From the IMG/VR virus record IMGVR_UViG_2936345690_000002: a stretch of DNA of 64,000 nucleotides; one strand, written 5' to 3'. The stretch comes from a virus. Its lineage: Duplodnaviria > Caudoviricetes. Of the stretch, positions 1 through 64,000 are shown piece after piece. The position numbers and the translations under genes are program-made. Every line of letters starts with the position of its first letter. The first letter of the stretch is position 1. The notes beneath the pieces are model-generated. The model was not told where the DNA came from. It made no database searches and was given only the letters and a program-made list of their open reading frames with translations.

Positions 1-145
1 CTGTGGTGGCAAACGCCGAAGAATCCTGCGTTGCGGCGGAGCCTACGGCCACGCGGCGGTTCTCGCCACCCCGTGCCACGGGGATCATGTCGCCGGTTTG
101 TACCGTTCCGCCGTTGGTCAGTGCGCTGATTTTGGTATCTGCCAT
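1..145 (-). CDS. N-terminus of a putative tail/neck fibre protein (runs off window)
   Basis: ATG at 145, directly after the stop at 146. Translates MADTKISALTNGGTVQTGDMIPVARGGENRRV, a phage fibre-like N-terminus. Not in the ORF track. Confidence 0.55.
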   Translation of the reverse strand, partial: MADTKISALTNGGTVQTGDMIPVARGGENRRVAVGSAATQDSSAFATT

Positions 146-634
146 TTACGCTTCCATGAGTAGGTTGTCTCCGGTTTCGAGGAGCAGGCCGTAGCCGCTC
201 TCAAGGAGGAATTCCGAGCCGGGGAATTCTTGCTCCTGCACAATCGCGCGGAACCGCATCACGCCGTGGTAGTACCTGTCCGGCTCCGCTTCGTCCCCCG
301 TATCGGGGAGGAGCTGGTTGAACTCGCAGGTGATCTCGGTGAGGTCGTAGCCTTCCACGTCCACCGCGTTTTCCTGCCGGTCTAATGCCCGGTAGACGCT
401 TTGCATCAGGTCGGCGCATGCCTTGTCGCCGCTGCCCTGCGTCCATGCATGGAGCGTCACGGTGATTTCCTGCCCGTCGCCGGTCTTGGTGCGGAACGGG
501 ATGGATGTTTTCTCGCCGATCACCACATACGGGAAGGCTGAAGCCTGCGGGATATGGCTGTAGACGTTCGATCCGATGCGGATAACCAATCGGTCGTAGA
601 TGCCCTTGTGCAGTGCGTTGACGGCAAGGGTCAT
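146..634 (-). CDS. Tail terminator / tail completion protein (DUF3168-like)
   Basis: FPYVVIG, LHAW and YHGVMRFRA motifs; follows gp10. Confidence 0.8.
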   Translation of the reverse strand: MTLAVNALHKGIYDRLVIRIGSNVYSHIPQASAFPYVVIGEKTSIPFRTKTGDGQEITVTLHAWTQGSGDKACADLMQSVYRALDRQENAVDVEGYDLTEITCEFNQLLPDTGDEAEPDRYYHGVMRFRAIVQEQEFPGSEFLLESGYGLLLETGDNLLMEA

Positions 635-1227
635 ATACCCGCACCATCGGTGTTCTGGCTGCCTTGTCCGATACCGTCATTCACGGCCTTGGCGATGCGT
701 TCCAGGATGAATGGCTTGCTCTTCTCCAATGCGGTAAACATGAACGGTCGCGGCGCGATCTTGTGCGTGCCGAACTCCAGCATCTTGGCATATTTCGCGG
801 AAGCGCTGACCGTGGCAATCAGTTCGTTGTTTTCCTTCTTCACGCTGGAATCGACCTGGATGCTGTTGGTCAGATTGCCGGTATCGGATGCCGGCGCTTC
901 GCCGGGCGCGGAGGCGGTGTGCGCCTTACTGCGCTTGACGAATCCGACCGACCTGCCGTTGATCGTGAACCACGCGGTGGGTTCTTCCCCATCCACGGCG
1001 GGGCGCATGTCGTAGGTCTTGCCGGACTTGCCGCCCTGCTGGATGGATTTCTTCGCCTCGGTCGCAACCCGTTGGGCGGCAACGTACAGGGCTTTCTTGA
1101 CCTGCTTATCGACGGCTTTCTGTACGAGTTCGGTCGCCTTGCGAAGGTTATCCAAGCCGTCAATTTCGACCTTGAATCCGAGGGATGAGCGGTCTGTCCC
1201 TGAAAACGTGCCTCCCTCAGTCGCCAT
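631..1227 (-). CDS. HK97 gp10-family morphogenesis protein
   Basis: ASAPGEAPASDTGNL, YAKMLEFGT and PRPFM motifs. Confidence 0.85.
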   Translation of the reverse strand: MATEGGTFSGTDRSSLGFKVEIDGLDNLRKATELVQKAVDKQVKKALYVAAQRVATEAKKSIQQGGKSGKTYDMRPAVDGEEPTAWFTINGRSVGFVKRSKAHTASAPGEAPASDTGNLTNSIQVDSSVKKENNELIATVSASAKYAKMLEFGTHKIAPRPFMFTALEKSKPFILERIAKAVNDGIGQGSQNTDGAGI

Positions 1228-1384
1228 GCTCTCGTACCAGTCCTTTGCGTTTCATTTCCGCCAGTCCGATATCCATGAGCGCGGCGATAACTCTTCCATT
1301 GTGCCGTTGCGGGGTTTTCTCCTTGCTGGGCTGGCTCTTCGCGGCAAGCCGCTCCAGTCCGTCGATCTTGACGCTGATTTCCAT
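1217..1384 (-). CDS. Small hypothetical protein (55 aa, MEISVKIDGLERL...)
   Basis: TAATG coupling to the upstream gene; N-terminus resembles that of gp10. Confidence 0.5.
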   Translation of the reverse strand: MEISVKIDGLERLAAKSQPSKEKTPQRHNGRVIAALMDIGLAEMKRKGLVREHGD

Positions 1385-2016
1385 TACGGGATGATCAGCT
1401 CGACCATGTGGCGCAGGAGCGTCATCTCCTCGCCCGCGCCCGCGCTCTGCAACTGGCCGGTGATGACCAGCGTGGTATCCGCCGAGGTGTCGATGGCTCC
1501 GGTGACGCCCGCCCCGGAGGACTGACCGTAACCGGCCGACCCGGCACTCATGCCGAACTGGCTGTTCTGCGCGTTGCGGTTGGTGATGATGGCCGTTGCC
1601 TGCTGGGAAATCAGCGTGGTGCTGCCCGCCTGCAGGAATACCGTGCCTGACGCCCCGCCCAGGCGAATGCGGAGGGTTTTGCTGTTCGCCGAGTTGTTGC
1701 CCGAGTTGGTGCAGGTGATCTGGAGGGAGCCGTTGGCGGTCATGAGGCCGCCGGGCACATTGACCGTCACGAAGGTGGTTTCGGTAGTCGTGCCGCTGAG
1801 CGTGGCCGAGGCGACGGCAGATGATGCGAGGAAGCAGCGACCGAGCGGCTTCCACACCGAGCCGTTGGAGATGAACAGGGTGCCCCCGCCGATATCGGAG
1901 AAGTAATAGATTTTGTCCGTGGCCGCCGATGCCGCAGGGCGGTTGGCGAAAGTCGTGGAGGTAATGGCCATGTCGTTCAATCCATAAGCGTTGAGGAGGG
2001 TGAGCAGGCGGCTCAT
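1384..2016 (-). CDS. Putative virion structural protein (210 aa)
   Basis: TGATG-coupled start at MSRLLTLL; Thr/Gly/Ala-rich beta-type composition; lies in the structural operon. Confidence 0.6.
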   Translation of the reverse strand: MSRLLTLLNAYGLNDMAITSTTFANRPAASAATDKIYYFSDIGGGTLFISNGSVWKPLGRCFLASSAVASATLSGTTTETTFVTVNVPGGLMTANGSLQITCTNSGNNSANSKTLRIRLGGASGTVFLQAGSTTLISQQATAIITNRNAQNSQFGMSAGSAGYGQSSGAGVTGAIDTSADTTLVITGQLQSAGAGEEMTLLRHMVELIIP

Positions 2017-2366
2017 CAGAGGGGCCGGGTGGCGAGGGTGATGGCGGTATCCCCGGTCTGCGTGCCGGTCACCAGCTTGATGAAGCGAAGTCCTGCGACA
2101 ACGGGCAGGTTCTCGACCGGGCAGTATTTGCTCGCCGCCGTGGTGAGCGTGAAATCCACGCCGCCGCTTTGCACGGTGACGAAGGTTCCGCCCGAAGCGG
2201 GGGCAGCCTTGATCTGCACGGTGCTGCCGTCGAAGGTGGAAGGCATGAACAGACCGATCAAATCGGTGCCGTTCAGGTCGATCTCGTTGCTTTCGGTCGC
2301 GCCGTTGGCGATGGTCGCCGTCAGGTTGTAGCTGTCGTTGGGCTGGTACTGGTGGCTCTCGGGCAT
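2016..2366 (-). CDS. Putative virion structural protein (116 aa)
   Basis: Coupled ORF in the late operon. Confidence 0.6.
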   Translation of the reverse strand: MPESHQYQPNDSYNLTATIANGATESNEIDLNGTDLIGLFMPSTFDGSTVQIKAAPASGGTFVTVQSGGVDFTLTTAASKYCPVENLPVVAGLRFIKLVTGTQTGDTAITLATRPL

Positions 2367-2635
2367 TAGCGGCTCCTGATGCGGATGGTGAGTGTCTGGT
2401 CTTGCTCCCGCCCTGCGGCGGTGATGATGTGGTTGACAAGCGCATATTCCGCGCCGAGCGTACCGCCGGAAAGCCAGATCGTGGCAGTGGTCTGGGTGGA
2501 CGATTCGTTTTCGACCGTGATCCCGGCGGGTGCCGTCCAGGTGCTGGTGGCGATCGTGTCTCCGTCAAGCCAATCCTCCCACTCGATGACGTAATCCTTC
2601 AGCGCCTGCGGGTCTTTGATCTTGATGTTGCTCAT
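2366..2635 (-). CDS. Phage fibre-adaptor-like protein (89 aa)
   Basis: KDP..LKDY.IEW.DWL and TIWLSGG motifs typical of small phage adaptor proteins. Confidence 0.6.
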   Translation of the reverse strand: MSNIKIKDPQALKDYVIEWEDWLDGDTIATSTWTAPAGITVENESSTQTTATIWLSGGTLGAEYALVNHIITAAGREQDQTLTIRIRSR

Positions 2636-4761
2636 GCTGCTCTCACGGCTTTCAGTTCAGGGGGCACGCGATACGTGCGGTCTTCCGCCTTCACGCGGTA
2701 GGTTCTGTCATCGGCGGGCACGCGGTAGGTGCGATCCGGCGGCGTCGAGCCGGGATCGGCGGAGGAGAATTCGCTCCCGGCGGTCAGCAGTTCGCTCCGC
2801 GATGCATTCATGGCGCTGAAGGCGGTCAAGCCATCGGTGGCCGTCAGGGCTTCCGCGAAGGCATGGCCATAGGCCAGCGAGGCAGTGGCGCTGTCGGTTG
2901 CGGCGATGTCCTCTGCGTAGCTCGCCGCCTGCGTCTGAAGAGTGGCGAGGAAATCCTCGGCGGCGGCGGTATCGTCGTAGGCGGCCGCCATCGTCTGGGC
3001 GGCCTCCATCCAGTCTTCGGCCAAGGCCGATTCTTCCATGTCGAGGAAGAGGGTCACGGTATCGGTCAGGCTTTCGGCTGCGGCCGAGTTTTCGTCGTAA
3101 GCCGCTTCTTGCGTGGCGATTACGGACTGGGCATCGCTCGCGGTGGCGGCTTCGCTCACGAACACGTCGTAGGTCTGCGGCCCCACAATCACGTTGCCAT
3201 CGTAATTGTCATTCGCCGCGAGTGGTTCGTCGTAAGGCGGAACCAGCGTGGCGGTTGTAGCAAGCGACTCTGCGGCGGCGGCATCCTCGCTGATCGCTGC
3301 GTCCATCGCGTGCGCAGCGGCGTAACTTTCGGTGCTGGTTAGACTTTCGCTCAAAGACGGGTCGAAACTTACGGTGCCGTCGATTCCATCCTCTGCCGAA
3401 GCGGATTCGCTGAAGGCTGGGATGAGTGTGGCATCCACCGCCAGGGGAACGTCCGGCAACACCTCTTCGAGGATGGCCGTATTGGCCATCAGGGAGACCG
3501 CTACGGCATCGTCTGCGGCAATGTCCCCTGATAGCTCCTCTTCGAGTAACAGCCCGCCAAACAGGCTCTCCGTGGCCGTCACGGCTTCGCTCAAGGCTGC
3601 ATCGGCGATTGCCGTGGCGGCCAGACTCTCCCCGGCGGCCGCGGATTCGGCTCGCGTGGTGTTGGCGGTCAGCGCCGGGCTAGTGGATTCTGCGGCGGTA
3701 AGGGCTTCGGAGAAAGTGTCGTCGTAGGTCGAGCCGGAAGAGGCGGTGAATTCCGCCACCTGCCAGCCGGGCGTGGAGGCGACCGTTCCGGCATTTCCCT
3801 TCCGCGCGGTGACCGTCGTTCCGTTGGTCAGCTCCGCCGAGGCGAGAATCTGGTAGGTGCTGCTCCCTGTCGTCGAATAGCCGAGGAACGATAGCGCCGA
3901 TTTGGTCGTATCCACGCCCGTAATCGCGCTGGCGGCCGAGGTCGCGGAGGTAACCGCCGTTGTCCCCTGCTGGCGGCTGGCCAGCACGCCGGGGACAAAC
4001 TCGATCACGGTATAGTTGACCGTGCGCGACGACGAAGATGTGCCCGCGCGCGTCAGCGTGACGGAGGTGCTGCTGGCGAGCTGGAGATGGTAGGAAAATC
4101 CGTTCCATGTGCTCGTCGTCGTGCTCACCCCGCCCCAGATCAGGAGAGTATTGGCGGTATTGACGCTCGAAATCGTGTCCGTGCTGCTAGTGGTGTTCAC
4201 CGCGAGCGTCACCGAGCGTTTCTGCACGCTCTGTATCACGGACGGCTGGAATTCCACCACGCAGTAGGCCGCCGTGACCGTGTTGACCCCGGCGCTTCCG
4301 CGTGTGGCCGTGACCGTCGTGCCGTTCGTCAGCTCAAGTCGCGGGAAGGTGTTGGTCGGTGCCGTGCCGGTGCTGGAGTTGCTGCTGCCGAGGAAGAACA
4401 CCGCCGAACGGCTGGTATCCACCGAGGCAATCGTGGCCGTGTTGCTCGCAACGCCGGAGGCGAGGGTGATCGTCCCCTGCTGCACGGAAGCCACCAGCGC
4501 GCTGGAGAATTCCACGACCTGACCCCGGACGATGCAGTTGGTGCCGGTGCCGCCGCGCGTGGCGGTGACGGTGGTGCTGTTCGTCAGCTCGGCGCGGGCG
4601 ATGACGTTGTTCATCAGCCCGCCGGAATCGGTGCTCGTGCTCCCGCCGAAGAAGATGACGGACCTGGCCGTATCGACGGCGGCTATCGTGTCAGTGCCCG
4701 TGGCCGCGCCGCTGCCGAGCGTTATCTCGAACGGCTGGGATGACGCGATATAGGAGGCCAT
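2632..4761 (-). CDS. Repeat-rich fibre/whisker-like virion protein (709 aa)
   Basis: About four ~83-aa N-terminal repeats, an acidic Ala-rich periodic shaft, and C-terminal DRTYRV x3. Confidence 0.65.
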   Translation of the reverse strand: MASYIASSQPFEITLGSGAATGTDTIAAVDTARSVIFFGGSTSTDSGGLMNNVIARAELTNSTTVTATRGGTGTNCIVRGQVVEFSSALVASVQQGTITLASGVASNTATIASVDTSRSAVFFLGSSNSSTGTAPTNTFPRLELTNGTTVTATRGSAGVNTVTAAYCVVEFQPSVIQSVQKRSVTLAVNTTSSTDTISSVNTANTLLIWGGVSTTTSTWNGFSYHLQLASSTSVTLTRAGTSSSSRTVNYTVIEFVPGVLASRQQGTTAVTSATSAASAITGVDTTKSALSFLGYSTTGSSTYQILASAELTNGTTVTARKGNAGTVASTPGWQVAEFTASSGSTYDDTFSEALTAAESTSPALTANTTRAESAAAGESLAATAIADAALSEAVTATESLFGGLLLEEELSGDIAADDAVAVSLMANTAILEEVLPDVPLAVDATLIPAFSESASAEDGIDGTVSFDPSLSESLTSTESYAAAHAMDAAISEDAAAAESLATTATLVPPYDEPLAANDNYDGNVIVGPQTYDVFVSEAATASDAQSVIATQEAAYDENSAAAESLTDTVTLFLDMEESALAEDWMEAAQTMAAAYDDTAAAEDFLATLQTQAASYAEDIAATDSATASLAYGHAFAEALTATDGLTAFSAMNASRSELLTAGSEFSSADPGSTPPDRTYRVPADDRTYRVKAEDRTYRVPPELKAVRAA

Positions 4762-4773
4762 CGAAGGCCCCGC

Positions 4774-5310
4774 TTAGCTCACGCTGACGGTCGGAGTGAC
4801 GTTCAGCGTATCGCCATTTGCCACGGAGCGGGATACGGCGAAATCCCCTGCGCTATAAAGAACGCCGGAGGTGCCGGTATTGGCCGAGGCGATAAACGCG
4901 CCCGCGACCGTCGCGGTGCCGGTGATGGAGAAGGACACGGCGGTGGCGGTGTTGGAGCCGTTGGTCGTGGTGCCGAACGTAATCGCCGGGCGGTTGCCGG
5001 AATAGGGCGTGACTTCCGACCACCCGCCATGCGAGGAGAGCGTGTCGGCGGCGGCTGCGGAGCCTGTCCCCTTAAGCCCCAGATACCACGCGGCGGTATA
5101 GGCGGAGCCTTTAAAGTATTTATCCACGAGGTCGGTCTTGCCCGCGGTGGTCACCACGTTGGTGAAGCTGTCTTCCCACTTGAGGTTGCCGTCGGCGTCG
5201 AAGCACTCGAACTTGTAGGTGTATTTGGGGGCGTCCAGGCCGCTTTCAAAGCCGGGGTTCATCACCGCGCCCGCGTTTACGGAATCGCTGACGTTGGAGT
5301 TCTCATTCAT
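4774..5310 (-). CDS. Phage tail/fibre-associated structural protein
   Basis: NVVTTAGK, WYLGL, LYSAGDF...GDTLNVT pattern. Confidence 0.6.
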   Translation of the reverse strand: MNENSNVSDSVNAGAVMNPGFESGLDAPKYTYKFECFDADGNLKWEDSFTNVVTTAGKTDLVDKYFKGSAYTAAWYLGLKGTGSAAAADTLSSHGGWSEVTPYSGNRPAITFGTTTNGSNTATAVSFSITGTATVAGAFIASANTGTSGVLYSAGDFAVSRSVANGDTLNVTPTVSVS

Positions 5311-5319
5311 CTGTCCTCG

Positions 5320-5658
5320 CTAACTGACTGGGTTTTTCTCGACGCAGAGCAGCCGCAGGAACCGGCCCTCCTCGTTCTCGTTGATGACTTCCTTGATGTG
5401 CAGCACGCGCTCGCCGTAGAGCAGGCGCATGGCGTTGGTGACGCCGGCGCGGTAGCGGATCATCACCTTGTGGGTGAGGGGCGTTTGCAGCTGCATCGCC
5501 TGCATCCGCTCGTAGCCCTTCATCGGCATGATCTCCGCCCAGGTGCTGGCGACGTTGCCCCAGCTGTCGGTGAAGCCGCCCTGGCCGTCCTCGGTCTGGG
5601 TCAGGCTCTGGAGCGTCACCCGCTTGTTCATGCGGGACATCGCGTTGGTGCAGTTCAC
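5320..5658 (-). CDS. Head closure (SPP1 gp16-like head-tail adaptor)
   Basis: RVTLQ..TEDGQGG..W...WAEI, THKVMIRYR; GTGA overlap start. Confidence 0.85.
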   Translation of the reverse strand: MNCTNAMSRMNKRVTLQSLTQTEDGQGGFTDSWGNVASTWAEIMPMKGYERMQAMQLQTPLTHKVMIRYRAGVTNAMRLLYGERVLHIKEVINENEEGRFLRLLCVEKNPVS

Positions 5659-6299
5659 AGGCACTCGACGCGGTACTGGCGGAGCAGCTGCTGGGCTGCG
5701 GGCGGCACGTCGCAACCGCATTGGCCGCGCGTTTCGTACAGGCTCGCCGCGTGCATCTGGATGGCCATGCGGATCGCGGGCGGCACGTCAGATGCGGCAT
5801 CGCCATAGCCGTTGATGGTCACAATCGCCACGGCGGCGACGGAGCGGAGATTGGTCGGCCAGGTCGCTGTTTCGGCCAGCACGATCCGGTTACCCGCCGT
5901 GTCGGCGGTATAATTCGAGGGGTCGAACGTGCTGGCGGTATTGGCTGTATCGTAGGTGGTGACGCTGGTGATGCTTTGCACCGGCGCGCGGGGCAGCTCG
6001 ATTTCGTCGGGCAGCTCGCCGTAGAGGGCGGTGACCGGCAGGTCATAGACGCCTTCGGGCAGGTCATAGACCATACCGCAGCGGTTCAAATCGAGCGAGA
6101 GTTTCCAGCTCTGTGTGATGAACGCCCGGCGGGTGTATTCCTCCGCAGCCTGGCGCGCCACGGTGATGAAGCTGTCGATCAGGGCTTCTTCCGCGCTCGC
6201 GGCGTCGTCGTCCAGCCGCGCGAACGCGGCAAGCTCGCTCACCGTTACCGGCTCGATGGCCGGGGCGGTGATGAGCGTCAGGTGGCGCCGGGCGGACAC
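5655..6299 (-). CDS. Head-tail connector (gp6 / phiE125 gp8-like)
   Basis: PAIEPVTVSEL, AEEYTRRAFITQ, VPPAIRMAI...ASLYETR. Confidence 0.85.
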   Translation of the reverse strand: MSARRHLTLITAPAIEPVTVSELAAFARLDDDAASAEEALIDSFITVARQAAEEYTRRAFITQSWKLSLDLNRCGMVYDLPEGVYDLPVTALYGELPDEIELPRAPVQSITSVTTYDTANTASTFDPSNYTADTAGNRIVLAETATWPTNLRSVAAVAIVTINGYGDAASDVPPAIRMAIQMHAASLYETRGQCGCDVPPAAQQLLRQYRVECL

Positions 6300-6301
6300 G
6301 G

Positions 6302-6625
6302 TTATTTCTTACCCTTGTTGGCGGGTGCGCGCTGGATGGCCTTGTTCTCGGGCGCGAAGTCCAGGGATTTGGTTTGCTCGATCTCGATGGGATCGCCCGG
6401 TACGGCCGTTGCGCCTTCCGGCAGTTCGTCTTCCTGGAGCTTTTCTCCTTCGGCCAGCGTGCGCGGCTGGAGTTCGGTCACCAGCTCCACCGCCCCAAGC
6501 TCCACGAAGCAGCGAAGCAGCGTTTCACCGAGCGGGTATTGGTTGCCCGCCTCATAGGTGCGGGGGTAGATGTCGCCCTCGTCCACGCCGAGCATGGTCT
6601 TCAGCATCGTCACGGTTTGCTTCAT
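6302..6625 (-). CDS. Hypothetical phage protein (107 aa)
   Basis: ORF between capsid cement and connector; APENKA tail. Confidence 0.65.
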   Translation of the reverse strand: MKQTVTMLKTMLGVDEGDIYPRTYEAGNQYPLGETLLRCFVELGAVELVTELQPRTLAEGEKLQEDELPEGATAVPGDPIEIEQTKSLDFAPENKAIQRAPANKGKK

Positions 6626-6635
6626 AAGAATCCCG

Positions 6636-6665
6636 AAAAATGTGAGGGAGCCGGAGCCCCCTCAC
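6636..6665 (-). terminator. Rho-independent terminator after the capsid/cement genes
   Basis: Minus strand GTGAGGGGGC-TCCG-GCTCCCTCAC followed by ATTTTT. Confidence 0.65.
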
Positions 6666-6680
6666 TCAGTTGGCAATGGC

Positions 6681-7130
6681 TTAGGTGTAGGCGTTCACCG
6701 GAGCCTGGCGGTTGCGGCCGCGCAGGCCGAGCACGCCAACGGGCGTTCCGGTCGAGTGGGTGCCAGTAACGTTGAACACGCCGCGGATGTAGCGCTTGCT
6801 GCCTTTGTAGCCGACCGCGAAGACGTTGGAATCCTCGGCGGGGGCATCGATCACAGCCACCGTGCCCGGGTTGGTGCCGGTGACATAGTTGGTCAGGTCG
6901 GCATTGGCCACGTCCGTCCAGTTGGTGTTGTCGTCGGACTCTTCGACTTCGAGCTCGATATAGACCGAGCCGGAGAGCGTATCGGCGGAATTGCCGACAT
7001 CGAACAGCAGCACCGCGTCGTCGCAATCCTGCAAATCCAGGCCGGTGGAGTTGGCATCCGCCGTGCGAACGGCAGGAATCAACAGGGAGATGAACCCCGT
7101 GTTGGCGTAGAGGGAAGTGTGGTTCGGCAT
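6681..7130 (-). CDS. Capsid decoration/cement-like protein
   Basis: Follows major capsid; GLDLQD, EESDD..W.DVA, YKGSKRYIR. Confidence 0.6.
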   Translation of the reverse strand: MPNHTSLYANTGFISLLIPAVRTADANSTGLDLQDCDDAVLLFDVGNSADTLSGSVYIELEVEESDDNTNWTDVANADLTNYVTGTNPGTVAVIDAPAEDSNVFAVGYKGSKRYIRGVFNVTGTHSTGTPVGVLGLRGRNRQAPVNAYT

Positions 7131-7213
7131 AAGGAATCCTTTCCTTGGTGTTCAGGTGGGAGCGGGTTGCCCCGCCCCCGGTTAGTCACTCACTGTTACT
7201 GGGCTTCAGCAGG

Positions 7214-8515
7214 TTAATTGCTGAGTTTCAGCAGCTTGTAAGCCTCAAAATTGATCACAGCCCCGCCGACACGTTTGGTCGTGTAGAACGAGATGTACGG
7301 CTTGTCCGTGAACGGATCGCGCAGCACGCGGATGCCCATGCGGTCGACGATCTGGTAGGCGCGCTTGAAGTCGCCGTAGGCCACGCTGAGCGAGGCGGAA
7401 GCCGCAACCGGCATGTCGTCGGCGAAGTAAATCTTCTTTCCGAGCACCATGGTTTCCAGCCCGGCGTTCTTGTCGAGCGTCAGGTTGAAATACAGTCGGT
7501 TTTCCGCGTCCTTCAGCTTCATGATCGCGCCCCAGGAGGAACGCTTCATCAGGAACACCGCGCCCGCCTGGTACGGCTCTTTCAGGCCGTTCTGCAGGGA
7601 GATCAGCCCGTCGATGGTGAACGCGCCGGCGGAACCGGAGACGATCTGTTCCACCTGCTGGGCGCCGATATCGGTGCCTGCGGTGTAGCTCAGGATGCCC
7701 TTGGGCTTCAGCACGCCGGTGCCGGAGATGAACGCGGTTGCCTCATCGCGGGCGAATTTGTCGACCACCTTGCTGCCGAGCCACGACTCCATGTCGATGC
7801 CCGCGTCGTCCAGGATCTTCTGGGTCGCCTTCGGGTTGGCGTAGAGCTCGTTGACCGGGATGGTCAGCTTGCCCAGCTGCGGGGTGCTGGTCGTGGAACG
7901 CGATCCGGTTTCGCCCACCCAGCCGGAGCCTGCCTCGTCGTTGTCGAGGATAACTTCATAGCTGTCGGTGCCGATGGTGATCACGCTCGCCAGCTGGCGC
8001 ATCGGCGAGGATTCCCACACCTTCGTCTGGATGATCCCGCCGAGTTCCGGCATCACCACGAAGCCGCCGCTCGGGTCGGCGTTGACCGACAGGGCTTTGA
8101 GTTCTGGGTTGGCATCGGCCTTCTGGGCGATGAAATCGGCGAAGTCTTCGCGGTTCGCGCTCTTGGTGCGGGTGAACTGGTTGAACAGCGTGTTGGCCTG
8201 GGCTTTGGCTTCCTTGGATTTGTCCTCGGAGGTGCCGGGCGCGGGCAGGCGGTTGAACGCCGTTTTCAGGTCGCTCAGTTCCTTATCGTGCTCGACCTGC
8301 TTGGCTTCCAGCGCCTTGTTCTGGTCTTCCAGGGCTTTGGTGCGAGCCGCCTCTTTCTGGCTCTGCTCCAGCGCTTTGCCGATGTCGGTCTGGATGGCAT
8401 TGAACTTCGCTTCGTCGAACGCGTCGAGCTTGCCGAGCTTCGGTGCCAGGTCGGTTTTGAAGGCTTCGAACGCGTTCAGCGCATTCTTGACTTCGGTGGT
8501 TACATCATTGGTCAT
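7214..8515 (-). CDS. HK97-family major capsid protein
   Basis: GGFVVMPE, SPMRQLA, WVGE, ELYANPKATQKILDD, GDFKRAYQIVDR, KRVGG. Confidence 0.95.
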   Translation of the reverse strand: MTNDVTTEVKNALNAFEAFKTDLAPKLGKLDAFDEAKFNAIQTDIGKALEQSQKEAARTKALEDQNKALEAKQVEHDKELSDLKTAFNRLPAPGTSEDKSKEAKAQANTLFNQFTRTKSANREDFADFIAQKADANPELKALSVNADPSGGFVVMPELGGIIQTKVWESSPMRQLASVITIGTDSYEVILDNDEAGSGWVGETGSRSTTSTPQLGKLTIPVNELYANPKATQKILDDAGIDMESWLGSKVVDKFARDEATAFISGTGVLKPKGILSYTAGTDIGAQQVEQIVSGSAGAFTIDGLISLQNGLKEPYQAGAVFLMKRSSWGAIMKLKDAENRLYFNLTLDKNAGLETMVLGKKIYFADDMPVAASASLSVAYGDFKRAYQIVDRMGIRVLRDPFTDKPYISFYTTKRVGGAVINFEAYKLLKLSN

Positions 8516-8523
8516 AGGTCCTC

Positions 8524-9162
8524 TTACAGGGTGAGTTGTTGGGTAAAGCGGCCGAATAGCTCGGCCAGTTCCTTGTGCTCTTCCTCCTCAGCCTCCCGCT
8601 CAGGGTTCAGCGCCTTGAAGCCGCGCAGCGCGATGGTGGTCGCGTCGTCGCGGCTGTATCCTCCTGCCTCCCGCAGGAAATCCTCGAACTGCCGGATGGT
8701 TTCCGGCTTGCTCTTCACTCGTGTGATGTTCGCTTTCTCGTTGGCCGGGAAGGTCACCAGCGACACTTCCCACAGCTCCAGGTCGAGCAGCTTGCGGGTG
8801 CCGTTGGCCTGGTCGACTTCGTATTTCTTGGTCGAATAGCCGATGGACAGGCCCTTCATCGCCTTCATCTTCGCCAGCTGGTAGGCTTCCTCGCCGAGCG
8901 GCGTGTTCGCGAACGTGCCTTCCAGGTAGAGCCCGCGCGTTCGCTCCTCGTAGACGTCCCAGACGCCGGGGATCATGTCGCTGCGGTGCTGCCAGAGCAT
9001 GGCCGGCTGGCGGTCTTTCATGCTGCGCAGGAATGCACCCGGCATGACGATGTCGCCGTAGCTGTCGGTGTTGCCGAACACGGAGCCGTAGCCGCATACT
9101 TTCCGGCTGCTGTCGTCGGCCTTCAGCTCGATCAGCTCGAAGCTTTTGAATTCACGTTCCAT
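8524..9162 (-). CDS. HK97 prohead protease
   Basis: GYGSVFG, MLWQH, GLSIGY, LWEVSLVTFPAN. Confidence 0.95.
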   Translation of the reverse strand: MEREFKSFELIELKADDSSRKVCGYGSVFGNTDSYGDIVMPGAFLRSMKDRQPAMLWQHRSDMIPGVWDVYEERTRGLYLEGTFANTPLGEEAYQLAKMKAMKGLSIGYSTKKYEVDQANGTRKLLDLELWEVSLVTFPANEKANITRVKSKPETIRQFEDFLREAGGYSRDDATTIALRGFKALNPEREAEEEEHKELAELFGRFTQQLTL

Positions 9163-9187
9163 GGATAGTCCCCTGTCTGTGGGCAAT

Positions 9188-9211
9188 AAAAAACCCCGCC
9201 GGAGCGGGGTT
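9188..9211 (-). terminator. Rho-independent terminator
   Basis: AACCCCGC-TCCG-GCGGGGTT running into a T tract on the minus strand. Confidence 0.75.
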
Positions 9212-9215
9212 ATGA

Positions 9216-9539
9216 TTAGAAAGTGGCTATCGGCTCCTCAGCGGACTGGGATTTACGCTCCCGTGCTTTTAGAATCGATTCGATCACTTCTGGATGCGAT
9301 GCGCCGAACGCGATATCGATCTCACCATCCGCGCTTTTGCTGAAATTGCATACGACGGGGTGGACAAGGCCTTCCGGCTCCTGCTCCGGTAGCGTCTCGT
9401 GGTCCGTCACCTGCACGGTAATCGTGTTCTGGATCAGGTCTTCCCACGTGATAGCAACCTTTTCTACCTTACATTTCCCGCCAAACACTGCTTCAAGCAG
9501 TGGTACGGAAATGCGTAGAATTCCAGCCCTCTTTGTCAT
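9216..9539 (-). CDS. Hypothetical protein (moron-like insertion)
   Basis: ATGA-coupled ORF, visibly more AT-rich than its neighbours. Confidence 0.55.
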   Translation of the reverse strand: MTKRAGILRISVPLLEAVFGGKCKVEKVAITWEDLIQNTITVQVTDHETLPEQEPEGLVHPVVCNFSKSADGEIDIAFGASHPEVIESILKARERKSQSAEEPIATF

Positions 9540-10279
9540 TCCGCCTCACTGTAAATAATTGAGCACCTGCACGCTATCGTGTTACCCGCACTCCCAGCCG
9601 GGTCGCCCGGCCGGTCCATCAGCTCGCCGCCGACGTTGAATTTCTCGTCCAGCGGGATCGCCGGGTGATTCGCCATCGCAAGGTGCTCCGGGCGCGTGCG
9701 GCTATCCGAGGTCGGCAGCCAGGCTTTGAGCATCTTCATGTCCAGCTGCTGCTCGGCATCCCGCACGCTCTCGATGCTGCCGTAGGTGGCGGCGGCGTGC
9801 GTCTCGGTGCGTGCGATCACGCTGGCCCGGCGCGGCGTCAGGCTGGTCAGCTTGCGGATATTCGAGGCGATGGCCTGCGTGCCCAGCCCCTCGCCGATCC
9901 CGGCTTCGATGGCAGCGGCCACGGTATCGCGGTCGGTGTCGGTGATCATGCGTGCTTTTCGCAGCGCTTCCCGGCGAACCCAGGAGAACATCAGGGCTTC
10001 CAGCGGCGTGAGTGCCGATTTCTTGCCCTTGGCGATGCCGGAGAGCGCCAGCTTGCCAAAATTCGCGGTCGTTTCCGTGTAATGGGCGAGTAGCGTGTTG
10101 AAGACCCGCGTGCGGTGCTTCTCGTTCAGGTGGGCGGGCACGGTGCCGGTGTCGGCCACGGATCTGGCGACCTGGCGGAGGTAGGAATTGAGCGCGGTAC
10201 CGGCCTTCAGGCGGAGCTTGTGTTCGTAGAACGTCATCCCGCGCTGGAAGGCGACGTGCTGACGGCGGCGGGAGAGCAT
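9536..10279 (-). CDS. Minor head protein (Mu gpF / SPP1 gp7-like)
   Basis: RASVIARTET, KAW...DSRTRPEH, PGDP, IACRC. Confidence 0.85.
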   Translation of the reverse strand: MLSRRRQHVAFQRGMTFYEHKLRLKAGTALNSYLRQVARSVADTGTVPAHLNEKHRTRVFNTLLAHYTETTANFGKLALSGIAKGKKSALTPLEALMFSWVRREALRKARMITDTDRDTVAAAIEAGIGEGLGTQAIASNIRKLTSLTPRRASVIARTETHAAATYGSIESVRDAEQQLDMKMLKAWLPTSDSRTRPEHLAMANHPAIPLDEKFNVGGELMDRPGDPAGSAGNTIACRCSIIYSEAE

Positions 10280-10501
10280 CTAGGCTTTGTGTCCGAGCCA
10301 CATCATCGTGGCCATGAAAGCGAGTGCGGCAATCAGAACGACGGCCAGGATAGCCGCGTTTTGCGAGTCCATCCCGCCCGGACGGGGGCGCGGGTTCTGC
10401 GTCGGAGCAGGCCGGTTGTAGGCGCTCACGTCCTCCGCAGGCATAGGGCGTTTCGGCTTGTGCACAGTTCCGTCGGGCAGGTATATCAGTTTTTCGGTCA
10501 T
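10280..10501 (-). CDS. Small C-terminally membrane-anchored protein
   Basis: Hydrophobic C-terminal segment. Confidence 0.55.
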   Translation of the reverse strand: MTEKLIYLPDGTVHKPKRPMPAEDVSAYNRPAPTQNPRPRPGGMDSQNAAILAVVLIAALAFMATMMWLGHKA

Positions 10502-10504
10502 AAC

Positions 10505-10690
10505 TCAGGCAGGCAGCAGGAAATACGGCTGCCAGAACCACGGGCCGAACCAGCAGTTCAGCCGCACCAGCTGCACGAATTCATCCTGGTAGACGATGTC
10601 GAGTGCGGAACCGGCCTGGGCGTTCGAGCCCGGGAACTGGATGCGGATGACCTTGTCGTCCTCTTCGATAATCTCGACCTCAAGCGTCAT
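10505..10690 (-). CDS. Small hypothetical protein (61 aa, MTLEVEII...)
   Basis: ATG overlapping the portal end, with GAGG upstream. Confidence 0.45.
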   Translation of the reverse strand: MTLEVEIIEEDDKVIRIQFPGSNAQAGSALDIVYQDEFVQLVRLNCWFGPWFWQPYFLLPA

Positions 10691-12068
10691 CCTCGTCCTC
10701 TTCTTCTTCCGCCGGTTTAGGCTTCTTGGGCTTCTTCGGTTTCGGCTCGGGCTCAGGTTCCGGCGACGGCGCATCTTCCTCGCCATCGGCATCGCTGCCC
10801 GGCTCGGCCAGATCGGGGATTTCGCCGGCCAGTTCCAGCGGGATGTTGGTGGACGGCACCAGCACCACGTCGCCGCCGTCCACGTCATCCAGGCCCATCG
10901 CCCGGCGTTTCTCGTTGACGGTCATGTAGGTGGCAGCGTTGATCCGGTCACCCTTTTCCTTGCGGCGCGGCTCCAGCGCGGGAATCGCCTCTTCGTCGTA
11001 CCAGATCACCAAATCGTCGCCGAACAGCGGGGCCAGCCAGTTGTTCAGCTCCTCGAGATCGCTCTCCAGGAAGGGGATCACGGTGTCGGAGTAATAGGCG
11101 ACCTTGGCTTCACCGTAATTAGAATATGTGCTTTCGCCCGGGATGTTGACCAGCTGCGGCGGGGTGTGGAACACGCCGGCGATGAAGCGGGCGGTAACCA
11201 GCATCGTCTCCCGGTGGTCCATGTCCTTCGGGCTGAGCGAAATCGGCGTCCATTTCATGCCGCCTTCGAGCACCATGGGCTTGCCGGCGTTGTGCTTGCC
11301 GGAGAACCGGTCGTCGAGCATGCGCTTGAGGCTGGAGCGCTGGTCATCGGTCAGGGATACCGGCTTGCCTTCGCGGTCGACAATCTCCAGCGCGCCGGAG
11401 GGGCGAGCTTCGTTATCGAGCAGCGCCTTGTTCCAGGCTTGCCCGGAATTGAACGTGTCCACGCCGAACGCGGCGGCCACCAGCGGCGGCAGGCCGATCG
11501 ACGGGTTGAGCGGGTTGACGGTCTTCAGGTGCAGGATGGCGCACTTGCCGGTGATCCGGTCGACCGGGAAGCGGATCGGCTTGGCCTGGCCGGGGCGGTA
11601 GTCGTACCAGGCGGGAAGCGCGCTCTGGGGCTGCGCCTGCACCGTCACCGACTGCGTCGGCAGGAGCCATAATTCTTTCGGCGGGTTGCCCTTGCGGCTG
11701 AACGGGTCGATGCCCTCGCCGTGGACGTAGGCATTCCCGCCGATCAGGCGGTAGGTGGCCATCGCCTCGCGGAAGCTCCGGCCGCCCGCCATCGGGTTGG
11801 GGCGTTCCAGCAGTTTCAGCAGCGGATGGTTCTCCAGCTTCACCAGCTTGCCGCCCTGCTTGCGGTAGACGTGCAGGTCCACCGAGGCGGACGCCCTGGC
11901 GAGCTTGGTCACGCAGGCGTAGACGATCGGGTTCTGCTCGTAGCCGTCCTTGGCCAGCAGGTCGAAGCGGCGTTCCAGCCAGCGGGCCGCGCCGATGCCG
12001 TAAAGGAACGTGGCGTTCTTGACGGCGAATTGATCGACCGCTTTGGAGCGGCGGGTGAACCAGGCCAC
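10680..12068 (-). CDS. HK97-family portal protein
   Basis: NPIVYACV, HPLLKLLERPNP, GNAY, NAGKPMVLEGG, TYSNY, TVNEKR. Confidence 0.95.
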   Translation of the reverse strand: MAWFTRRSKAVDQFAVKNATFLYGIGAARWLERRFDLLAKDGYEQNPIVYACVTKLARASASVDLHVYRKQGGKLVKLENHPLLKLLERPNPMAGGRSFREAMATYRLIGGNAYVHGEGIDPFSRKGNPPKELWLLPTQSVTVQAQPQSALPAWYDYRPGQAKPIRFPVDRITGKCAILHLKTVNPLNPSIGLPPLVAAAFGVDTFNSGQAWNKALLDNEARPSGALEIVDREGKPVSLTDDQRSSLKRMLDDRFSGKHNAGKPMVLEGGMKWTPISLSPKDMDHRETMLVTARFIAGVFHTPPQLVNIPGESTYSNYGEAKVAYYSDTVIPFLESDLEELNNWLAPLFGDDLVIWYDEEAIPALEPRRKEKGDRINAATYMTVNEKRRAMGLDDVDGGDVVLVPSTNIPLELAGEIPDLAEPGSDADGEEDAPSPEPEPEPKPKKPKKPKPAEEEEDEDDA

Positions 12069-12071
12069 GGG

Positions 12072-13484
12072 CTACCAGATGCGGATGTCGGGGGTGACCG
12101 ACCGGGTGCGCATCCAGTTCAGGAACTGCGTTGTGCTGTCCACCTGGTCGTCGTGCGGAGCGTTCGGAAAAGTCATCAGTTCCATCTCGTAATCGGTTAG
12201 CCAGGCGGCGTGCGTGGGCAGGCTCACCTTGCCCGCTTCCACGAGGGCGGAGACGGCGCTGGCACGGGTTTCTTTGTCTTTCTCCGGGTTGATCGCCAGC
12301 AACGGCAATTGCGTGCTATGTCGGAGATCCTGCAAAACCTGCTGGCCGGAGGATTTGTCCTCGATCAACACGGCGTTGGCGCCCCATGTTTCGGCGTGCT
12401 CGGCCACGCGGGCTTTGAGCTGAGGGTATTCCAGGCGTTTGACCAGCACATGCAGGAGGTCGTAGCCGTCCGGGCGTATGCCCCATGTGGTGCAGCAGCT
12501 CGGGTCATTCAATTCCGCCGCCTTGCTCGCGGTATCCCAGCTCTGAACGATCTGCAGGTAGCTGTCCTGCGGCCGCTCGTGGCGTTTGAACCAGCCCGCC
12601 TTGAAGATGCCGCCTTCCGCCGGAGCCGGGCGTTGCTGGTACTGGCCGGCAAAGGCGTAGGAGCCCATGATATTCTTCTGTGCCTCGACCGCCGCCGCAC
12701 TCTCGCGCTCGGGATGGAGCAGATCGCCTTCCTCGCGGACCACTTTGACGCGGCCGAAATCGATGACGGTGCGCGTCTCGGCAATCGCCGGGATGCAGAG
12801 GTTTTCCCATCCGCCCTTGGCCAGCAGGTGACCGGAGAGGTCATCCGCGTGAAGTCGCTGCATCACCACGACAATGACGCCGTTTTCTTTGTCGTCGAGG
12901 CGGGTGCAAAACCCCTGGTCGAACCACGTATTAGCTGTTTCCCGGTCAGCGTCCGAAAGGGCCTGCGCCGCATTCAGCGGGTCATCGACGATCAGGAAGT
13001 TGCCGCCTTCGCCGATGGCCGAGCCGCCGACCGAAGTGGCGAAGCGATGGCCGCGAGCGGTGGTGACGAATTTGCGTTTCTCGTTCTGGTCGCCGGTCAG
13101 GTGAACGCCGGGAAACACCCGCTTGTACCACTCCGACTGGAGGATCAGGCGGGTATCCACGCTGTGCTTGAGCGACAGCACCTCGGCGTAGGAAGCGGCC
13201 AGGATGCGTTCGGATGGGTTATGCCCCAGCAGCCATGCCGGCCATGCCACGGTGACCGAGATGGATTTCATGTAGCGCGGCGGTATGTTGATGATCAGCC
13301 GCTTGATCTCGCGACGGGTGCAGGCTTCGAGATACTCCGCGATCAGGTCGATGTGCCAGTTGTGCTTGTAACTGGCGCCCGGATCGACCGTGGCGAAGGC
13401 TTTGCGGGTAAACGCCGCCAGGCGGGTGCGCAGGAGGGCGTCGAACGCCTTCTGGTCACTTACCTTGTTTTGCGTACTCGTCAA
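12072..13484 (-). CDS. terL: Terminase large subunit
   Basis: INIPPRYMKS Walker A, IVDDP Walker B, QYQQRP, SWDTA, IEDKSSG, HDDQVD. Confidence 0.95.
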   Translation of the reverse strand: MTSTQNKVSDQKAFDALLRTRLAAFTRKAFATVDPGASYKHNWHIDLIAEYLEACTRREIKRLIINIPPRYMKSISVTVAWPAWLLGHNPSERILAASYAEVLSLKHSVDTRLILQSEWYKRVFPGVHLTGDQNEKRKFVTTARGHRFATSVGGSAIGEGGNFLIVDDPLNAAQALSDADRETANTWFDQGFCTRLDDKENGVIVVVMQRLHADDLSGHLLAKGGWENLCIPAIAETRTVIDFGRVKVVREEGDLLHPERESAAAVEAQKNIMGSYAFAGQYQQRPAPAEGGIFKAGWFKRHERPQDSYLQIVQSWDTASKAAELNDPSCCTTWGIRPDGYDLLHVLVKRLEYPQLKARVAEHAETWGANAVLIEDKSSGQQVLQDLRHSTQLPLLAINPEKDKETRASAVSALVEAGKVSLPTHAAWLTDYEMELMTFPNAPHDDQVDSTTQFLNWMRTRSVTPDIRIW

Positions 13485-13965
13485 GCAGAGCCTTATCCTG
13501 CTCCGCCAGCTGTACCCCGTTCACGCTCACGTTCACATTGGTATCGCCCTTGGAGCCAAATCGCTTCGGTGCCAGTTTCTCGGCCACCTTGATGCGCGTA
13601 TCCACCCGCAGCTTGTCGCGTTGTGCGGTGGCGGCAAGGAACTCCTGCCGCGCCTGGCTATCCTGCGGTGAAACCCCATCGTCGTTGCTGCCGATATGCT
13701 CGCGCTCGGCGGGCTCGCCGTCTGCGATATCCACGGCCTCGTCCATGTAGGATTCCGCCTGCCAGTCGCGCGCACAGGCGTACTGGTCGCAAAACGCCTT
13801 GTATGTTTCCTCGCCAGCTGCACCTCTGGTAAGCCAACGGATCACGGTAGCTTTGTCCGGCATGTGCTCGTCGGAGCAGATTCGACGCAGCGATTCGCCG
13901 TTCGCCAACCGCTCACAGATGTCCGTGGCGAGCTTGGCGGAATATCGTGTCGGCCTTCCGGTCAT
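13456..13965 (-). CDS. terS: Terminase small subunit (Sf6-like)
   Basis: GRPTRY..ICERLANGESLRRIC..MP, KLRVDTR..KLAPKRFG; upstream of terL. Confidence 0.85.
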   Translation of the reverse strand: MTGRPTRYSAKLATDICERLANGESLRRICSDEHMPDKATVIRWLTRGAAGEETYKAFCDQYACARDWQAESYMDEAVDIADGEPAEREHIGSNDDGVSPQDSQARQEFLAATAQRDKLRVDTRIKVAEKLAPKRFGSKGDTNVNVSVNGVQLAEQDKALLDEYAKQGK

Positions 13966-14264
13966 TTCACATACTTCTCGGGAAAGCTGATCGCGGAAGC
14001 CACGCGCACCAGCTCCTCTTTCGCGATCAGGCGGAACCGCACCGCGTCGTCATAATGGCCATCCTGCACCGGCTTCCCGAGCGACCGGTCGCCTTGCCTG
14101 GCCGGGAAGAGCGGCGTGTAATCGAAGTCGACCGGCACGTTGTTGCGGTCGTAAACCGTCTTGCCCTTGATAGCCGGCGGGTAATACTCGCCGTTCACGA
14201 TTTTCTGGAAGATGGTGCCCTTGGGGCAGGACAGGAACGATATGCGGGATAGCTCCTTGCTCAT
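13962..14264 (-). CDS. Hypothetical protein
   Basis: Coupled ORF. Confidence 0.55.
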   Translation of the reverse strand: MSKELSRISFLSCPKGTIFQKIVNGEYYPPAIKGKTVYDRNNVPVDFDYTPLFPARQGDRSLGKPVQDGHYDDAVRFRLIAKEELVRVASAISFPEKYVK

Positions 14265-14578
14265 CGCTTGACGAACTTTCCGTTGACGCGTGGCTGCGGC
14301 TGGCGGTTGACCTTCGGCTTTGCAGGCACGCAGTTTTCGGCCGGAGCCGCAGGGGTTTTCACCATCGCCTCGATCAGCTGCCTGCCCGATTCCGTCAGTT
14401 GGCGGTCCAGCTCCAGAACGATATCGCCATGGGCTTTCTCCCGGGATTCCTTGATCGCCTTCCGAAGCGAGCCGATGCCCTTCAGGACGTCCTTCTGCTG
14501 CCGATCAATCCTGGCGATGGCCCAGAGCACCAGCATCAGCGCCAGTGCCAGCAGGATGACCAGCAGGGCGTTCATCAC
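14261..14578 (-). CDS. Membrane-anchored hypothetical protein
   Basis: N-terminal hydrophobic helix. Confidence 0.55.
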   Translation of the reverse strand: MMNALLVILLALALMLVLWAIARIDRQQKDVLKGIGSLRKAIKESREKAHGDIVLELDRQLTESGRQLIEAMVKTPAAPAENCVPAKPKVNRQPQPRVNGKFVKR

Positions 14579-14667
14579 GCGCGGCTCCCCAGGCAGGCCA
14601 GGAGTACGCGGAGCGGTAGCTGGACTGCGAGTCCGAACCAGAGCAGCGGCATAAGCAAAACCTGTGC

Positions 14668-14693
14668 AAAAAGAAACCCCGCGTTGGCGGGGT
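14668..14693 (-). terminator. Leader terminator of the late operon
   Basis: ACCCCGC-N4-GCGGGGT followed by TTCTTTTT on the minus strand. Confidence 0.65.
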
Positions 14694-14789
14694 GGAGTGA
14701 ATTCGATGAGGAGGAATGATGCCAGACGGTCCTACAAAAAACGCTCTAAAACCCATGGTTCAGGCGCGCGAACCCCTCTTACGAAAAAC

Positions 14790-14818
14790 AGGCTAGCATA
14801 CGGAAAATTTATGCGCAA
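14790..14818 (-). promoter_or_regulatory. Putative late promoter
   Basis: TTGCGC-N17-TAGCCT with extended TG; GCATA-N9-TATGC palindrome in the spacer. Confidence 0.45.
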
Positions 14819-14830
14819 GCGTTTTCGAAC

Positions 14831-15559
14831 TTATGCTGCGTTTATGCCTTCACGCTTCTTCTGCCGCATCTCGCGGTTCGCCTCGCTCCAGGCGTTCGGG
14901 TTCTGCCGGTATTCGTCCGCATCGCGGTTGATGGTGTTGATCGCGTCGGCCATGCGGCGGAACGCATCCAGGAAGGGCTCCCGATTAGCGCATACCCCGA
15001 TCACCTGCTTTTCGGTCGGGTGGGAGCTGACCAGGATATCCACCAGGCGGAGGTCTTTGCGGTCGATTTTCTCCAGCAGCTTGGCGAAACGATCTTCCTT
15101 GCTCCAGGCCTCCGGATCGCCGGTGCCGACGTTGGAATAGCGGGCAGCCTCGGTGACCGCGTAGAATGCGGCGCGCCAATCGGCGTAAATGCTGGCGTGC
15201 GTTTGCGAACCGTCGTCCAGAACGCCTTTTTCGATCAGCGATGCCAGGATGGACTGGTTCTTGAACCCGGCATGCGTGATGACCCCGTGCAGGATGCGTA
15301 CCCAGGCGGTACCGGACTGGAAATAGCCGTCGGCGCGGGGAATGGCGATACCGTGCTGCTCAGGCCATCCACACGGCACGAAATCGTCGGCATGGCCCGG
15401 ATGCCGGGCGGTGGCCGCTTGCCCCTGCTTCCGCATCAGCCGCTCGACGGACTGTTTCAGCTGCCTGTTCTCCGCCAACGTCAGCCGGAGCTGCTTCAGG
15501 AGGTCTTTCTTCTTGGCTTGCGTCCAATCATTCTCGGCTTCGGCGGGGGTGTCGGTCAT
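14831..15559 (-). CDS. Hypothetical protein in the late-regulator (Q-like) position
   Basis: Last gene before the late promoter; no family recognised. Confidence 0.55.
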   Translation of the reverse strand: MTDTPAEAENDWTQAKKKDLLKQLRLTLAENRQLKQSVERLMRKQGQAATARHPGHADDFVPCGWPEQHGIAIPRADGYFQSGTAWVRILHGVITHAGFKNQSILASLIEKGVLDDGSQTHASIYADWRAAFYAVTEAARYSNVGTGDPEAWSKEDRFAKLLEKIDRKDLRLVDILVSSHPTEKQVIGVCANREPFLDAFRRMADAINTINRDADEYRQNPNAWSEANREMRQKKREGINAA

Positions 15560-15744
15560 GCGGGGGCTGGCTCAGGTGGGTTTGACCAGCCTTAGCAGTA
15601 AATTCCGCGTCAGGCAAGTGACGCTTTGGTGTAAGCGCGGCGTAAATGCACGGTCACGCAGGCCCTTGCGGGGAAAGGCGGCCGATGTGAACCGCTGCGC
15701 CCGTGCTGCCGGTGTTACAAAGCCACTACCGGCTTGGCCATGCG

Positions 15745-16128
15745 TCATTTGCCGTTGTCCTCCGGCGATAGCGATTCCCGCTCCGGCCACGGAAAGGGTT
15801 TGCCGTCACGCTGTACGATGCGCATTTCGTCTTTTCGGCCGGTGAATTCGGAATCGAAATTGCGGAAGATCAGGTCATCACCTCGAATTTCCAAGAGCCT
15901 CCAGCCGATCGCGCCACGGTTCGTGAGCATGTCACCCACCCGCGCCTCCGCCTTCGCCACGCTCTCCGGCGGCAGGTAGCACTTCACGCCTTCCGCCCGG
16001 GAGCGGATCGGGTCGCACAGGCGTTCCATCGTGAACGGCGAGCCTACCCGGTCCACGGTCTGGATGTCGTGATCGAGCAGCGCGGCCAGGGCGTGGTGGG
16101 GCTGGCGGTAGAGGAAACGCTCCGTCAT
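15745..16128 (-). CDS. Hypothetical protein
   Basis: ATGA-coupled start MTERFLY. Confidence 0.55.
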   Translation of the reverse strand: MTERFLYRQPHHALAALLDHDIQTVDRVGSPFTMERLCDPIRSRAEGVKCYLPPESVAKAEARVGDMLTNRGAIGWRLLEIRGDDLIFRNFDSEFTGRKDEMRIVQRDGKPFPWPERESLSPEDNGK

Positions 16129-16691
16129 GCCGCCCCCGCGAATCGTGCCTGCAGCTGCCGCTCGCGGGCGTCCATTGCCTCGAAGGCACTCAGCAGGGCC
16201 TGGAACAACGGCCAATCCTTCCGCTTGAATTCACCGAGCTGGGCTACGGTATCCTCCCTGGCCGCAACTGCTTTGCGGATATCGGCTTCTGTGTAATTCG
16301 CCTTGCCATCCCGCCAGGCGCCGATCCAGATGCTAAGGCCAACGCCCCGCTCCAACGCCATCTGCCCGATGGGGGAACGCATCAGCCGTTCGGCCAGCGC
16401 GGTGTTGGCGTGGCAGAAATACTCCTTCCGGTCCTGCGGGTTCGAGATGACAGTGCTGGACTGCCGCTCGGCCTTGAGGTGTTCCATGAAATGCGCGATG
16501 GTCGGTCGGGTCTTGCAGCTGAGCCGGACCTCTCGCCATGCTGCATCCAGAGCCTGCTCGCTGAATCTGCCCAAATCGTCGACGTAAGCCTTGATTTGGT
16601 CATCGCTCAGCATTCGCATCCCGAAATAGTTGACCATTGGATCGATGACAGCGCGTTTTACTTTGTCGTAGTTGATTTCCTTAGCTTGCAT
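16125..16691 (-). CDS. Replication-associated protein (helicase-loader position)
   Basis: Directly downstream of the initiator; DLGRFS...RPTIAHF pattern. Confidence 0.5.
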   Translation of the reverse strand: MQAKEINYDKVKRAVIDPMVNYFGMRMLSDDQIKAYVDDLGRFSEQALDAAWREVRLSCKTRPTIAHFMEHLKAERQSSTVISNPQDRKEYFCHANTALAERLMRSPIGQMALERGVGLSIWIGAWRDGKANYTEADIRKAVAAREDTVAQLGEFKRKDWPLFQALLSAFEAMDARERQLQARFAGAA

Positions 16692-17499
16692 TGAAATTCT
16701 CCCTCATGCGTTTGTCCTGTGCTATTCGTTCCTCCCTCGCCGCCTTGGCGGAAAGGATGGCGTGCGTGAAATACCTGAAACTACCGATATCCCCTCCCTT
16801 GGCGGCGATGCGGTCATCCACCGAGGGGATGATGTCCTGCTCGACATCGCATCCGGCGTTGAGCCATTCATCGATTTCGGGTGATGCGCGTGCCGCGAGC
16901 TGCGGCAGGCGGCCGCAGATGTAATCCCTGACCCGCCGGTGGTCGGGGTGGTTCTGGGCTGGCATCATCCGCGGTGATTTCGGAGGCGGCGGATGGGTCT
17001 CCTCGCGTGTGCGCGCGTGCGCGCCGTTCGCGACGTTGATTCCTTTACTGGATTCATAATTCATGATTCCTATACCTACCATGCAACTGCCGTTATCTAA
17101 CGGTGCTTTAACGGTTAGGGCACCGTTATTTTCCTCAAGATGCTGATAATGCACCGTGTTTTTTTCGGTCGCCTCGGGGAGGCTGCTTTCGCGCTCCGTT
17201 TTGTGGGGCGATTGGTGCTGGCGGAACTTGTTTATCCAAATGTAAAGCAACGCATCGTGCACATAGAAGGTTAGGAAGCCCAACCGTGCCAGTTCCGTTA
17301 GATAACGGTTAAGTAACGGGAGATCGATGTCGTCGTACGGGAAGATCTGCTTTCTCAGCTTCTTGGGACGGTATTCCAGCCGCCCTTCCTTGTCGGCCTC
17401 CGTCCACAACCCGATGAAAAGAAGCCTGGCGGCGAAGTCAAGTTCTGCCAAATGCTCGTTTTCGAAGAAGGACGGCTTGATGTTGCGTGCTCGTGCCAT
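16681..17499 (-). CDS. Phage replication initiator / replisome organiser
   Basis: MARARNIKPSFF, RLLFIGLWTEADKEGR, IFPYD, FRQHQ N-terminal domain; internal iterons. Confidence 0.8.
   Translation of the reverse strand: MARARNIKPSFFENEHLAELDFAARLLFIGLWTEADKEGRLEYRPKKLRKQIFPYDDIDLPLLNRYLTELARLGFLTFYVHDALLYIWINKFRQHQSPHKTERESSLPEATEKNTVHYQHLEENNGALTVKAPLDNGSCMVGIGIMNYESSKGINVANGAHARTREETHPPPPKSPRMMPAQNHPDHRRVRDYICGRLPQLAARASPEIDEWLNAGCDVEQDIIPSVDDRIAAKGGDIGSFRYFTHAILSAKAAREERIAQDKRMRENFNAS
17041..17319. other. Putative phage replication origin (iterons plus AT-rich patch)
   Basis: Seven TAACGG/CCGTTA boxes, including CCGTTA-N2-TAACGG at 17090 and 17295. Confidence 0.55.
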
Positions 17500-17618
17500 A
17501 ATCCCTTACGCCCCCCTTATGCCGCCGGCAGCATGACCGGATTGCCGCTTGATGTCGCCTGGTATCTCCTGGAACCCCCGCCAGATGCGGGGTGACTGGC
17601 TCTCGCGCTGTTTCATGG

Positions 17619-17819
17619 TCATGTCCCGCCCGATGGCGGCGGGGTCATGCCTGCCCGCTTCAACTTCTCGTCGAATTCCCTCCGCAGCGCATCCAGCTGC
17701 TTATCGACCGCTTCACAGACCATCGCGGCTTGCGGGGATATCTTCGTTTCCTGGTAGCTCGCCGTTCCGAGCTTTTTCTTCTCCCGTACGATGATCCCCA
17801 GCTGCTCAATGGTTCGCAT
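17619..17819 (-). CDS. Small hypothetical protein (MRTIEQLG...)
   Basis: GGAGG RBS; overlaps the upstream stop. Confidence 0.5.
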   Translation of the reverse strand: MRTIEQLGIIVREKKKLGTASYQETKISPQAAMVCEAVDKQLDALRREFDEKLKRAGMTPPPSGGT

Positions 17820-17961
17820 TGGCTGCCTCCTGCTCAATCTGACGGAGAAGGAGCGTTGAGAGGTAGTTGCTCGGCGAACGGTTCTCGCCCTGGGCCTTCT
17901 CCTCAATCCACTTTTGAATTTCCTCGGGAAGATAATAGGTTGCGTTGCTCTTCTTACTCAT
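17806..17961 (-). CDS. Ribbon-helix-helix (Arc/CopG-like) regulator, 51 aa
   Basis: Manual translation MSKKSNATYYLPEEIQKWIEEKAQGENRSPSNYLSTLLLRQIEQEAANANH fits the RHH pattern. Absent from the ORF track. Confidence 0.7.
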   Translation of the reverse strand: MSKKSNATYYLPEEIQKWIEEKAQGENRSPSNYLSTLLLRQIEQEAANANH

Positions 17962-18023
17962 AGTGTACTATCCCTTAATTAGTGGTTGACTAATTGCATA
18001 TATTAGATTACGTCTAAAGTCAA
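17961..18023. promoter_or_regulatory. Divergent promoter/operator region
   Basis: Opposed TTGACT boxes (17986 plus strand, 18023 minus strand); palindromes AATTAGT-N5-ACTAATT and TTAGA-N5-TCTAA. Confidence 0.65.
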
Positions 18024-18059
18024 GAGCGGCGAGGTTGCCGCGATAATCATGGAGGGAAC

Positions 18060-18215
18060 ATGCAAAAATCACATCTCACGCTTGTCGTAAACCGCCTGCC
18101 GCGCGCCGAGCAGCTACCGCTCTGGCTTGCCGTGCCGTTCGGGACGCTCTCCCTAATGGCGTTCATGGGCCTGATGCTCTTCGGCGTCGCCCTGCTGCAT
18201 TCGTTCGCCGGGTAG
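18060..18215 (+). CDS. Small membrane protein (51 aa)
   Basis: GGAGG RBS; hydrophobic C-terminal half; not in the ORF track. Confidence 0.5.
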   Translation: MQKSHLTLVVNRLPRAEQLPLWLAVPFGTLSLMAFMGLMLFGVALLHSFAG

Positions 18216-18219
18216 CGCC

Positions 18220-19368
18220 ATGGAAGCGATCACCCCATCCGATGATCAGGCGAAAGCGATCCGGGCAATCGTTGATTGGTTCGGCGATGACAGCCGCGAG
18301 GAATTCTATCTGGCCGGTTTCGCCGGGGTCGGCAAGTCCACGATTGCCAACCTCGCCATCGAAGAGATCAAGGAGCAGCATAACGTCAGCAAGGTGCGAA
18401 CCGCCGCATATACCGGCAAGGCCGCTTCCGTGCTCCGGAAGAAAGGCATCGAAGACGCCAGCACGATCCACAGCTTGATCTACACGCCGAAAGTGGATGA
18501 AGAGACCGGCGAGCTGAAATTCACCCTGTCGGAGGAGTCTGCGGCGGCGGAAGCAGACCTGATCGTGCTCGACGAATGCTCCATGATCGACGACCGCCTG
18601 GCCGACGACCTGCGTTCCTTCGGCAAGAAAATCCTCGTCATGGGCGATCCTGGGCAGCTGCCGCCGGTCAATGGCCAGGGCGCGTTCACCCGCAACGTGC
18701 CGGACGTCTTCCTGCATGAAATCCACCGCCAGAGCGCCGAAAGCCCGATCATCGAGCTGGCCACGCTGGCGCGCCAGGGGCTGCCCATCCCCCGGAACTA
18801 CCGGAAGGGCGACGTGGAAGCCATGGTGTTGACCAAGGCGACGCAGGAGCTGATCTATCGGGAAACCACCCAGCCGATCTGCGGCCTGAACCGCGTCCGC
18901 TGGACCTATACCCAGCGGATGCGTGCCCGGAAGGGTTTCAGCGGCGAGCATCCTGTGGCAGGCGAGCGGATCATCTGCTGCCGGAACAATAACAAAAAGG
19001 GCTTGTTCAACGGCGGCATGGGGCAGTTGGTCACCCGGGGAGCGGACATCATCGGCGTGCGCGAGATCTATTCGCTCACCGTGGACATGGATGATCTGCA
19101 CGGCACCACGGAGGATTTGCTGACCGACCCCTACCTCTTCGCCCACCACTTCAATGAGGGTAAGGCGCAGAAGATCCAGGGCGCGCGGCCGATGCTGAAC
19201 GAGTTCGATTGGGGATACATCATCACCGCGCACAAGGCTCAGGGCAGTTCCTGGGACCACGTGACGGTGATAGATGACAGCGGGGCGTTTCGGGATAACC
19301 GCCGCAACTGGCTCTATACCGCCATCACACGGGCGGAGACTGGATTAACACTTTTGATGAGGGACTAA
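18220..19368 (+). CDS. RecD/Dda-like SF1B DNA helicase
   Basis: GFAGVGKS, DECSM, GDPGQLPPV, IHRQ, ITAHKAQGS, YTAITRA. Confidence 0.9.
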   Translation: MEAITPSDDQAKAIRAIVDWFGDDSREEFYLAGFAGVGKSTIANLAIEEIKEQHNVSKVRTAAYTGKAASVLRKKGIEDASTIHSLIYTPKVDEETGELKFTLSEESAAAEADLIVLDECSMIDDRLADDLRSFGKKILVMGDPGQLPPVNGQGAFTRNVPDVFLHEIHRQSAESPIIELATLARQGLPIPRNYRKGDVEAMVLTKATQELIYRETTQPICGLNRVRWTYTQRMRARKGFSGEHPVAGERIICCRNNNKKGLFNGGMGQLVTRGADIIGVREIYSLTVDMDDLHGTTEDLLTDPYLFAHHFNEGKAQKIQGARPMLNEFDWGYIITAHKAQGSSWDHVTVIDDSGAFRDNRRNWLYTAITRAETGLTLLMRD

Positions 19369-19370
19369 CG

Positions 19371-20141
19371 ATGACCACGCTAGCACTACCGACGATCGGG
19401 CATAATGCCCCACCAAGTGACGCCGAAATGCTCCGCGAATCGCTGCTCAGCGCGCACGAATCGCTGCTGACCAACGCCGAAAAGCTGGTCGAAAGCGTCG
19501 GCCGCATCCCCGAGCGATGCGAGGATGATTCTACCGCCGGAAAGATCGGCGATCTGATCAAGCTGCTGACCGGGCAGCGGAAGAACCTCGAATCCGCCCG
19601 TGTCGCCGAGAAGGAGCCGTTCCTGTCGCTCGGACGCGCGGTAGATGGGTTCTTCAAGGGCTACATCGACCAGCTGGATGCCGCCAAGACGAAAGCCCAG
19701 AAGCCGCTCGACGCCTACCTCAAGCTGAAAGCCGAGGAAGAGCGCCGCCGTCGTCTGGAAGAGGCGGAAGCCCTGCGTCTTCAGGCGGAGAAGGAAGCCG
19801 AAGCCGCCGCCGCCCTGGAAGCGGCCCAACTCCAGCCGCTCGCGGAATCCGCCCTGGATCAGGCCCAGGTGACCGAGCAGCAGGCCTTACGCGCCCACGC
19901 CTCCGCTGCAGCCAAGCCCGCCGGTATGGCCCAAGCTCGCGGCTCAAGCGGCAGCCTGGCCAGCCTCCGCACCCGCTGGGTGGGCGAGGTGACTGATCGC
20001 AACCAGCTCGATCTGGACGCCCTGCGGGCGCATATCCCGCTGGAAGCCCTGCAGAAGGCGGTCAACGCCTTCGTGGCGGCCGGTGGCCGGGAGCTGAAGG
20101 GTGCCAAGATCTTTGAGAAATCCGAAGCGGTGGTGAGGTAG
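19371..20141 (+). CDS. Phage coiled-coil hypothetical protein
   Basis: IGHNAPP start, EKEPFL...VDGFF; lies in the recombination module. Confidence 0.65.
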   Translation: MTTLALPTIGHNAPPSDAEMLRESLLSAHESLLTNAEKLVESVGRIPERCEDDSTAGKIGDLIKLLTGQRKNLESARVAEKEPFLSLGRAVDGFFKGYIDQLDAAKTKAQKPLDAYLKLKAEEERRRRLEEAEALRLQAEKEAEAAAALEAAQLQPLAESALDQAQVTEQQALRAHASAAAKPAGMAQARGSSGSLASLRTRWVGEVTDRNQLDLDALRAHIPLEALQKAVNAFVAAGGRELKGAKIFEKSEAVVR

Positions 20142-20144
20142 GTA

Positions 20145-21059
20145 GTGCAGACGAGCAAAATTGAAACCGGAACACCCGAATGGCATGCCCAGCGTCGGAC
20201 CGGGATCGGCGGGAGTGATTGCGCCGCCGTCCTCGGGCTCTCCAAATGGAAATCCCCGTATCAGCTCTACCTGGAGAAGATCGGCGAGGCCGAACCGGAA
20301 GACGAAACGTGGGAAATGATGCGGGGGAAGGCGATGGAGCCGCTGTTACGGCAGCATTACGCCGACACTACCGGGCAGGTCGTCATGCTACCTGATGGTG
20401 CAATTCGGAGCGATGCGTATCCTTTCATGATCTACAACCCGGACGGGTTGACCGAAGACCGACTGCAGGAGTTCAAAACGGCCGCGTACGGCAAGGAATG
20501 GGGTGAAGCAGGGAGTGACGAGATCCCGCATGAGTATCTCCTGCAGGTCCAGCACGGCATGATCGTGACGGGAAGGCAGGTCGCGGACGTCACCGTTTCG
20601 ATCGCCTCCAACCGGCCGAAATACTTCGTTGTCCAGGCCGATCCCGAGTTGCAGGAGATCATCGTTGAGGCCGAGGCACAATTCTGGCGGATGGTGGAAG
20701 ACCGCACCCCGCCCGAGCCCATCTCAAACGAAGATTGCGCCCGCATCTATAGGGCGGTGAGTCTGGGCGCGAGCACGTTAGCGACGGTAGATATCCAGGA
20801 GGCACTGGAGGAGCTGAAAGCACTGAAGGCTGTCGCGAAAAGGGTAGAAACCGAGGAGGAAGCGCTGCAAGTCAAAATCAAAGCCTATATGGGCGAATGC
20901 GAGTCGCTCGTGGACGAAGGTGGGAAGACCTTAGCGACATGGAAACTGGCGAAAGGTGCGGAGCGCATCGACGCCGCAAGCCTGAGGAAAGAGCAGCCTT
21001 CCATAGCTCAGCGATACACCGTTATCGGCGAGCCGAACCGGCGATTCCTGCTGAAATAA
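20145..21059 (+). CDS. YqaJ / lambda-exonuclease family
   Basis: WHAQRRTGIGGSD, PDG, EFKT, YLLQVQH. Confidence 0.9.
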   Translation: MQTSKIETGTPEWHAQRRTGIGGSDCAAVLGLSKWKSPYQLYLEKIGEAEPEDETWEMMRGKAMEPLLRQHYADTTGQVVMLPDGAIRSDAYPFMIYNPDGLTEDRLQEFKTAAYGKEWGEAGSDEIPHEYLLQVQHGMIVTGRQVADVTVSIASNRPKYFVVQADPELQEIIVEAEAQFWRMVEDRTPPEPISNEDCARIYRAVSLGASTLATVDIQEALEELKALKAVAKRVETEEEALQVKIKAYMGECESLVDEGGKTLATWKLAKGAERIDAASLRKEQPSIAQRYTVIGEPNRRFLLK

Positions 21060-21094
21060 TCAATAATCAATCAACTCAAAAAAGGAGAAACACC

Positions 21095-22333
21095 ATGAAC
21101 GATATATCAACCAAAGTGGCCCCCATGGAAAACAGCATGGTCGCGGCATCACCACGAAACGTGCAGAGCCAGACAGCCGGAACGCAAGCCCTCATGCAGC
21201 GAACGCTTGCAGAGGTACAGGTAGCCGTCATGATGGCAAGGCAATTCCCACGCGATAAGATCGAGGCGCGCGAAAAGCTGGTGCTGGATTGCAGCCGCGA
21301 AGGGTTGGCCAGCGTGGCGACCTACTCTTACGCCCGCGGGGGAACTGAGATAACAGGACCTTCCATCCGCCTGGCGGAAGCGGCGAAGAACGCATGGGGC
21401 AACCTGCAATCGGGCTGGCGGGAACTTTCCCGCTCGAAAGGTGCTGACGGCGTCGGTCAAAGCGAGGTGGAAGCGTTCGCCTGGGATGCGGAAAACAATA
21501 CCCGCGAGAGCGTTACGTTCATCGTCAGGCATTGGCGGGATACGAAGGGTGGCGGCTATCCACTAAAGGAAGAACGCGACATCAAGGAACTGCTCGCCAA
21601 CCAAGCCAAGCGCGTAGAGCGCGGATGCATCCTCAACAGCATCGACGGCGACATGATCGAAGCCGCCCTGGCCCAATGCAACGTCACGCTCACCACGAAG
21701 GTGACCGCCACGCCTGAACGCATCGCTTCCATGGTCGCCATGTTCAATGAACTGGGAGTCACGAAGGGTCAGATTGAGAAGCGGATTCAACGGCGCGTCG
21801 ATGCCATCAACCCACCTCTGATCATCTCTCTGACGAAAATCTACAACAGCCTGAAGGACGGCATGAGCAAGGCTACCGATTGGTTCGAGCCGGAGGAATC
21901 GACCGAAGATGCGGCCAAGCCGGGTAGTCGTGCGGAAGCCATCAAGGAAAAGCTCAGGAAGGAAAAGCCAGCCGCGCAGGAAGGGAAGCCTGGTTACGAC
22001 CCGGAAACCGGGGAAATCCCCGCTGAAGAGAAGCCCGAAACCCAGCAGGCCGGCACTCAGGCCGAAGTCAAGCCGAGCGTACCCTTCTCCGCCGCTCTGA
22101 TCGGCATGAAACCGATGCCCGGGAACACCTCGCAGTTGGATCTGGACGGCTGGGCAGCCGCATGGGAGGCGATGTGCCTGGCGGCACCGGATGCGGACAA
22201 GCTGCAGCTCCTGCAGAAGAATAACGCCAAGCAGCTGGCTCAGCTGCAGTCGCTGCGGCCTGCCCAGCACCAGTGGTGCATGGAGGTTTATGCCTCCAGC
22301 CTGGAACGCCTAGGAGGAAAGCCGGCGGCGTGA
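21095..22333 (+). CDS. Putative single-strand annealing/recombination protein
   Basis: Follows YqaJ; ARQFPRD, YSYARGG..ITGPSIRLAE; AAGGAG RBS. Confidence 0.6.
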   Translation: MNDISTKVAPMENSMVAASPRNVQSQTAGTQALMQRTLAEVQVAVMMARQFPRDKIEAREKLVLDCSREGLASVATYSYARGGTEITGPSIRLAEAAKNAWGNLQSGWRELSRSKGADGVGQSEVEAFAWDAENNTRESVTFIVRHWRDTKGGGYPLKEERDIKELLANQAKRVERGCILNSIDGDMIEAALAQCNVTLTTKVTATPERIASMVAMFNELGVTKGQIEKRIQRRVDAINPPLIISLTKIYNSLKDGMSKATDWFEPEESTEDAAKPGSRAEAIKEKLRKEKPAAQEGKPGYDPETGEIPAEEKPETQQAGTQAEVKPSVPFSAALIGMKPMPGNTSQLDLDGWAAAWEAMCLAAPDADKLQLLQKNNAKQLAQLQSLRPAQHQWCMEVYASSLERLGGKPAA

Positions 22334-22526
22334 CGCAGGAGGAGAAAGACCGGAAGATGGGCGAGGTGGTGCGGCGCGCCATCTCCGCCTGCCTGGAGCA
22401 TAACGCCTGCGGTGAATTGCTGCTGGGCCTTAACACGGATGGGTATGGCGTTGTGGAGGTGAAAATCCACATCTGCCCGTCCCGCCAGGAATCAGTTAAA
22501 CATTAGGATTGAAGTGGAAAGACAGT

Positions 22527-23147
22527 ATGGCACTACCGGGACATAATAGTAATCGCGCCGGGGGCGTTGCTGGTGAAAGGTTACGAAGCCTGATCGAACG
22601 AATCGAACGACTGGAAGAGGAGAAGGCGAGCATAGCGGCGGATATCCGGGATATCTATGCCGAGGCAAAGGGTAACGGGTTCGATCCGAAGACCATGCGC
22701 CACATCATAAAACTGAGGAAAATGGAGCATGCCGAACGGGAAGAGCATGAAGCCCTAATTGACATTTACAAGGCATCCCTCGGCATGCTGGATGGCACAC
22801 CGCTCGGTGAGGCTGCTATCAAGCGATTGACCAAAGAAGCGATGGCGGAGGGCGAGAATCCTGGCGCCTTCCCTGATGCTTCAGAGCCGGAGCAAGCAGC
22901 GAACGCAGACCCACTTTCTGGTATCACGGTCCAGGAAGCCCGCGACATGGGACGCCAGGCGGCGCTGGAAGGCGAGCCCGTTACGAGCAACCCGTTCCCG
23001 GCCCGCGATCCGCGCCGATCGGCGTGGGATGAAGAGTGGTGCATGACCGCCGGGAGCGACGGCATGGAACTGCCGGAAGCGTGGCGACGCTCGCCGAAGA
23101 AAGGACATGGCGGTAGCGAAGGCGGCGCGACGGGAGAAGCCGCTTGA
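22527..23147 (+). CDS. DUF2312 (GapR-like) protein with RMF-like C-terminal motif
   Basis: RLRSLIERIERLEEEK..DIRDIYAEAKGNGFD; C-terminal GRQAA..G....NPF...RRSAW..W. Confidence 0.8.
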   Translation: MALPGHNSNRAGGVAGERLRSLIERIERLEEEKASIAADIRDIYAEAKGNGFDPKTMRHIIKLRKMEHAEREEHEALIDIYKASLGMLDGTPLGEAAIKRLTKEAMAEGENPGAFPDASEPEQAANADPLSGITVQEARDMGRQAALEGEPVTSNPFPARDPRRSAWDEEWCMTAGSDGMELPEAWRRSPKKGHGGSEGGATGEAA

Positions 23148-24052
23148 GCGGGCTTCAGGGCTTCCGGCCAGTGCGGGATATCACCGACTTCGCCGAGGTG
23201 CTCAAGCCGGAGGAGGCGGAGCCGCCGATCCTCTCTCCGGCAATCCGGCTGGCCGTGCGGCAATGGCTGGTCGAGCTGGCGGCGGAGGAGGAATTGGCTT
23301 CCTATGGCCTCAAGCCACGCCGCACGGCGATGCTCTCCGGGCCGCCCGGCTGCGGCAAGACGACGCTCGCCCACCATTTCTCGGCGAGGCTCGGCCTGCC
23401 ACTGATTCTGGTCAACATGGCCTCCCTGATCACCAGCTTTCTCGGGGGGACCGGCCAGAACGTGAACAAGCTGTTCGACGCGGTGCGGGCGCAGAGTCAG
23501 GAGTGCATCCTGTTCCTGGATGAATTCGACTCGGTTGCGTCCAAAAGGGTCAGCGGAGCCCGGAACGCCGACAATGAGCGGAACAGCATCGTCATCTCGC
23601 TCCTGCAGAAGATCGATACCTTTCCGGGAATCATGATCGCCGCGACGAACCGGAGCGACGATATCGACCCCGCCATCTGGCGCCGATTCGGCATGCAGCT
23701 CGAAATCCTGGAGCCGGATGCTGACGCTCGGTTTGCGATCCTGACCCGATACCTGGCGCCTATGACCTTGCCAGAAGAGTCGATGGAACTGCTCACGGAA
23801 GTGACTGCCGGGGCATCGCCCGCCGTGCTGCGGCAGCTCATGGAGGGGCTGAAGCGGGATGTAATCCTTGCACCCCGTTATGGCCAGCCGGTAGAAGCGA
23901 AAGCGGTATTATCCCGCCTGGTCGCATCGGTAAGGCCCCACGCGGAAGCCGTGATGCCGCCGCTGTGGACGGAGACTTGGGCGATGGAATCGATCGCCAA
24001 GATGCCGTGGCCGCCGGTCGATGGACGAGAGGATTCGCCAGAAGCGAGCTGA
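23144..24052 (+). CDS. AAA+ ATPase
   Basis: GPPGCGKT, FLDEFD, AATN, DPAIWRRF. Confidence 0.9.
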   Translation: MSGLQGFRPVRDITDFAEVLKPEEAEPPILSPAIRLAVRQWLVELAAEEELASYGLKPRRTAMLSGPPGCGKTTLAHHFSARLGLPLILVNMASLITSFLGGTGQNVNKLFDAVRAQSQECILFLDEFDSVASKRVSGARNADNERNSIVISLLQKIDTFPGIMIAATNRSDDIDPAIWRRFGMQLEILEPDADARFAILTRYLAPMTLPEESMELLTEVTAGASPAVLRQLMEGLKRDVILAPRYGQPVEAKAVLSRLVASVRPHAEAVMPPLWTETWAMESIAKMPWPPVDGREDSPEAS

Positions 24053-24108
24053 CGATGGATGTCGCGTGAGCGGGTGCTTTGCGGCCTGATCGGTCAGGAC
24101 GGCATCCG

Positions 24109-24552
24109 CTACGCGGCCGTTTCCCAGCCTGGCACCAGCCGCTCAGCCTGGGCCTTGATCAGCCGGTATTGCCTGGCATCGATGACGACCAGCCGCACCG
24201 CCGGGTGGTACTTGGCCATCCGCTTGATCTTGGTGGCGCTCCGGGCGTCCATCCAGCCCTTCACCTCGTGGTAGGCTTCTTCGCCGTTCCGCTCGATCAC
24301 CAGAAAGTCAGGCAGGTAGCTCACGCAGCCGCGTTTGATGCCTGGGAACCAGAACGTGCAGGGCTCGTGCTTCCAGTCCCGGATCTCGCCTAGCGACTTC
24401 AGCCATTCCAGGTACCGGGCATAGTTGCTCTCCCACGCACTGCGGTAGTAATTCCGCTTTCCGCCGATTTCGCGCCACCCGGCCTTCCAGCGGGTTTGCG
24501 GCTGGCTGCCGTCGATTACACTCTGCTTATTCACCATCCCTGCCTTCCACAT
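24109..24552 (-). CDS. PD-(D/E)xK phage endonuclease-like protein
   Basis: RSAWE, YLPDF, HEVKGW; start uncertain. Confidence 0.7.
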   Translation of the reverse strand: MWKAGMVNKQSVIDGSQPQTRWKAGWREIGGKRNYYRSAWESNYARYLEWLKSLGEIRDWKHEPCTFWFPGIKRGCVSYLPDFLVIERNGEEAYHEVKGWMDARSATKIKRMAKYHPAVRLVVIDARQYRLIKAQAERLVPGWETAA

Positions 24553-24937
24553 TGCCTACTGATCCATCCCTCGCTCTACTGGCCGCTCCCTTTGCATGAA
24601 TGGTGGCGCGGCGGGAAACTCGGCTTACCGCTGAGCATGCCGCGCCGTATTTCATCCGTCGGTCTTCGGTTGGTGACGATTCGCCGCTCGTGCCGCGGCG
24701 GCGATATTCGGCTCCTTCCGGTACGACCGCTTGACCAGCGCCTTCTCGGCATCGGTGAGGCACGGCCCGCTCATTACTTAACCCCCGGTTCGTCGTACCA
24801 GATGTCGAGGACTTCTTGCGGCGCCGCGCTATAACCGGGTTCTATCAAAAGCACGCGAGTAGTTGGGCCGGTCTTGGCTTCGATCTCCCGCCGCAACCGC
24901 TTCTTCTCTTGCTTCGTCATAGGCCCGCGCGACCGAT

Positions 24938-25330
24938 TCACGCGGCGGGCTTCCAGCGTTCGCTGTAGAGCAGCGGCGGGATGTCCTGCTTGGCCGCCTC
25001 GGCGTTCGCCATCTGCATGATGTCGTCCAGGTGCCGCACCCTCCCCTGGTACCGCATGGTGTCGCGGTCGAAATCGCGGAGCATCGATTCGGCGAAGACC
25101 AGCGGGTTTACCCGCATCGCGGTAGGCTTCCCTTCGACGGGAGACTGCTTCCCACGGTCCGGCTTGTAGGGCTTCGGATCGGTCAGCCCGGCAGACGCCA
25201 GGATGGCGGAAACGGTCGCCTCCGAACGGCGGAAGGTATCGGCGATCTGCTTGCCGGTCAGCCGCATGTATTGCCGCTTGAACGCGATGATCCGCGCTCG
25301 TTCCGCATCGTCGCAGGGAAGCCCGTTCAT
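24938..25330 (-). CDS. HTH-containing protein
   Basis: LTGKQIADTFRRSEATVSAIL. Confidence 0.6.
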   Translation of the reverse strand: MNGLPCDDAERARIIAFKRQYMRLTGKQIADTFRRSEATVSAILASAGLTDPKPYKPDRGKQSPVEGKPTAMRVNPLVFAESMLRDFDRDTMRYQGRVRHLDDIMQMANAEAAKQDIPPLLYSERWKPAA

Positions 25331-25515
25331 AAGGCGACGGACGGTACAGCGGCTTCGCTGCCATTTACACGCTGAGCACGCGAGCGGTTCACGATTTCTC
25401 GCCGCAGCTGCGCTTCGGCTTCCAGACGCTCTGCATCCGGCAAAGCACGGATACGGTCGGCTACTTCGGGAGGAGCTTCAGAAACGGGCCAGTGGTCGTT
25501 GGTGGGCTGGGACAT
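25327..25515 (-). CDS. Small hypothetical protein
   Basis: GAGG RBS; upstream TTGACA-N16-TAATGT at about 25544-25571. Confidence 0.5.
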   Translation of the reverse strand: MSQPTNDHWPVSEAPPEVADRIRALPDAERLEAEAQLRREIVNRSRAQRVNGSEAAVPSVAL

Positions 25516-25590
25516 GCGGGGCCTCGAATGGCGGGTTTGATCGACATTAAGGCGGCATGCGGAATTGTCAAGCGGGATATAAGGGGAGCG

Positions 25591-26025
25591 TCAAGGCTCC
25601 TGTTTTGGACGCTTCTTCTGTCTAGCGATCTTGCTCTCCATGTGGGCTATCCTGCCGTGCCATCCGAATGCTCTTGCTGATAATTCGCGGTTGTTTCCAA
25701 CACCGGTCATGTTATACATGTGAGCCTTGAGGGCGAACGCTTTAATGACGCGACTTTCAAACTCCGTCGCGCATTCCGCAGGAACGACAAGCAAGGGCTT
25801 GAACTCAAAAGATGCCAGTCCAAAGAGCCAGAAATCAACCTGAATCAAGCTGTTAGGGTGGCCATTCAACATTAACGACTGAAAGTGACCGATGATCCGC
25901 TTGTCGAGATCTTTGGCCTTTCCGATATACACTCGCTTCGACTTACGACACGTCATTTTGTAGATCGTGATCGAGTTGGCTGGCGGCCTATGTCGCACAT
26001 CCGGGCTGACGTTATTTCGCCCCAC
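25591..26025 (-). CDS. GIY-YIG endonuclease-like protein
   Basis: TIY...VYIG...KR..H...E...YN; lower GC. Confidence 0.75.
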   Translation of the reverse strand: MGRNNVSPDVRHRPPANSITIYKMTCRKSKRVYIGKAKDLDKRIIGHFQSLMLNGHPNSLIQVDFWLFGLASFEFKPLLVVPAECATEFESRVIKAFALKAHMYNMTGVGNNRELSARAFGWHGRIAHMESKIARQKKRPKQEP

Positions 26026-26200
26026 ACTTCTTCTCCGATTGTTCCTTGGCCTTCCTTACCAGCTGTGATAACAACTTGCTGGCCGAGCGATCTTGCCGAG
26101 CCGCCTCCTCATCTAGCCATTGCATTAGCTCTACCGGCAGATAGAACCCTCTGACTTTTCCTTGCTTTTCTACCTTCATTCTTTCATCTCCTGAAAGCTG

Positions 26201-26229
26201 TTGACATTTGCTATCATATGCAGTAATTC
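26201..26229 (+). promoter_or_regulatory. Sigma70-like promoter
   Basis: TTGACA-N17-TAATTC upstream of a plus-strand operon. Confidence 0.5.
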
Positions 26230-26293
26230 TTATATCGTCAAGCCGATAGAAGCGGCTTCGCAGTTACTACCAACCAACAAAAGGAATACTACA

Positions 26294-26713
26294 ATGGCAC
26301 TTCGCATAATCAAACTGGCGCGCGGCTCTTCGGCCAACCCCAACCCCACCATCACCGTGACGCAAGGCGGCGATCTTCGCATCAACAAGGCCGCGCAGGA
26401 CGAACTCGGTTTGGCAGCCGGCCAGCACCTTCAGTTCCTGGATGACCCCGAACGCGCCAACACGCTCTTCCTCAAGCAGGCCGACGCAGGAGAGCAAGAT
26501 ACGCGTGTACTGAAAGGCGATAAGGACGGCAAAGGCACTTCCCTGACGGTTTCCGCGACCTCGGCCACCAGAAGCCTGAAGATTAAGCCCGGCCGCTATT
26601 CCATCCAGCTGGACGAAGAAACTGGTCTTCCGGCGTTCGAGTTCGTGCAGGCCGAAGTGGCGAACGAGAACGAGCGCGTGTCCAAACCTCGCGCCGCCAA
26701 GAAGGCCAGCTAA
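26294..26713 (+). CDS. Hypothetical protein (AbrB-like N-terminal pattern)
   Basis: AAGGA RBS; TVTQGGDLRINKAAQDELGL..GQHLQF. Confidence 0.6.
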   Translation: MALRIIKLARGSSANPNPTITVTQGGDLRINKAAQDELGLAAGQHLQFLDDPERANTLFLKQADAGEQDTRVLKGDKDGKGTSLTVSATSATRSLKIKPGRYSIQLDEETGLPAFEFVQAEVANENERVSKPRAAKKAS

Positions 26714-26923
26714 CCGGAGCACGGCGGGTTCGGTCGGTGATCGACCCGCCCCACACCGAGGAAAGGAATCCACCATGGCCATCATCCCAATTCAACAGCC
26801 AGAATCCCGCGAAGAGAAGCGCGCCCGGCTGGAACTCTTCTGCCAGGAGGTGCTGGCACCGCTGGTGAAGCCCGGGATCGACCGCACCAGCGACAGCCTG
26901 GTGCAGCACCACGGGAGGCGGCC

Positions 26924-27172
26924 ATGAGGCTCAATGAGGCCATGGAGCGGCTGAAGAAGCACGTAGCGCAGGACGAGTTGCTGTACAGCCACGAGAAAAC
27001 GCTGATCTGCCAGGTGATCGATAATTTCCAGGCGGAGGAAGAACGGAAAATCCATGAAACGTACGAGGCCAAAAAGCTGCTGCTTCGAAAGAACGACAAG
27101 CAGGCCGCCGTGCGGAAGTTATTTCGAGCGAAACCATTAAACCTGAAGGAATTGGGCGATGACAAAGAGTAA
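26924..27172 (+). CDS. Hypothetical protein
   Basis: ATGA-coupled. Confidence 0.5.
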   Translation: MRLNEAMERLKKHVAQDELLYSHEKTLICQVIDNFQAEEERKIHETYEAKKLLLRKNDKQAAVRKLFRAKPLNLKELGDDKE

Positions 27173-27962
27173 GAAACCCCAGCCGAAGCGTCGCCCGGCG
27201 ACCAAAGGCTGCCACATGGACGGTGACAAACCGTTCTGGTCGGCTCTGATCCTCTCCGTCGTCGCCGCCTGCGGCATCGCGTACAGCGTCCAGAGCCAGC
27301 CCATCGATGCGGCTCGGTCGGCAAGCTGGGTGATTACCGCCGAGGACAAGGCCACGCTGGAACGGGCGAACCGTTCCGCTGCGGTGGAAGCGCAAGAGCT
27401 GGTGAGCAAGCCGGTCATCCTTCAGGCGCCGAAAAAGCCGGAAGCTCCGAAGGAGGCGAAGAAGCAGGTGGCGAAGCTGGACGCGAAACAGGCGGCGAAG
27501 GAGGAAGCCAGGCAGAAGCGTGAGGCGGAGAAGCGAGTGCTTTATGACCTCGCCTACCGCGCCTCGATCCAGGAAGGCGTTGACCCCTACCTCTACATCG
27601 GCCTGCTGAAGTCGGAGAACTCGTTCAAGACCAGCATGGACGTGAGCAGCGCAGGGGCTATCGGCCCGGCCCAGCTCCTGGCGAGCACGGCGGCGGAGAT
27701 GGGGCTGAACCCCTGGAACCTGGAGCAGAACGTCACCGGCGGCGCGCGGTATCTCAAGCGGAAGCTCGACTCGCTGGGGCAGGAAGCGCTCGCCATCGCC
27801 AGCTACAACATGGGCGAGGGGGCGCTGAAAGGCTGGATGAGGAAAGGCGGTCACCCGGAGCGGCTTCCGGCTGAGACGAAAACCTATGTGATGAAAGTCC
27901 AGATGAACGCTGCCTACGAGCGGCATCAGGGCACGCTGAAACAATACGCGGCGATGGAGTAA
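27159..27962 (+). CDS. Membrane-anchored lytic transglycosylase (SLT)
   Basis: TM helix; E-N-S, SSAGAIGPAQL..TA, GARYL, ASYNMG, ETKTYV. Confidence 0.85.
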   Translation: MTKSKKPQPKRRPATKGCHMDGDKPFWSALILSVVAACGIAYSVQSQPIDAARSASWVITAEDKATLERANRSAAVEAQELVSKPVILQAPKKPEAPKEAKKQVAKLDAKQAAKEEARQKREAEKRVLYDLAYRASIQEGVDPYLYIGLLKSENSFKTSMDVSSAGAIGPAQLLASTAAEMGLNPWNLEQNVTGGARYLKRKLDSLGQEALAIASYNMGEGALKGWMRKGGHPERLPAETKTYVMKVQMNAAYERHQGTLKQYAAME

Positions 27963-27967
27963 GGAGG

Positions 27968-28381
27968 ATGACTCAGGAGGCAATCGTAGACGAAATGCAC
28001 CGTGCCAGCCGGTCGGTGCTGCCGGCAACCGGCGGGCAGGAAACGGTGGTGCCGCAGGACTTCGCGGCCTGGCTGAACGGCAAGCTCACGGAATGGTGCC
28101 GGGCACGCGGCTACTCGCCGGTGCACCAGGGCGACCTGTTCAAGATCGTGGATGAGGCGAAGAGATTTGCCACCTCGGCTGTGATTGCAGATAGACCGCA
28201 GACCTGGGAATGCTTCTGCGACATCGCCTATTACGATCAGTGGGCCGTGCGTCCGGTGGGGGAGAACCGCTGGGGGTATTGCTTCCACGTGCCTAGCCGG
28301 AAGGAAGCGGAGGCGCTGCGGGATTTGCTCCAGGGCACCGCGTCACCCTTTTCGGCTATCGACGCCCAGGAGGGCGCATGA
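27968..28381 (+). CDS. Hypothetical phage protein
   Basis: AGGAGG RBS. Confidence 0.6.
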   Translation: MTQEAIVDEMHRASRSVLPATGGQETVVPQDFAAWLNGKLTEWCRARGYSPVHQGDLFKIVDEAKRFATSAVIADRPQTWECFCDIAYYDQWAVRPVGENRWGYCFHVPSRKEAEALRDLLQGTASPFSAIDAQEGA

Positions 28382-28821
28382 CCGAACTGGAACGCGCCAT
28401 GGCCGCGATGGAAGCAGCCATGGAGAAACACGACTACCACCACGCCGATGACATCGCATTGCGAATCGCCAAACTGAAGAAGGAGCAGACCATGAAAGTA
28501 GAAGACATTTCCCCCGCCTCGCAGACGCTCTGTGCCGTGGTTTCTCTGCGGCAGCTCCAGGCAGCATGCATCGCCATCACGGATCTAGACCCTGGCCTGA
28601 TCGACCAGGTGGCCATCAGCGGCGAGCGTGGGCCAGTCGATCCGCTGACTTTTCTCTCAAAGCTGGGAAGAGACGTATTTTGCGCCGTCGACCGCCTGGA
28701 GCGGTACCGCGCTGAGCAGCAGCGGCAGATGGAATGCCGTGGCACCGTTGAGGTGAAGCCTTCCCTGAGCGATGCGCAGGCATGGCCTGACCCTGCGGTA
28801 TGGCCGGAGCCAGCCGCATGA
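28378..28821 (+). CDS. Hypothetical phage protein
   Basis: ATGA-coupled. Confidence 0.55.
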   Translation: MTELERAMAAMEAAMEKHDYHHADDIALRIAKLKKEQTMKVEDISPASQTLCAVVSLRQLQAACIAITDLDPGLIDQVAISGERGPVDPLTFLSKLGRDVFCAVDRLERYRAEQQRQMECRGTVEVKPSLSDAQAWPDPAVWPEPAA

Positions 28822-29390
28822 CGCAGGAGTACCCCTTGCAATGGCCGACGAGCTGGCCGCGTACGCCACGCCCAGCCAAGAGCCAGTTCAAAACAAGTCT
28901 TTCCGCAGCGATCGACAACGTGCTCGGTTCGCTCCGCCTGTTTGGCGCTGACAGCGGGCGCAAGGTTGAAAAGGTCGTGGTGTCGAGCAACGTGTCCCTG
29001 ATGGACCGGAACCCGAAGGATTCGGGCGTTGCGGTCTATTTCACCTGGGACGGCATCGCCACCTGCATTGCCGTCGATCGCTACCTCAAGCTCGAGGAAA
29101 ACCTGCAGGCGATCCATCACGTCATCGAAGCGGAACGGACGAAACTCCGGCACGGTGGCCTGAACCTGGTGCGTGCCTCCTTCCGCGGCTATGCCGCCTT
29201 GCCTTCGCCGTTGGCTTTCCCAGACTCGCCGTGGGAAGTGCTGGGCATCCAGCCGGGCGTATCGCGCGAGGAAATCGAGCGGGCGTTCCGTGAAAAGGCG
29301 AAATCGGCTCATCCTGACGCCGGAGGCGATCCTGACGCGATGGCACGCCTCAACGATGCCAGGGCGGCGGCTTTGCGGGGTGCTGCGTGA
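28818..29390 (+). CDS. Phage J-domain protein
   Basis: YPLQWP N-terminus; C-terminal PWEVLGI...AHPDAGG...LNDA. Confidence 0.85.
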   Translation: MTQEYPLQWPTSWPRTPRPAKSQFKTSLSAAIDNVLGSLRLFGADSGRKVEKVVVSSNVSLMDRNPKDSGVAVYFTWDGIATCIAVDRYLKLEENLQAIHHVIEAERTKLRHGGLNLVRASFRGYAALPSPLAFPDSPWEVLGIQPGVSREEIERAFREKAKSAHPDAGGDPDAMARLNDARAAALRGAA

Positions 29391-29636
29391 CCGGGAATGG
29401 GCAGATTTCCGAGCTGGAGGCGGCGCACAACGCCATCCGCGACCTGTCGGAGCGGCTACGGCTTGCCCGGGAAGGGCTGATGCTCTGGCGACACGGCTAC
29501 CCGATGGGGGAAGCCGGCCGGAAGGCGCTCGACGCCACTGATTTAACCAAGCCACTCAAGGAGGAGCCATGACCTATTTCCGCTTTGCCTGCGCCCTGTC
29601 CTTCGCCTGCTGGATTTTGCTGTTCGGGTATCCGTC

Positions 29637-29969
29637 ATGAGTGAGTTAGCGGATATTGCGCTGGCCTTTGCCAAGGAGGTGATGGGCTGGGAGAACTGCC
29701 GAGAGGCTACGCTGTATCAGGACGCCGTATGCGGGCACAACCCGGCCTGCAATGAGGGGCAGATTTTCTCTTATGGAAAGCTCGATTCAGTAATGGCTGC
29801 GGTGCGGGAGTGGTGCGACGATGCCGAGCAAGGGCTTACCATCGCCTACTATGCGGGGTTGCCGAACGCTCCGTGGCGGGTGGTGATTCCTTGGGAAGCA
29901 GAGGTAATGCACGATAACCTCTGCCAAGCCCTCATGGCCGCCTGTCTGGAAGCGAAGCGGAAGCTATGA
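29637..29969 (+). CDS. Hypothetical phage protein (ABA-sandwich-like)
   Basis: AKEVMGW ... LCQALMAACL pattern. Confidence 0.55.
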   Translation: MSELADIALAFAKEVMGWENCREATLYQDAVCGHNPACNEGQIFSYGKLDSVMAAVREWCDDAEQGLTIAYYAGLPNAPWRVVIPWEAEVMHDNLCQALMAACLEAKRKL

Positions 29970-30114
29970 ACTGGGCGGAGCAAATCGCCAAAGGCAGGGA
30001 AACGCCGCACCATCTGGCCTACTGGCTGCCGGGGGCGACGTTCCTCTCCGCGTGGATTGCCGCGCTGGTTTGGGCGCTTCAGGACAAAGAACCGCCGGGG
30101 CGGGAGCGGTAGCC

Positions 30115-30534
30115 ATGCAGCACAAAGCACGAAGGCGAAAGCGATTCTTCAGCAACCAGAAAGGCCGGTGCGGCTACTGCGAGGATGGGATGCGGTTTCC
30201 GGAGAGTGGCAAACCTCATCCGCTCGATGCGACGTTCGACCACCTGATTCCCCGTGCCCGGTGGCAAGGGGATAAAGGCAGCCGTTCACGCAACAGCAAC
30301 CTGGTGCTCTGCTGTCGCGATTGCAACGAAGCGAAGGCCAACATGACTCCGCGTGAGTTCCTTCGGGCGATCTGGCTGCTGGGCCAGCTGCCTGATTTTG
30401 AGATGATGATGCTCCCCTCGCCGCCCGACGGCATCCCGATATGCCTGCCTGGCCAGCCGACTGCCTGGCTGGATGGCGCGGCGGAAATGCCGCCCCAAGA
30501 GGTCATGGCCAGCGTTTCTTCCACCGTGGCATAA
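30115..30534 (+). CDS. HNH endonuclease
   Basis: QKGRCGYC, TFDHLIPR, NLVLCCRDCNEAK. Confidence 0.85.
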   Translation: MQHKARRRKRFFSNQKGRCGYCEDGMRFPESGKPHPLDATFDHLIPRARWQGDKGSRSRNSNLVLCCRDCNEAKANMTPREFLRAIWLLGQLPDFEMMMLPSPPDGIPICLPGQPTAWLDGAAEMPPQEVMASVSSTVA

Positions 30535-30539
30535 AGACA

Positions 30540-30596
30540 GGCGGCTCGGGGGATTCCGCCGTAACATTTCGCCGTATGCGTAGGGTGTATAAGGAA
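30540..30596 (+). other. Putative MOBF-type oriT (nic after 30588)
   Basis: TGCGTAGGGTGT^ATA resembles the F, R388 and pKM101 nic sites; upstream GGCGG/CCGCC inverted repeat; 75 bp before the relaxase. Confidence 0.65.
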
Positions 30597-30662
30597 GCCA
30601 ATTCTTGCTCCAAACCGGCTCGGCGCTATGATGCGGGTGACGCTCAACCGTGAGGCTGCCCC

Positions 30663-32309
30663 ATGATTAACGCCACCTTCCCCGCTAACGCTGAGGCTGC
30701 CATCGGCTACTACGGCCACGCGGGCACGGAGCTGGAGAAGGTCGGGGAATGGCAGGGCAAAGGGGCGGAGAAGCTCGGCCTGTCCGGTGCCGTGGATATG
30801 GCCGACTGGCGGGCGCTTGTGCGGGGAAAAGCCCCTGACGGCACCAAGCTCGCCCAGCGACTGCGGGATGACCGCCGGGTGCTGCTCGATCTGACACTCA
30901 GCGTCAACAAGGATACCGCTGTGCTCCTCTCGCTGGTCGATCCCCGGATTGAAGGGGTAATCCAGCGGGCAAACGCGGTTGCGATGGAGCTGGCGGAATC
31001 CTACCTCGATACCCGCGTGAAGGGGCTGCTCGGCACGGAGACGGTGCAGTCGGCGGCGATGATCTCGGCACCGTTCTACCACCAGATCACCCGGGCGCGG
31101 GAGCCGGGCTACCACATCCACAACACGATCATCGCCCTCACGCCGTATAAAGACCGCTGGTATGCCCCGGAGTTTGACCGGCTGGTATCGAACAGCGACC
31201 GGATAAAACGGCTATTCCACAGCCAAGTCGCCCGGGGCATGCGGGAACTGGGCTACCAGACGGAGCTGACGAAAGACAATTTCCGCGTGGTCGGCTTCCC
31301 GGATTCCATTCGGCGGGAGTTTTCCACCGGACAGGGGAACATCGACCACGAGCAGGCGATGCGGGAGACGGCGCTGTCCGAGCAAATCCGCCGGACAAGC
31401 GATCCGGTCGAGCTGCGAAAGCTGGAGGGCAAGCTCGGCTTCGTCAAATCGCCGAAAGGCCGGGCGGCGCTGGCCGTGCAGGTGCGGGAGAAGAAGCAAC
31501 GCGATCTCGATCCGGCAACGCTCAAGGCAGATTGGTGGGGCAGGCTCACGCCCGAGGAGGCAAACGCCCTCCAAGCCGTCCTCCGGCAGGCGTCCAGCCG
31601 TGAACCCAGCAAGTTGCCTGACCATTCCCGGCAATTCTTCGGCCAGTCGGTCAACCGGCTGAGCCAGCAGTATGGCCGCGTGCCGGAGGAAGACCTGTTC
31701 ACCGACGCCCTCAAAACCGGCGTGGGCGAGGTGACGCTGGGCGGCCTGCGGCAAACGCTCGAGCAATCCGAGCTGCTGCGGGTCACGGTGAACGGCACGC
31801 CCATGGTGCAGACATGGGAAAACCGCCAGAAGGAAAAGGAGCTATTGGCGTTCGCCCGTTCCGGCGGCATCGTCTGGATCAGCGGCAAGCCGGACGCGGC
31901 CACCGTCCGCGAGGCCGAGCAGCGTGCGGGCAAAAACCCGCTCTGGGTCAAGGATGCGGGCAGCCAGCCGTTTGCCGAGCTGCACCGACTGAGTCAGGCA
32001 GCTGAGGCCGAGCAGCGTCGCATTGTGCTCCAGGGCCTGCCGCCGCGGAACGCCCCTGATGGCCACACGCTCCGCCTGCTGCAAGAGGTGGCCGGGCTGA
32101 AACCGCTTGACGATAAGCCTTTGAAGCCACGGTCAAGCGTGCTAAAGCTCCTGCCGAAAGCATGGCGGGAGTCGATGCAGCAGCACGTTGGTCGGCTGAA
32201 CCGGATGCATTTCTTCAAGTCCATCCAGCAGGAGCACGCCATCGATGAGCAGCGCACAAGAGCGGCTAAGGAGCAAGCTGAACGGCGTGAGGCCGTCTGG
32301 GAACGGTGA
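30663..32309 (+). CDS. mobF: MOBF (TrwC-family) relaxase with degenerate helicase region
   Basis: N-terminal YY, GEWQGKGA.KLGLSG, DLTLS..K, H..TR...P.YHIH His triad. Confidence 0.85.
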   Translation: MINATFPANAEAAIGYYGHAGTELEKVGEWQGKGAEKLGLSGAVDMADWRALVRGKAPDGTKLAQRLRDDRRVLLDLTLSVNKDTAVLLSLVDPRIEGVIQRANAVAMELAESYLDTRVKGLLGTETVQSAAMISAPFYHQITRAREPGYHIHNTIIALTPYKDRWYAPEFDRLVSNSDRIKRLFHSQVARGMRELGYQTELTKDNFRVVGFPDSIRREFSTGQGNIDHEQAMRETALSEQIRRTSDPVELRKLEGKLGFVKSPKGRAALAVQVREKKQRDLDPATLKADWWGRLTPEEANALQAVLRQASSREPSKLPDHSRQFFGQSVNRLSQQYGRVPEEDLFTDALKTGVGEVTLGGLRQTLEQSELLRVTVNGTPMVQTWENRQKEKELLAFARSGGIVWISGKPDAATVREAEQRAGKNPLWVKDAGSQPFAELHRLSQAAEAEQRRIVLQGLPPRNAPDGHTLRLLQEVAGLKPLDDKPLKPRSSVLKLLPKAWRESMQQHVGRLNRMHFFKSIQQEHAIDEQRTRAAKEQAERREAVWER

Positions 32310-32793
32310 GCCCACGCAGGCCGACGGCGTCGCCACGGCATCGTCCAGCAACAAGAAACGGGCGGAAGGGGCGAACCAGTCCAAGCTCTGCCTGCGGTAC
32401 TTCCCGCTCGAAAGCAGCCCCGGATTCGATAACCGCTGGCTGGCCATGCCCTATTCCTCGATCTGGGACATCAGGGGCAAGCGGGATTTTTCGCAGATGG
32501 TCGTTCGCTACATGGACGGCAAGAAGGTCACGATTGACGGGCCGAACCTGAAATCCATCGCCGACCGGCTGGAAGGCGGCCGCCTGGGCGACGTGATTCA
32601 GGCCGATCCGATGGAAATGGCCGGGGAGCGGCACTGCGTCACGCTCACCGTGCGGGGCGATGAGCTGGAGCCGCTGCTGCAGGCGCTCAAGCTGTTCCGC
32701 ACCGCGAAGGTGGATGGCGTTCACGCTGCGGACGATAGCGATCTGTTGCAATGCCTCGTGACCAAGCTCACGCTGGAGCAGGAGAAGGTGTGA
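32245..32793 (+). CDS. Hypothetical protein downstream of the relaxase
   Basis: ORF overlapping the relaxase end; start uncertain. Confidence 0.5.
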   Translation: MSSAQERLRSKLNGVRPSGNGEPTQADGVATASSSNKKRAEGANQSKLCLRYFPLESSPGFDNRWLAMPYSSIWDIRGKRDFSQMVVRYMDGKKVTIDGPNLKSIADRLEGGRLGDVIQADPMEMAGERHCVTLTVRGDELEPLLQALKLFRTAKVDGVHAADDSDLLQCLVTKLTLEQEKV

Positions 32794-32905
32794 TGCTGGC
32801 GGTGGCATCCGGTGGGGATAAGCGAGCGAAGCGAGCGCGCGGCGGCGGTCGCGCCAGTTAGCTGGGTGACTGAATGGGGCGGCGTGGCTAGCCGCCCCGT
32901 GGCGG

Positions 32906-33328
32906 TCAGGCGGCTTCGCCGGTGGCTGCTGCGTGAGCCTCGAATATCGCCTGATAATCCCGCTCCAGCTGCTCCGCGTTGTCATTCTCGCCAGCCGAAT
33001 AGGCCAGCTCGATTTGCTCGCGGCCATGCTTCACCAGCGGTTCGATAGCCGCCAGCAGCTTCGGCGCGGCATGCATCAGCCGCACGCGGGCGGCGTTCTC
33101 CTCGTGCGTGCCGAACGGAGCGCCGGTGATTCGCTGGTAGAGGTCTTGCGCCTGCTGCTCGGTCTGGCAATCGGCGATGGCCTCCACGCCTTCTCCGTCG
33201 ATGTGGCCGTAGAGCGTCCAGCAATCGGCTTCCGCCCGTTCGCAAACCTCGAAATAGAAATGGCCGGGCTTGTCAGGTTCTTCGTAGCGGCGGCACGGGC
33301 TGATTTCGTAGTTGTCGAATACCTTCAT
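32906..33328 (-). CDS. Hypothetical protein (AAPxLL motif)
   Basis: AAGGA RBS; WTLYGH, HAAPKLL. Confidence 0.65.
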   Translation of the reverse strand: MKVFDNYEISPCRRYEEPDKPGHFYFEVCERAEADCWTLYGHIDGEGVEAIADCQTEQQAQDLYQRITGAPFGTHEENAARVRLMHAAPKLLAAIEPLVKHGREQIELAYSAGENDNAEQLERDYQAIFEAHAAATGEAA

Positions 33329-33380
33329 GGTGTTTTCCTTCCTTGGTTGCGGGGCAGGCATGCAACCCGCCCCTCGGTAG

Positions 33381-33590
33381 TTATGCCTTCTTCGCGGCGA
33401 GCCTGTCGGCCTCGTCCATGGCTTTCCGCAATGCTATGGCCTTATCAATCGGCGCTTCGCTCTCTGCCGTGAATGTTGCGCGCTTCGCTTGGCCGTGTCC
33501 TTCGCTGGATACGACAATCACGAAGTCCAGCCCGTTCCTGACCACGCGGAATGTGCCGTTGTCGTGGTGGATATTGGAAATGCTCAACAT
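33381..33590 (-). CDS. Small hypothetical protein
   Basis: AAGGA RBS; MLSISNI. Confidence 0.5.
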   Translation of the reverse strand: MLSISNIHHDNGTFRVVRNGLDFVIVVSSEGHGQAKRATFTAESEAPIDKAIALRKAMDEADRLAAKKA

Positions 33591-33654
33591 AAGTTTTAAT
33601 TCCTTGGTGGTGGGGCGGCAGGCCAGCGCCGCCCCGGTTGATTCATGGCTCCGG

Positions 33655-34038
33655 CTACCAGCTCGCCTGATAGACGACAGAGCGCCAAACGCCCTCTTCT
33701 TCCTCTTCCAGCCACGCGATGGCTTCCCGGAAGATGGCCAGATCTTCCTCCTTCTCGCTGCCGTCGCTGGCACCGAAAAAGAAGCCGGTCGTATGAGGCA
33801 ACTGCTCCGCCTCAACCGCCGCGATAATCCGCTCCATCCGTTCCTTATCCAGATAGATGGGCTGGCACTCGTCCTCGCCGCCCGCGAATTCCTTGACGAT
33901 GAAGCCGTGAAGGTTCGGGTGCTTCCGCCAGTAGCCGAGGTCGTAGCGCTCCCCCTTCTTGTCGCCGCGCTTCCGCTTTACTCCATGGAAGTATTTTTCT
34001 CCGGTGAGGTACATATCGAGTCCCATAGCAAACTCCAT
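33655..34038 (-). CDS. Conserved phage/plasmid hypothetical protein
   Basis: MGLDMYL, YWRKH.NLHG, GFFFG, YQASW. Confidence 0.75.
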   Translation of the reverse strand: MEFAMGLDMYLTGEKYFHGVKRKRGDKKGERYDLGYWRKHPNLHGFIVKEFAGGEDECQPIYLDKERMERIIAAVEAEQLPHTTGFFFGASDGSEKEEDLAIFREAIAWLEEEEEGVWRSVVYQASW

Positions 34039-34062
34039 TTTGCTGTTAATCGTTAGGTGTGC

Positions 34063-34291
34063 GTTTCAGGTCGGCTTCTTCGCCGTCCTGAAACCTTGCC
34101 AAGCGGCGAGCTGGGCGGGGTGAATCCGCAAGGGTCGCCGGGCCGTCTGCACGGAGCGCAGCGCAGGAAGATGGTTCGGCGACTCGCGCAGCCCTTGCGG
34201 AGAGGGGGCGGAACTGCCCCCTCCTGCGTCAGGAATGCGCAGGGCCTGGTCGCCGCAAGGCGACGGAGCGAACAGCGACCCCGGAGCACTC
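34063..34291. promoter_or_regulatory. Structured intergenic element (Frpo/ssi/CUP-like), copy 1
   Basis: Nested hairpins GTTTCAGG/CCTGAAAC, TCCGCAAGGG/CCCTTGCGGA and GAGGGGGC/GCCCCCTC. Confidence 0.5.
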
Positions 34292-34434
34292 CGCCCGGAC
34301 GCCCTACCCGGCATTCCGCTTCAGCGCCGCCCGCTTTCTGCATCTATCGCACGGGCAACTTGACAACCACAGAATGCCCTTGATGGCTGCTGTCACAACG
34401 AAAGCCGCGACGCACAAAATCCACACCAATAAAT

Positions 34435-34806
34435 TCATACAATCCCCGCCTGCTTGCGGATGGCGGAAAGGGCGGCTTGTGCATCTGGCGCGCGGGTTTC
34501 CCATTCGCGCTCCAGCACCACGTCAACCAATTCAGGCTCTATCGTGATGCCAGTGACGATCTGCCTGCGCCGTATAGCTCGCGCCATATCCTCCACCGTT
34601 TCCGGGTCATCCAGCAGGGCGCGGAGATAGACATCAATAAATGAACTGCGGATAGATTCCCCTGCCTGCCGAATGAGAAAAGCCCGGTTATCGGCTCGAG
34701 TTTCATCCCATGTGCCGTTGTCGTAACCCTGACTATACCGATAGACGGTTTCCCATCGCGCTTTAGCGACCGCCTCAAGCGCCCGTTCATGTGCTGTCTG
34801 TGTCAT
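34435..34806 (-). CDS. Hypothetical protein (MTQTAHER...)
   Basis: TGATG-coupled. Confidence 0.55.
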   Translation of the reverse strand: MTQTAHERALEAVAKARWETVYRYSQGYDNGTWDETRADNRAFLIRQAGESIRSSFIDVYLRALLDDPETVEDMARAIRRRQIVTGITIEPELVDVVLEREWETRAPDAQAALSAIRKQAGIV

Positions 34807-35117
34807 CAATATAAATCCTCGCTGAATAGTTCCTTGCTGTCGGGGTTCCCGCTCTTGTGACGAATCTGGCCAGCGGCGGTAGCCACCTCGAATGCCTCCC
34901 TCCGGTTCATGAACACGCCCCGCTGGTCGATGAAACCCTGCTCGGCTTTGTGAACCGCCTTCGTGTAGCCGCTGACCACGTTGAATTCCGGCATCCGGGC
35001 AAGCTGACCGTGCATCACCATGTCGAAATGCCGCGCCCCGGCGATGATCGTATCGCCGATCTTGCAGGCGGCGCAGACAACGCGGCGCTGAGTGCGGTCG
35101 TGACCGGGCGTGGTCAT
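34806..35117 (-). CDS. Conserved phage hypothetical protein
   Basis: VVCAA, GARH, QGFIDQ.G.F..R.EA, LFSEDLY. Confidence 0.75.
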   Translation of the reverse strand: MTTPGHDRTQRRVVCAACKIGDTIIAGARHFDMVMHGQLARMPEFNVVSGYTKAVHKAEQGFIDQRGVFMNRREAFEVATAAGQIRHKSGNPDSKELFSEDLY

Positions 35118-35482
35118 ACTGCGGTTCCTTTCTCTGCCGTTGGTTTATCGAAGCGGGCAAGCCCGAGAGGAAGCGGCAAACTCTCGCGTGATCCATCCGC
35201 GTTTATCCGCGAGTAGCTGATGACATGGAGCATCAGCCCTTCCTGTTCCAGCGGCACCACGGCGGCTTTGCCCTCCATGATGGCCGCAATCGCCGCTTCG
35301 CCGAGCTTCTGCCGGAGCGGGTCGGCGCGCAGCGCGGCCTTCGCATCCTTATGAGCCTGCCGCCCGTCGCGGTGGCCACGCATCTGATCCACCGGCTTGG
35401 GCTGGTTGAGCGCGTCCCGGTTGCGGTTCTGCCAGATGGCCGCCCGGATGGTTTGGATGGCTTCTTCGTGATGCGTGGTCAT
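35114..35482 (-). CDS. Hypothetical protein
   Basis: ATGA-coupled; AAGGA RBS. Confidence 0.55.
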   Translation of the reverse strand: MTTHHEEAIQTIRAAIWQNRNRDALNQPKPVDQMRGHRDGRQAHKDAKAALRADPLRQKLGEAAIAAIMEGKAAVVPLEQEGLMLHVISYSRINADGSRESLPLPLGLARFDKPTAEKGTAV

Positions 35483-35766
35483 GCAGCGGTTCCTTTAAGT
35501 TTGTCGCGGATGGCGCGGGCTTTACCGAAAGCGGCCTCCATCTCCTCGGACTGCCAGCTGGCCTCATAGCAGGTACGGTCGTGGATGTGGTCGAAGGCGA
35601 GGATAGCGTCCAGCGCCTCCAACAGCTCGGAGGTGTCGGCGGCGTGCTGACAAATTATCTCATTAACCTTGTCCAGCGGCACATAGGCGCACAAGCTAAC
35701 CAAGACATGGGGCAGCGACTGCACCTTCTCGATCATCTCCTTCATGTTTCCTTGCTCGATGGTCAT
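35479..35766 (-). CDS. Hypothetical protein
   Basis: Starts within a junction repeat. Confidence 0.55.
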   Translation of the reverse strand: MTIEQGNMKEMIEKVQSLPHVLVSLCAYVPLDKVNEIICQHAADTSELLEALDAILAFDHIHDRTCYEASWQSEEMEAAFGKARAIRDKLKGTAA

Positions 35767-35975
35767 GCCGCCTCGCTTTCCGGCTGCTTCGGCGTGAAGC
35801 CGTCGCAGCTTTTCAGCCATAGCGGGTCGTAGTTGAACGGCCAGGCGAACCAGCCCTTGCGGATGCCGTGCGGGTCGCCGGTCACGGCAGCGGCGGGGTT
35901 GGCGCATTGGCTATGGGCATCGCCGGGCAGGTTGCGGCGGAAGATGCAGGCGTAGCAGTTGGGTTTCGGGGTCAT
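35763..35975 (-). CDS. Small Cys-rich phage protein
   Basis: CYAC..GDAHSQC..GWFAWPFNYDP.W..C. Confidence 0.65.
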   Translation of the reverse strand: MTPKPNCYACIFRRNLPGDAHSQCANPAAAVTGDPHGIRKGWFAWPFNYDPLWLKSCDGFTPKQPESEAA

Positions 35976-36271
35976 GCCGCCTCGCTTTCCGGCCACATGC
36001 CAAGCTCACGCAGGGCGGCCTTTTTCGCTTCCGGCAGCGCTTCCAGGGTCAGGATGCTGTCGGGGTGGATGTAGACACGGCTTACCGGGTGCAGCTTACT
36101 TCCGGGTCGATTCCGGTAATCCCAGTCGTCAACGAGGTGGTGGGCGTTGCGTGTACCGTAAGCGTCGTAGTCGCCAGCGGCGGTAGCGCGGAGTATGACC
36201 GTCAAATTGCAGTGCTTCGCCGCCCATGCGGCAGTCAGCGGGTCGGTGAAGAAGAGGTGCTTCTGGGTCAT
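35972..36271 (-). CDS. Hypothetical protein (MTQKHLFF...)
   Basis: Bounded by junction repeats. Confidence 0.55.
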   Translation of the reverse strand: MTQKHLFFTDPLTAAWAAKHCNLTVILRATAAGDYDAYGTRNAHHLVDDWDYRNRPGSKLHPVSRVYIHPDSILTLEALPEAKKAALRELGMWPESEAA

Positions 36272-36879
36272 GCCGCCTCGCTTTCCACCGTCATCTCGGC
36301 GATGGCATCGTCCACCAGCTTGTAAAGCGAGCATCCGAGAGGGATGTCTTCGAGCGCGGCCTGCTGGCTGGGGGCGTAGGCTTTCTGCTGGCTGTTCGAT
36401 ACCTTGTACCGATTCCAGCCGAGCACCTGCTCCGCGATGATCGCCCCGCGCTTCCAGTTTTCGCAGATCAGTTCTTCGACGCGGCTCCATGCCCGTGCCG
36501 CGTCTTCTTCAGCCCTGGCCAGCTTGTCCTTCAGGATGCCGACTTCACCGCCGGGATGGGTCATCCGCTCAAGGTAGGCATCCCAGCCGTGGGTCTTGAT
36601 CCAGAGCGCGGAGCTGATGACGGCCTGGTGCATCGCCCCGGTTGTTCCGAACTCGCCTGCCGCGTCGCAGGCGGCCTTGCTCAACGCCTTCGCGTCTTCG
36701 TTATCCTCGTCGATCACGTCGTAAACGTTCGAGTAGCCGGTAAATCGGGGGTCTGCCTCCGGGTGGCCGTCCAGCCATTCCAGCGCGGCGATCAGCATCC
36801 GGCGGCAACATTCCTCGTAGGCTCCGCCAAAGCCGCTGATTTCGCGCATGGCGGGGGTAAATTTGTACTTCTGGGGCAT
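36268..36879 (-). CDS. Hypothetical protein
   Basis: GAGG RBS; ends in ESEAA. Confidence 0.6.
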   Translation of the reverse strand: MPQKYKFTPAMREISGFGGAYEECCRRMLIAALEWLDGHPEADPRFTGYSNVYDVIDEDNEDAKALSKAACDAAGEFGTTGAMHQAVISSALWIKTHGWDAYLERMTHPGGEVGILKDKLARAEEDAARAWSRVEELICENWKRGAIIAEQVLGWNRYKVSNSQQKAYAPSQQAALEDIPLGCSLYKLVDDAIAEMTVESEAA

Positions 36880-36965
36880 AGCACCTCTCTTTCAGGTTGG
36901 TTGTTAGCGAGCCGCAGGGCGGCGAGCGCGGCGGGTTGCCCCGCCGTGCCCTGTTGGTTGACTGA

Positions 36966-37520
36966 CTATGCGGCGGTGGCCTTGGTGATGGCATCGTCAT
37001 TCCCTTGAATCCTCTGAGTGAGGAGCAAGTCGATTTCAGGCCAGCGCGGATGGTTTTTGTCAGCCACCAGCCGCATTAGTTCGATCGTGTCGTTAGTCAG
37101 CACCAGCCTATCCAGCAGCTCCGGCGCGGCGGCGATCAGCCGGGCGTTGGCCAATGCCTCGGCACGCGGTCGTGGCGCATACTGGAAGTCACCGACTTGG
37201 GCGACGATGGAGCCGGTAGCATCATCGCAATAGACCAGTACCGGGCTTTCTCCACGGCTCGGATCGCCGCACTCCCACGGCCCCGGCGTGTGCCGTGCCG
37301 TGTCCGTCTGCGGTTCAGCGTTGTCCAGCGGCTCCAAATCGGCAACCGGCACGGTGAAGAACGGGTAGTCGCCATCGCTCTGGAGCGTCACGCTCCGGTG
37401 TTCGACCCCGGTTGCCCGCGTGTCGTCACCGACCACTCCGTAGTTCGGCTTGATGCAGTCGTAGACGATGGTTCCGGCAGGGGTGCCAAATCGCTCCGCT
37501 TTCAGTTTGTATTTCCTCAT
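36966..37520 (-). CDS. Phage hypothetical protein (HTPGPW...ANARLIAAAPEL)
   Basis: Characteristic phage motif; GGAGG RBS. Confidence 0.7.
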   Translation of the reverse strand: MRKYKLKAERFGTPAGTIVYDCIKPNYGVVGDDTRATGVEHRSVTLQSDGDYPFFTVPVADLEPLDNAEPQTDTARHTPGPWECGDPSRGESPVLVYCDDATGSIVAQVGDFQYAPRPRAEALANARLIAAAPELLDRLVLTNDTIELMRLVADKNHPRWPEIDLLLTQRIQGNDDAITKATAA

Positions 37521-37571
37521 GATGTGCCTCCATGCTGTTGGTGGGCGGCGCATCCACGCCGCCCGGTTTCG

Positions 37572-37931
37572 TTATGCGGCTTGTAGCGCGGCCAATTGCT
37601 TTTCCCGCTCCGCGATTTCTTCGGTGAGTCGAGCGATTTCGCGTTGTCGCTTCTCTTCCGCCTCCCGCTCCAGTCGCTCCTTGCGGGCTTCTTCCGTTTC
37701 GCTCGGTACGGCTGAGAAAAATCGCTGGCCTTTCCCCGAAATCGGCTGGACGGTGTTGTAATCGAATCCCATCTTCTCACCGAGCGCCGCCCATGCGCGA
37801 TTGGCATTCTCCTGCGGCGAACTGCTCATGGGCTGCCCGCCAGACAGGTACATCGCGGGTGTTGGCCTGCAAGCTTCAAGCAGTGTCTTCAGGTCTTCCT
37901 CAGTCATCTCGTATTCGGTTCTTGGGTACAT
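37572..37931 (-). CDS. Hypothetical protein
   Basis: AAGGA RBS; ANRAW..LGEKMGFD. Confidence 0.65.
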   Translation of the reverse strand: MYPRTEYEMTEEDLKTLLEACRPTPAMYLSGGQPMSSSPQENANRAWAALGEKMGFDYNTVQPISGKGQRFFSAVPSETEEARKERLEREAEEKRQREIARLTEEIAEREKQLAALQAA

Positions 37932-38030
37932 AGCGGTTCCTTCCATTGCATATGCATTACGGTTAAATGATTTTCCAATTCTCGGCGATTCGTCAGAAAC
38001 AGGGCGGCGCTCTCACGCCGCCCCGATTCG

Positions 38031-39947
38031 TTACGCCGCTTCCGCCACGGCCTTGGCTTCTTCCGCACCGAACGCCATGCCTTCGGGGAGCCACTGTCGC
38101 AGCGCTTCCACCTGCTCCGGCGTTTTGCCGTGCGTCTGCGGTTCGGCAAACGCTTCGTTCAGTTGCGTCACCAGCGCCGCCCGTTTCGAGTTCCGGCGGT
38201 GCGATACCCACAGGGCACCGAGGACGCGCTCGCCGACCTCGAGCAACTGCCCGATCTTGATGCGGCCAAAGAAGTTGGCGGCAGTCGGTCGCCAGTATGC
38301 GGCCACGTTCACCCCGGTCTGAGCCAGTGCGGCATCGTAGACCGTCCGCTGCTTGCCAGCGCCGGGAGCGAGCTTCGGCTGGAGCGTCATCGCCGTGCAG
38401 TAGGCCAGAATCCGGTGCTTGTCGGCCTCGTCCAGCCGCTGGAAGGCGGCGAGCTGGGCGGCTTCGGTCTTCTCCCGCAGCCACGCCAGCGGCAGGGCTT
38501 CGCGGATGGCTTCCAGTCGTGCGGCGGCGGCGGTCTGCTCGCCTCCGCTGGGGCGTGGGTAGCTCTGGTTGAAGCTGACGTTCGCCCCGTCAAACCCGCC
38601 CTGGCTGGTCAGCACCTTCCGGGCGGCGGTCACCACCAGCAGGTCGAAGGCGATGGCCGGGTTTTCGGCGATGGCGACCTGAGCCACCTGCGTCCGGTAG
38701 GCTTTCAGGTCGTCGATCAGCGCCTGCGAGAGGGCGGGCTTGGCCGGGGCGGATTCTTCGCTGTCTTCCTCGTCGCTGCTGGCCTGAGCGGTGGCGGCGG
38801 CTTTCTTGTCCTCCGGCTTCACCAGCCCTTTGTCGATGCTGAGCCTGCCGCCCCAGACCACTCTGACGAAGCATCCGGCCAGCTTCTTCTGCTCGGGGTC
38901 GAAGTCGGTGAATGATTCCAGCTTCTCCTCGACAGCTTCTCGTTTCTCTTCCGCCAAGCGGCACTGCTCATAAAGGGATTCCAGCTCGTCATCGTCTTCG
39001 GTCGCGTCAATCGCGTCCTCGATCCGCTGTTCCTCAGCCTTTGCCGCTTCCAGTTCGGCCATCAGGTCGGCGGGAGCATCCAGCGGCACGGGCTGAATCC
39101 GGCCAAATTTCGAGAGCGTCGAGTAATCGCCCTCGAAATCCGCCTCCACCCATCCCCAGCCATCGGCGCGGAGCTTTTCGGCTTCCGCTTCCAGCTTTTC
39201 CCCGGCCAGGCGGTGCAGCAGCGTCATGTCCTCCAGATACACGTCCTCCCCGAACAGGTCAGACCTCGTCTTGCCGCCAGCGGCTTGATAGGCTTCCAGC
39301 CCGACAAATGCGGTCAGCTTGCTGTCGGCCTTCGCCATCTTGTCGGTCAGCAGCGAGCGAATTTCGCTGGCGTGGTGAATCTGCCAGCCATTCTTCACCT
39401 GCTTGTAAACCTTCAGCTGCCGCTTGCGGTCATCCGTGATGGTGAAGGCTTCCAGCACCTCCAGCTTCAGCTTCCCCTCCCGGTACTCTTCCAGCAGTTC
39501 CGGCGCGACACGCCCCAGCTTGAGCCGCTGGAGCACATGCTTCTCCGTCTTGCCGAACCGCTGCCCGATCTGTTCGGCGGTTTCGCTCTTCTCCACCAGC
39601 GCGGCGAAGGCTTCAAATTCGTCCGCCGGATGCATCGCCAGCCGCACCATGTTCTCGGCGAGGCTCATTTCCTGTGCCTGTTCCTCGGTAACGATCAGGC
39701 AGGGCACCGCGTGGTCTTCCGGCAGCTGGCCTTCCGCGATCAGGGCTTGCAGCGCCTCCAGTCGGCGGCTGCCAGCGCTGACGAAATACTTGCCCTTCTT
39801 GCCGGGGTAGGCGGTCAGGTTCTGCATCAGGCCGTGGGCGAGGATGCTTGCTTTCATTTCGTCCAGCGGGGACTTGCTGCTGCTGCCACGCCTCACGTTC
39901 AAGGGGGACTTGCTAAGTTTCTTTACTTCGATGGTTTGTGCAGTCAT
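38031..39947 (-). CDS. Large ParB/RepB/Spo0J-family protein (plasmid leading-region type)
   Basis: SPLNVR, ASILAHGLMQNL, AGSRRL, SLAEN.VR..MHPADE, HTH, LEAY.AAGG...DLF, YWRPTAANFF.R. Confidence 0.9.
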   Translation of the reverse strand: MTAQTIEVKKLSKSPLNVRRGSSSKSPLDEMKASILAHGLMQNLTAYPGKKGKYFVSAGSRRLEALQALIAEGQLPEDHAVPCLIVTEEQAQEMSLAENMVRLAMHPADEFEAFAALVEKSETAEQIGQRFGKTEKHVLQRLKLGRVAPELLEEYREGKLKLEVLEAFTITDDRKRQLKVYKQVKNGWQIHHASEIRSLLTDKMAKADSKLTAFVGLEAYQAAGGKTRSDLFGEDVYLEDMTLLHRLAGEKLEAEAEKLRADGWGWVEADFEGDYSTLSKFGRIQPVPLDAPADLMAELEAAKAEEQRIEDAIDATEDDDELESLYEQCRLAEEKREAVEEKLESFTDFDPEQKKLAGCFVRVVWGGRLSIDKGLVKPEDKKAAATAQASSDEEDSEESAPAKPALSQALIDDLKAYRTQVAQVAIAENPAIAFDLLVVTAARKVLTSQGGFDGANVSFNQSYPRPSGGEQTAAAARLEAIREALPLAWLREKTEAAQLAAFQRLDEADKHRILAYCTAMTLQPKLAPGAGKQRTVYDAALAQTGVNVAAYWRPTAANFFGRIKIGQLLEVGERVLGALWVSHRRNSKRAALVTQLNEAFAEPQTHGKTPEQVEALRQWLPEGMAFGAEEAKAVAEAA

Positions 39948-40143
39948 ACTGTGGTTCCTTATCCGTATGGTTAATGAGAGGCCGGGTTGCAGCCCCGGCC
40001 TTTAGTTTTTGGCGCTTCCTCTCCGCTTTCTTGCGACAGGCTTCCGAGCAATACGCCTTGCTGCGACGCTGAAACTCCATTTCAGTCCCGCATTCCATGC
40101 ACCGCATTACGAGCGGCTGATTACACGCTTTGCATATCCTCAT
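39913..40143 (-). CDS. Small zinc-finger protein
   Basis: CKAC, CMECG, YCSEACR. Confidence 0.55.
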   Translation of the reverse strand: MRICKACNQPLVMRCMECGTEMEFQRRSKAYCSEACRKKAERKRQKLKAGAATRPLINHTDKEPQYDCTNHRSKET

Positions 40144-40237
40144 TCGTCCGTCTTAGCACGGCTTAGCGTGACTGTCCACGAAAGAATTAAGGGTAAGCGA
40201 GCCGAAGGCGAGCGCCGCGATTTTCCCGCCGCCCCAG

Positions 40238-40408
40238 TCAGTTGCCCGACTGTTCCGCCCTCTCCTTTGCCCGTTCCTCCTCGTACAGCCGATAGGCAAG
40301 CTGCCGCACCTGCTCCGAATCCGGCGGGAAGTCTCCCGTTTCCCGCCAGATGGTCACATACGCCACGAGGGCGCAGTTGTGGAACAGGTCGTTTAGAATG
40401 TCGTCCAT
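40238..40408 (-). CDS. Small hypothetical protein
   Basis: PPDSEQVRQLAYRLYE. Confidence 0.5.
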   Translation of the reverse strand: MDDILNDLFHNCALVAYVTIWRETGDFPPDSEQVRQLAYRLYEEERAKERAEQSGN

Positions 40409-40412
40409 GGCC

Positions 40413-40580
40413 TTACCCCGTTGATTCCTGCCCCAGCCGGTACGCCTCCATGAGCGCCTGTTTGACGCTCCAGCAAGCAACGCTGTGGAAGTCCAGCGAA
40501 TCCGCGTTGCGAGCCTCCAGCGATGCTATGCCAAGATGCTTTGTCGCGATTGCGGTAAGCTGTGCGTGTAAATCGTCCAT
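40413..40580 (-). CDS. DUF6900-like small protein (55 aa)
   Basis: Manual translation ...HLGIASLEARNADSLDFHSVACWSVKQALMEAY; not in the ORF track. Confidence 0.65.
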   Translation of the reverse strand: MDDLHAQLTAIATKHLGIASLEARNADSLDFHSVACWSVKQALMEAYRLGQESTG

Positions 40581-40630
40581 GGCGTTTCCCTTTCAAGGTG
40601 GGCGGCGCTTTCACGCCGCCCGGTTGGAGG

Positions 40631-41389
40631 TTAATTACTCTGGCTTTCGGCTACCGCCTCCGGCTTCTCAAACACCACGCAGGTATCGTGTAGGCCGGGA
40701 ATAAACGCCGTGTTGTACCGCCTGCGGCTGCTGGTCGAGCCGTGCGAGAACCGGATAATGTCGGTCACGCGCTGCTCATATCCCAGCGAGAAAGCCGCCT
40801 GCTTTGTCAGATAGGTAAGCGGCAGGAATCCAAGCTCGCGGTCGTTGTAGTCGCCGATTAGCACGGCCAGTTTCCCACCCGGTGACAGGCGGTGCCAAAT
40901 CGCCTGCATGGCTTCTTTGAGCTTTTCCACGAAGTCGGTCAGCGTTGGCTGCGCGGACAAATCACGCGGGTCATTGCTGTAGGCAATCATGCGCCAGTAA
41001 GGCGGATGAATCCAAGCGAAGTCGAATACCTCACCCTCCGTGGCAGTTTCCAGTTCTTCCGCGTTGCAGGCATCCAAACCGGTGCGGAGGTCGCCGGAAT
41101 AGCACGGGATTCCGAGGCTGCGGCATACATCCCCGGCAGTACCCGAGCCGCTCATAACATCCAGCACGCTTTCCGGCTGGAAATACAGAATCAGGTCGCG
41201 AATCAGGTTGCCGCTGCAATTTCCGCGATAGTTGCGGTTGCCGTAAATTCCGGCATCGGCGTTGTGGTAGAGGCTGGTAAGCCACGGCACGGGGCTCTCG
41301 TTCCGGGGCGGTTGCGGAAGCTGGACGTACCGGGGGGCGCGGTAGGACTGGCGGAAGGCTTCTAAGTGTGCGTTAGTTGTCATTTGCAT
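40631..41389 (-). CDS. Orphan amino-DNA methyltransferase
   Basis: YRGNCSG, DVMSGSGT SAM motif, HPPY catalytic motif. Confidence 0.85.
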   Translation of the reverse strand: MQMTTNAHLEAFRQSYRAPRYVQLPQPPRNESPVPWLTSLYHNADAGIYGNRNYRGNCSGNLIRDLILYFQPESVLDVMSGSGTAGDVCRSLGIPCYSGDLRTGLDACNAEELETATEGEVFDFAWIHPPYWRMIAYSNDPRDLSAQPTLTDFVEKLKEAMQAIWHRLSPGGKLAVLIGDYNDRELGFLPLTYLTKQAAFSLGYEQRVTDIIRFSHGSTSSRRRYNTAFIPGLHDTCVVFEKPEAVAESQSN

Positions 41390-41411
41390 CTTTCCTTATC
41401 TTAGTTGATTT

Positions 41412-41613
41412 GGGTTTCAGCGGGGGGCTTGCTTTGAAGCCCGCCGCTGAAACCCTGGCTCGCGCCGAGCAGCGGGGGTGGGAGCGGAAAGGCCTGAGCA
41501 CGGTGAGGGGTATCTCCCGGCTTTGTCGCTCGCGGCAAAGTTGGGGATACGCCGTGCGAACCGTAGGCGAGCGCAGCGAGGGCCTTGAAGCGGAGAGGGG
41601 GCAGGAGCCCCCT
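41412..41613. promoter_or_regulatory. Structured intergenic element, copy 2
   Basis: GGGTTTCAGCGG/CCGCTGAAACCC, AAGGCC/GGCCTT; shares GCGGAGAGGGGGC with copy 1. Confidence 0.5.
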
Positions 41614-41850
41614 GAACGCTTGCATGGGAACTGGGCGTGGCCTGTTGGCCACGCGCCGCTTGGGCTATGGCATTGCTTGCGATAGGGATGGAAACCGGAT
41701 GGCCGAGACGCTTCAGCGGCTCGGTGCGCAGCATGACAGCCCGGCCCGAAGGGATCGCCGTGAAACCGCCGGTGAAAGACTTCCCGCCACCGGTGCCGCT
41801 CCGGCTGGCCATCGCCCCGGCCGCCATTAGAATAGCGCCGGAGGTGCCCC

Positions 41851-42525
41851 ATGCCGCTGAGCGATGCCGAGCTGGCCCTGATCGCTGCTATCCACGCTGA
41901 TCCGCGAAACGACGCCCCGCGGCTGGCCTATGCCGACTGGCTGGAAGCGAACGGCCTGGGCGACGAAGCCAAATTCATCCGCGTCCAGTGCGAGCAGCCG
42001 TATTTCTCGCTCATCACGCGGGATGGGATTCGGCCTGCCACGGATTCCGGGCGGATCAAGTTTGAAGACCCCGAGCGGATGGAGCAGGCGATTGAGCTGC
42101 TGGGCCGCATCTACCCCTCAGAGCGGTACCCGGAGACCCGCTATTACGATGAGTACCGCCGTGGCCTGCCGCTCTACGAGGAAAAACTGAACGACGGGAA
42201 CCTGCGGTACAGCGCGGCACAGATCAGAGCCGACATGTCGCCGCTGGTGCGGTATCGGCTCCATCTGGAGACTTCCAGGCTAGCCGACTGGCTGAACCAT
42301 CCAATCATGCAGTTCGTGGATGTGCTCCGGATTTCACCCGGCTGGGAAGATGACGATGACGTCGAAGATATCCGCGCCGATGATCTGCGGGCACTGGCCG
42401 CCTCCCCACTGATCGACCGCCTGGAGAAGCTGGGCCTGGGCGTCGACATGGCACCGGACGCGGTAGAGCTTGCCCGCTCCCTCGAGCGTCGCGTGGAAGT
42501 GGAGTACGGAGACTGGACGATTTAA
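41851..42525 (+). CDS. TIGR02996 domain-containing protein
   Basis: ALIAAIHADP.NDAPRLAYADWLE..G...AKFIRVQCE. Confidence 0.85.
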   Translation: MPLSDAELALIAAIHADPRNDAPRLAYADWLEANGLGDEAKFIRVQCEQPYFSLITRDGIRPATDSGRIKFEDPERMEQAIELLGRIYPSERYPETRYYDEYRRGLPLYEEKLNDGNLRYSAAQIRADMSPLVRYRLHLETSRLADWLNHPIMQFVDVLRISPGWEDDDDVEDIRADDLRALAASPLIDRLEKLGLGVDMAPDAVELARSLERRVEVEYGDWTI

Positions 42526-42911
42526 CTACCGCCAGTTCTCCCCACTCGGATCGTCAGGCAGGCTCGTCGTTTCTGGCGGGAGCGACGGCTTCCTTCGAGT
42601 CAGCGGGCGTGCGGGGCAGTGCCGCAGGCACCGGAGCGGGAGCGAAGCCCGGGAGCACTCGACGGCGCCAGACGGGACGCTAGGGCACTCACCGGTGGAC
42701 ATCCAAACACAGGCCGGTTATCTTCCGCGATCAGAGAATCTGGTGTGACCGGGTGCTGCATCCGCCATGGCGGTTGATGGAACCGGATGTACGAGCCGGA
42801 GGTGGAAATCCTGGGTAAAGCGGTAAAGTAGGCGATGTGAGGCGACCGAGCTAGAGCAGAGAAACTGATGGCGTAAGGCTTGAGGCAGTCAGTGTTTTTG
42901 GTGGATGGGCA

Positions 42912-44573
42912 ATGGCCAAGCAATCCCGTCAGAGATCGGCCCAGTCTGATAGGATCAAAGCGGCTCCTTACGCTGCCGACGATCTGCCAGCAGAGTCTGC
43001 GCGAATTGCAGACAAAGATACATCGAGCGCCTCGCCGGATGGATCAACCCGATCTGCAAAAGACTTCCTATATCAGAATTTTTCAGAATCAGAGCTGGTG
43101 CTGGGCTTGGTTGCGGCGGTCGGCACCGACCTCAAGAGCGTGATCGGAACGATTGAAGATCGTTTGAAAATATTTGGATACACGACCATTGTAATCAAGA
43201 TCTCCAAGGACGTCATTCCACGCGTTGCCAAGATCAAACCCCTTAACGAGGGGAGTGCTGGCTACGTCCGCACTGACGCCTTGATGACTGCCGGAGATGA
43301 TGCCCGAAAACTATCGGATGATTCGTCGATCCTGGCACTGGGGGTAGCAGCCAGAATCGCGTCTGATCGCAATTATGAAGGCAGCGATATTACGCAGGGC
43401 CTTAAGCCCAAATTTGCCTACATTGTGGATTCCCTGAAGCACCCCTCCGAAGTGACTCGCCTGCGGGAGATTTACCCGGAATCGTTCTATCTCGTTGGAG
43501 TACACGCTGACGAAAATCGCAGGAGGGAGGTGTTGACTGAAGAGAAGAGAATGACGGAAGACGAAGCTACCCGCTTGATGCAGCGGGATGAGGACGAACA
43601 GCTGTCATATGGGCAGCGGACGAGCGACACATTCCATATGTCGGACTTCTTTGTTCGGTTCGACGAAAGCGCGGACAAGCTGAAGCAGGATCTTTGGCGA
43701 TTCCTCGACATTATTTTTGGTAACCCGTACATTACGCCGCTGTTCGATGAGTTTGCCATGTTCATGGCATTCTCGGCAGCGCTGCGCTCAGCAGATTTGT
43801 CCAGACAGGTCGGGGCGGTGCTTGCGAAGAATGAGGAACTCTTGTCAACCGGAGCTAACGATTGCCCCCGGTTTGGGGGTGGGCTTTATTGGCCATACTA
43901 CGATGCTCCCAGTCGACGCTACGCAGACGTTCCTGGAGGCAGGGATTACACCCTTGGCGTCGACTCCAATAAGGCTGAGCAGCAAGACATCATCGAAAGC
44001 ATTTTAAAGGACTCTAGCAATCATGTTAAAGACCTAGATGCGTTTCGAGCGGTGCTGAGGAGCAGCCGAATCGGTGATCTTACTGAGTACGGCCGCGTCG
44101 TGCACGCCGAAATGGAGGCGATGCTGTCCTGTGCGCGGAACAATATCAGTTGCCGTGATGCCACGCTTTATGGGACGACCTTCCCATGTCATAATTGCGC
44201 CAAGCATATAATTGCGGCAGGCATTAAGAGAGTCGTTTACGTCGAGCCCTATCCAAAGAGCAAGGCCGTTGATTTCCACAGAGATTCGCTTGTGCTCGGA
44301 TTCTCCGAACGCGAACAAGCAGTCCGCTTTGAACCATTCGTCGGCGTAGGCCCTAGAAGGTTTTTCGACCTCTTCTCCATGGGCCTAAGCTCCGGATATC
44401 CGGTGGTGAGGAAGGACAAGCGAACAGGTAAGGTCATTGATTGGAAACCAGAGACAGCGAGGCTCAGGCTTCAACTGATGCCGCTGTCATATCTCCAACT
44501 TGAAACCTTGGCCGGATCACTATTCACGGATTTCCTGATCGAGAAGGAGGGCACGGATGGCCAGCCAAAATGA
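42912..44573 (+). CDS. P-loop kinase-dCTP deaminase, anti-phage (AvcD-like)
   Basis: ELVLGLVAAVGTD, DSLKHPSEV, RSADLSRQVGA, VHAE, PCHNC. Confidence 0.9.
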   Translation: MAKQSRQRSAQSDRIKAAPYAADDLPAESARIADKDTSSASPDGSTRSAKDFLYQNFSESELVLGLVAAVGTDLKSVIGTIEDRLKIFGYTTIVIKISKDVIPRVAKIKPLNEGSAGYVRTDALMTAGDDARKLSDDSSILALGVAARIASDRNYEGSDITQGLKPKFAYIVDSLKHPSEVTRLREIYPESFYLVGVHADENRRREVLTEEKRMTEDEATRLMQRDEDEQLSYGQRTSDTFHMSDFFVRFDESADKLKQDLWRFLDIIFGNPYITPLFDEFAMFMAFSAALRSADLSRQVGAVLAKNEELLSTGANDCPRFGGGLYWPYYDAPSRRYADVPGGRDYTLGVDSNKAEQQDIIESILKDSSNHVKDLDAFRAVLRSSRIGDLTEYGRVVHAEMEAMLSCARNNISCRDATLYGTTFPCHNCAKHIIAAGIKRVVYVEPYPKSKAVDFHRDSLVLGFSEREQAVRFEPFVGVGPRRFFDLFSMGLSSGYPVVRKDKRTGKVIDWKPETARLRLQLMPLSYLQLETLAGSLFTDFLIEKEGTDGQPK

Positions 44574-44760
44574 ATCGTCCCCCTCGCAAGAGGAAGATCG
44601 CTTCCTGATCTACTTGCAGTGGGCCCGAGAGGAGGTTCGTTCCTGGCCGGAATGGAAACAGAACCTACTTGGATGGCACTACAGCAAGAAGCGGGCGCGC
44701 GAGGCCGGGGAGCGTGAACAGAGCGACAAATCAGATTATGGGCCAGGTCGCAAAGCCTAG
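44557..44760 (+). CDS. Small protein coupled to the deaminase
   Basis: GGAGG RBS; EVRSWPEWKQ. Confidence 0.55.
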   Translation: MASQNESSPSQEEDRFLIYLQWAREEVRSWPEWKQNLLGWHYSKKRAREAGEREQSDKSDYGPGRKA

Positions 44761-45007
44761 GAGGAGTGTCCGTTTACGATACGTTTAATCCCGGCTGCCA
44801 ACCACCACTCCCGGCACACGAAACACGGGCGGCGAGCCGATGGCGCCGCCGCCCGGGCGGCCAGCTACTCGGCTCGGTCGTTACTGAGGGCGCGGCTGGG
44901 GATGAGCGTGGCCGCGCATCTACCTCGCTCTGGTCGAAAGCACTGATGCGGTGCCAGCATCCGACACCAGAACCCGAGGCAGCCCCGCACCAGTAGCTGC
45001 TTCTAGC

Positions 45008-45832
45008 TCAGCGGAAAGCATTCTTATCCCCGGCCTCGAACGCCCGGAATCGCTCCTCCGCCTTCTGAGCGAAATCACTCGTCAGGTCCTGCACCTTCCC
45101 ATGCTGGACCCGGTCCAGATCGCGTAGCTCGATGAGTGATTCCTGTCTCCCGTCCCGGTTGATCAGGATGCCGCCGAAGAAGAACGCGGGGCTGCCGAAG
45201 TGTGTGTTCGCCAGGAGCCGCAGGAAGGCATCCTTCGTTTCCTGGTAGATGGCTTCTGTCATCACGACGAAACGCCTCGGGTCACCCACATCCCCCGCGC
45301 CGAGGATGGCGTCTTTGTGCCTTAGGACGATTTGCCGGATCGTCTCCTGCTGGTAATCGTCTACCGGGTAATCGCAGGGCTCCTTGTGGGTAATCGTTCC
45401 TGCCTCTAGAGCTTTGAGCGCCGCCGCCGCTGCGCCGCAACAATCGCTCGGCGTAGATTGGCCAGGCCGGACCACCTTGCCGACCTGCCCGTCGCTGGTG
45501 ATGCCGACATGCGGGCCGAAAAACATCAGCGCTGCGCCGGGCTCAGGGATATGGTGGGAGAACGCGCCAAGCCCGGTCATGCCCGCGAACGGGAAGCCAT
45601 TGAGGCCGCCCTGGACGAACGGGCCAACCATATCGGTCCGGGGCAGCCCGACACTGTTGAGGTCGTCGCTGCAAATGCTGGTCAGGAAGGCGACTTGCTC
45701 CGGGCTGATGCCGTACTCGCGATTTGCATAAGCTAAAAATGCATTGATGTAGTAGCTGGATTCAACCGCCCTGGGATAGTAGGAGCTCACGTTGCTGCCA
45801 GCGCGGATATCGAGCACGGCGCGGTCCTCCAT
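45008..45832 (-). CDS. LCIB/LCIC-like beta-carbonic anhydrase
   Basis: CSDD, GGLNGFPFAGMTG..AFSHHIP, GPHVGI, RPGQ...CCGA. Confidence 0.75.
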   Translation of the reverse strand: MEDRAVLDIRAGSNVSSYYPRAVESSYYINAFLAYANREYGISPEQVAFLTSICSDDLNSVGLPRTDMVGPFVQGGLNGFPFAGMTGLGAFSHHIPEPGAALMFFGPHVGITSDGQVGKVVRPGQSTPSDCCGAAAAALKALEAGTITHKEPCDYPVDDYQQETIRQIVLRHKDAILGAGDVGDPRRFVVMTEAIYQETKDAFLRLLANTHFGSPAFFFGGILINRDGRQESLIELRDLDRVQHGKVQDLTSDFAQKAEERFRAFEAGDKNAFR

Positions 45833-45956
45833 AAATGGCACGGGGGGAATCCGAGCCTATTCTCACCGTGCCGTGGGCGGCATGCAACCGTCCTTTCGGA
45901 TCTCGCGTAAGCCATTTGTGGAAAACAAGATGGGACTGCGGCGGCACGGCCCGCGG

Positions 45957-46238
45957 CTAGAACGGCAACTCGTCCGGGTCACTGAGCACAGGCAGCTCGT
46001 GGCACACGATCTTCTCGCCGGCGGCCAGGCGGCGGGCCTGCTCCCGTTCCACGAAGCTCTCGATCTGCTGTTCGTGCCGCCGCAGCCCTAGGTAATCACG
46101 ATAGCCCTGCCGGTCGCCGTTCCAGTGCCGGGCGACGGTTGTGGCGAAGCCTTTGGCGCCGATTTCGGCCATGTGTTTCGAGCCATGGCGCTCAAACGTG
46201 GTGCGCCCGCCCTTGCTTCCTGCTGCGCTGCGGTCCAT
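45957..46238 (-). CDS. KGG/GsiB-like small protein
   Basis: GSKGGRTT..HG..HMAEIGAKG. Confidence 0.55.
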   Translation of the reverse strand: MDRSAAGSKGGRTTFERHGSKHMAEIGAKGFATTVARHWNGDRQGYRDYLGLRRHEQQIESFVEREQARRLAAGEKIVCHELPVLSDPDELPF

Positions 46239-46426
46239 CCGGCACGGATAGCACGGTCAAGCGTGCAGCGCAAGAATCGCTTGCGCTTTCCGGCAGGCTT
46301 GCTATGGTCGCCGGATGCGAACACTCACCACCTTTCACACAATTAGCCCTTCAGCGCTGCGGATGCCCGAGTGTTCGCAAAATTCTTGTCGCGTCCGCAG
46401 CGCTGAGCGGCTGAGAGTGAGGTAAT

Positions 46427-46909
46427 GTGCTTGAGATTCCGAAATCCCCCAATGACGAAACCCGGCTGCAAGCCGCCATTATCACAGCCCAAACGCTGAT
46501 CGACGAAGAGGGGCTTAGCGGCAAAGTGGAAGAGCTTGCCGCCGACATCGTAAGGCATTGCCGATCTGGCGACGGCTACAGCATGGCGAAGGATCTAGAA
46601 AAGCACGGATGGGATTGCGACACGGCTATCGCGGAGATCCTGGATAGCCACCAGCACACGCTCGCTCGCGCCCATGAAGACTTTCTTCGGGGTTTCCAAC
46701 AGACGCATAACGTGCAGCCGCCTATCCCCGTGGGAACGTGCGTGAAGACCCGCCGCGGCACGGGCGTTATCGCCGAGGTCTACCCGCATCGGCCAATGAG
46801 CTACGCCATCAAGCAGGATGGTGATGCGCAGGCGGAAGAACCGACGAATCGCCGAATCCTCCTCTACTGGGACGAAGTTGAAGCGCTGCCGCTCAGCGGG
46901 GCCGCATGA
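46427..46909 (+). CDS. Hypothetical phage protein
   Basis: DGYSMAKDLE..GW; start uncertain. Confidence 0.6.
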   Translation: MLEIPKSPNDETRLQAAIITAQTLIDEEGLSGKVEELAADIVRHCRSGDGYSMAKDLEKHGWDCDTAIAEILDSHQHTLARAHEDFLRGFQQTHNVQPPIPVGTCVKTRRGTGVIAEVYPHRPMSYAIKQDGDAQAEEPTNRRILLYWDEVEALPLSGAA

Positions 46910-47280
46910 AAGCGCTCAGCATCCAGCAGCCGTGGGCGTGGCTCATCGCCCACGGGTTCAAGCCGCTCGAAAACCGGACGTGGAACACGAAATTTCGCGG
47001 CGAACTCCTGATCCATGCCGGGAAGACGTTCGACAGCGACGGCTATGACTGGGTGCGTGAAGAATTCCCGGAGATTCCGATGCCAGCCCCGGGTGATTTC
47101 GAGCGTGGCGGCATCGTAGGCAAGGCAGATCTGACAGACGTTGTGAAATCCAGCGATTCGCCGTGGTTCTCCGGCCCGGTTGGCTTCTGTCTGGAGCGAG
47201 CTCAGCCGGTGGATTTTCTGCCGATGCCCGGTAAGCTGGGCTTCTTCGAGGTGGACTACCCGCAGCAGGCAGCCGCATGA
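46906..47280 (+). CDS. ASCH domain protein
   Basis: KALSIQQPWAWLI.HG.K..ENRTW...RGELLIHAG, GKLGFF. Confidence 0.9.
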   Translation: MKALSIQQPWAWLIAHGFKPLENRTWNTKFRGELLIHAGKTFDSDGYDWVREEFPEIPMPAPGDFERGGIVGKADLTDVVKSSDSPWFSGPVGFCLERAQPVDFLPMPGKLGFFEVDYPQQAAA

Positions 47281-47537
47281 GCGTGGTCGTCCGGTACATC
47301 GAAGGCGCAGACCGGAACGATCCCAATGCCGCCCGCTCCCATATGTATGCCCTGACGAAGGCCGGGAACTACTGGCCGATGTGCGATTACGGCTGGAACC
47401 GGAGCAACGGCGCGCGGTTCAGCATCCTGCGGGGGTGGGGCAGCAAGCGGGGCACCTGTGCGATCTGCCTTCGGAACGTCGAGCAGGGGAAACGTCCGGT
47501 GATCCACGCCCGATCTCATAAGACGAAGTGGTTATGA
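47277..47537 (+). CDS. Hypothetical protein
   Basis: ATGA-coupled. Confidence 0.5.
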   Translation: MSVVVRYIEGADRNDPNAARSHMYALTKAGNYWPMCDYGWNRSNGARFSILRGWGSKRGTCAICLRNVEQGKRPVIHARSHKTKWL

Positions 47538-47783
47538 TCTGCCGCCTCCTCCGGCTCGGCTGGCCATACAGCAAACGCAGGCAGAAGCGCCGGGAGTGGC
47601 TGGCGCTCCGCAAGGAAATCGAGCGTGAGCGCAAAGCGGCGGCGAAGGCCTGCCGCGAGCAAGGGCATAGCTGGGTGGTCGGCTCTCATTCCGTGACGTT
47701 CCTGCCCAAAGACCGGACATGTTTCCGCTGCCTGCGCCGAGAAGTGCCATTGACGGTGTGGGTGAAGAAAGGAGGGCTACAAG

Positions 47784-48182
47784 GTGTGGACAGGAAAAAT
47801 TGATCGGTATTACCCAACCAGGGAGAAGGCAGCCACGACGGGCTGGCTCTCCCCTTCCGGGGAATTCATCGCCTGCGGGATGGGCGAGCACGAACCGATA
47901 GGCGCGCTGTTGGTCTGCCTCGGTGCGCCGCAAGCGCTTCGGGGCTGGCTCCGTATCTCCGATAATTGGACGGGCGACCATCTGAACGCGGACAAGCTCA
48001 CGAGCAGCCAGGATCGGTTTATCGCCAAGAATTTCGGCGAACGGGAATTACATCTCAGAACCGGATACGAACACCGATTCGGTGACGCGGAGCTTCGGCA
48101 GGCAATGCGGGACATCAACTTCACTGACGAAACGGATGTTCCCGAACTGAAAGCGCCTGATGAGTTCAGCACAATGGTTTAA
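47784..48182 (+). CDS. Hypothetical phage protein
   Basis: GWLSPSGEF..C...H, GWLRI. Confidence 0.55.
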   Translation: MWTGKIDRYYPTREKAATTGWLSPSGEFIACGMGEHEPIGALLVCLGAPQALRGWLRISDNWTGDHLNADKLTSSQDRFIAKNFGERELHLRTGYEHRFGDAELRQAMRDINFTDETDVPELKAPDEFSTMV

Positions 48183-48232
48183 CCCGCCGAAGCGAAGCGA
48201 GGCGGCGACTCCTGAGAATCACCGCCCGTCGG

Positions 48233-48475
48233 TCAAAGGTCTTCCGCGATGCAAACGGTGGTCTGCCCCGGATCGGTGATGATGTGGATACGCTCTCCAT
48301 CGATGAGGTAGCTCGACCGGATGGCCTCCCCTTCCTGTGCGTTGAGCGCCTTCTGCTCGTCGGATACGTCCCCCCAGTCCCCTTGCCGGTGACGTTCCAG
48401 CGCCTTGGCCACTTCTTCCATCGAAACGAAGAACTGCGCTCCGGTAGTGACGACGATACGGCCTAGTTTAAACAT
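48233..48475 (-). CDS. Conserved plasmid/ICE small protein
   Basis: FKLGRIVVT.GA, RH..GDWGDV, IITD. Confidence 0.65.
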   Translation of the reverse strand: MFKLGRIVVTTGAQFFVSMEEVAKALERHRQGDWGDVSDEQKALNAQEGEAIRSSYLIDGERIHIITDPGQTTVCIAEDL

Positions 48476-48766
48476 CTGCCCTCCTGACGTGGGTTTCGGA
48501 CTCGGTGGTGAGGAGTTCAAACGCGATGCCGTCGTGCTCGTGCTGGCTGTGCTTCTCGCTCCCGGTGAAATGCCGGACGATGGCGGCGATTAATGCCGAG
48601 CGCGGAAGGGTAGTCAAAAGGTCGGGGTCGGCTTTCAGGGAGCCGCAGGGGAACGAAGCGCGCATGGTCGAATCCTTGGCCGGAATGATGGGCTAAGCGG
48701 TTGATATGCCGTGGTTGTCTTGGGCGGGCTTGGACAGGGTTGGGGGCTTCCATGCCCCCGAGACGT

Positions 48767-49588
48767 TTAGTCCACCAGCTCCGCCATCCGTGCGGTGAGC
48801 GTCCACAACGCCTTGTTCAGGCGAATATCACGATCCACGGCCTTCACCGGCCTGGTCGTGGTGCGGCGGCCGGTCGGCGTCGTGCCGCTGATGCCGCCCT
48901 TCAACGCGCCTTCCTGCACGGTATTGAAGGTAGCCCAGAGGGACCGGCTGCCGTCCGGTGCGGGCTGATCCTCGCTGCGGCGGGGGGTGAGCAGCTGGTC
49001 GGGCGTGATGTTCGGTGCATCGAGCAGGACATGGGCGGCCTCCGCGAATGCCGTCTGTGCCGGTGCCGGGAGAGCGAGCTGCTTCCAGGCGTCGATCTGC
49101 TGCAGCACCTTCGGCGTGTCCTCGACGATACGGAACGTCGCGTCGATGATCCGCTGGCTGAAATCCGCCCCGCCCGCATGCTTGACGCTGATCGAGCCGA
49201 AATCGCTGCTGGCCACGACAAGGCCATTCGAGCAGACCAAACGAAAGATGCCGGAGGCGAAGCGGTACGCCGCCGTGCCATCATGGCTGTTTGATAGCAC
49301 AAGCTCCGGCAACTCGGCCCCGACCGTCTGCGGCGTCAGGTAGTCGGAATGGCGGAACCGGAGCATGTGCCGGGTGTAGGCCTGCTTCCCCTCGATCCTG
49401 CTGCGGCTCTGTGCCGCCTTGACCGGGAAGAAGCCGCGGTCGCGGAGGATATCCACGACTTCGATGGTGGGGACGTGCCGGTAGCGGCCGGACATGCGGT
49501 GCCACGGTTCGGAGGCGAACACGCTGGGGCAGGTGCGGCGGAGGGTGGCGGTGTCGAGCACGGCGGGCAGGTTCTGGGTGGCGGACAT
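48767..49588 (-). CDS. DUF932 family protein
   Basis: S.RY.HVPTIEV, HMLRFR, NSHDGT, FRLVCSNG, LWATFNTVQE. Confidence 0.9.
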   Translation of the reverse strand: MSATQNLPAVLDTATLRRTCPSVFASEPWHRMSGRYRHVPTIEVVDILRDRGFFPVKAAQSRSRIEGKQAYTRHMLRFRHSDYLTPQTVGAELPELVLSNSHDGTAAYRFASGIFRLVCSNGLVVASSDFGSISVKHAGGADFSQRIIDATFRIVEDTPKVLQQIDAWKQLALPAPAQTAFAEAAHVLLDAPNITPDQLLTPRRSEDQPAPDGSRSLWATFNTVQEGALKGGISGTTPTGRRTTTRPVKAVDRDIRLNKALWTLTARMAELVD

Positions 49589-49755
49589 GGATCTGTCTCC
49601 GGTTAACGATGCCTGTTTGACCGTGAAGTTCGCCTCGCGCGAAATTCACTTGGGCAAACGGGGCGAAGACAGAAACAGGGGGTGAAGCGGAGTGAAGAGA
49701 GAAGCTGGCGGCTGCACACGGGAGGCACGACCACGGAAGCTGACGGATTCGACCT

Positions 49756-50037
49756 TCATGGAGCGAGGGCGCAGCCCTTCTGTTGCCCGTCGTTTTCTGC
49801 TTGCTCCCGAATGTCCCGAATCCGCTCTAGAAGCACAGGATGCGGTTCGGTCTTGCCCGCGATCCATCGCCGCACTGTCCGGGAGTTGACCGGCTTGCCG
49901 TGCGAATTCAGGGGCAGCAGCCGGGCGAGCTTTGTTTGCCCGCCCGTGCCCTTGTCATTGTTCAGCGCCTGGCATGCGCGGCGCACTTCCTCGGCTGGAG
50001 TCACTATTCTTCTGTTCGCATCGGCATCATTACGCAA
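49756..50037 (-). CDS. HTH DNA-binding protein
   Basis: GQTKLARLL...NSRTVRRWIAG. Confidence 0.6.
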   Translation of the reverse strand: MRNDADANRRIVTPAEEVRRACQALNNDKGTGGQTKLARLLPLNSHGKPVNSRTVRRWIAGKTEPHPVLLERIRDIREQAENDGQQKGCALAP

Positions 50038-50279
50038 CGAACGCCTTCCAGCTTTGGACTTGTGACCAAATGGGGGAGACCCGTCGAGCCATCCTCCTTC
50101 TCCCGAAAGATATTAACAGGGGTTCCTTCGCCGAAAACGTTAGCTACTGCATGCACATATTTTGAATTGAATCGGTCAAAATAATATTGCTTTTCATGAT
50201 TTGGCTTAGGAATGACTCTCTCATAGTCGGGGTAATTGGCGTCGATGGTCTTGGTGATAAGCTGTGCGTCGATATTGTC

Positions 50280-51760
50280 CTGTACTTTCCGGGGGAATGT
50301 ATATGTCATGCGGCCAGACTGAGCAGCCTTTCGGCCGTGGCCTGAATTTCCGCCTCGGTAGCCCCCGGGCGTAGAGTCGCACGAATCTCCTCGCCCAGCA
50401 GATCGCGACGCCAGGCCCGGCGCTTGTCCGCATGGCTCGGGCGGCGCAGCGTCGAGTCCCACGGCGAGGTCGAGCGGTCCACCAGATCCTCCGCCTCACG
50501 GCCCCAGGCCCACGCCTCGGTCATGGTGTAGGTCCACAGGCAGATGTGGAAGGCCCCGACGTTCGCCCGGATGAACCGCACCTGCTGCTGCCCGGCCCCC
50601 ACGACCTGCTTGCACTCGCGAAATGCGATCTCCAGGCCGAACCGGTCGGCCACGGTCGTCAGGATGTCGGCGACGCTCGCCTCGGTGTCGGTGCAGAAGT
50701 AGGCCCGCCAGCCGGTCGGCTCGTCCACCAGCACCACCCGGATCGCGCCGCCGGCCGGACGCCAGGTCGCCGGGAACGTCTTGTACTTCTTGACCGCGGC
50801 AACCCCGTACAGGCTGATTGTCTCGGTGGACCAGCCGCGTCGCTGACCGGCCCGCTTGGCCAGGTCGATCACATCCGGGCCGTAGGTGCGGGGACGGCCA
50901 GGCTTGCCCGCAGGCCGGGGGCCGGGCAGTGACCGCAGGGCCGCGTCCTTTCGGAGCCGGCTGACGACCGTCATGCCCAGCTCCATCGCCGGCTTGAGGA
51001 ACTCCCTGCTGGCATAGGCCCCGTCGGCCACCACCCAGATCGGCAACCCCAGGGGCCCCAGCCAGGGCTTGGCCCAACGGAGCAACTCGACGGCCAGCTC
51101 CAGCTTGGTGCGGAACTCCGGCCGGTGTTTCGGGTCGATTCCCGGCAGGTCCACCTTCCGGACGTAGAGCCGGGCCAGCAGCGGCAGGGCAACGACGCCC
51201 CACGCCGGGTGGGCCACGAGCAGGGCCAACACGACGAAGACGTGGCCGTAGACGTAGGGCGAGCCGGCCGGGCCGGGTGTCGGGTTGTGATGCACGCCGG
51301 CCCCCTGGACGTGCGGGCCGTACCGCTTCGTCGGGGTGTCGTCCAGGGCGAGGGTCAGCCGCGTGGCGCCCTTGACCAGGGGCCGGACCACTTCGGTCAG
51401 GAGGCGTCGGGCGATGCGATCGGCCCGCTTGCCGGCGGCGGCGACGGCGGTATAGCAGGGGCGGAAGTGGTCGCTGAGCTTGGCGGCCCGGATCCAGGTC
51501 GTGACGGTCCGGCGGCCCCGGGCGAGGACGGCGCCGAGGAACAGCAGGGCGAGCCGGGGTGCGGAGCGGCGGTCGAGGGCGGCGGCGAGCCACGGGAACC
51601 ACTGGCACGGGGCGGGCGGTAGAGGCGAGGATGTCATCGGGGGCCGGCTCCGCTCGGGGTCTCTGGCTGGTCCGGTAACCGCCATCGTCCCGGCCGGACC
51701 GGCCCTCATCTACCCTCTGCCCCGGATCGCGCTACGTACATGAAGTCCCGGAAAGTGCAG
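50280..51760 (-). mobile_element. Insertion sequence (IS701-like DDE), 1481 bp
   Basis: Terminal IR CTGTACTTTCCGGG / CCCGGAAAGTGCAG; 7-bp target duplication TATTGTC at 50273 and 51761. Confidence 0.9.
50306..51709 (-). CDS. DDE transposase (IS701-like)
   Basis: ALDDT, VADGAY, SRLRKD, R..LE..FRE.K; start may be the downstream ATG (MTSSP). Confidence 0.9.
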   Translation of the reverse strand: MRAGPAGTMAVTGPARDPERSRPPMTSSPLPPAPCQWFPWLAAALDRRSAPRLALLFLGAVLARGRRTVTTWIRAAKLSDHFRPCYTAVAAAGKRADRIARRLLTEVVRPLVKGATRLTLALDDTPTKRYGPHVQGAGVHHNPTPGPAGSPYVYGHVFVVLALLVAHPAWGVVALPLLARLYVRKVDLPGIDPKHRPEFRTKLELAVELLRWAKPWLGPLGLPIWVVADGAYASREFLKPAMELGMTVVSRLRKDAALRSLPGPRPAGKPGRPRTYGPDVIDLAKRAGQRRGWSTETISLYGVAAVKKYKTFPATWRPAGGAIRVVLVDEPTGWRAYFCTDTEASVADILTTVADRFGLEIAFRECKQVVGAGQQQVRFIRANVGAFHICLWTYTMTEAWAWGREAEDLVDRSTSPWDSTLRRPSHADKRRAWRRDLLGEEIRATLRPGATEAEIQATAERLLSLAA

Positions 51761-52145
51761 TATTGTCAAATGTCAGGCGGTACGGCTTTGCTTCTTCCAC
51801 TGTCATCGTGACCCGGCCGAAAGCGCATTCCTTGAGCATACTGCAAAGAGCAGCAATGGCTTGACGCGGACAGATGGCCGCGAATGCTTCGCCATGCTCG
51901 ATGGCGCATTTCATGACCGCCTCGTACAAGATATGCCCGTTGGTGGCCACTGCCTTTAGCTGTTTGCCATCGTATTTGAAATAGACGCCATTGAGGTAAT
52001 AGCGGGTTTCATCGTCGCTCATAAATGGGGTTATGACTTTCAGCTGCTCTCTCAGATTCTTTGCCTCGAAAATGAAAGTCGGAAACGTCTTCTCGGTCAT
52101 ATACACTCCGCAATTTGCCGGGCTTCATTGCCCATGCGCAGGGAG

Positions 52146-52175
52146 GACATTAGGGCAGGCCGCCCTAATGGTCAA
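52146..52175 (-). promoter_or_regulatory. Promoter with overlapping operator
   Basis: TTGACC-N17-TAATGT; palindrome CATTAGGGC-N5-GCCCTAATG. Confidence 0.6.
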
Positions 52176-52248
52176 GCGACAATTGATGTGATCCCGAGGG
52201 GTGGCGCGCTCCCGGCCTTTCCGCGATAATGGCCGTGGGAGGTGACGC

Positions 52249-52566
52249 ATGCGGTTCAACAGCTGGTTCGGTGCTTTTGTCCAAACGCAGCCAATGGCCG
52301 AAGGCGGCAGGCTGATCGCCGCGGGGCTGCTCCGGCCTGTCTATGACGGGCGCGATGTAATCGGCGTGGAGTCGACCGCCGCGCTGGCGGGGTCTTTCGA
52401 GCGGCTGCCCGAGATGGAGCGGCTCTATCCGCTGCTGGTCGAGTTCCTGGCATGCTGCCGGTTCGCAGGCTTTCCGGGCTTCTGCACCGGGGATGCCGGG
52501 CAGCAGCTCAGGGCGCTCGGCATGTCGGAGGAAGGGCTGGTGGCGCTCAGGCGGGTGGCGGGGTGA
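52249..52566 (+). CDS. Hypothetical protein
   Basis: GGAGG RBS. Confidence 0.45.
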   Translation: MRFNSWFGAFVQTQPMAEGGRLIAAGLLRPVYDGRDVIGVESTAALAGSFERLPEMERLYPLLVEFLACCRFAGFPGFCTGDAGQQLRALGMSEEGLVALRRVAG

Positions 52567-52936
52567 CTGGGTCGGCCTTCTTCGCGGCTTCTATCAGCGA
52601 TTTGAAGGCGGCATGAGTGTCCGGTATTGCCAGATGCCATGCCACGCTCATTTCGTTCGTCCACTGACGCGGATCGAGGCATTGGCGGAGCACGTCACGT
52701 TCGGCGATGACGCCCTGAAGGAAAGCAGATGAGTTCAGGCAAGCATCTACCGCTTCGTTCTCATCGCCTGGGCTCATATCGCACGAATCGACCCATTCAA
52801 TATCGTGCAGCGCCTTGATTACCTTCTGCATGTGCTGCCAGAAAGCTTCGCGCTGCGGCGTGTTCCGCTCGAACGGGCTGGATTCAAGATCATACTCGAG
52901 CTTCGAGTAGAGGTAATTCATGCTCCCGCCGCTCAT
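52547..52936 (-). CDS. Conserved phage hypothetical protein (MSGGSMNYLY...)
   Basis: LHDIEWVDSCD...GDE motif. Confidence 0.65.
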   Translation of the reverse strand: MSGGSMNYLYSKLEYDLESSPFERNTPQREAFWQHMQKVIKALHDIEWVDSCDMSPGDENEAVDACLNSSAFLQGVIAERDVLRQCLDPRQWTNEMSVAWHLAIPDTHAAFKSLIEAAKKADPVTPPPA

Positions 52937-53102
52937 CGCCCGCGTCCTTCCTGTTGCCGCGTTCCCGGTGCGATTCGCGGTCGCTCTGCGTCGATCAAGT
53001 CCGCGAACCGCGAATAGGCTTCCCGTTGCGTCATGCGTGGCCGCTCTTCTGGCGACTGGTAGAGCTTGAGCCGGGGCTGCTGGGTATCGGGCTTCGGGGC
53101 GG

Positions 53103-53578
53103 TCATACAGCGACAACGAACGGCTTGGTTTCGCTCGAAAGCAATCGGCCTGCCTGGCGAGCATGGTCAATGTATGCAGTGCATTTCTCGCCCACTCGCG
53201 GTGGCCTGTCCACCTCGTAAAAATCCGATACGGCAGTGTACTTGCCCGGCTTAAGTGGCGCTTCGTGCCCCGGAACATAGCGGTGCTGAAAAAGGTAACC
53301 GTCTTCTGTGACTTTCCCGGCGATCATGTATCGATTCCCGTCACAATCCTGCCCTGGATTTTTGCGCTGGCCTTAATACTCGCCAGCCGCTCTGCTGCGT
53401 CCTGATCGGACGTCGCCCAGATATCGAAGGCAAAGTCGGCCAAGCTGCCTTCCGGCCTGCGGTGGGGGTACTTGAATTCATATTTGAACCAACGAACTCC
53501 GTATCCGTCCGTGAACACGCAGTCGGCATCTGTCTGCCGGACTATTCTCTCTTTGGTGAGCTCGACGGCATTACTCAC
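53103..53578 (-). CDS. Two small coupled hypothetical proteins (53103-53327, 53324-53578)
   Basis: Overlapping stop/start chain. Confidence 0.5.
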
Positions 53579-54108
53579 CGCCCGTGCCCTTCTAACCCGC
53601 GCGCCTGCTTTACCTCGTCCAGCAGCTTCAGCGCATCGAGGATGTTCTCGCCGGGCGTTTGCTGGCTCGGGTCGCTATCGCGCTGCCACTGGCGGGCATG
53701 GTCACGGAACAAAAAGCCCTGATCCTCCACATGGTCTACCAGGGCGTTCTCGCTATTCCGCGACAATTTGCGGTTTTCCGCGAACTGCAGCGCCGCCGTG
53801 CTTCGCTGGTTGCCATCCTGATCGCGCCACAGCTTTTTGGTGACGCGTATACCGGCGGCGTTGTCGGTCTTGACCGGGATGAAGCCCGGCGGCACCTGCC
53901 CGAAACGGGGGCGACCCTCTTCTAGCGCCGCTACGAAGCTGCCGGGCTCGAAGGGCACATCAGCCGTAGGCGCGGGGAGCTGGTGCCCTGCATCCGGCAG
54001 GGGATAGCGCTCGGCCAGGATGTCGCCGATGGCGCGGGGTTCTTCGACGGCAACCGCCGGGGATTCGGGCTCTACTTTGGATTTCTTCGCTCTCGGCTTC
54101 CGTGCCAT
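53575..54108 (-). CDS. Hypothetical protein (MARKPR...)
   Basis: GGAGG RBS. Confidence 0.55.
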   Translation of the reverse strand: MARKPRAKKSKVEPESPAVAVEEPRAIGDILAERYPLPDAGHQLPAPTADVPFEPGSFVAALEEGRPRFGQVPPGFIPVKTDNAAGIRVTKKLWRDQDGNQRSTAALQFAENRKLSRNSENALVDHVEDQGFLFRDHARQWQRDSDPSQQTPGENILDALKLLDEVKQARGLEGHGR

Positions 54109-54159
54109 ACCGCCTCCATGCGTGGGATTAACAACCATTAGCGCATGGAGGGGCAAGCG

Positions 54160-54834
54160 TCAACTGTCGGATTCGCCCTTCTTTTTTTTGCCCGCCAGGC
54201 CTTCCTTCCGGGCGACATCCTGAGTGAACCGAAAGGGCATCAATTCCAGCAACGTTTTGTAGGAGCCCGACCGCTTCTTGGTCATGCGGTTCTCCAGCAC
54301 ATATCGCCCATCCCCGTTGCGCGTCGCCATCGCATAGATGACGCACGGCTCGCCGTTCTCTGGATGCCTCAAGGCTTGATGCCGCTCGCGTAACTCGGCG
54401 TTGACCTTCTTCGCCAACTCCTGCTTGCGGGCGTAGTCGGTTGCATCATCGGCGCGGAATATTTCTTGCGCGTATTCCAGGAGCCATTGGTAAGACTGCA
54501 CCGAGTAGTCGAGCCACGAGGTAACCTGGTAGAGCAGGAATGCGGCGGATTGCACTTCCTTCGCTGCCTTGACCCGGAAGGCAACCCCTTCTTCCTGCAA
54601 AAGCCTCGCCGCCTCCGCCAAGGCGCCGTCCACGGCGTCGTTGGCCGCCTTCAACTCGCGCATTGCATTATATATATGATCTTTGGCTGGGGCGTAACGG
54701 ACACTCAGTCCGTCGGCCATCGCCCGGAGTTCGGCATTGCTCTTTTCCGTGCCCCGCGAATAGACCGTCGGCATGGCTGCCAGGGCGGCGAGCCAGGCCA
54801 CCTGCTGCTCCGTAGGTTTGTTCTCCTCGGCCAT
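54160..54834 (-). CDS. Hypothetical protein
   Basis: 224-aa ORF divergent from parB. Confidence 0.55.
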   Translation of the reverse strand: MAEENKPTEQQVAWLAALAAMPTVYSRGTEKSNAELRAMADGLSVRYAPAKDHIYNAMRELKAANDAVDGALAEAARLLQEEGVAFRVKAAKEVQSAAFLLYQVTSWLDYSVQSYQWLLEYAQEIFRADDATDYARKQELAKKVNAELRERHQALRHPENGEPCVIYAMATRNGDGRYVLENRMTKKRSGSYKTLLELMPFRFTQDVARKEGLAGKKKKGESDS

Positions 54835-55040
54835 CAGTGGAATTTCCCGTAAAACTTCCCGTTTCAGCGCCTTGAACTTCCGCCGCGATACAGCGTAGAG
54901 TAGGTGTGTAAGAAACTTCTATCACAGTCTAGCCCCTGGTAGTGGGTTGGACAAGGGCGAAAGGAGGAAAATCCCCGCGTCCGCTCTGCGCGCAAATCCA
55001 ACGCCCGTAATAGCCCGCGTTTCTGACAGGAGTATCTTCC

Positions 55041-55823
55041 ATGCTCAAGGAACTCGACCCCGCCGATTGCTTCCCGCCCCACGACAACCGCCCCATCACC
55101 GATGAGGATGTGGCCGACCTGGTGGAGGACTACCAGCGAAACGGCCAGCTCCAGCCCGGCATCGTCTGCCCCCACCCGGACTTGCCCGGCAAATGGCTCG
55201 TCATCGCGGGCGGGCGACGTGGGCATGCCTGTCGGATTGCCCGCATCCTATTCCGTGCCGAGGTGCGCGACACGATTCCTTCGCAGGCGGAAATCATCGA
55301 AATCCGCGTCGGCGAGAACTCCAAGCGCAAGAATCTCGACGCCTTCCAGCTCTGCAACGACATCACCACCTACAAGAAGGAGAAGCGATTCACCACCTGG
55401 GCGGAGGCTGGGAAGGCGCTCGGCATCCCGGCCAGCACGCTCAGCTCGATCACCTGTGTCCGGCGCATCCCGCCGGAACTCCGCCCGAAGACGGAACGGC
55501 TCTGCGGCACGGTGGTCAGAACCATCGCCCGGATGCCGACGCGGGCAGACATGGAGGAGCTGATCGCCAAGGCGTTCGATGAGAACGACCAGCCCATCCC
55601 GAAAGACCGGGTGGAGCTGCTGGCCAAGCAGATGAAAGAGGGCAATAAATCGGGCCGGAAGCCCCGCGGGTTCACCGTCAAGGATGGGGGCCATGAGGCC
55701 GTCATCAAGCCCAAGCCCGGCGTTTCGACGGAAGACATCGCCAAGTGGCTGGAAGGGCTGGCCGCGAAGCTGAAGGCCAACAAGCACCTGCCGCCGGACG
55801 GGTTGAGATTCCTGTTTCCGTGA
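55041..55823 (+). CDS. parB: ParB/Spo0J-family protein
   Basis: GQLQPG, IAGGRR, EN.KR, HTH WAEAGKALGIPASTLS. Confidence 0.8.
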   Translation: MLKELDPADCFPPHDNRPITDEDVADLVEDYQRNGQLQPGIVCPHPDLPGKWLVIAGGRRGHACRIARILFRAEVRDTIPSQAEIIEIRVGENSKRKNLDAFQLCNDITTYKKEKRFTTWAEAGKALGIPASTLSSITCVRRIPPELRPKTERLCGTVVRTIARMPTRADMEELIAKAFDENDQPIPKDRVELLAKQMKEGNKSGRKPRGFTVKDGGHEAVIKPKPGVSTEDIAKWLEGLAAKLKANKHLPPDGLRFLFP

Positions 55824-55892
55824 TATTCCCGCTCGGGAACATTTCGTTCCGTAGCGGCTGAATCCAGGCCAGATATTCCCGCTCCGGAACAT
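55822..55892. repeat. Two 21-bp parS-like palindromic repeats
   Basis: GATATTCCCGCTC(G/C)GGAACAT at 55822 and 55872. Confidence 0.7.
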
Positions 55893-56388
55893 CCTGTTCA
55901 CCCAACCAAACCCACGCACCGCGCGGGGCCGTAGACGCTCCGCGCCTGGAGGAAACATGCGACAGCGAATGACCAAGCCGCCGACGTACGCGATCCGCTG
56001 CGACCATGATGTTTGCGGTTGCATCAGTTACATCGTCGCCATGCCCAGTGATTCGCGCTTCACCTTCACCGAAACTACGTCGCTGTTCCGCGAGGAACGG
56101 CCGCTCACCGAACCGCCGAAGGATCAGGCGGTTAGCTGACGGATAAGTCCAAAATTGGACCCGTTTGAACTCGTCTGTACCCGAGCCTCGCCTTGCTATC
56201 GCGCGGCACGTCCGGCGTGCGCGCACACGTTCCGATCACCCGCAACCGGAGGCAGAAACCGTGGACGCATTCCTGAGCGAGCTCCAGAAGATCCCGCCGG
56301 AATACTGGCAGAAGTGGTTCCTCGCGGGATGCGTCGGCCTGCCCCTGGGGGCGCTGATCGCCCATCTCCGCGCCAAGAGGAGGAATGA

Positions 56389-57876
56389 GTGAGCCAAACC
56401 GACATCCTGGTCTACGCCGGCTGCGCCAGCCTAATCGTGACCGGCCTCATCATCCGCATTGGGGAGCGCCGCAAACAGAAGCAACTACCGGCCAGGGCGT
56501 CCCCGTCAGGCCCGGAAGGCTTCACCATCTGCGGCATCCACCTCGGCTGGCCGGACTCCGGCATCGTGGTCACCGGCTCCAGCGGCTACGGCAAGACGTT
56601 TTTCGCCCGGTCCATCGAAGCGCAGGCGATCAACCAGTGGCTTCCCTGCCTCTTTGCCTGCCCAAAACCTACAGACGCCAACGAGGTTGATGAGCTATGT
56701 CGCCAGCTCAACGCGTCAGACCGATTCGTGCGATTGAAGCCCGGATCGCCTTACCGCATCAACCTGCTCAAGTACCTGACCGAGATGCCGGGCGGCTCTT
56801 CGCTGCTGGCCGCGCAGTTCCTGGCGCGGCTGAACGACATCGCCAGCCGGGCGGAAGGGACCGGCAACCACGGCGAAGCGTTCTGGATGACGATGTTCGA
56901 GACCGCGCTGGTCAACGCCATCGAGCTGTGCATCCTGGCCACCGGCGAAGCCAGCATGGAGCTGGTGAAGGATGCGCTGATCAGCAGCCCCGGCACCCCG
57001 GAAGACGCGCTGCCGGCCAAGCTGTTCGGCGGCGACCCGGAGAATTTCACTATCTGCGCCAAGATGATCCTGCTGGCGCGGGAAAACCAGACGCCCGAAA
57101 ACCAGAGGAGGGTCAAGCGCGCCACCGAATTCTTCCTCAACGAATTCTCATCCCTTGGCTACAAAGCCCGCGGCGCCATCATCTCGATGGTGAACGCGAT
57201 CCTGGGCAGGTTCCTGCTGGAGCCGTTTTACTCGGCGCTCTGCGAGGAATCGACGCTCACGCCCGAAATGATCGAAGCGGGCAGACTCGTTGTCGCGCTC
57301 GATTACGATCTGCTCACCTACGAAACGCCCGGCCGAATGTTCCAGCTCGCCTGGATCATGCTCTACCAGGGCTACTGCCTGCGAAGGCCTGCGGCGAACG
57401 CGCCGCGCAGTCTCATCGTCAGGGACGAATACGCGTATTTCAGCCACCCGGGCTACGACGCAATCGTGGCCGCGGTGTCGCGATCGCAACGCGCGCTACA
57501 CCTGGACCTTTTCCAGGATTTCGACCTCATGGAGCAAACCTACGGGGGAGGCCCCAAGGCCAAGAACGAGGCGCTCAGCTCCTGGTCGAACCACGGCGTC
57601 AAGCTGATGTTTCACCAGAACAACCCGGATTCGGCGGAAGTCCAGAGCCGCCTGACCGGCGACGTCAAGGAGATCATGCTGTCCGGCGGCTCCAACGGCC
57701 GTGCCAACCGCGAATCCGGCGATTTGCGCGACGGCTGGCTGGGCGTGAACCAGTCGATGCACTGGTCAGAGCAATACGCCCGCGCAATTCGCCCCGAGTT
57801 CTATTCAACGCTTCCGGTCGGTGTAGCCGTGCTCCACGCCCACGGCGAATTCCAGGTTCTCGACATGAGGGAGTGA
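56389..57876 (+). CDS. Type IV coupling protein-like ATPase (TraD/VirD4-like)
   Basis: N-terminal TM, VTGSSGYGKT, IVRDEY, SRSQ...FQD, FHQN. Confidence 0.75.
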   Translation: MSQTDILVYAGCASLIVTGLIIRIGERRKQKQLPARASPSGPEGFTICGIHLGWPDSGIVVTGSSGYGKTFFARSIEAQAINQWLPCLFACPKPTDANEVDELCRQLNASDRFVRLKPGSPYRINLLKYLTEMPGGSSLLAAQFLARLNDIASRAEGTGNHGEAFWMTMFETALVNAIELCILATGEASMELVKDALISSPGTPEDALPAKLFGGDPENFTICAKMILLARENQTPENQRRVKRATEFFLNEFSSLGYKARGAIISMVNAILGRFLLEPFYSALCEESTLTPEMIEAGRLVVALDYDLLTYETPGRMFQLAWIMLYQGYCLRRPAANAPRSLIVRDEYAYFSHPGYDAIVAAVSRSQRALHLDLFQDFDLMEQTYGGGPKAKNEALSSWSNHGVKLMFHQNNPDSAEVQSRLTGDVKEIMLSGGSNGRANRESGDLRDGWLGVNQSMHWSEQYARAIRPEFYSTLPVGVAVLHAHGEFQVLDMRE

Positions 57877-57879
57877 CGC

Positions 57880-58446
57880 ATGCCGCAGCAAGAGCAACAA
57901 CAATCGAACGACCCCTTCCACGGCATCCGGCAGACCGGCAACTTCATCCTCTTCGCCGTCGGCCTGCTGGCCGGGCCGTATCGGCTCCTGTTCTACCGGC
58001 CGGGCAGCATGGGGCCGCGATCCATCGGCTTCCACACCATCGTCGGCGTCATGATCGGCTATCCGCTGGTCGTGCAGCTGACCGGGCCGCCGATGACGCA
58101 GGAAGGGTTCCAGGCGTTCGCCTGGGGAAACATGGCGCTCTACGGGCTGCTGGCGCTGCACTTCCTGGCGGCGATGACCAGCAAGGAGCGGCGCCACAGC
58201 GAGGAATGCGGCCAACCGCTGGCCAAGGACGACACGAAGGAATTCCTGCTGGCCGGCGTGGCAGGGCTCTGCCTGCTGCCGCTCTGCCAGGGCATGGCCT
58301 GTTTCGTCGGGCTGGGGTGGCTGGCCAGCAAGATCCAGCTCGGCCTCTTCAAGGCGAAGGTCGATCGCGAGGCGCAGGCCGCCTACGACAGCATGCTGCA
58401 GGCCCAGATGCAGCAACGTGCGATGGAACGACTGCGGAGGTGGTGA
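57880..58446 (+). CDS. Multi-pass membrane protein
   Basis: Several hydrophobic segments. Confidence 0.65.
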   Translation: MPQQEQQQSNDPFHGIRQTGNFILFAVGLLAGPYRLLFYRPGSMGPRSIGFHTIVGVMIGYPLVVQLTGPPMTQEGFQAFAWGNMALYGLLALHFLAAMTSKERRHSEECGQPLAKDDTKEFLLAGVAGLCLLPLCQGMACFVGLGWLASKIQLGLFKAKVDREAQAAYDSMLQAQMQQRAMERLRRW

Positions 58447-58539
58447 ATCCGGGGCCGCCACGGATGGCGGCCACGTCACTTTCCGGCATCCAGGCGGGCG
58501 AGGTAACCGAACACTACCACAACGGGGGAGCAAATCAGC

Positions 58540-59064
58540 ATGCCAGATCACAAACCGTCCGCGTCCGACCGGCTTACCGAAGCCTTCCGCAATGTCCAGG
58601 AGAAGCTCGCCCAGAAAAACCAGGAGCTCAAGGACAATACGCCGCCCCTTCCCAGCGGCCTGAAGGACCTGAAGGCCGCAGCCGTCAAGGGCATGTACGA
58701 ACTTGGCGGGCTGTGGACGGGCGACGCCTATCGCGGCGATCTGGGCCTGCTCACCAGCGGTGCCACGCCAAACCAAGGGCCTCAGCCGGACGGGCCGCAG
58801 CACGGCGTGCACGGCCCGACGGATCAACACGCGCCGGAGCCTTCGCCGGAGCAGCAGGCCGAGCACGTGATCGAATTCCAGCAGGCCAAGGCGACGCTCG
58901 GCAAGCAACGCCAGATCGACAAGGCCATCTCCGACATGACGCCGGAGCAGAAATCCATGGCCGGGAAATTCATCGGCACCACCGACCCGCTGAAGACCGC
59001 GCAGCAGCGCGGACAGGAGTTCGCGGAGAAGAGCCAGGACAAGGGGCAGTATCGCAGCTTCTAG
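58540..59064 (+). CDS. Hypothetical protein
   Basis: GGAG RBS. Confidence 0.6.
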   Translation: MPDHKPSASDRLTEAFRNVQEKLAQKNQELKDNTPPLPSGLKDLKAAAVKGMYELGGLWTGDAYRGDLGLLTSGATPNQGPQPDGPQHGVHGPTDQHAPEPSPEQQAEHVIEFQQAKATLGKQRQIDKAISDMTPEQKSMAGKFIGTTDPLKTAQQRGQEFAEKSQDKGQYRSF

Positions 59065-59132
59065 CTCAGCCGAGGATTCACGCGCCACGGATGGCGTCAC
59101 CCTCCCCGCTTCGCACCAATGAGGAACAGGCC

Positions 59133-60164
59133 ATGCGTCGGATGATCCGCTGCTTGACGAACAACTGGCACATCTGCTTCAGCGTCCTCGCCGCGTCCTG
59201 CGGCCTGGGGTTCGTGTGGGTTGTCCAGCCCACCGACTGGATGAAATCGGTCCAGGCCAAGGCGGAACCGGCCTGGCATTCCGCATCGGGCTTACTCTCC
59301 GGCCGTACGGCACGGGTGGACGATGCGCTCGCCCAGGCGGAACGCGAGAGCGCCGCCGCACTCGAGGCACGCATTCGGGATCTGGAGGGCTATCTGGAGA
59401 GCCGGAAATCCGGTGGCAAGGCCTTCGCCGAAGATATTCTGAGCCTCCAGGCCAAGGCGCGATACGCAGGTATCGTCGTGGAGGAAGTGATCGGCGAATT
59501 CGCTTCGCTGTTCGATACCGGGCCGAAGGAATATCAGATTCCGCGCGATCCGATCGGCGAGGACGTTGACGCGGCGTTCGATCGGCATGTACTCAGCGAG
59601 GACGAGCTGAGCGAGGCGATCCAGGTGGCGGCGGCCGGTTACATCGACGATCTGCGTTCCATCGAAGCGCGTGCCCGCGTGGCTGCCCGCGCCCCGGCGG
59701 AGCAGATTACCGGCGGTATCTCGGCCGAGGATCTTCCTTCCGGGTCATACGACCGTTACAGCGCGGTGACCGCAACCGCCCGCATCGCCGAGTTCGACTT
59801 CGTGCTGTCGCCGGTGCTGTTCGTGGCGGGCAACAAGCTCGGAGATCTGGCTGCCAGCCCGATCGATTCGGCCATCGCCGGGCAGCGATGGACTCCGGGC
59901 CAGAAGCGCGCCGCCAGCATCGGCGCGAATATCGGCTCCGACTACGCGGTTGGCAAGGGGATCGATGCCGCCCTGCACGGCGCCGGGTATACGCCCGAGC
60001 AAGACATCGAACGCAGCGTCCATGCCGCGCTGGATGCCATCCGAGCTTCCGTCATCGACGGCGATGCCGCTGGCGGCGAGTCGGGCCTGCGCGGGCGGCT
60101 GCGGAAGCTCCACGACGAGCGCGTGCGGTGGCGGGCGGAAGCGTTCGCCCGGCTGGCGCGCTGA
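59133..60164 (+). CDS. Membrane-anchored hypothetical protein
   Basis: GAGG RBS; N-terminal TM; the real part of the 1155-aa ORF-track call. Confidence 0.6.
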   Translation: MRRMIRCLTNNWHICFSVLAASCGLGFVWVVQPTDWMKSVQAKAEPAWHSASGLLSGRTARVDDALAQAERESAAALEARIRDLEGYLESRKSGGKAFAEDILSLQAKARYAGIVVEEVIGEFASLFDTGPKEYQIPRDPIGEDVDAAFDRHVLSEDELSEAIQVAAAGYIDDLRSIEARARVAARAPAEQITGGISAEDLPSGSYDRYSAVTATARIAEFDFVLSPVLFVAGNKLGDLAASPIDSAIAGQRWTPGQKRAASIGANIGSDYAVGKGIDAALHGAGYTPEQDIERSVHAALDAIRASVIDGDAAGGESGLRGRLRKLHDERVRWRAEAFARLAR

Positions 60165-60204
60165 CACAAAGCCCATCCCGTTCACCATCCGAGGAGATAT
60201 TCCC

Positions 60205-60813
60205 ATGAAACGCAGCGCGATGATCCTGTTCGTCTTGGCCACGCTCGCCACCGCCGCGCCGGCCAGGGCAGATTTCTGGGGCAAGCTGGTCAAGGAGAGC
60301 GGCGAGTTCATCTCGAACAAGCTCGGACGCAGCGCGGACGACGCGGCACGGTTCGCCGCACGGCACGGCGATGACGCCGCACGTGGATTCAGCCGCAACG
60401 CCGACGATATCGCAGGTGTGGCCGGCGGAACAGCGAGCCACCTGAGCGCCCGCAGCGTGCGACGCCTGGAGGCGCTCCGCACTTCCGGCCATCCCGGAGC
60501 GTCTGGCCTGGCGGGCGTGGTGGAAGCCTATGGCGATCCGGCGATGGATTTCATCTACCGCCACCGCGGCACGCTGGCCGGAACGGCCGCCCTGACGGCG
60601 TTCCTGGCCAATCCGGAACCCTACCTCAACGGCGTGGAGACGCTCGCCGCGCCGCCCCTTACCCGCCTGAGCGACGGCGTGGTGTCGGTGTTCGATTCGC
60701 TCGGCTGGGTGCTGATCATCCTGTCGTTCGGCGGTGCCGCCGCCGTGTTCCACCACTACAAGCAGAAGCTCCGCGAGGGGCAGACAACGGAGAAGGAAGG
60801 GGTGCATCCGTGA
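60205..60813 (+). CDS. Secreted/membrane protein
   Basis: Signal peptide (ARA), ADDAA repeats, C-terminal TM. Confidence 0.65.
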   Translation: MKRSAMILFVLATLATAAPARADFWGKLVKESGEFISNKLGRSADDAARFAARHGDDAARGFSRNADDIAGVAGGTASHLSARSVRRLEALRTSGHPGASGLAGVVEAYGDPAMDFIYRHRGTLAGTAALTAFLANPEPYLNGVETLAAPPLTRLSDGVVSVFDSLGWVLIILSFGGAAAVFHHYKQKLREGQTTEKEGVHP

Positions 60814-60940
60814 TCGAGGCAGCCATCGCCCTGGTGTTGTTCCTGGTGTTCGGCCGGTTCATCCTCGGCCAGGCCGGGCCGGCGAAGCAACGCATGCTCG
60901 AGTCGCGCTGGGAATTCGGCCGGCGCAACGGGGGAGGGTC

Positions 60941-61491
60941 GTGAACGAAGAGCGATACGCTCACGCGGTCGCGGCTGCCGCGCTCATTCTCAACACCATC
61001 AGCAGCTCGCCGGGCGCCACCACGCCCGAGCTGATGGGCATCATCGTCTGCATCGTCGAGGAGGCGATCAAAACTTATGAACGCAAGCGAAGTTTCTCAG
61101 CGGAGCCCTCCGTCAACTGAACGGGCGGAGCTGGTGGCGCGATTCGTCGCCGGCAAGCCGCCGCACATCGTCAACCGCGCGCTTTCGCACCGGCTCAGCA
61201 GCCGGTGCCTGGAGCTGGTGCGAGAGGCAATCCAGCCGGAGCTCCATTCCACGCTGCACGAAGCGTTCTACGAGCTGATCTTCGAAGGATTGGAGGAGGT
61301 GCGAAATGCTGGTCAACATCAACCAGCCGACCAGCCCGGAGATTCATAACCTGAGCATTCGGCTGGCGCGCGAGTGTCGCTACGTGGTGCAGGGATGCCT
61401 GAGGGAAGAGGAGTGGTCACTTTGCGACCAGGAATTTTACCGCGTTATCCGCTCCGGCCTGGAGGAGTTGGCGAGGAAGGAGAAGCCATGA
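60941..61491 (+). CDS. Cluster of three small overlapping ORFs (60941-61120, 61077-61349, 61306-61491)
   Basis: RBSs present; the last two appear paralogous. Confidence 0.5.
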
Positions 61492-62024
61492 ACGTGTCCG
61501 TGCCGGAGCGCGACCCATATTTCGCCGAAGTGTCCCACCTGCTGCTCCCGCTGCTGATCGACTACTACTGCGCGGCGGAGGAGCTGTTCAATGCCGACGG
61601 CGTGTTTCAGCCCGCTGCGAGAGATCATTTCTTCGAGGTCAGGAAGGCGGTGGATCGCGTTACCGCCAACAGATCCCTGCCTTCCTACCCCGAACGCATC
61701 GACTTGCAGTGCAAGCGCATCGGCAATGACGTGCTCGACGCCTTCCGCCAGGCGATTGCTTCCTCAGATAACTACTTCGAGATGCTGAGCCGCATGGAAT
61801 CGGCGGGGCGTAATGCCGCGTTCGTCACCCTGATGGAGATGGACGCGGCACACCACGACATCGCCCGCCAGCAGGCCGAAGAGGCAAGGCCCGCTCGCCG
61901 GTTCCGATGGCTCAACCTTTTTCGATGGAGGCGCAACCGTGAAGACGCTCATCCCCAGCCTGATCGTCGCCCTGGCGTGCCTGCCGTTCGGGTGCTCGCC
62001 AACGGCGGAACAGCCCAGGACTGA
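61488..62024 (+). CDS. Hypothetical protein
   Basis: AAGGAG RBS; ATGA overlap. Confidence 0.55.
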   Translation: MNVSVPERDPYFAEVSHLLLPLLIDYYCAAEELFNADGVFQPAARDHFFEVRKAVDRVTANRSLPSYPERIDLQCKRIGNDVLDAFRQAIASSDNYFEMLSRMESAGRNAAFVTLMEMDAAHHDIARQQAEEARPARRFRWLNLFRWRRNREDAHPQPDRRPGVPAVRVLANGGTAQD

Positions 62025-62157
62025 ACCCAAGGCGGAACCGACCGCTCCGGCCACTGAATTCAAACTGCCACCGCTGCCTCCGCCGCAAGTTCCGCAGGCG
62101 GTGCCGCCCGGCAACCAGGCGCCGTCCCTTCCCCCGCTGCCGAAGGAGCCGTCATGA
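61939..62157 (+). CDS. Pro-rich putative lipoprotein
   Basis: Signal-like N-terminus with FGC; GGAGG RBS. Confidence 0.5.
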   Translation: MKTLIPSLIVALACLPFGCSPTAEQPRTEPKAEPTAPATEFKLPPLPPPQVPQAVPPGNQAPSLPPLPKEPS

Positions 62158-62588
62158 CGGACAAGAAACCTTCTCCACCCGGCCAGCGTGTGGACTGGCG
62201 TGGCGCGGATCTGCGTGGCGTCAGCCTGGCCGGCGTATCGCTCGAAAACGCCGACCTGCGGGCCGCGGATCTGAGCAACGCCAACCTGAGCAGCATCAAC
62301 CTCCGTTATGCCGACCTTCGCGGCGCGACGCTCAATGGCGCCAACCTGCAGAACGCCAATCTCTACGGCGCGAAGATGCAGGGCGTTGAGGCGTTTCAGG
62401 CGGACCTGCGCGGAGCCAACCTCCAGATGGCCAACCTGGGCGGCGCGTACCTGGAAGGCGCCATGATGCCCGCGCCCGCCGCGAAGCTCGGGCTGAAGTC
62501 GCCCGATCCGCTGGAGACCGCCCAACGGAAGGCGAAGGAAGCCTTGGCAGAGAAGGGAAAACCCAAGGGGCTGGAGTTCGGCGGATGA
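62154..62588 (+). CDS. Pentapeptide repeat protein
   Basis: A(D/N)Lxx repeats. Confidence 0.9.
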   Translation: MTDKKPSPPGQRVDWRGADLRGVSLAGVSLENADLRAADLSNANLSSINLRYADLRGATLNGANLQNANLYGAKMQGVEAFQADLRGANLQMANLGGAYLEGAMMPAPAAKLGLKSPDPLETAQRKAKEALAEKGKPKGLEFGG

Positions 62589-62782
62589 AAACACACATTC
62601 GGCACCGCGCCCATCGGCGGGTGAAACACCCCGTCCTCGTCACCGCCGGCATCTGGCTGGCGGTGATCCCCGCCCTCTGCTTCATCGCCGGGACGCTCCG
62701 CCCCATCCCCCTGCTGACGTTTGGGGCGATCAGCGCCATTACCGTCATGATCTGGATGGAAGTCAACGAATGGAGGGGGTGA
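62585..62782 (+). CDS. Small two-TM protein
   Basis: Two hydrophobic helices. Confidence 0.5.
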   Translation: MKTHIRHRAHRRVKHPVLVTAGIWLAVIPALCFIAGTLRPIPLLTFGAISAITVMIWMEVNEWRG

Positions 62783-62786
62783 GCCT

Positions 62787-62969
62787 ATGGACGTAAAGGA
62801 GGCGGCGCGGCGGCTCGAAATCAGCCCGTCGCTCGCCTACAAGCTGGTCCAGGAGGGGCGCTTGCCATGCGTCCGCATCGGCCAGAAGGGCAGGCGCGGC
62901 AAGATCGTGCTCACGGAGGAGCATCTGAAGCAATTCATGAAGGAGCTGGAAGAGGCGCGGGGGCACTAG
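62787..62969 (+). CDS. Excisionase-like HTH protein
   Basis: VKEAARRLEIS...YKLV..GRLP..RIG; convergent with the integrase. Confidence 0.85.
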   Translation: MDVKEAARRLEISPSLAYKLVQEGRLPCVRIGQKGRRGKIVLTEEHLKQFMKELEEARGH

Positions 62970-64000
62970 CCCTCGCGTTTCTCATTTCCGTCCAGCGCCT
63001 CGCGCATCGCTTTGTGGTCGTGGTGGAGATAGGTTTTCATCAACTGCTTCAGGTCGGTGTGCCCGAGCTGGATGGCCACGAGCGCCGGATTGAGGCCCTT
63101 CTCATTGATGGCCGTTGACGCCCATGCGTGGCGGTGCGAGTACATCCGGTCGCCGTAGGTGATGCCAAGCTTGTCGCACAGGCGGCGCATCCGAACCCGG
63201 AGCGCATCGGCCTGCCACGGCTTGCCGAACTTGTTCGAGAAAATGTGCCCCGCCTTGCGGTCGCCGATGACCCGCTTCAGCAGCTCGATCATGGCGGTCG
63301 AGAGGAACACCGGGCGCTCGTCGATGCCGGTCTTCGCCTTCGTCTTGTTGGGCACCATCAGCACGCCCTTGTCGAAGTCGCACTTTTCGATCAGCGCTTC
63401 CCGCGCCTCGATCGGTCTGCACCCGGTTCCGGCGAGGAAGTGGAGCACGTCGCGGAATTCCGGCGCGGCGGCGGCGGCCAGCCGCTCCGCGTCCTCCGGC
63501 GACATGACATCCTCCCGCCTGCGTGCGAGCGGCATCGTCACCTTGCCCTTGATCGGGTTGGCGGCGATCCAGTCCTGCCGGGCGCAGTAATTCAAGCACG
63601 CATTGACCGTGATGATGAACTGCCGCACGGAGTTGGGTGCCCACGGCTTGCCCTTGAGGAAGTCGGTGACGTGGTGGGCGCGGAGCCTGGACACTTTCGG
63701 ATCGCCGGTCGCCCTGGCGAAAGATTCGAGGTAGTCTTTGGCGCGGCGGATGGAGTTGGGGCGGCAATCCTGCAACGATTCCAGATATTTGGACGTGCAG
63801 AAGGAAAGCTTGCGGTCTTCCGGCTCCGCCTGGGCCTGCATCGCGGCGAGGTATTTCTTCTGGATCGCGGGCGGCGGTTCCTTCGGCTTGACCTTGGGGG
63901 GAGAGGTGAAGCGTTCGTCGCGCCCGAGGTTGACCTGCTTGCCGCCGGGAAGCTCGACGAACCAGCTCAGGCGGTCGGATCGGAACCACGGCTTGTTCAT
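62966..64000 (-). CDS. Tyrosine recombinase/integrase
   Basis: TGCRP.E, K, YSHRH, LGH, Y catalytic residues; KPWFR..R.SW N-terminus. Confidence 0.9.
   Translation of the reverse strand: MNKPWFRSDRLSWFVELPGGKQVNLGRDERFTSPPKVKPKEPPPAIQKKYLAAMQAQAEPEDRKLSFCTSKYLESLQDCRPNSIRRAKDYLESFARATGDPKVSRLRAHHVTDFLKGKPWAPNSVRQFIITVNACLNYCARQDWIAANPIKGKVTMPLARRREDVMSPEDAERLAAAAAPEFRDVLHFLAGTGCRPIEAREALIEKCDFDKGVLMVPNKTKAKTGIDERPVFLSTAMIELLKRVIGDRKAGHIFSNKFGKPWQADALRVRMRRLCDKLGITYGDRMYSHRHAWASTAINEKGLNPALVAIQLGHTDLKQLMKTYLHHDHKAMREALDGNEKREG

Follow-up and report, generated by a model that had tools for sequence, protein, structure and literature searches.

The 64-kb window analyzed here, that is, the whole stretch of DNA under study, represents the right two-thirds of an approximately 98.4-kb virus-like island integrated in the genome of a planctomycete. 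Its gene families were assigned with profile matches to Pfam, NCBIfam, and PHROGs. The left part encodes head, packaging, and tail proteins:

146-634, minus strand: tail completion protein, gp17-like (PF11367, 9e-18)
631-1227, minus strand: HK97 gp10-like protein (PF04883, 2.5e-12)
7214-8515, minus strand: HK97-fold major capsid protein (PF05065, 1.7e-73; in 6/6 compared elements)
8524-9186, minus strand: prohead serine protease S78 (PF04586, 1.3e-29; in 5/6 compared elements)
9536-10279, minus strand: Mu-F-like head morphogenesis protein (PF04233, 2.5e-16)
10680-12068, minus strand: portal (PF04860, 1.4e-72; in 6/6 compared elements)
12072-13484, minus strand: TerL (PF17289, 1.7e-17; in 6/6 compared elements, 71-80% identical to the TerL of the five related ones)
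13456-13965, minus strand: TerS, Sf6 type (PF20901, 2.4e-33)

The tail module extends to the left, outside of the window, where a tape measure protein (-6021 to -4303) and a tail protein (-11285 to -8235) were recognized with the PF20155/PF13550 set applied to the left-flank genes. Every head, packaging, and tail gene tested is a full-length open frame with a strong family match, and the HK97-type set as a whole looks complete. Next to it lie an early operon and further genes:

16681-17499, minus strand: protein with an N-terminal part matching phage replication-initiator families (phrog_12556, 2e-42, residues 1-118 only)
18220-19368, plus strand: RecD2/Dda-like SF1B helicase, early operon (just 24% identity to a TrwC helicase domain)
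19371-20141, plus strand: exonuclease, early operon
20145-21059, plus strand: YqaJ nuclease, early operon
20897-22333, plus strand: phrog_3657 protein, early operon
22509-23147, plus strand: GapR-like protein, early operon
23144-24052, plus strand: AAA ATPase, early operon
27159-27962, plus strand: SLT lytic transglycosylase (PF01464, 2.2e-11) with one N-terminal membrane helix by hydropathy
30052-30534, plus strand: HNH endonuclease (PF01844, 1.5e-6), directly upstream of a nic-like site

The HK97 head and packaging genes and the replication and recombination genes recognized in a first-pass annotation of this DNA were borne out by these profile matches. The SLT lytic transglycosylase may be either endolysin-like or VirB1-like in its role. 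The remainder of the window, and the repeat just beyond it, is arranged as follows:

30578-30589, plus strand: nic-like 12-mer core, GCGTAGGGTGTA, a candidate oriT cleavage region 85 nt upstream of the relaxase
30663-32309, plus strand: MOBF/TrwC-family relaxase, 548 aa (PF08751, 5e-40, 138 bits)
32245-32793, plus strand: conserved ORF overlapping the relaxase 3' end
38031-39947, minus strand: large ParB-like protein, 638 aa (PF02195, PF17762; phrog_7783, 5e-82, whole length)
40631-41389, minus strand: possible orphan N6/N4 DNA methyltransferase (PF01555, 6.7e-5, below cut-off)
48767-49588, minus strand: DUF932 protein (PF06067, 2.8e-38)
50306-51709, minus strand: DDE transposase of an IS within the element (PF13546, PF01609)
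55041-55823, plus strand: small ParB/RepB-like protein (TIGR00180, 2.4e-12, below cut-off; phrog_4715), upstream of the T4CP-like gene
56389-57876, plus strand: T4CP-like (VirD4/TrwB-fold) ATPase with a TM helix at residues 4-25 and the Walker A motif GSSGYGKT
57880-58446: membrane protein with 2-3 TM helices, after the T4CP-like gene
62966-64000, minus strand: tyrosine integrase (PF00589, 4e-18), the sole site-specific recombinase of the island
+64115 to +64133: attR core (19-bp repeat), just outside of the window, past the integrase

A conjugation-type relaxase and a partner ATPase beside phage head and tail genes constitute an unusual mix for phages. With respect to partitioning, ParB had been predicted together with parS; two ParB-like genes are indeed present, but a search for repeated palindromic sites found no parS, and neither a ParA nor a plasmid replicon was identified in the element. 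The ORF at the relaxase 3' end has zero family matches in Pfam and PHROGs. The 1.8-kb IS stretch is single-copy in the genome.

The first base of the window is not the start of the element, which reaches approximately 34 kb further to the left. The island has a GC content of 62%, nine points below the 71% of the 9.4-Mb genome, and in window coordinates the low-GC stretch spans about -34 to +66 kb. Extending the search beyond the window for attL and attR, as the first-pass annotation had proposed, revealed a 19-bp exact direct repeat at -34236 and +64115. These are its only two copies genome-wide, both in frame at the C-terminus of an aminotransferase gene (its 3' end). Between the repeats, profile searches detected no second integrase or serine recombinase (a single match to PF00589 and zero to PF00239), such that the earlier observation of one integrase and no internal att site holds over the whole island. 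With a single att pair and a single integrase bounding the entire low-GC island of approximately 98 kb, the existence of one element is strongly supported.

The architecture recurs elsewhere. In a sample of 301 genomes of the host's class, 17 of the best 20 matches to this capsid lineage are accompanied by an oppositely oriented TrwC, at a distance of 15.6-36.6 kb on the TerL side. The 17 loci are distributed over nine genomes and six genera with protein identities of 25-80%, genomes carrying kin elements not being independent samples. All five other genomes with a TerL of at least 71% identity have an opposite-strand TrwC whose distance from TerL is 14.6-16.9 kb, and the only ortholog clusters found in 6/6 compared elements are the relaxase, TerL, portal, and capsid. 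Among IMG/VR proviruses, TrwC occurs in both of those with a TerL of at least 76% identity and in none of the four at 44-55%. Tundrisphaera sp. TA3 carries, with unchanged order and orientation, the integrase, T4CP-like ATPase, DUF932 protein, ParB-like protein, relaxase, TerL and head genes, and a giant helicase, with all modules inside tRNA-Leu-derived 54-bp repeats that lie 111 kb apart; the giant helicase/methylase-like protein may resemble DarB of P1. The order helicase, SLT, relaxase, ORF, and ParB-like gene is kept on a 90-kb metagenome contig (L013), where the SLT homolog is 38% identical and upstream of the relaxase, and the ORF homolog, directly after the relaxase, 31% identical. The large ParB-like protein shares 65% identity with its counterpart in Tundrisphaera and 57% with that on L013, and DUF932 homologs occupy the same arm in genome G002 (59%) and in Tundrisphaera (46%).

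The recurrence of this gene order in other genomes, including one in which a separate att pair encloses every module, argues strongly against both an assembly chimera and a chance adjacency of prophage and IME. A chimeric junction at approximately 30.5 kb is so improbable as to be negligible: the TerL-relaxase arrangement occurs in independent assemblies that include complete chromosomes and the metagenome contig, and no shift in GC content is seen at the junction. Instead, a prophage and the remnant of an IME or ICE might be two independent elements that adjoin or are nested here in the manner of accreted phage-ICE tandems. Such forms are described as widespread, with 612 curated cases, in the portion of PMC13651849 consulted, and the genes fall into modules, the plasmid-like ones clustering at 30-62 kb. 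This origin is nonetheless very unlikely given the single recombinase, the lack of a third att core, the order conserved at 17 loci despite their divergence, and the tRNA-Leu-integrated relative; moreover, no TrwC was seen near other capsid lineages of the class among the matches listed in a by-eye check of approximately 35 genomes. Judged from these comparisons, the pairing of phage genes with a relaxase is not a chance adjacency. Relaxase homologs are nearly absent from deposited phage genomes (one weak match in 50,697 records), and hence no isolated phage vouches for the combination.

In agreement with the initial MOBF assignment, the relaxase passed the NCBIfam MobF model (133.6 bits against a cut-off of 100), and its matches to TrwC/TraI entries of the PDB span 7e-22 (TrwC) to 1e-17. 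The first YY pair, the D, and the three His of the catalytic center are kept, while the second YY pair is lost and the protein is without an active helicase domain; its modeled C-terminal half may correspond to the region of MobF relaxases that is associated with the helicase (TM 0.52-0.56), which is taken as a lead only. The nic-like site noted previously also stands: GCGTAGGGTGTA is unique in the genome, the Tundrisphaera relaxase is preceded, at 95 nt, by an identical 12-mer, and the related GCGTGATGTCT occupies the same place on L013, the motif being kept amid otherwise diverged non-coding DNA. Compared with the F oriT sequence given in PMC3074121, the core agrees at 10 of its first 11 positions, and a cut after 30588 is predicted by analogy with F. 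No IR2-type hairpin was found adjoining the motif, nor was the motif found upstream of the long relaxases in G002, G100, G206, and G300. Between 32.8 and 41.7 kb, 12 of 16 ORFs are on the strand templated by the predicted transferred strand, an orientation reported for ORFs of plasmid leading regions in the section cited of Samuel et al. (2024; PMC11541004).

By itself, the product of 56389-57876 is borderline in Pfam, and the proposal that it is a coupling ATPase draws its support from family relatives, the predicted fold, and the N-terminal membrane helix. Among 66 relatives, TraG-D_C was detected in 48, TrwB_AAD_bind in 26, and T4SS-DNA_transf in 15. Its AlphaFold2 model (pLDDT 92.2) has Cag-beta (8dol) and TrwB (1e9s) as top PDB folds, and the Walker motifs are intact. 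In 15 of the 17 elements, a T4CP-type gene lies past TrwC and shares its strand, and the T4CP type co-varies with that of the relaxase; short relaxases are accompanied by a 480-aa T4CP type in 8/8 cases, and six of the seven long relaxases by a canonical-like T4CP type, the seventh having the 480-aa type. Related elements encode full-length TrwC relaxase-helicases together with canonical PF02534 T4CPs. Taken together, these features give the impression of an intact, conserved MOB module.

We favor, at about even confidence, a single element belonging to a conserved planctomycete lineage of temperate HK97-type phage-like elements with a core of relaxase and nic site, T4CP, TerL, portal, and capsid, for which a dual mode of working is proposed. 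The tyrosine integrase would have inserted the element into the 3' end of the aminotransferase gene and would also excise it as a circle, to be replicated by the phage genes, packaged by headful as the Sf6-type TerS suggests, and released. In addition, the relaxase would nick the plus strand at approximately 30588/30589 and remain on the 5' end, and the T4CP would pass the DNA with its bound relaxase to a mating channel provided in trans. The relaxase-proximal arm, with the ParB-like, methyltransferase, DUF932, T4CP, and integrase genes, would enter the recipient first. The same nick may prime rolling-circle replication as well. The analysis establishes the anatomy and boundaries of the element and the conservation of its layout; nicking, the choice of transferred strand, conjugation, and virion formation are inferred, and so are, as in the first-pass annotation, the two transfer routes, virion packaging and conjugative mobilization.

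Several observations count against this proposal. No mating-pore genes were recognized in the element, and VirB4 was detected neither with PF03135 in the host, six element-bearing genomes, or any of the 301 class genomes, nor above cut-off with PF12846 or TIGR00929, which leaves the conjugative route without a visible helper. To these are added the relaxase lacking its second Tyr pair and active helicase, the missing IR2 hairpin, the long relaxases of G002, G100, G206, and G300 with no nic-like motif found upstream, the scarcity of relaxase homologs in deposited phage genomes, and the internal IS. Possible, at a clearly lower probability, is that the relaxase and T4CP of this same element serve phage DNA metabolism with no conjugative route, the relaxase starting rolling-circle replication as an HUH nickase at the nic-like site, instead of acting in transfer, to yield concatemers for headful packaging, and the T4CP-like ATPase having some other membrane-linked role. 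The A proteins of P2 and phiX174 are nickases that start rolling-circle replication, and phages with an Sf6-type TerS, as here, are headful packagers. The undetected VirB4 is consistent with such a role. So is the distribution of the relaxase, which occurs in the lineage just as universally as TerL, portal, and capsid do and always marks the end of the early/replication side, approximately 15-17 kb from TerL; the same operon also includes a separate Dda/RecD2-like helicase, both in this element and on L013. The second Tyr pair, which in Y2 relaxases is described as serving termination in the recipient (PMC4176350, in the part cited), has been lost from the short relaxases. Left unexplained, however, are the membrane-anchored T4CP that is kept in most elements and co-varies with the relaxase, and the conjugative-type TrwC-helicases and canonical T4CPs of relatives, and a replication-initiator-like phage gene is also there (16681-17499).

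The same IS insertion and relaxase losses, and a lysis cassette that could not be named with confidence, might otherwise reflect a decaying or domesticated element inherited as a unit, its virion module, MOB module, or both dead and neither route working. This is improbable in view of the full-length, strongly matching head, packaging, and tail genes, the GC content still far below that of the genome, the exact att repeats, and the intact relaxase catalytic residues and T4CP Walker motifs; furthermore, elements of this kind number four in one genome and five in another, a sign that the lineage has been active recently.

Of the known systems, Phi1207.3 of Streptococcus pyogenes, called a "conjugative prophage" and reported to move between cells in matings in the passage available of PMC4260502, is likened here by description only; it is 52 kb and from a different phylum. 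The TrwC/TrwB of R388 and TraI of F share with the element a homologous relaxase domain, the TrwB/Cag-beta-like T4CP fold, and an F-like nic core, whereas the element's relaxase has a single Tyr pair and no helicase domain, there is no IR2 hairpin or T4SS, and the genes reside inside a prophage. Phage-plasmids of the P1, N15, and SSU5 types (Pfeifer et al., 2021, as cited in PMC11389934) likewise combine structural genes of phages with genes of plasmid type, ParB among them, but they are episomes, and the present element is integrated by a tyrosine integrase with no ParA or plasmid replicon identified. IMEs with a relaxase and T4CP resemble it in having an integrase, att sites, an oriT-like site, a relaxase, and a coupling protein without mating-pore genes of their own, and are stated to rely on a helper for transfer (in the sections used of PMC11389934 and PMC5357655). 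In contrast, no helper T4SS is detectable in this element's host or class, and the element is approximately 98 kb with a full head, packaging, and tail set and a relaxase that is a core gene of its phage lineage. Finally, phage-ICE tandems (Huang et al., Sci Adv 2026; PMC13651849) also join phage and conjugation functions in one excisable unit; in the text cited, they are a separate phage and a complete ICE, in tandem or nested, "rather than a hybrid element," whereas the element described here lacks a T4SS, has a single integrase and a single att pair, and is conserved in its interleaved architecture.

The window very probably forms part of a single integrated element belonging to a conserved phage-like lineage that carries both a relaxase and a coupling protein (T4CP). 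In the host genome (9.4 Mb, 71% GC), GC falls to ~62% over a stretch that begins ~34 kb before the left edge of the window and ends 2 kb past the right edge. The longest direct repeat pairing both GC transitions is a 19-mer at -34236 and +64115 (values below and beyond the window denote positions to its left and right in the host genome), and these are its only two sites in the genome. Each copy is read in frame as part of the C-terminal end of a class I/II aminotransferase gene (PF00155, 2e-60); on the left the element supplies the codons that complete the gene, and on the right lies the original end, now displaced, as is typical of insertion into the 3' end of a gene. Between the repeats, the 98.4 kb hold one PF00589 integrase and no PF00239 recombinase, and the element's IS is present in the genome as a single copy. 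The first-pass annotation had proposed a single element with one integrase, no second and no internal att junction, and had recommended extending the contig in search of attL and attR; extension yielded this repeat, whose only two copies mark the ends of the element, and the proposal held. With one att pair and one integrase, the alternative that two separate elements lie here is very unlikely. Elsewhere in the host genome, a serine-recombinase domain in a 752-aa frame scored identically at 13 places (12 on C1 and one on C2), suggesting a mobile element present in many copies and without relation to the phage-relaxase element. The host chromosome also holds a second HK97-type capsid (G000:C1:2399858-2400706, 186 bits), which represents another prophage-like locus without TrwC; the genome as a whole gave one TrwC match only.

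Genes in the window were called as GC3-guided ORFs and then subjected to family scans (Pfam, NCBIfam and PHROGs).

Features of the window, with the basis of their recognition in brackets
Within 1-17.5 kb, minus strand: gp17-like and gp10-like tail and head-tail proteins (family scan)
7214-8515, minus strand: major capsid protein (family scan)
8524-9186, minus strand: S78 protease (family scan)
9536-10279, minus strand: Mu-F-like protein (family scan)
10680-12068, minus strand: portal protein (family scan)
12072-13484, minus strand: TerL (family scan)
13456-13965, minus strand: TerS, Sf6-type (family scan)
Operon from ~18 kb, plus strand: RecD2/Dda-like helicase, two exonucleases including YqaJ, phrog_3657 protein, GapR and AAA ATPase (family scans)
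Later in the same operon, plus strand: SLT transglycosylase with membrane anchor, DnaJ-like protein and HNH endonuclease (family scans, hydropathy)
30663-32309, plus strand: TrwC-domain protein, 548 aa, the closing gene of the operon
Relaxase-to-integrase part: ParB-like protein, 638 aa (phrog_7783 match over the whole length)
Relaxase-to-integrase part: N6/N4 methyltransferase (sub-threshold match)
Relaxase-to-integrase part: DUF932 protein, IS transposase and small ParB/RepB-like protein (family scans)
56389-57876, plus strand: T4CP-like ATPase
Right window edge: tyrosine integrase (PF00589)

All genes called within 1-17.5 kb lie on the minus strand; they comprise the final part of a tail module and a full HK97-type set of head and packaging genes. 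The tail module is completed in the 34 kb to the left of the window, by genes for the tape measure and a tail protein, and the same stretch encodes a 2095-aa helicase/methylase-like protein. The features of a temperate tailed phage are thus present: TerL, TerS, portal, protease, HK97-fold capsid, head-tail connectors, tape measure and tail proteins, together with an integrase and flanking att repeats. Among lysis genes, the SLT-domain protein with its membrane anchor was the only candidate, and no gene could be assigned as a holin or spanin. An inactive element is considered quite improbable. The 2095-aa protein (-22872..-16585; minus strand, positions 456-6743 of extracted locus L004) has an SNF2-type helicase part at its C-terminus and matches methyltransferase and DnaB-like families weakly. 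Its identity to the proteins of four other elements is 70-79%, so that it and TerL (71-80%) are the best-conserved pair in the lineage. It may resemble DarB of phage P1.

A block of phage-type accessory genes at -32.6 to -23.4 kb (locus L001) encodes a UDG-family protein, a GNAT protein, a type-ISP-like methyltransferase, a Cas4-like PD-(D/E)XK nuclease and ThyX; the methyltransferase (1026 aa) has coupler and specificity domains and no nuclease or helicase match. Within the window, an LCIB-type beta-carbonic anhydrase is carried as cargo (45008-45841, minus strand; PF18599, 1e-43), and a copy 58% identical occupies the equivalent place in a related element (G100), where it adjoins that element's T4CP and integrase. 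The lowest-GC stretch of the window (~55%) holds the gene (42912-44573, plus strand) for a 553-aa protein with a cytidine/dCMP deaminase domain (also MafB19-like) at its C-terminus, which may be a defence or counter-defence gene. Most ORFs in 32-37 kb and 52-62 kb received no name from PHROGs, Pfam or NCBIfam, and a structure-atlas search with ORF 36268-36879 found nothing. Of the ParB/parS system claimed initially, ParB is represented by the two ParB-like genes, and parS was not recovered, the search for it finding no repeated palindromes; the only recurring motif was a ~20-bp direct repeat ending in ATG at 35761, 35970 and 36266 (209 and 296 bp apart), which looks instead like the repeated starts of small paralogous genes.

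The protein closing the plus-strand operon had been called a MOBF relaxase, an identification confirmed by its scores against PF08751 (138.3 bits, cut-off 25) and the NCBIfam MobF model NF041492 (133.6 bits, cut-off 100) and by its retention of the HUH residues; against TIGR02686 it reached 111 bits, under the cut-off of 145.5. Among solved structures, the PDB relaxase domains of TrwC and TraI match it at 7e-22 to 1e-17, and its HUH motif and third His (H140, H151 and H153), invariant in a four-sequence alignment, align to those of PDB TrwC and the long relaxases. MOBF relaxases (TrwC/TraI) are Y2 relaxases with two catalytic tyrosine sites (PMC4176350), whereas that of the window has only the first pair. 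The short relaxases of the window, of Tundrisphaera and of two further relatives (P0003 and P0004) keep this first pair (Y16/Y17 in the window), the Asp and the three His; the second pair is absent from all four and is retained in the long relaxases of four other genomes (G002, G100, G206 and G300). No AAA_30 or UvrD_C match denoting an SF1B helicase domain was found in the 548-aa relaxase, and the relatives in G002 and G100 have a C-terminal helicase domain. As a lead, residues 300-548 resemble, in structure only, the helicase-associated region of MobF relaxases (TM 0.52-0.56). The stand-alone helicase at 18220-19368 was considered as a split-off relaxase helicase, which was not supported; over 210 residues the identity is 24%, and its closest matches in the PDB are RecD2 and Dda.

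Upstream of the relaxase, the window and Tundrisphaera share an identical GCGTAGGGTGTA, 85 and 95 nt ahead of their respective start codons, with surrounding DNA that aligns poorly; it is unique in the 9.4-Mb genome, and a metagenome contig (L013) has GCGTGATGTCT at the same place. An 11-nt string of the R388 nic occurs in two papers on TrwC. The first 11 bases of the window's motif match the F oriT stretch printed in PMC3074121 at 10 of 11 positions. No IR2-type hairpin beside the motif folded better than shuffled sequence, and the motif was not seen upstream of the four long relaxases. The nic-like site noted at first is kept as a predicted one, on the conservation of its core and its likeness to F oriT. 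A plus-strand cut at this motif, like those of F and R388, would put the relaxase-proximal arm at the front of the transferred strand. Between 32.8 and 41.7 kb, 12 of 16 ORFs are oriented with the predicted transferred strand as template, and in the leading regions of plasmids, Samuel et al. reported that orientation for genes with anti-defence, methyltransferase and SSB functions (PMC11541004); by analogy, we infer that the stretch may be likened to such a region.

The proposed coupling ATPase proved borderline in its own Pfam match, with 20.2 bits against PF02534 (cut-off 20.1) and no single stretch passing, and 20.2 bits against PF12696 (cut-off 22); it had no NCBIfam match and no PDB sequence match. 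An exhaustive search of 1.84 billion representatives returned 1008 relatives at E ≤1e-3, and among 66 that were aligned, TraG-D_C was matched by 48, TrwB_AAD_bind by 26 and T4SS-DNA_transf (PF02534) by 15. An AlphaFold2 model built from this alignment (mean pLDDT 92.2) found as its best Foldseek matches the coupling proteins Cag-beta (8dol) and TrwB (1e9s), with E 3e-11 and TM 0.58-0.68; VirB4 and HerA ranked lower. A single N-terminal hydrophobic helix (TM residues 4-25) is predicted, and the Walker motifs are intact, with G66, K69 and E347 invariant and D346 near-invariant (at least 90%). The protein was accepted as T4CP-like because of the families of its relatives, its TrwB/Cag-beta fold, its N-terminal helix and its intact Walker motifs, which together provide the membrane anchor, Walker A/B NTPase core and TrwB-like fold of a T4CP.

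Relaxase homologues were represented by one weak match among 50,697 records of deposited phage genomes, and no relative was found when IMG/VR was scanned with the relaxase and with the four-sequence relaxase alignment. Only three close relatives of the 548-aa form were found among 5.8 billion proteins (40-45% identity, 521-547 aa), one of them in Tundrisphaera sp. TA3. There, the genes for the T4CP-like protein (38% identical to that of the window), DUF932, ParB-like protein (65%), relaxase (45%), TerL (71%), portal, protease, capsid and giant helicase (79%) are ordered and oriented relative to one another just as in the window's element; set beside this arrangement, an assembly chimera at the junction is scarcely credible. 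All modules of the Tundrisphaera element lie between two 54-bp direct repeats, each consisting of the tRNA-Leu(CAA) 3' end; the repeats are 111 kb apart, and an integrase lies just inside them. This second member, which differs in its integrase and target, is thus also bounded as one unit. Directly beyond its right att copy is a second integrase gene (G061/G139 C1:541983-543000, locus L012), suggesting that this tRNA-Leu site holds another element in tandem. On the metagenome contig (90,480 bp), genes for the helicase, SLT protein, relaxase, downstream ORF and ParB-like protein follow one another as in the window; a TerL (P0168) 80% identical to that of the window has the same cluster statistics as the contig's relaxase, P0004 (9 contigs, longest 90480), and the linkage of the two on this contig is read solely from those matching statistics.

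Within the host's class, TerL relatives at E ≤1e-80 were found in 9 of 301 genomes. The co-location of TerL and TrwC for which a search had been advised was observed in all five other genomes with TerL of at least 71% identity, TrwC being 14.6-16.9 kb from TerL on the opposite strand (17.2 kb in the window), and TrwC was near 17 of the 20 best capsid-family matches (at least 213 bits). These 17 loci, that of the window counted, fall in 9 genomes, 6 genera and 2 families, and come from related genomes, such that they are not independent trials; TrwC is 15.6-36.6 kb away, always on the opposite strand and always on the terminase side. The three matches without TrwC are all in draft assemblies (G178, 760 contigs; G220, 180; G042, 190), and the capsid of G042 is ~550 bases from one contig end. 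In ~35 other genomes, no TrwC was seen by eye near capsids of other lineages among the matches listed, indicating that the phage-relaxase link is specific to this lineage. Likewise, IMG/VR proviruses with TerL of at least 76% identity had TrwC in 2 of 2 cases, and records with TerL of 44-55% in 0 of 4, a complete 42-kb phage genome included. Among ORF clusters of six elements, only relaxase, TerL, portal and capsid occurred in all six; protease and giant helicase occurred in five. Judged from sequence comparison, phage and relaxase genes show long co-inheritance, since the protein identities range over 25-80% across two families, despite the kinship of the genomes.

A T4CP-type gene lies beyond TrwC on the same strand at 15 of the 17 loci: nine are strong matches of the 480-aa type, two are canonical and Pfam-verified, and four are weak candidates in 578-640-aa frames. 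At one of the remaining two loci the contig ends too early; the other (G060) does not fit. Relaxase length and T4CP type vary together, short relaxases being accompanied by the 480-aa type in 8 of 8 cases, and long ones by a canonical-like T4CP in 6 of 7 and by the 480-aa type in 1 of 7. Some related elements have full-length relaxase-helicases together with canonical T4CPs. Four lineage elements are carried by G123 and five by G300; the four of G123 have very short, TrwC-only relaxases (348-363 aa frame), each with the 480-aa T4CP type.

VirB4 (PF03135) was found neither in the host nor in six element-bearing genomes nor in any of the 301 class genomes, and PF12846 and TIGR00929 gave sub-threshold P-loop matches only. 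No mating-pair-formation family was found among the Pfam-scanned ORFs of the element, many of which, both large and small, had no match of any kind. TrwC (PF08751, E ≤1e-10) occurs in 105 of the 301 class genomes, often beside TrwB-like T4CPs; either the class uses a channel that these models miss, or relaxase/T4CP pairs work without one. A plasmid-type TrwC locus with an adjoining TrwB-like T4CP is present in a genome of the same genus (G001:C76), where nothing VirB4-like or phage-like was recognised.

The chance that the element also moves by a conjugation-type route appears evenly balanced. It is somewhat unlikely that the relaxase/T4CP module is purely phage-internal, with no conjugative route; a role in rolling-circle replication would account for the relaxase being a core gene with a constant place at the close of the early operon, but would leave the conserved, co-varying membrane T4CP unexplained. 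A doubtful and more speculative proposal is that relaxase and T4CP are part of how the tailed phage handles or delivers its DNA (for example, a relaxase-capped strand or rolling-circle product that is coupled at the membrane to particle assembly or to an unrecognised non-T4SS channel) and not a borrowed module awaiting a helper; such a reading would make the lineage a relaxase-dependent phage or the virion-borne successor of a conjugative element, and not a phage plus an IME.

Mobile elements are usually classed by how they travel, in a virion or through a mating pore. In this integrated tailed-phage-like lineage (17 loci in 9 genomes and 6 genera, IMG/VR proviruses and a 90-kb contig), a MOBF relaxase and a coupling protein match the conservation of terminase, portal and capsid. 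If both routes work, one element could choose between lysis-borne and contact-borne spread, which would change the modelling of host range and gene flow; if the relaxase serves the phage, it would represent a novel way for tailed phages to replicate or process their DNA. Either way, the lineage offers a handle on the odd class pattern of TrwC in 105 of 301 genomes against VirB4 in none. Automatic classifiers of mobile elements will file such elements as provirus or IME, depending on the marker used.

Compared with known systems, an ICE encodes its own mating-pair-formation T4SS (VirB4 and others), whereas the genome bearing the window's element has no VirB4-type match. Similarly, T4CPs (VirD4/TrwB/TraD) work with a VirB4-containing T4SS channel, and none was detected in this host. 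Phage-plasmids are episomal, with a plasmid replicon and partition genes, whereas this element is integrated between att repeats; ParB-like genes are present and ParA was not identified among the element proteins scanned. No description of a tailed-phage-like lineage with a core relaxase and T4CP was found in the literature searched, where a phage-ICE catalogue (PMC13651849, data S2) could contain members. Phage-ICE tandems are the nearest published concept to this lineage; they are explicitly described there as the accretion of two elements (PMC13651849) and have two recombinases and/or an internal att junction, whereas the window's element has one integrase and two copies of its att core.
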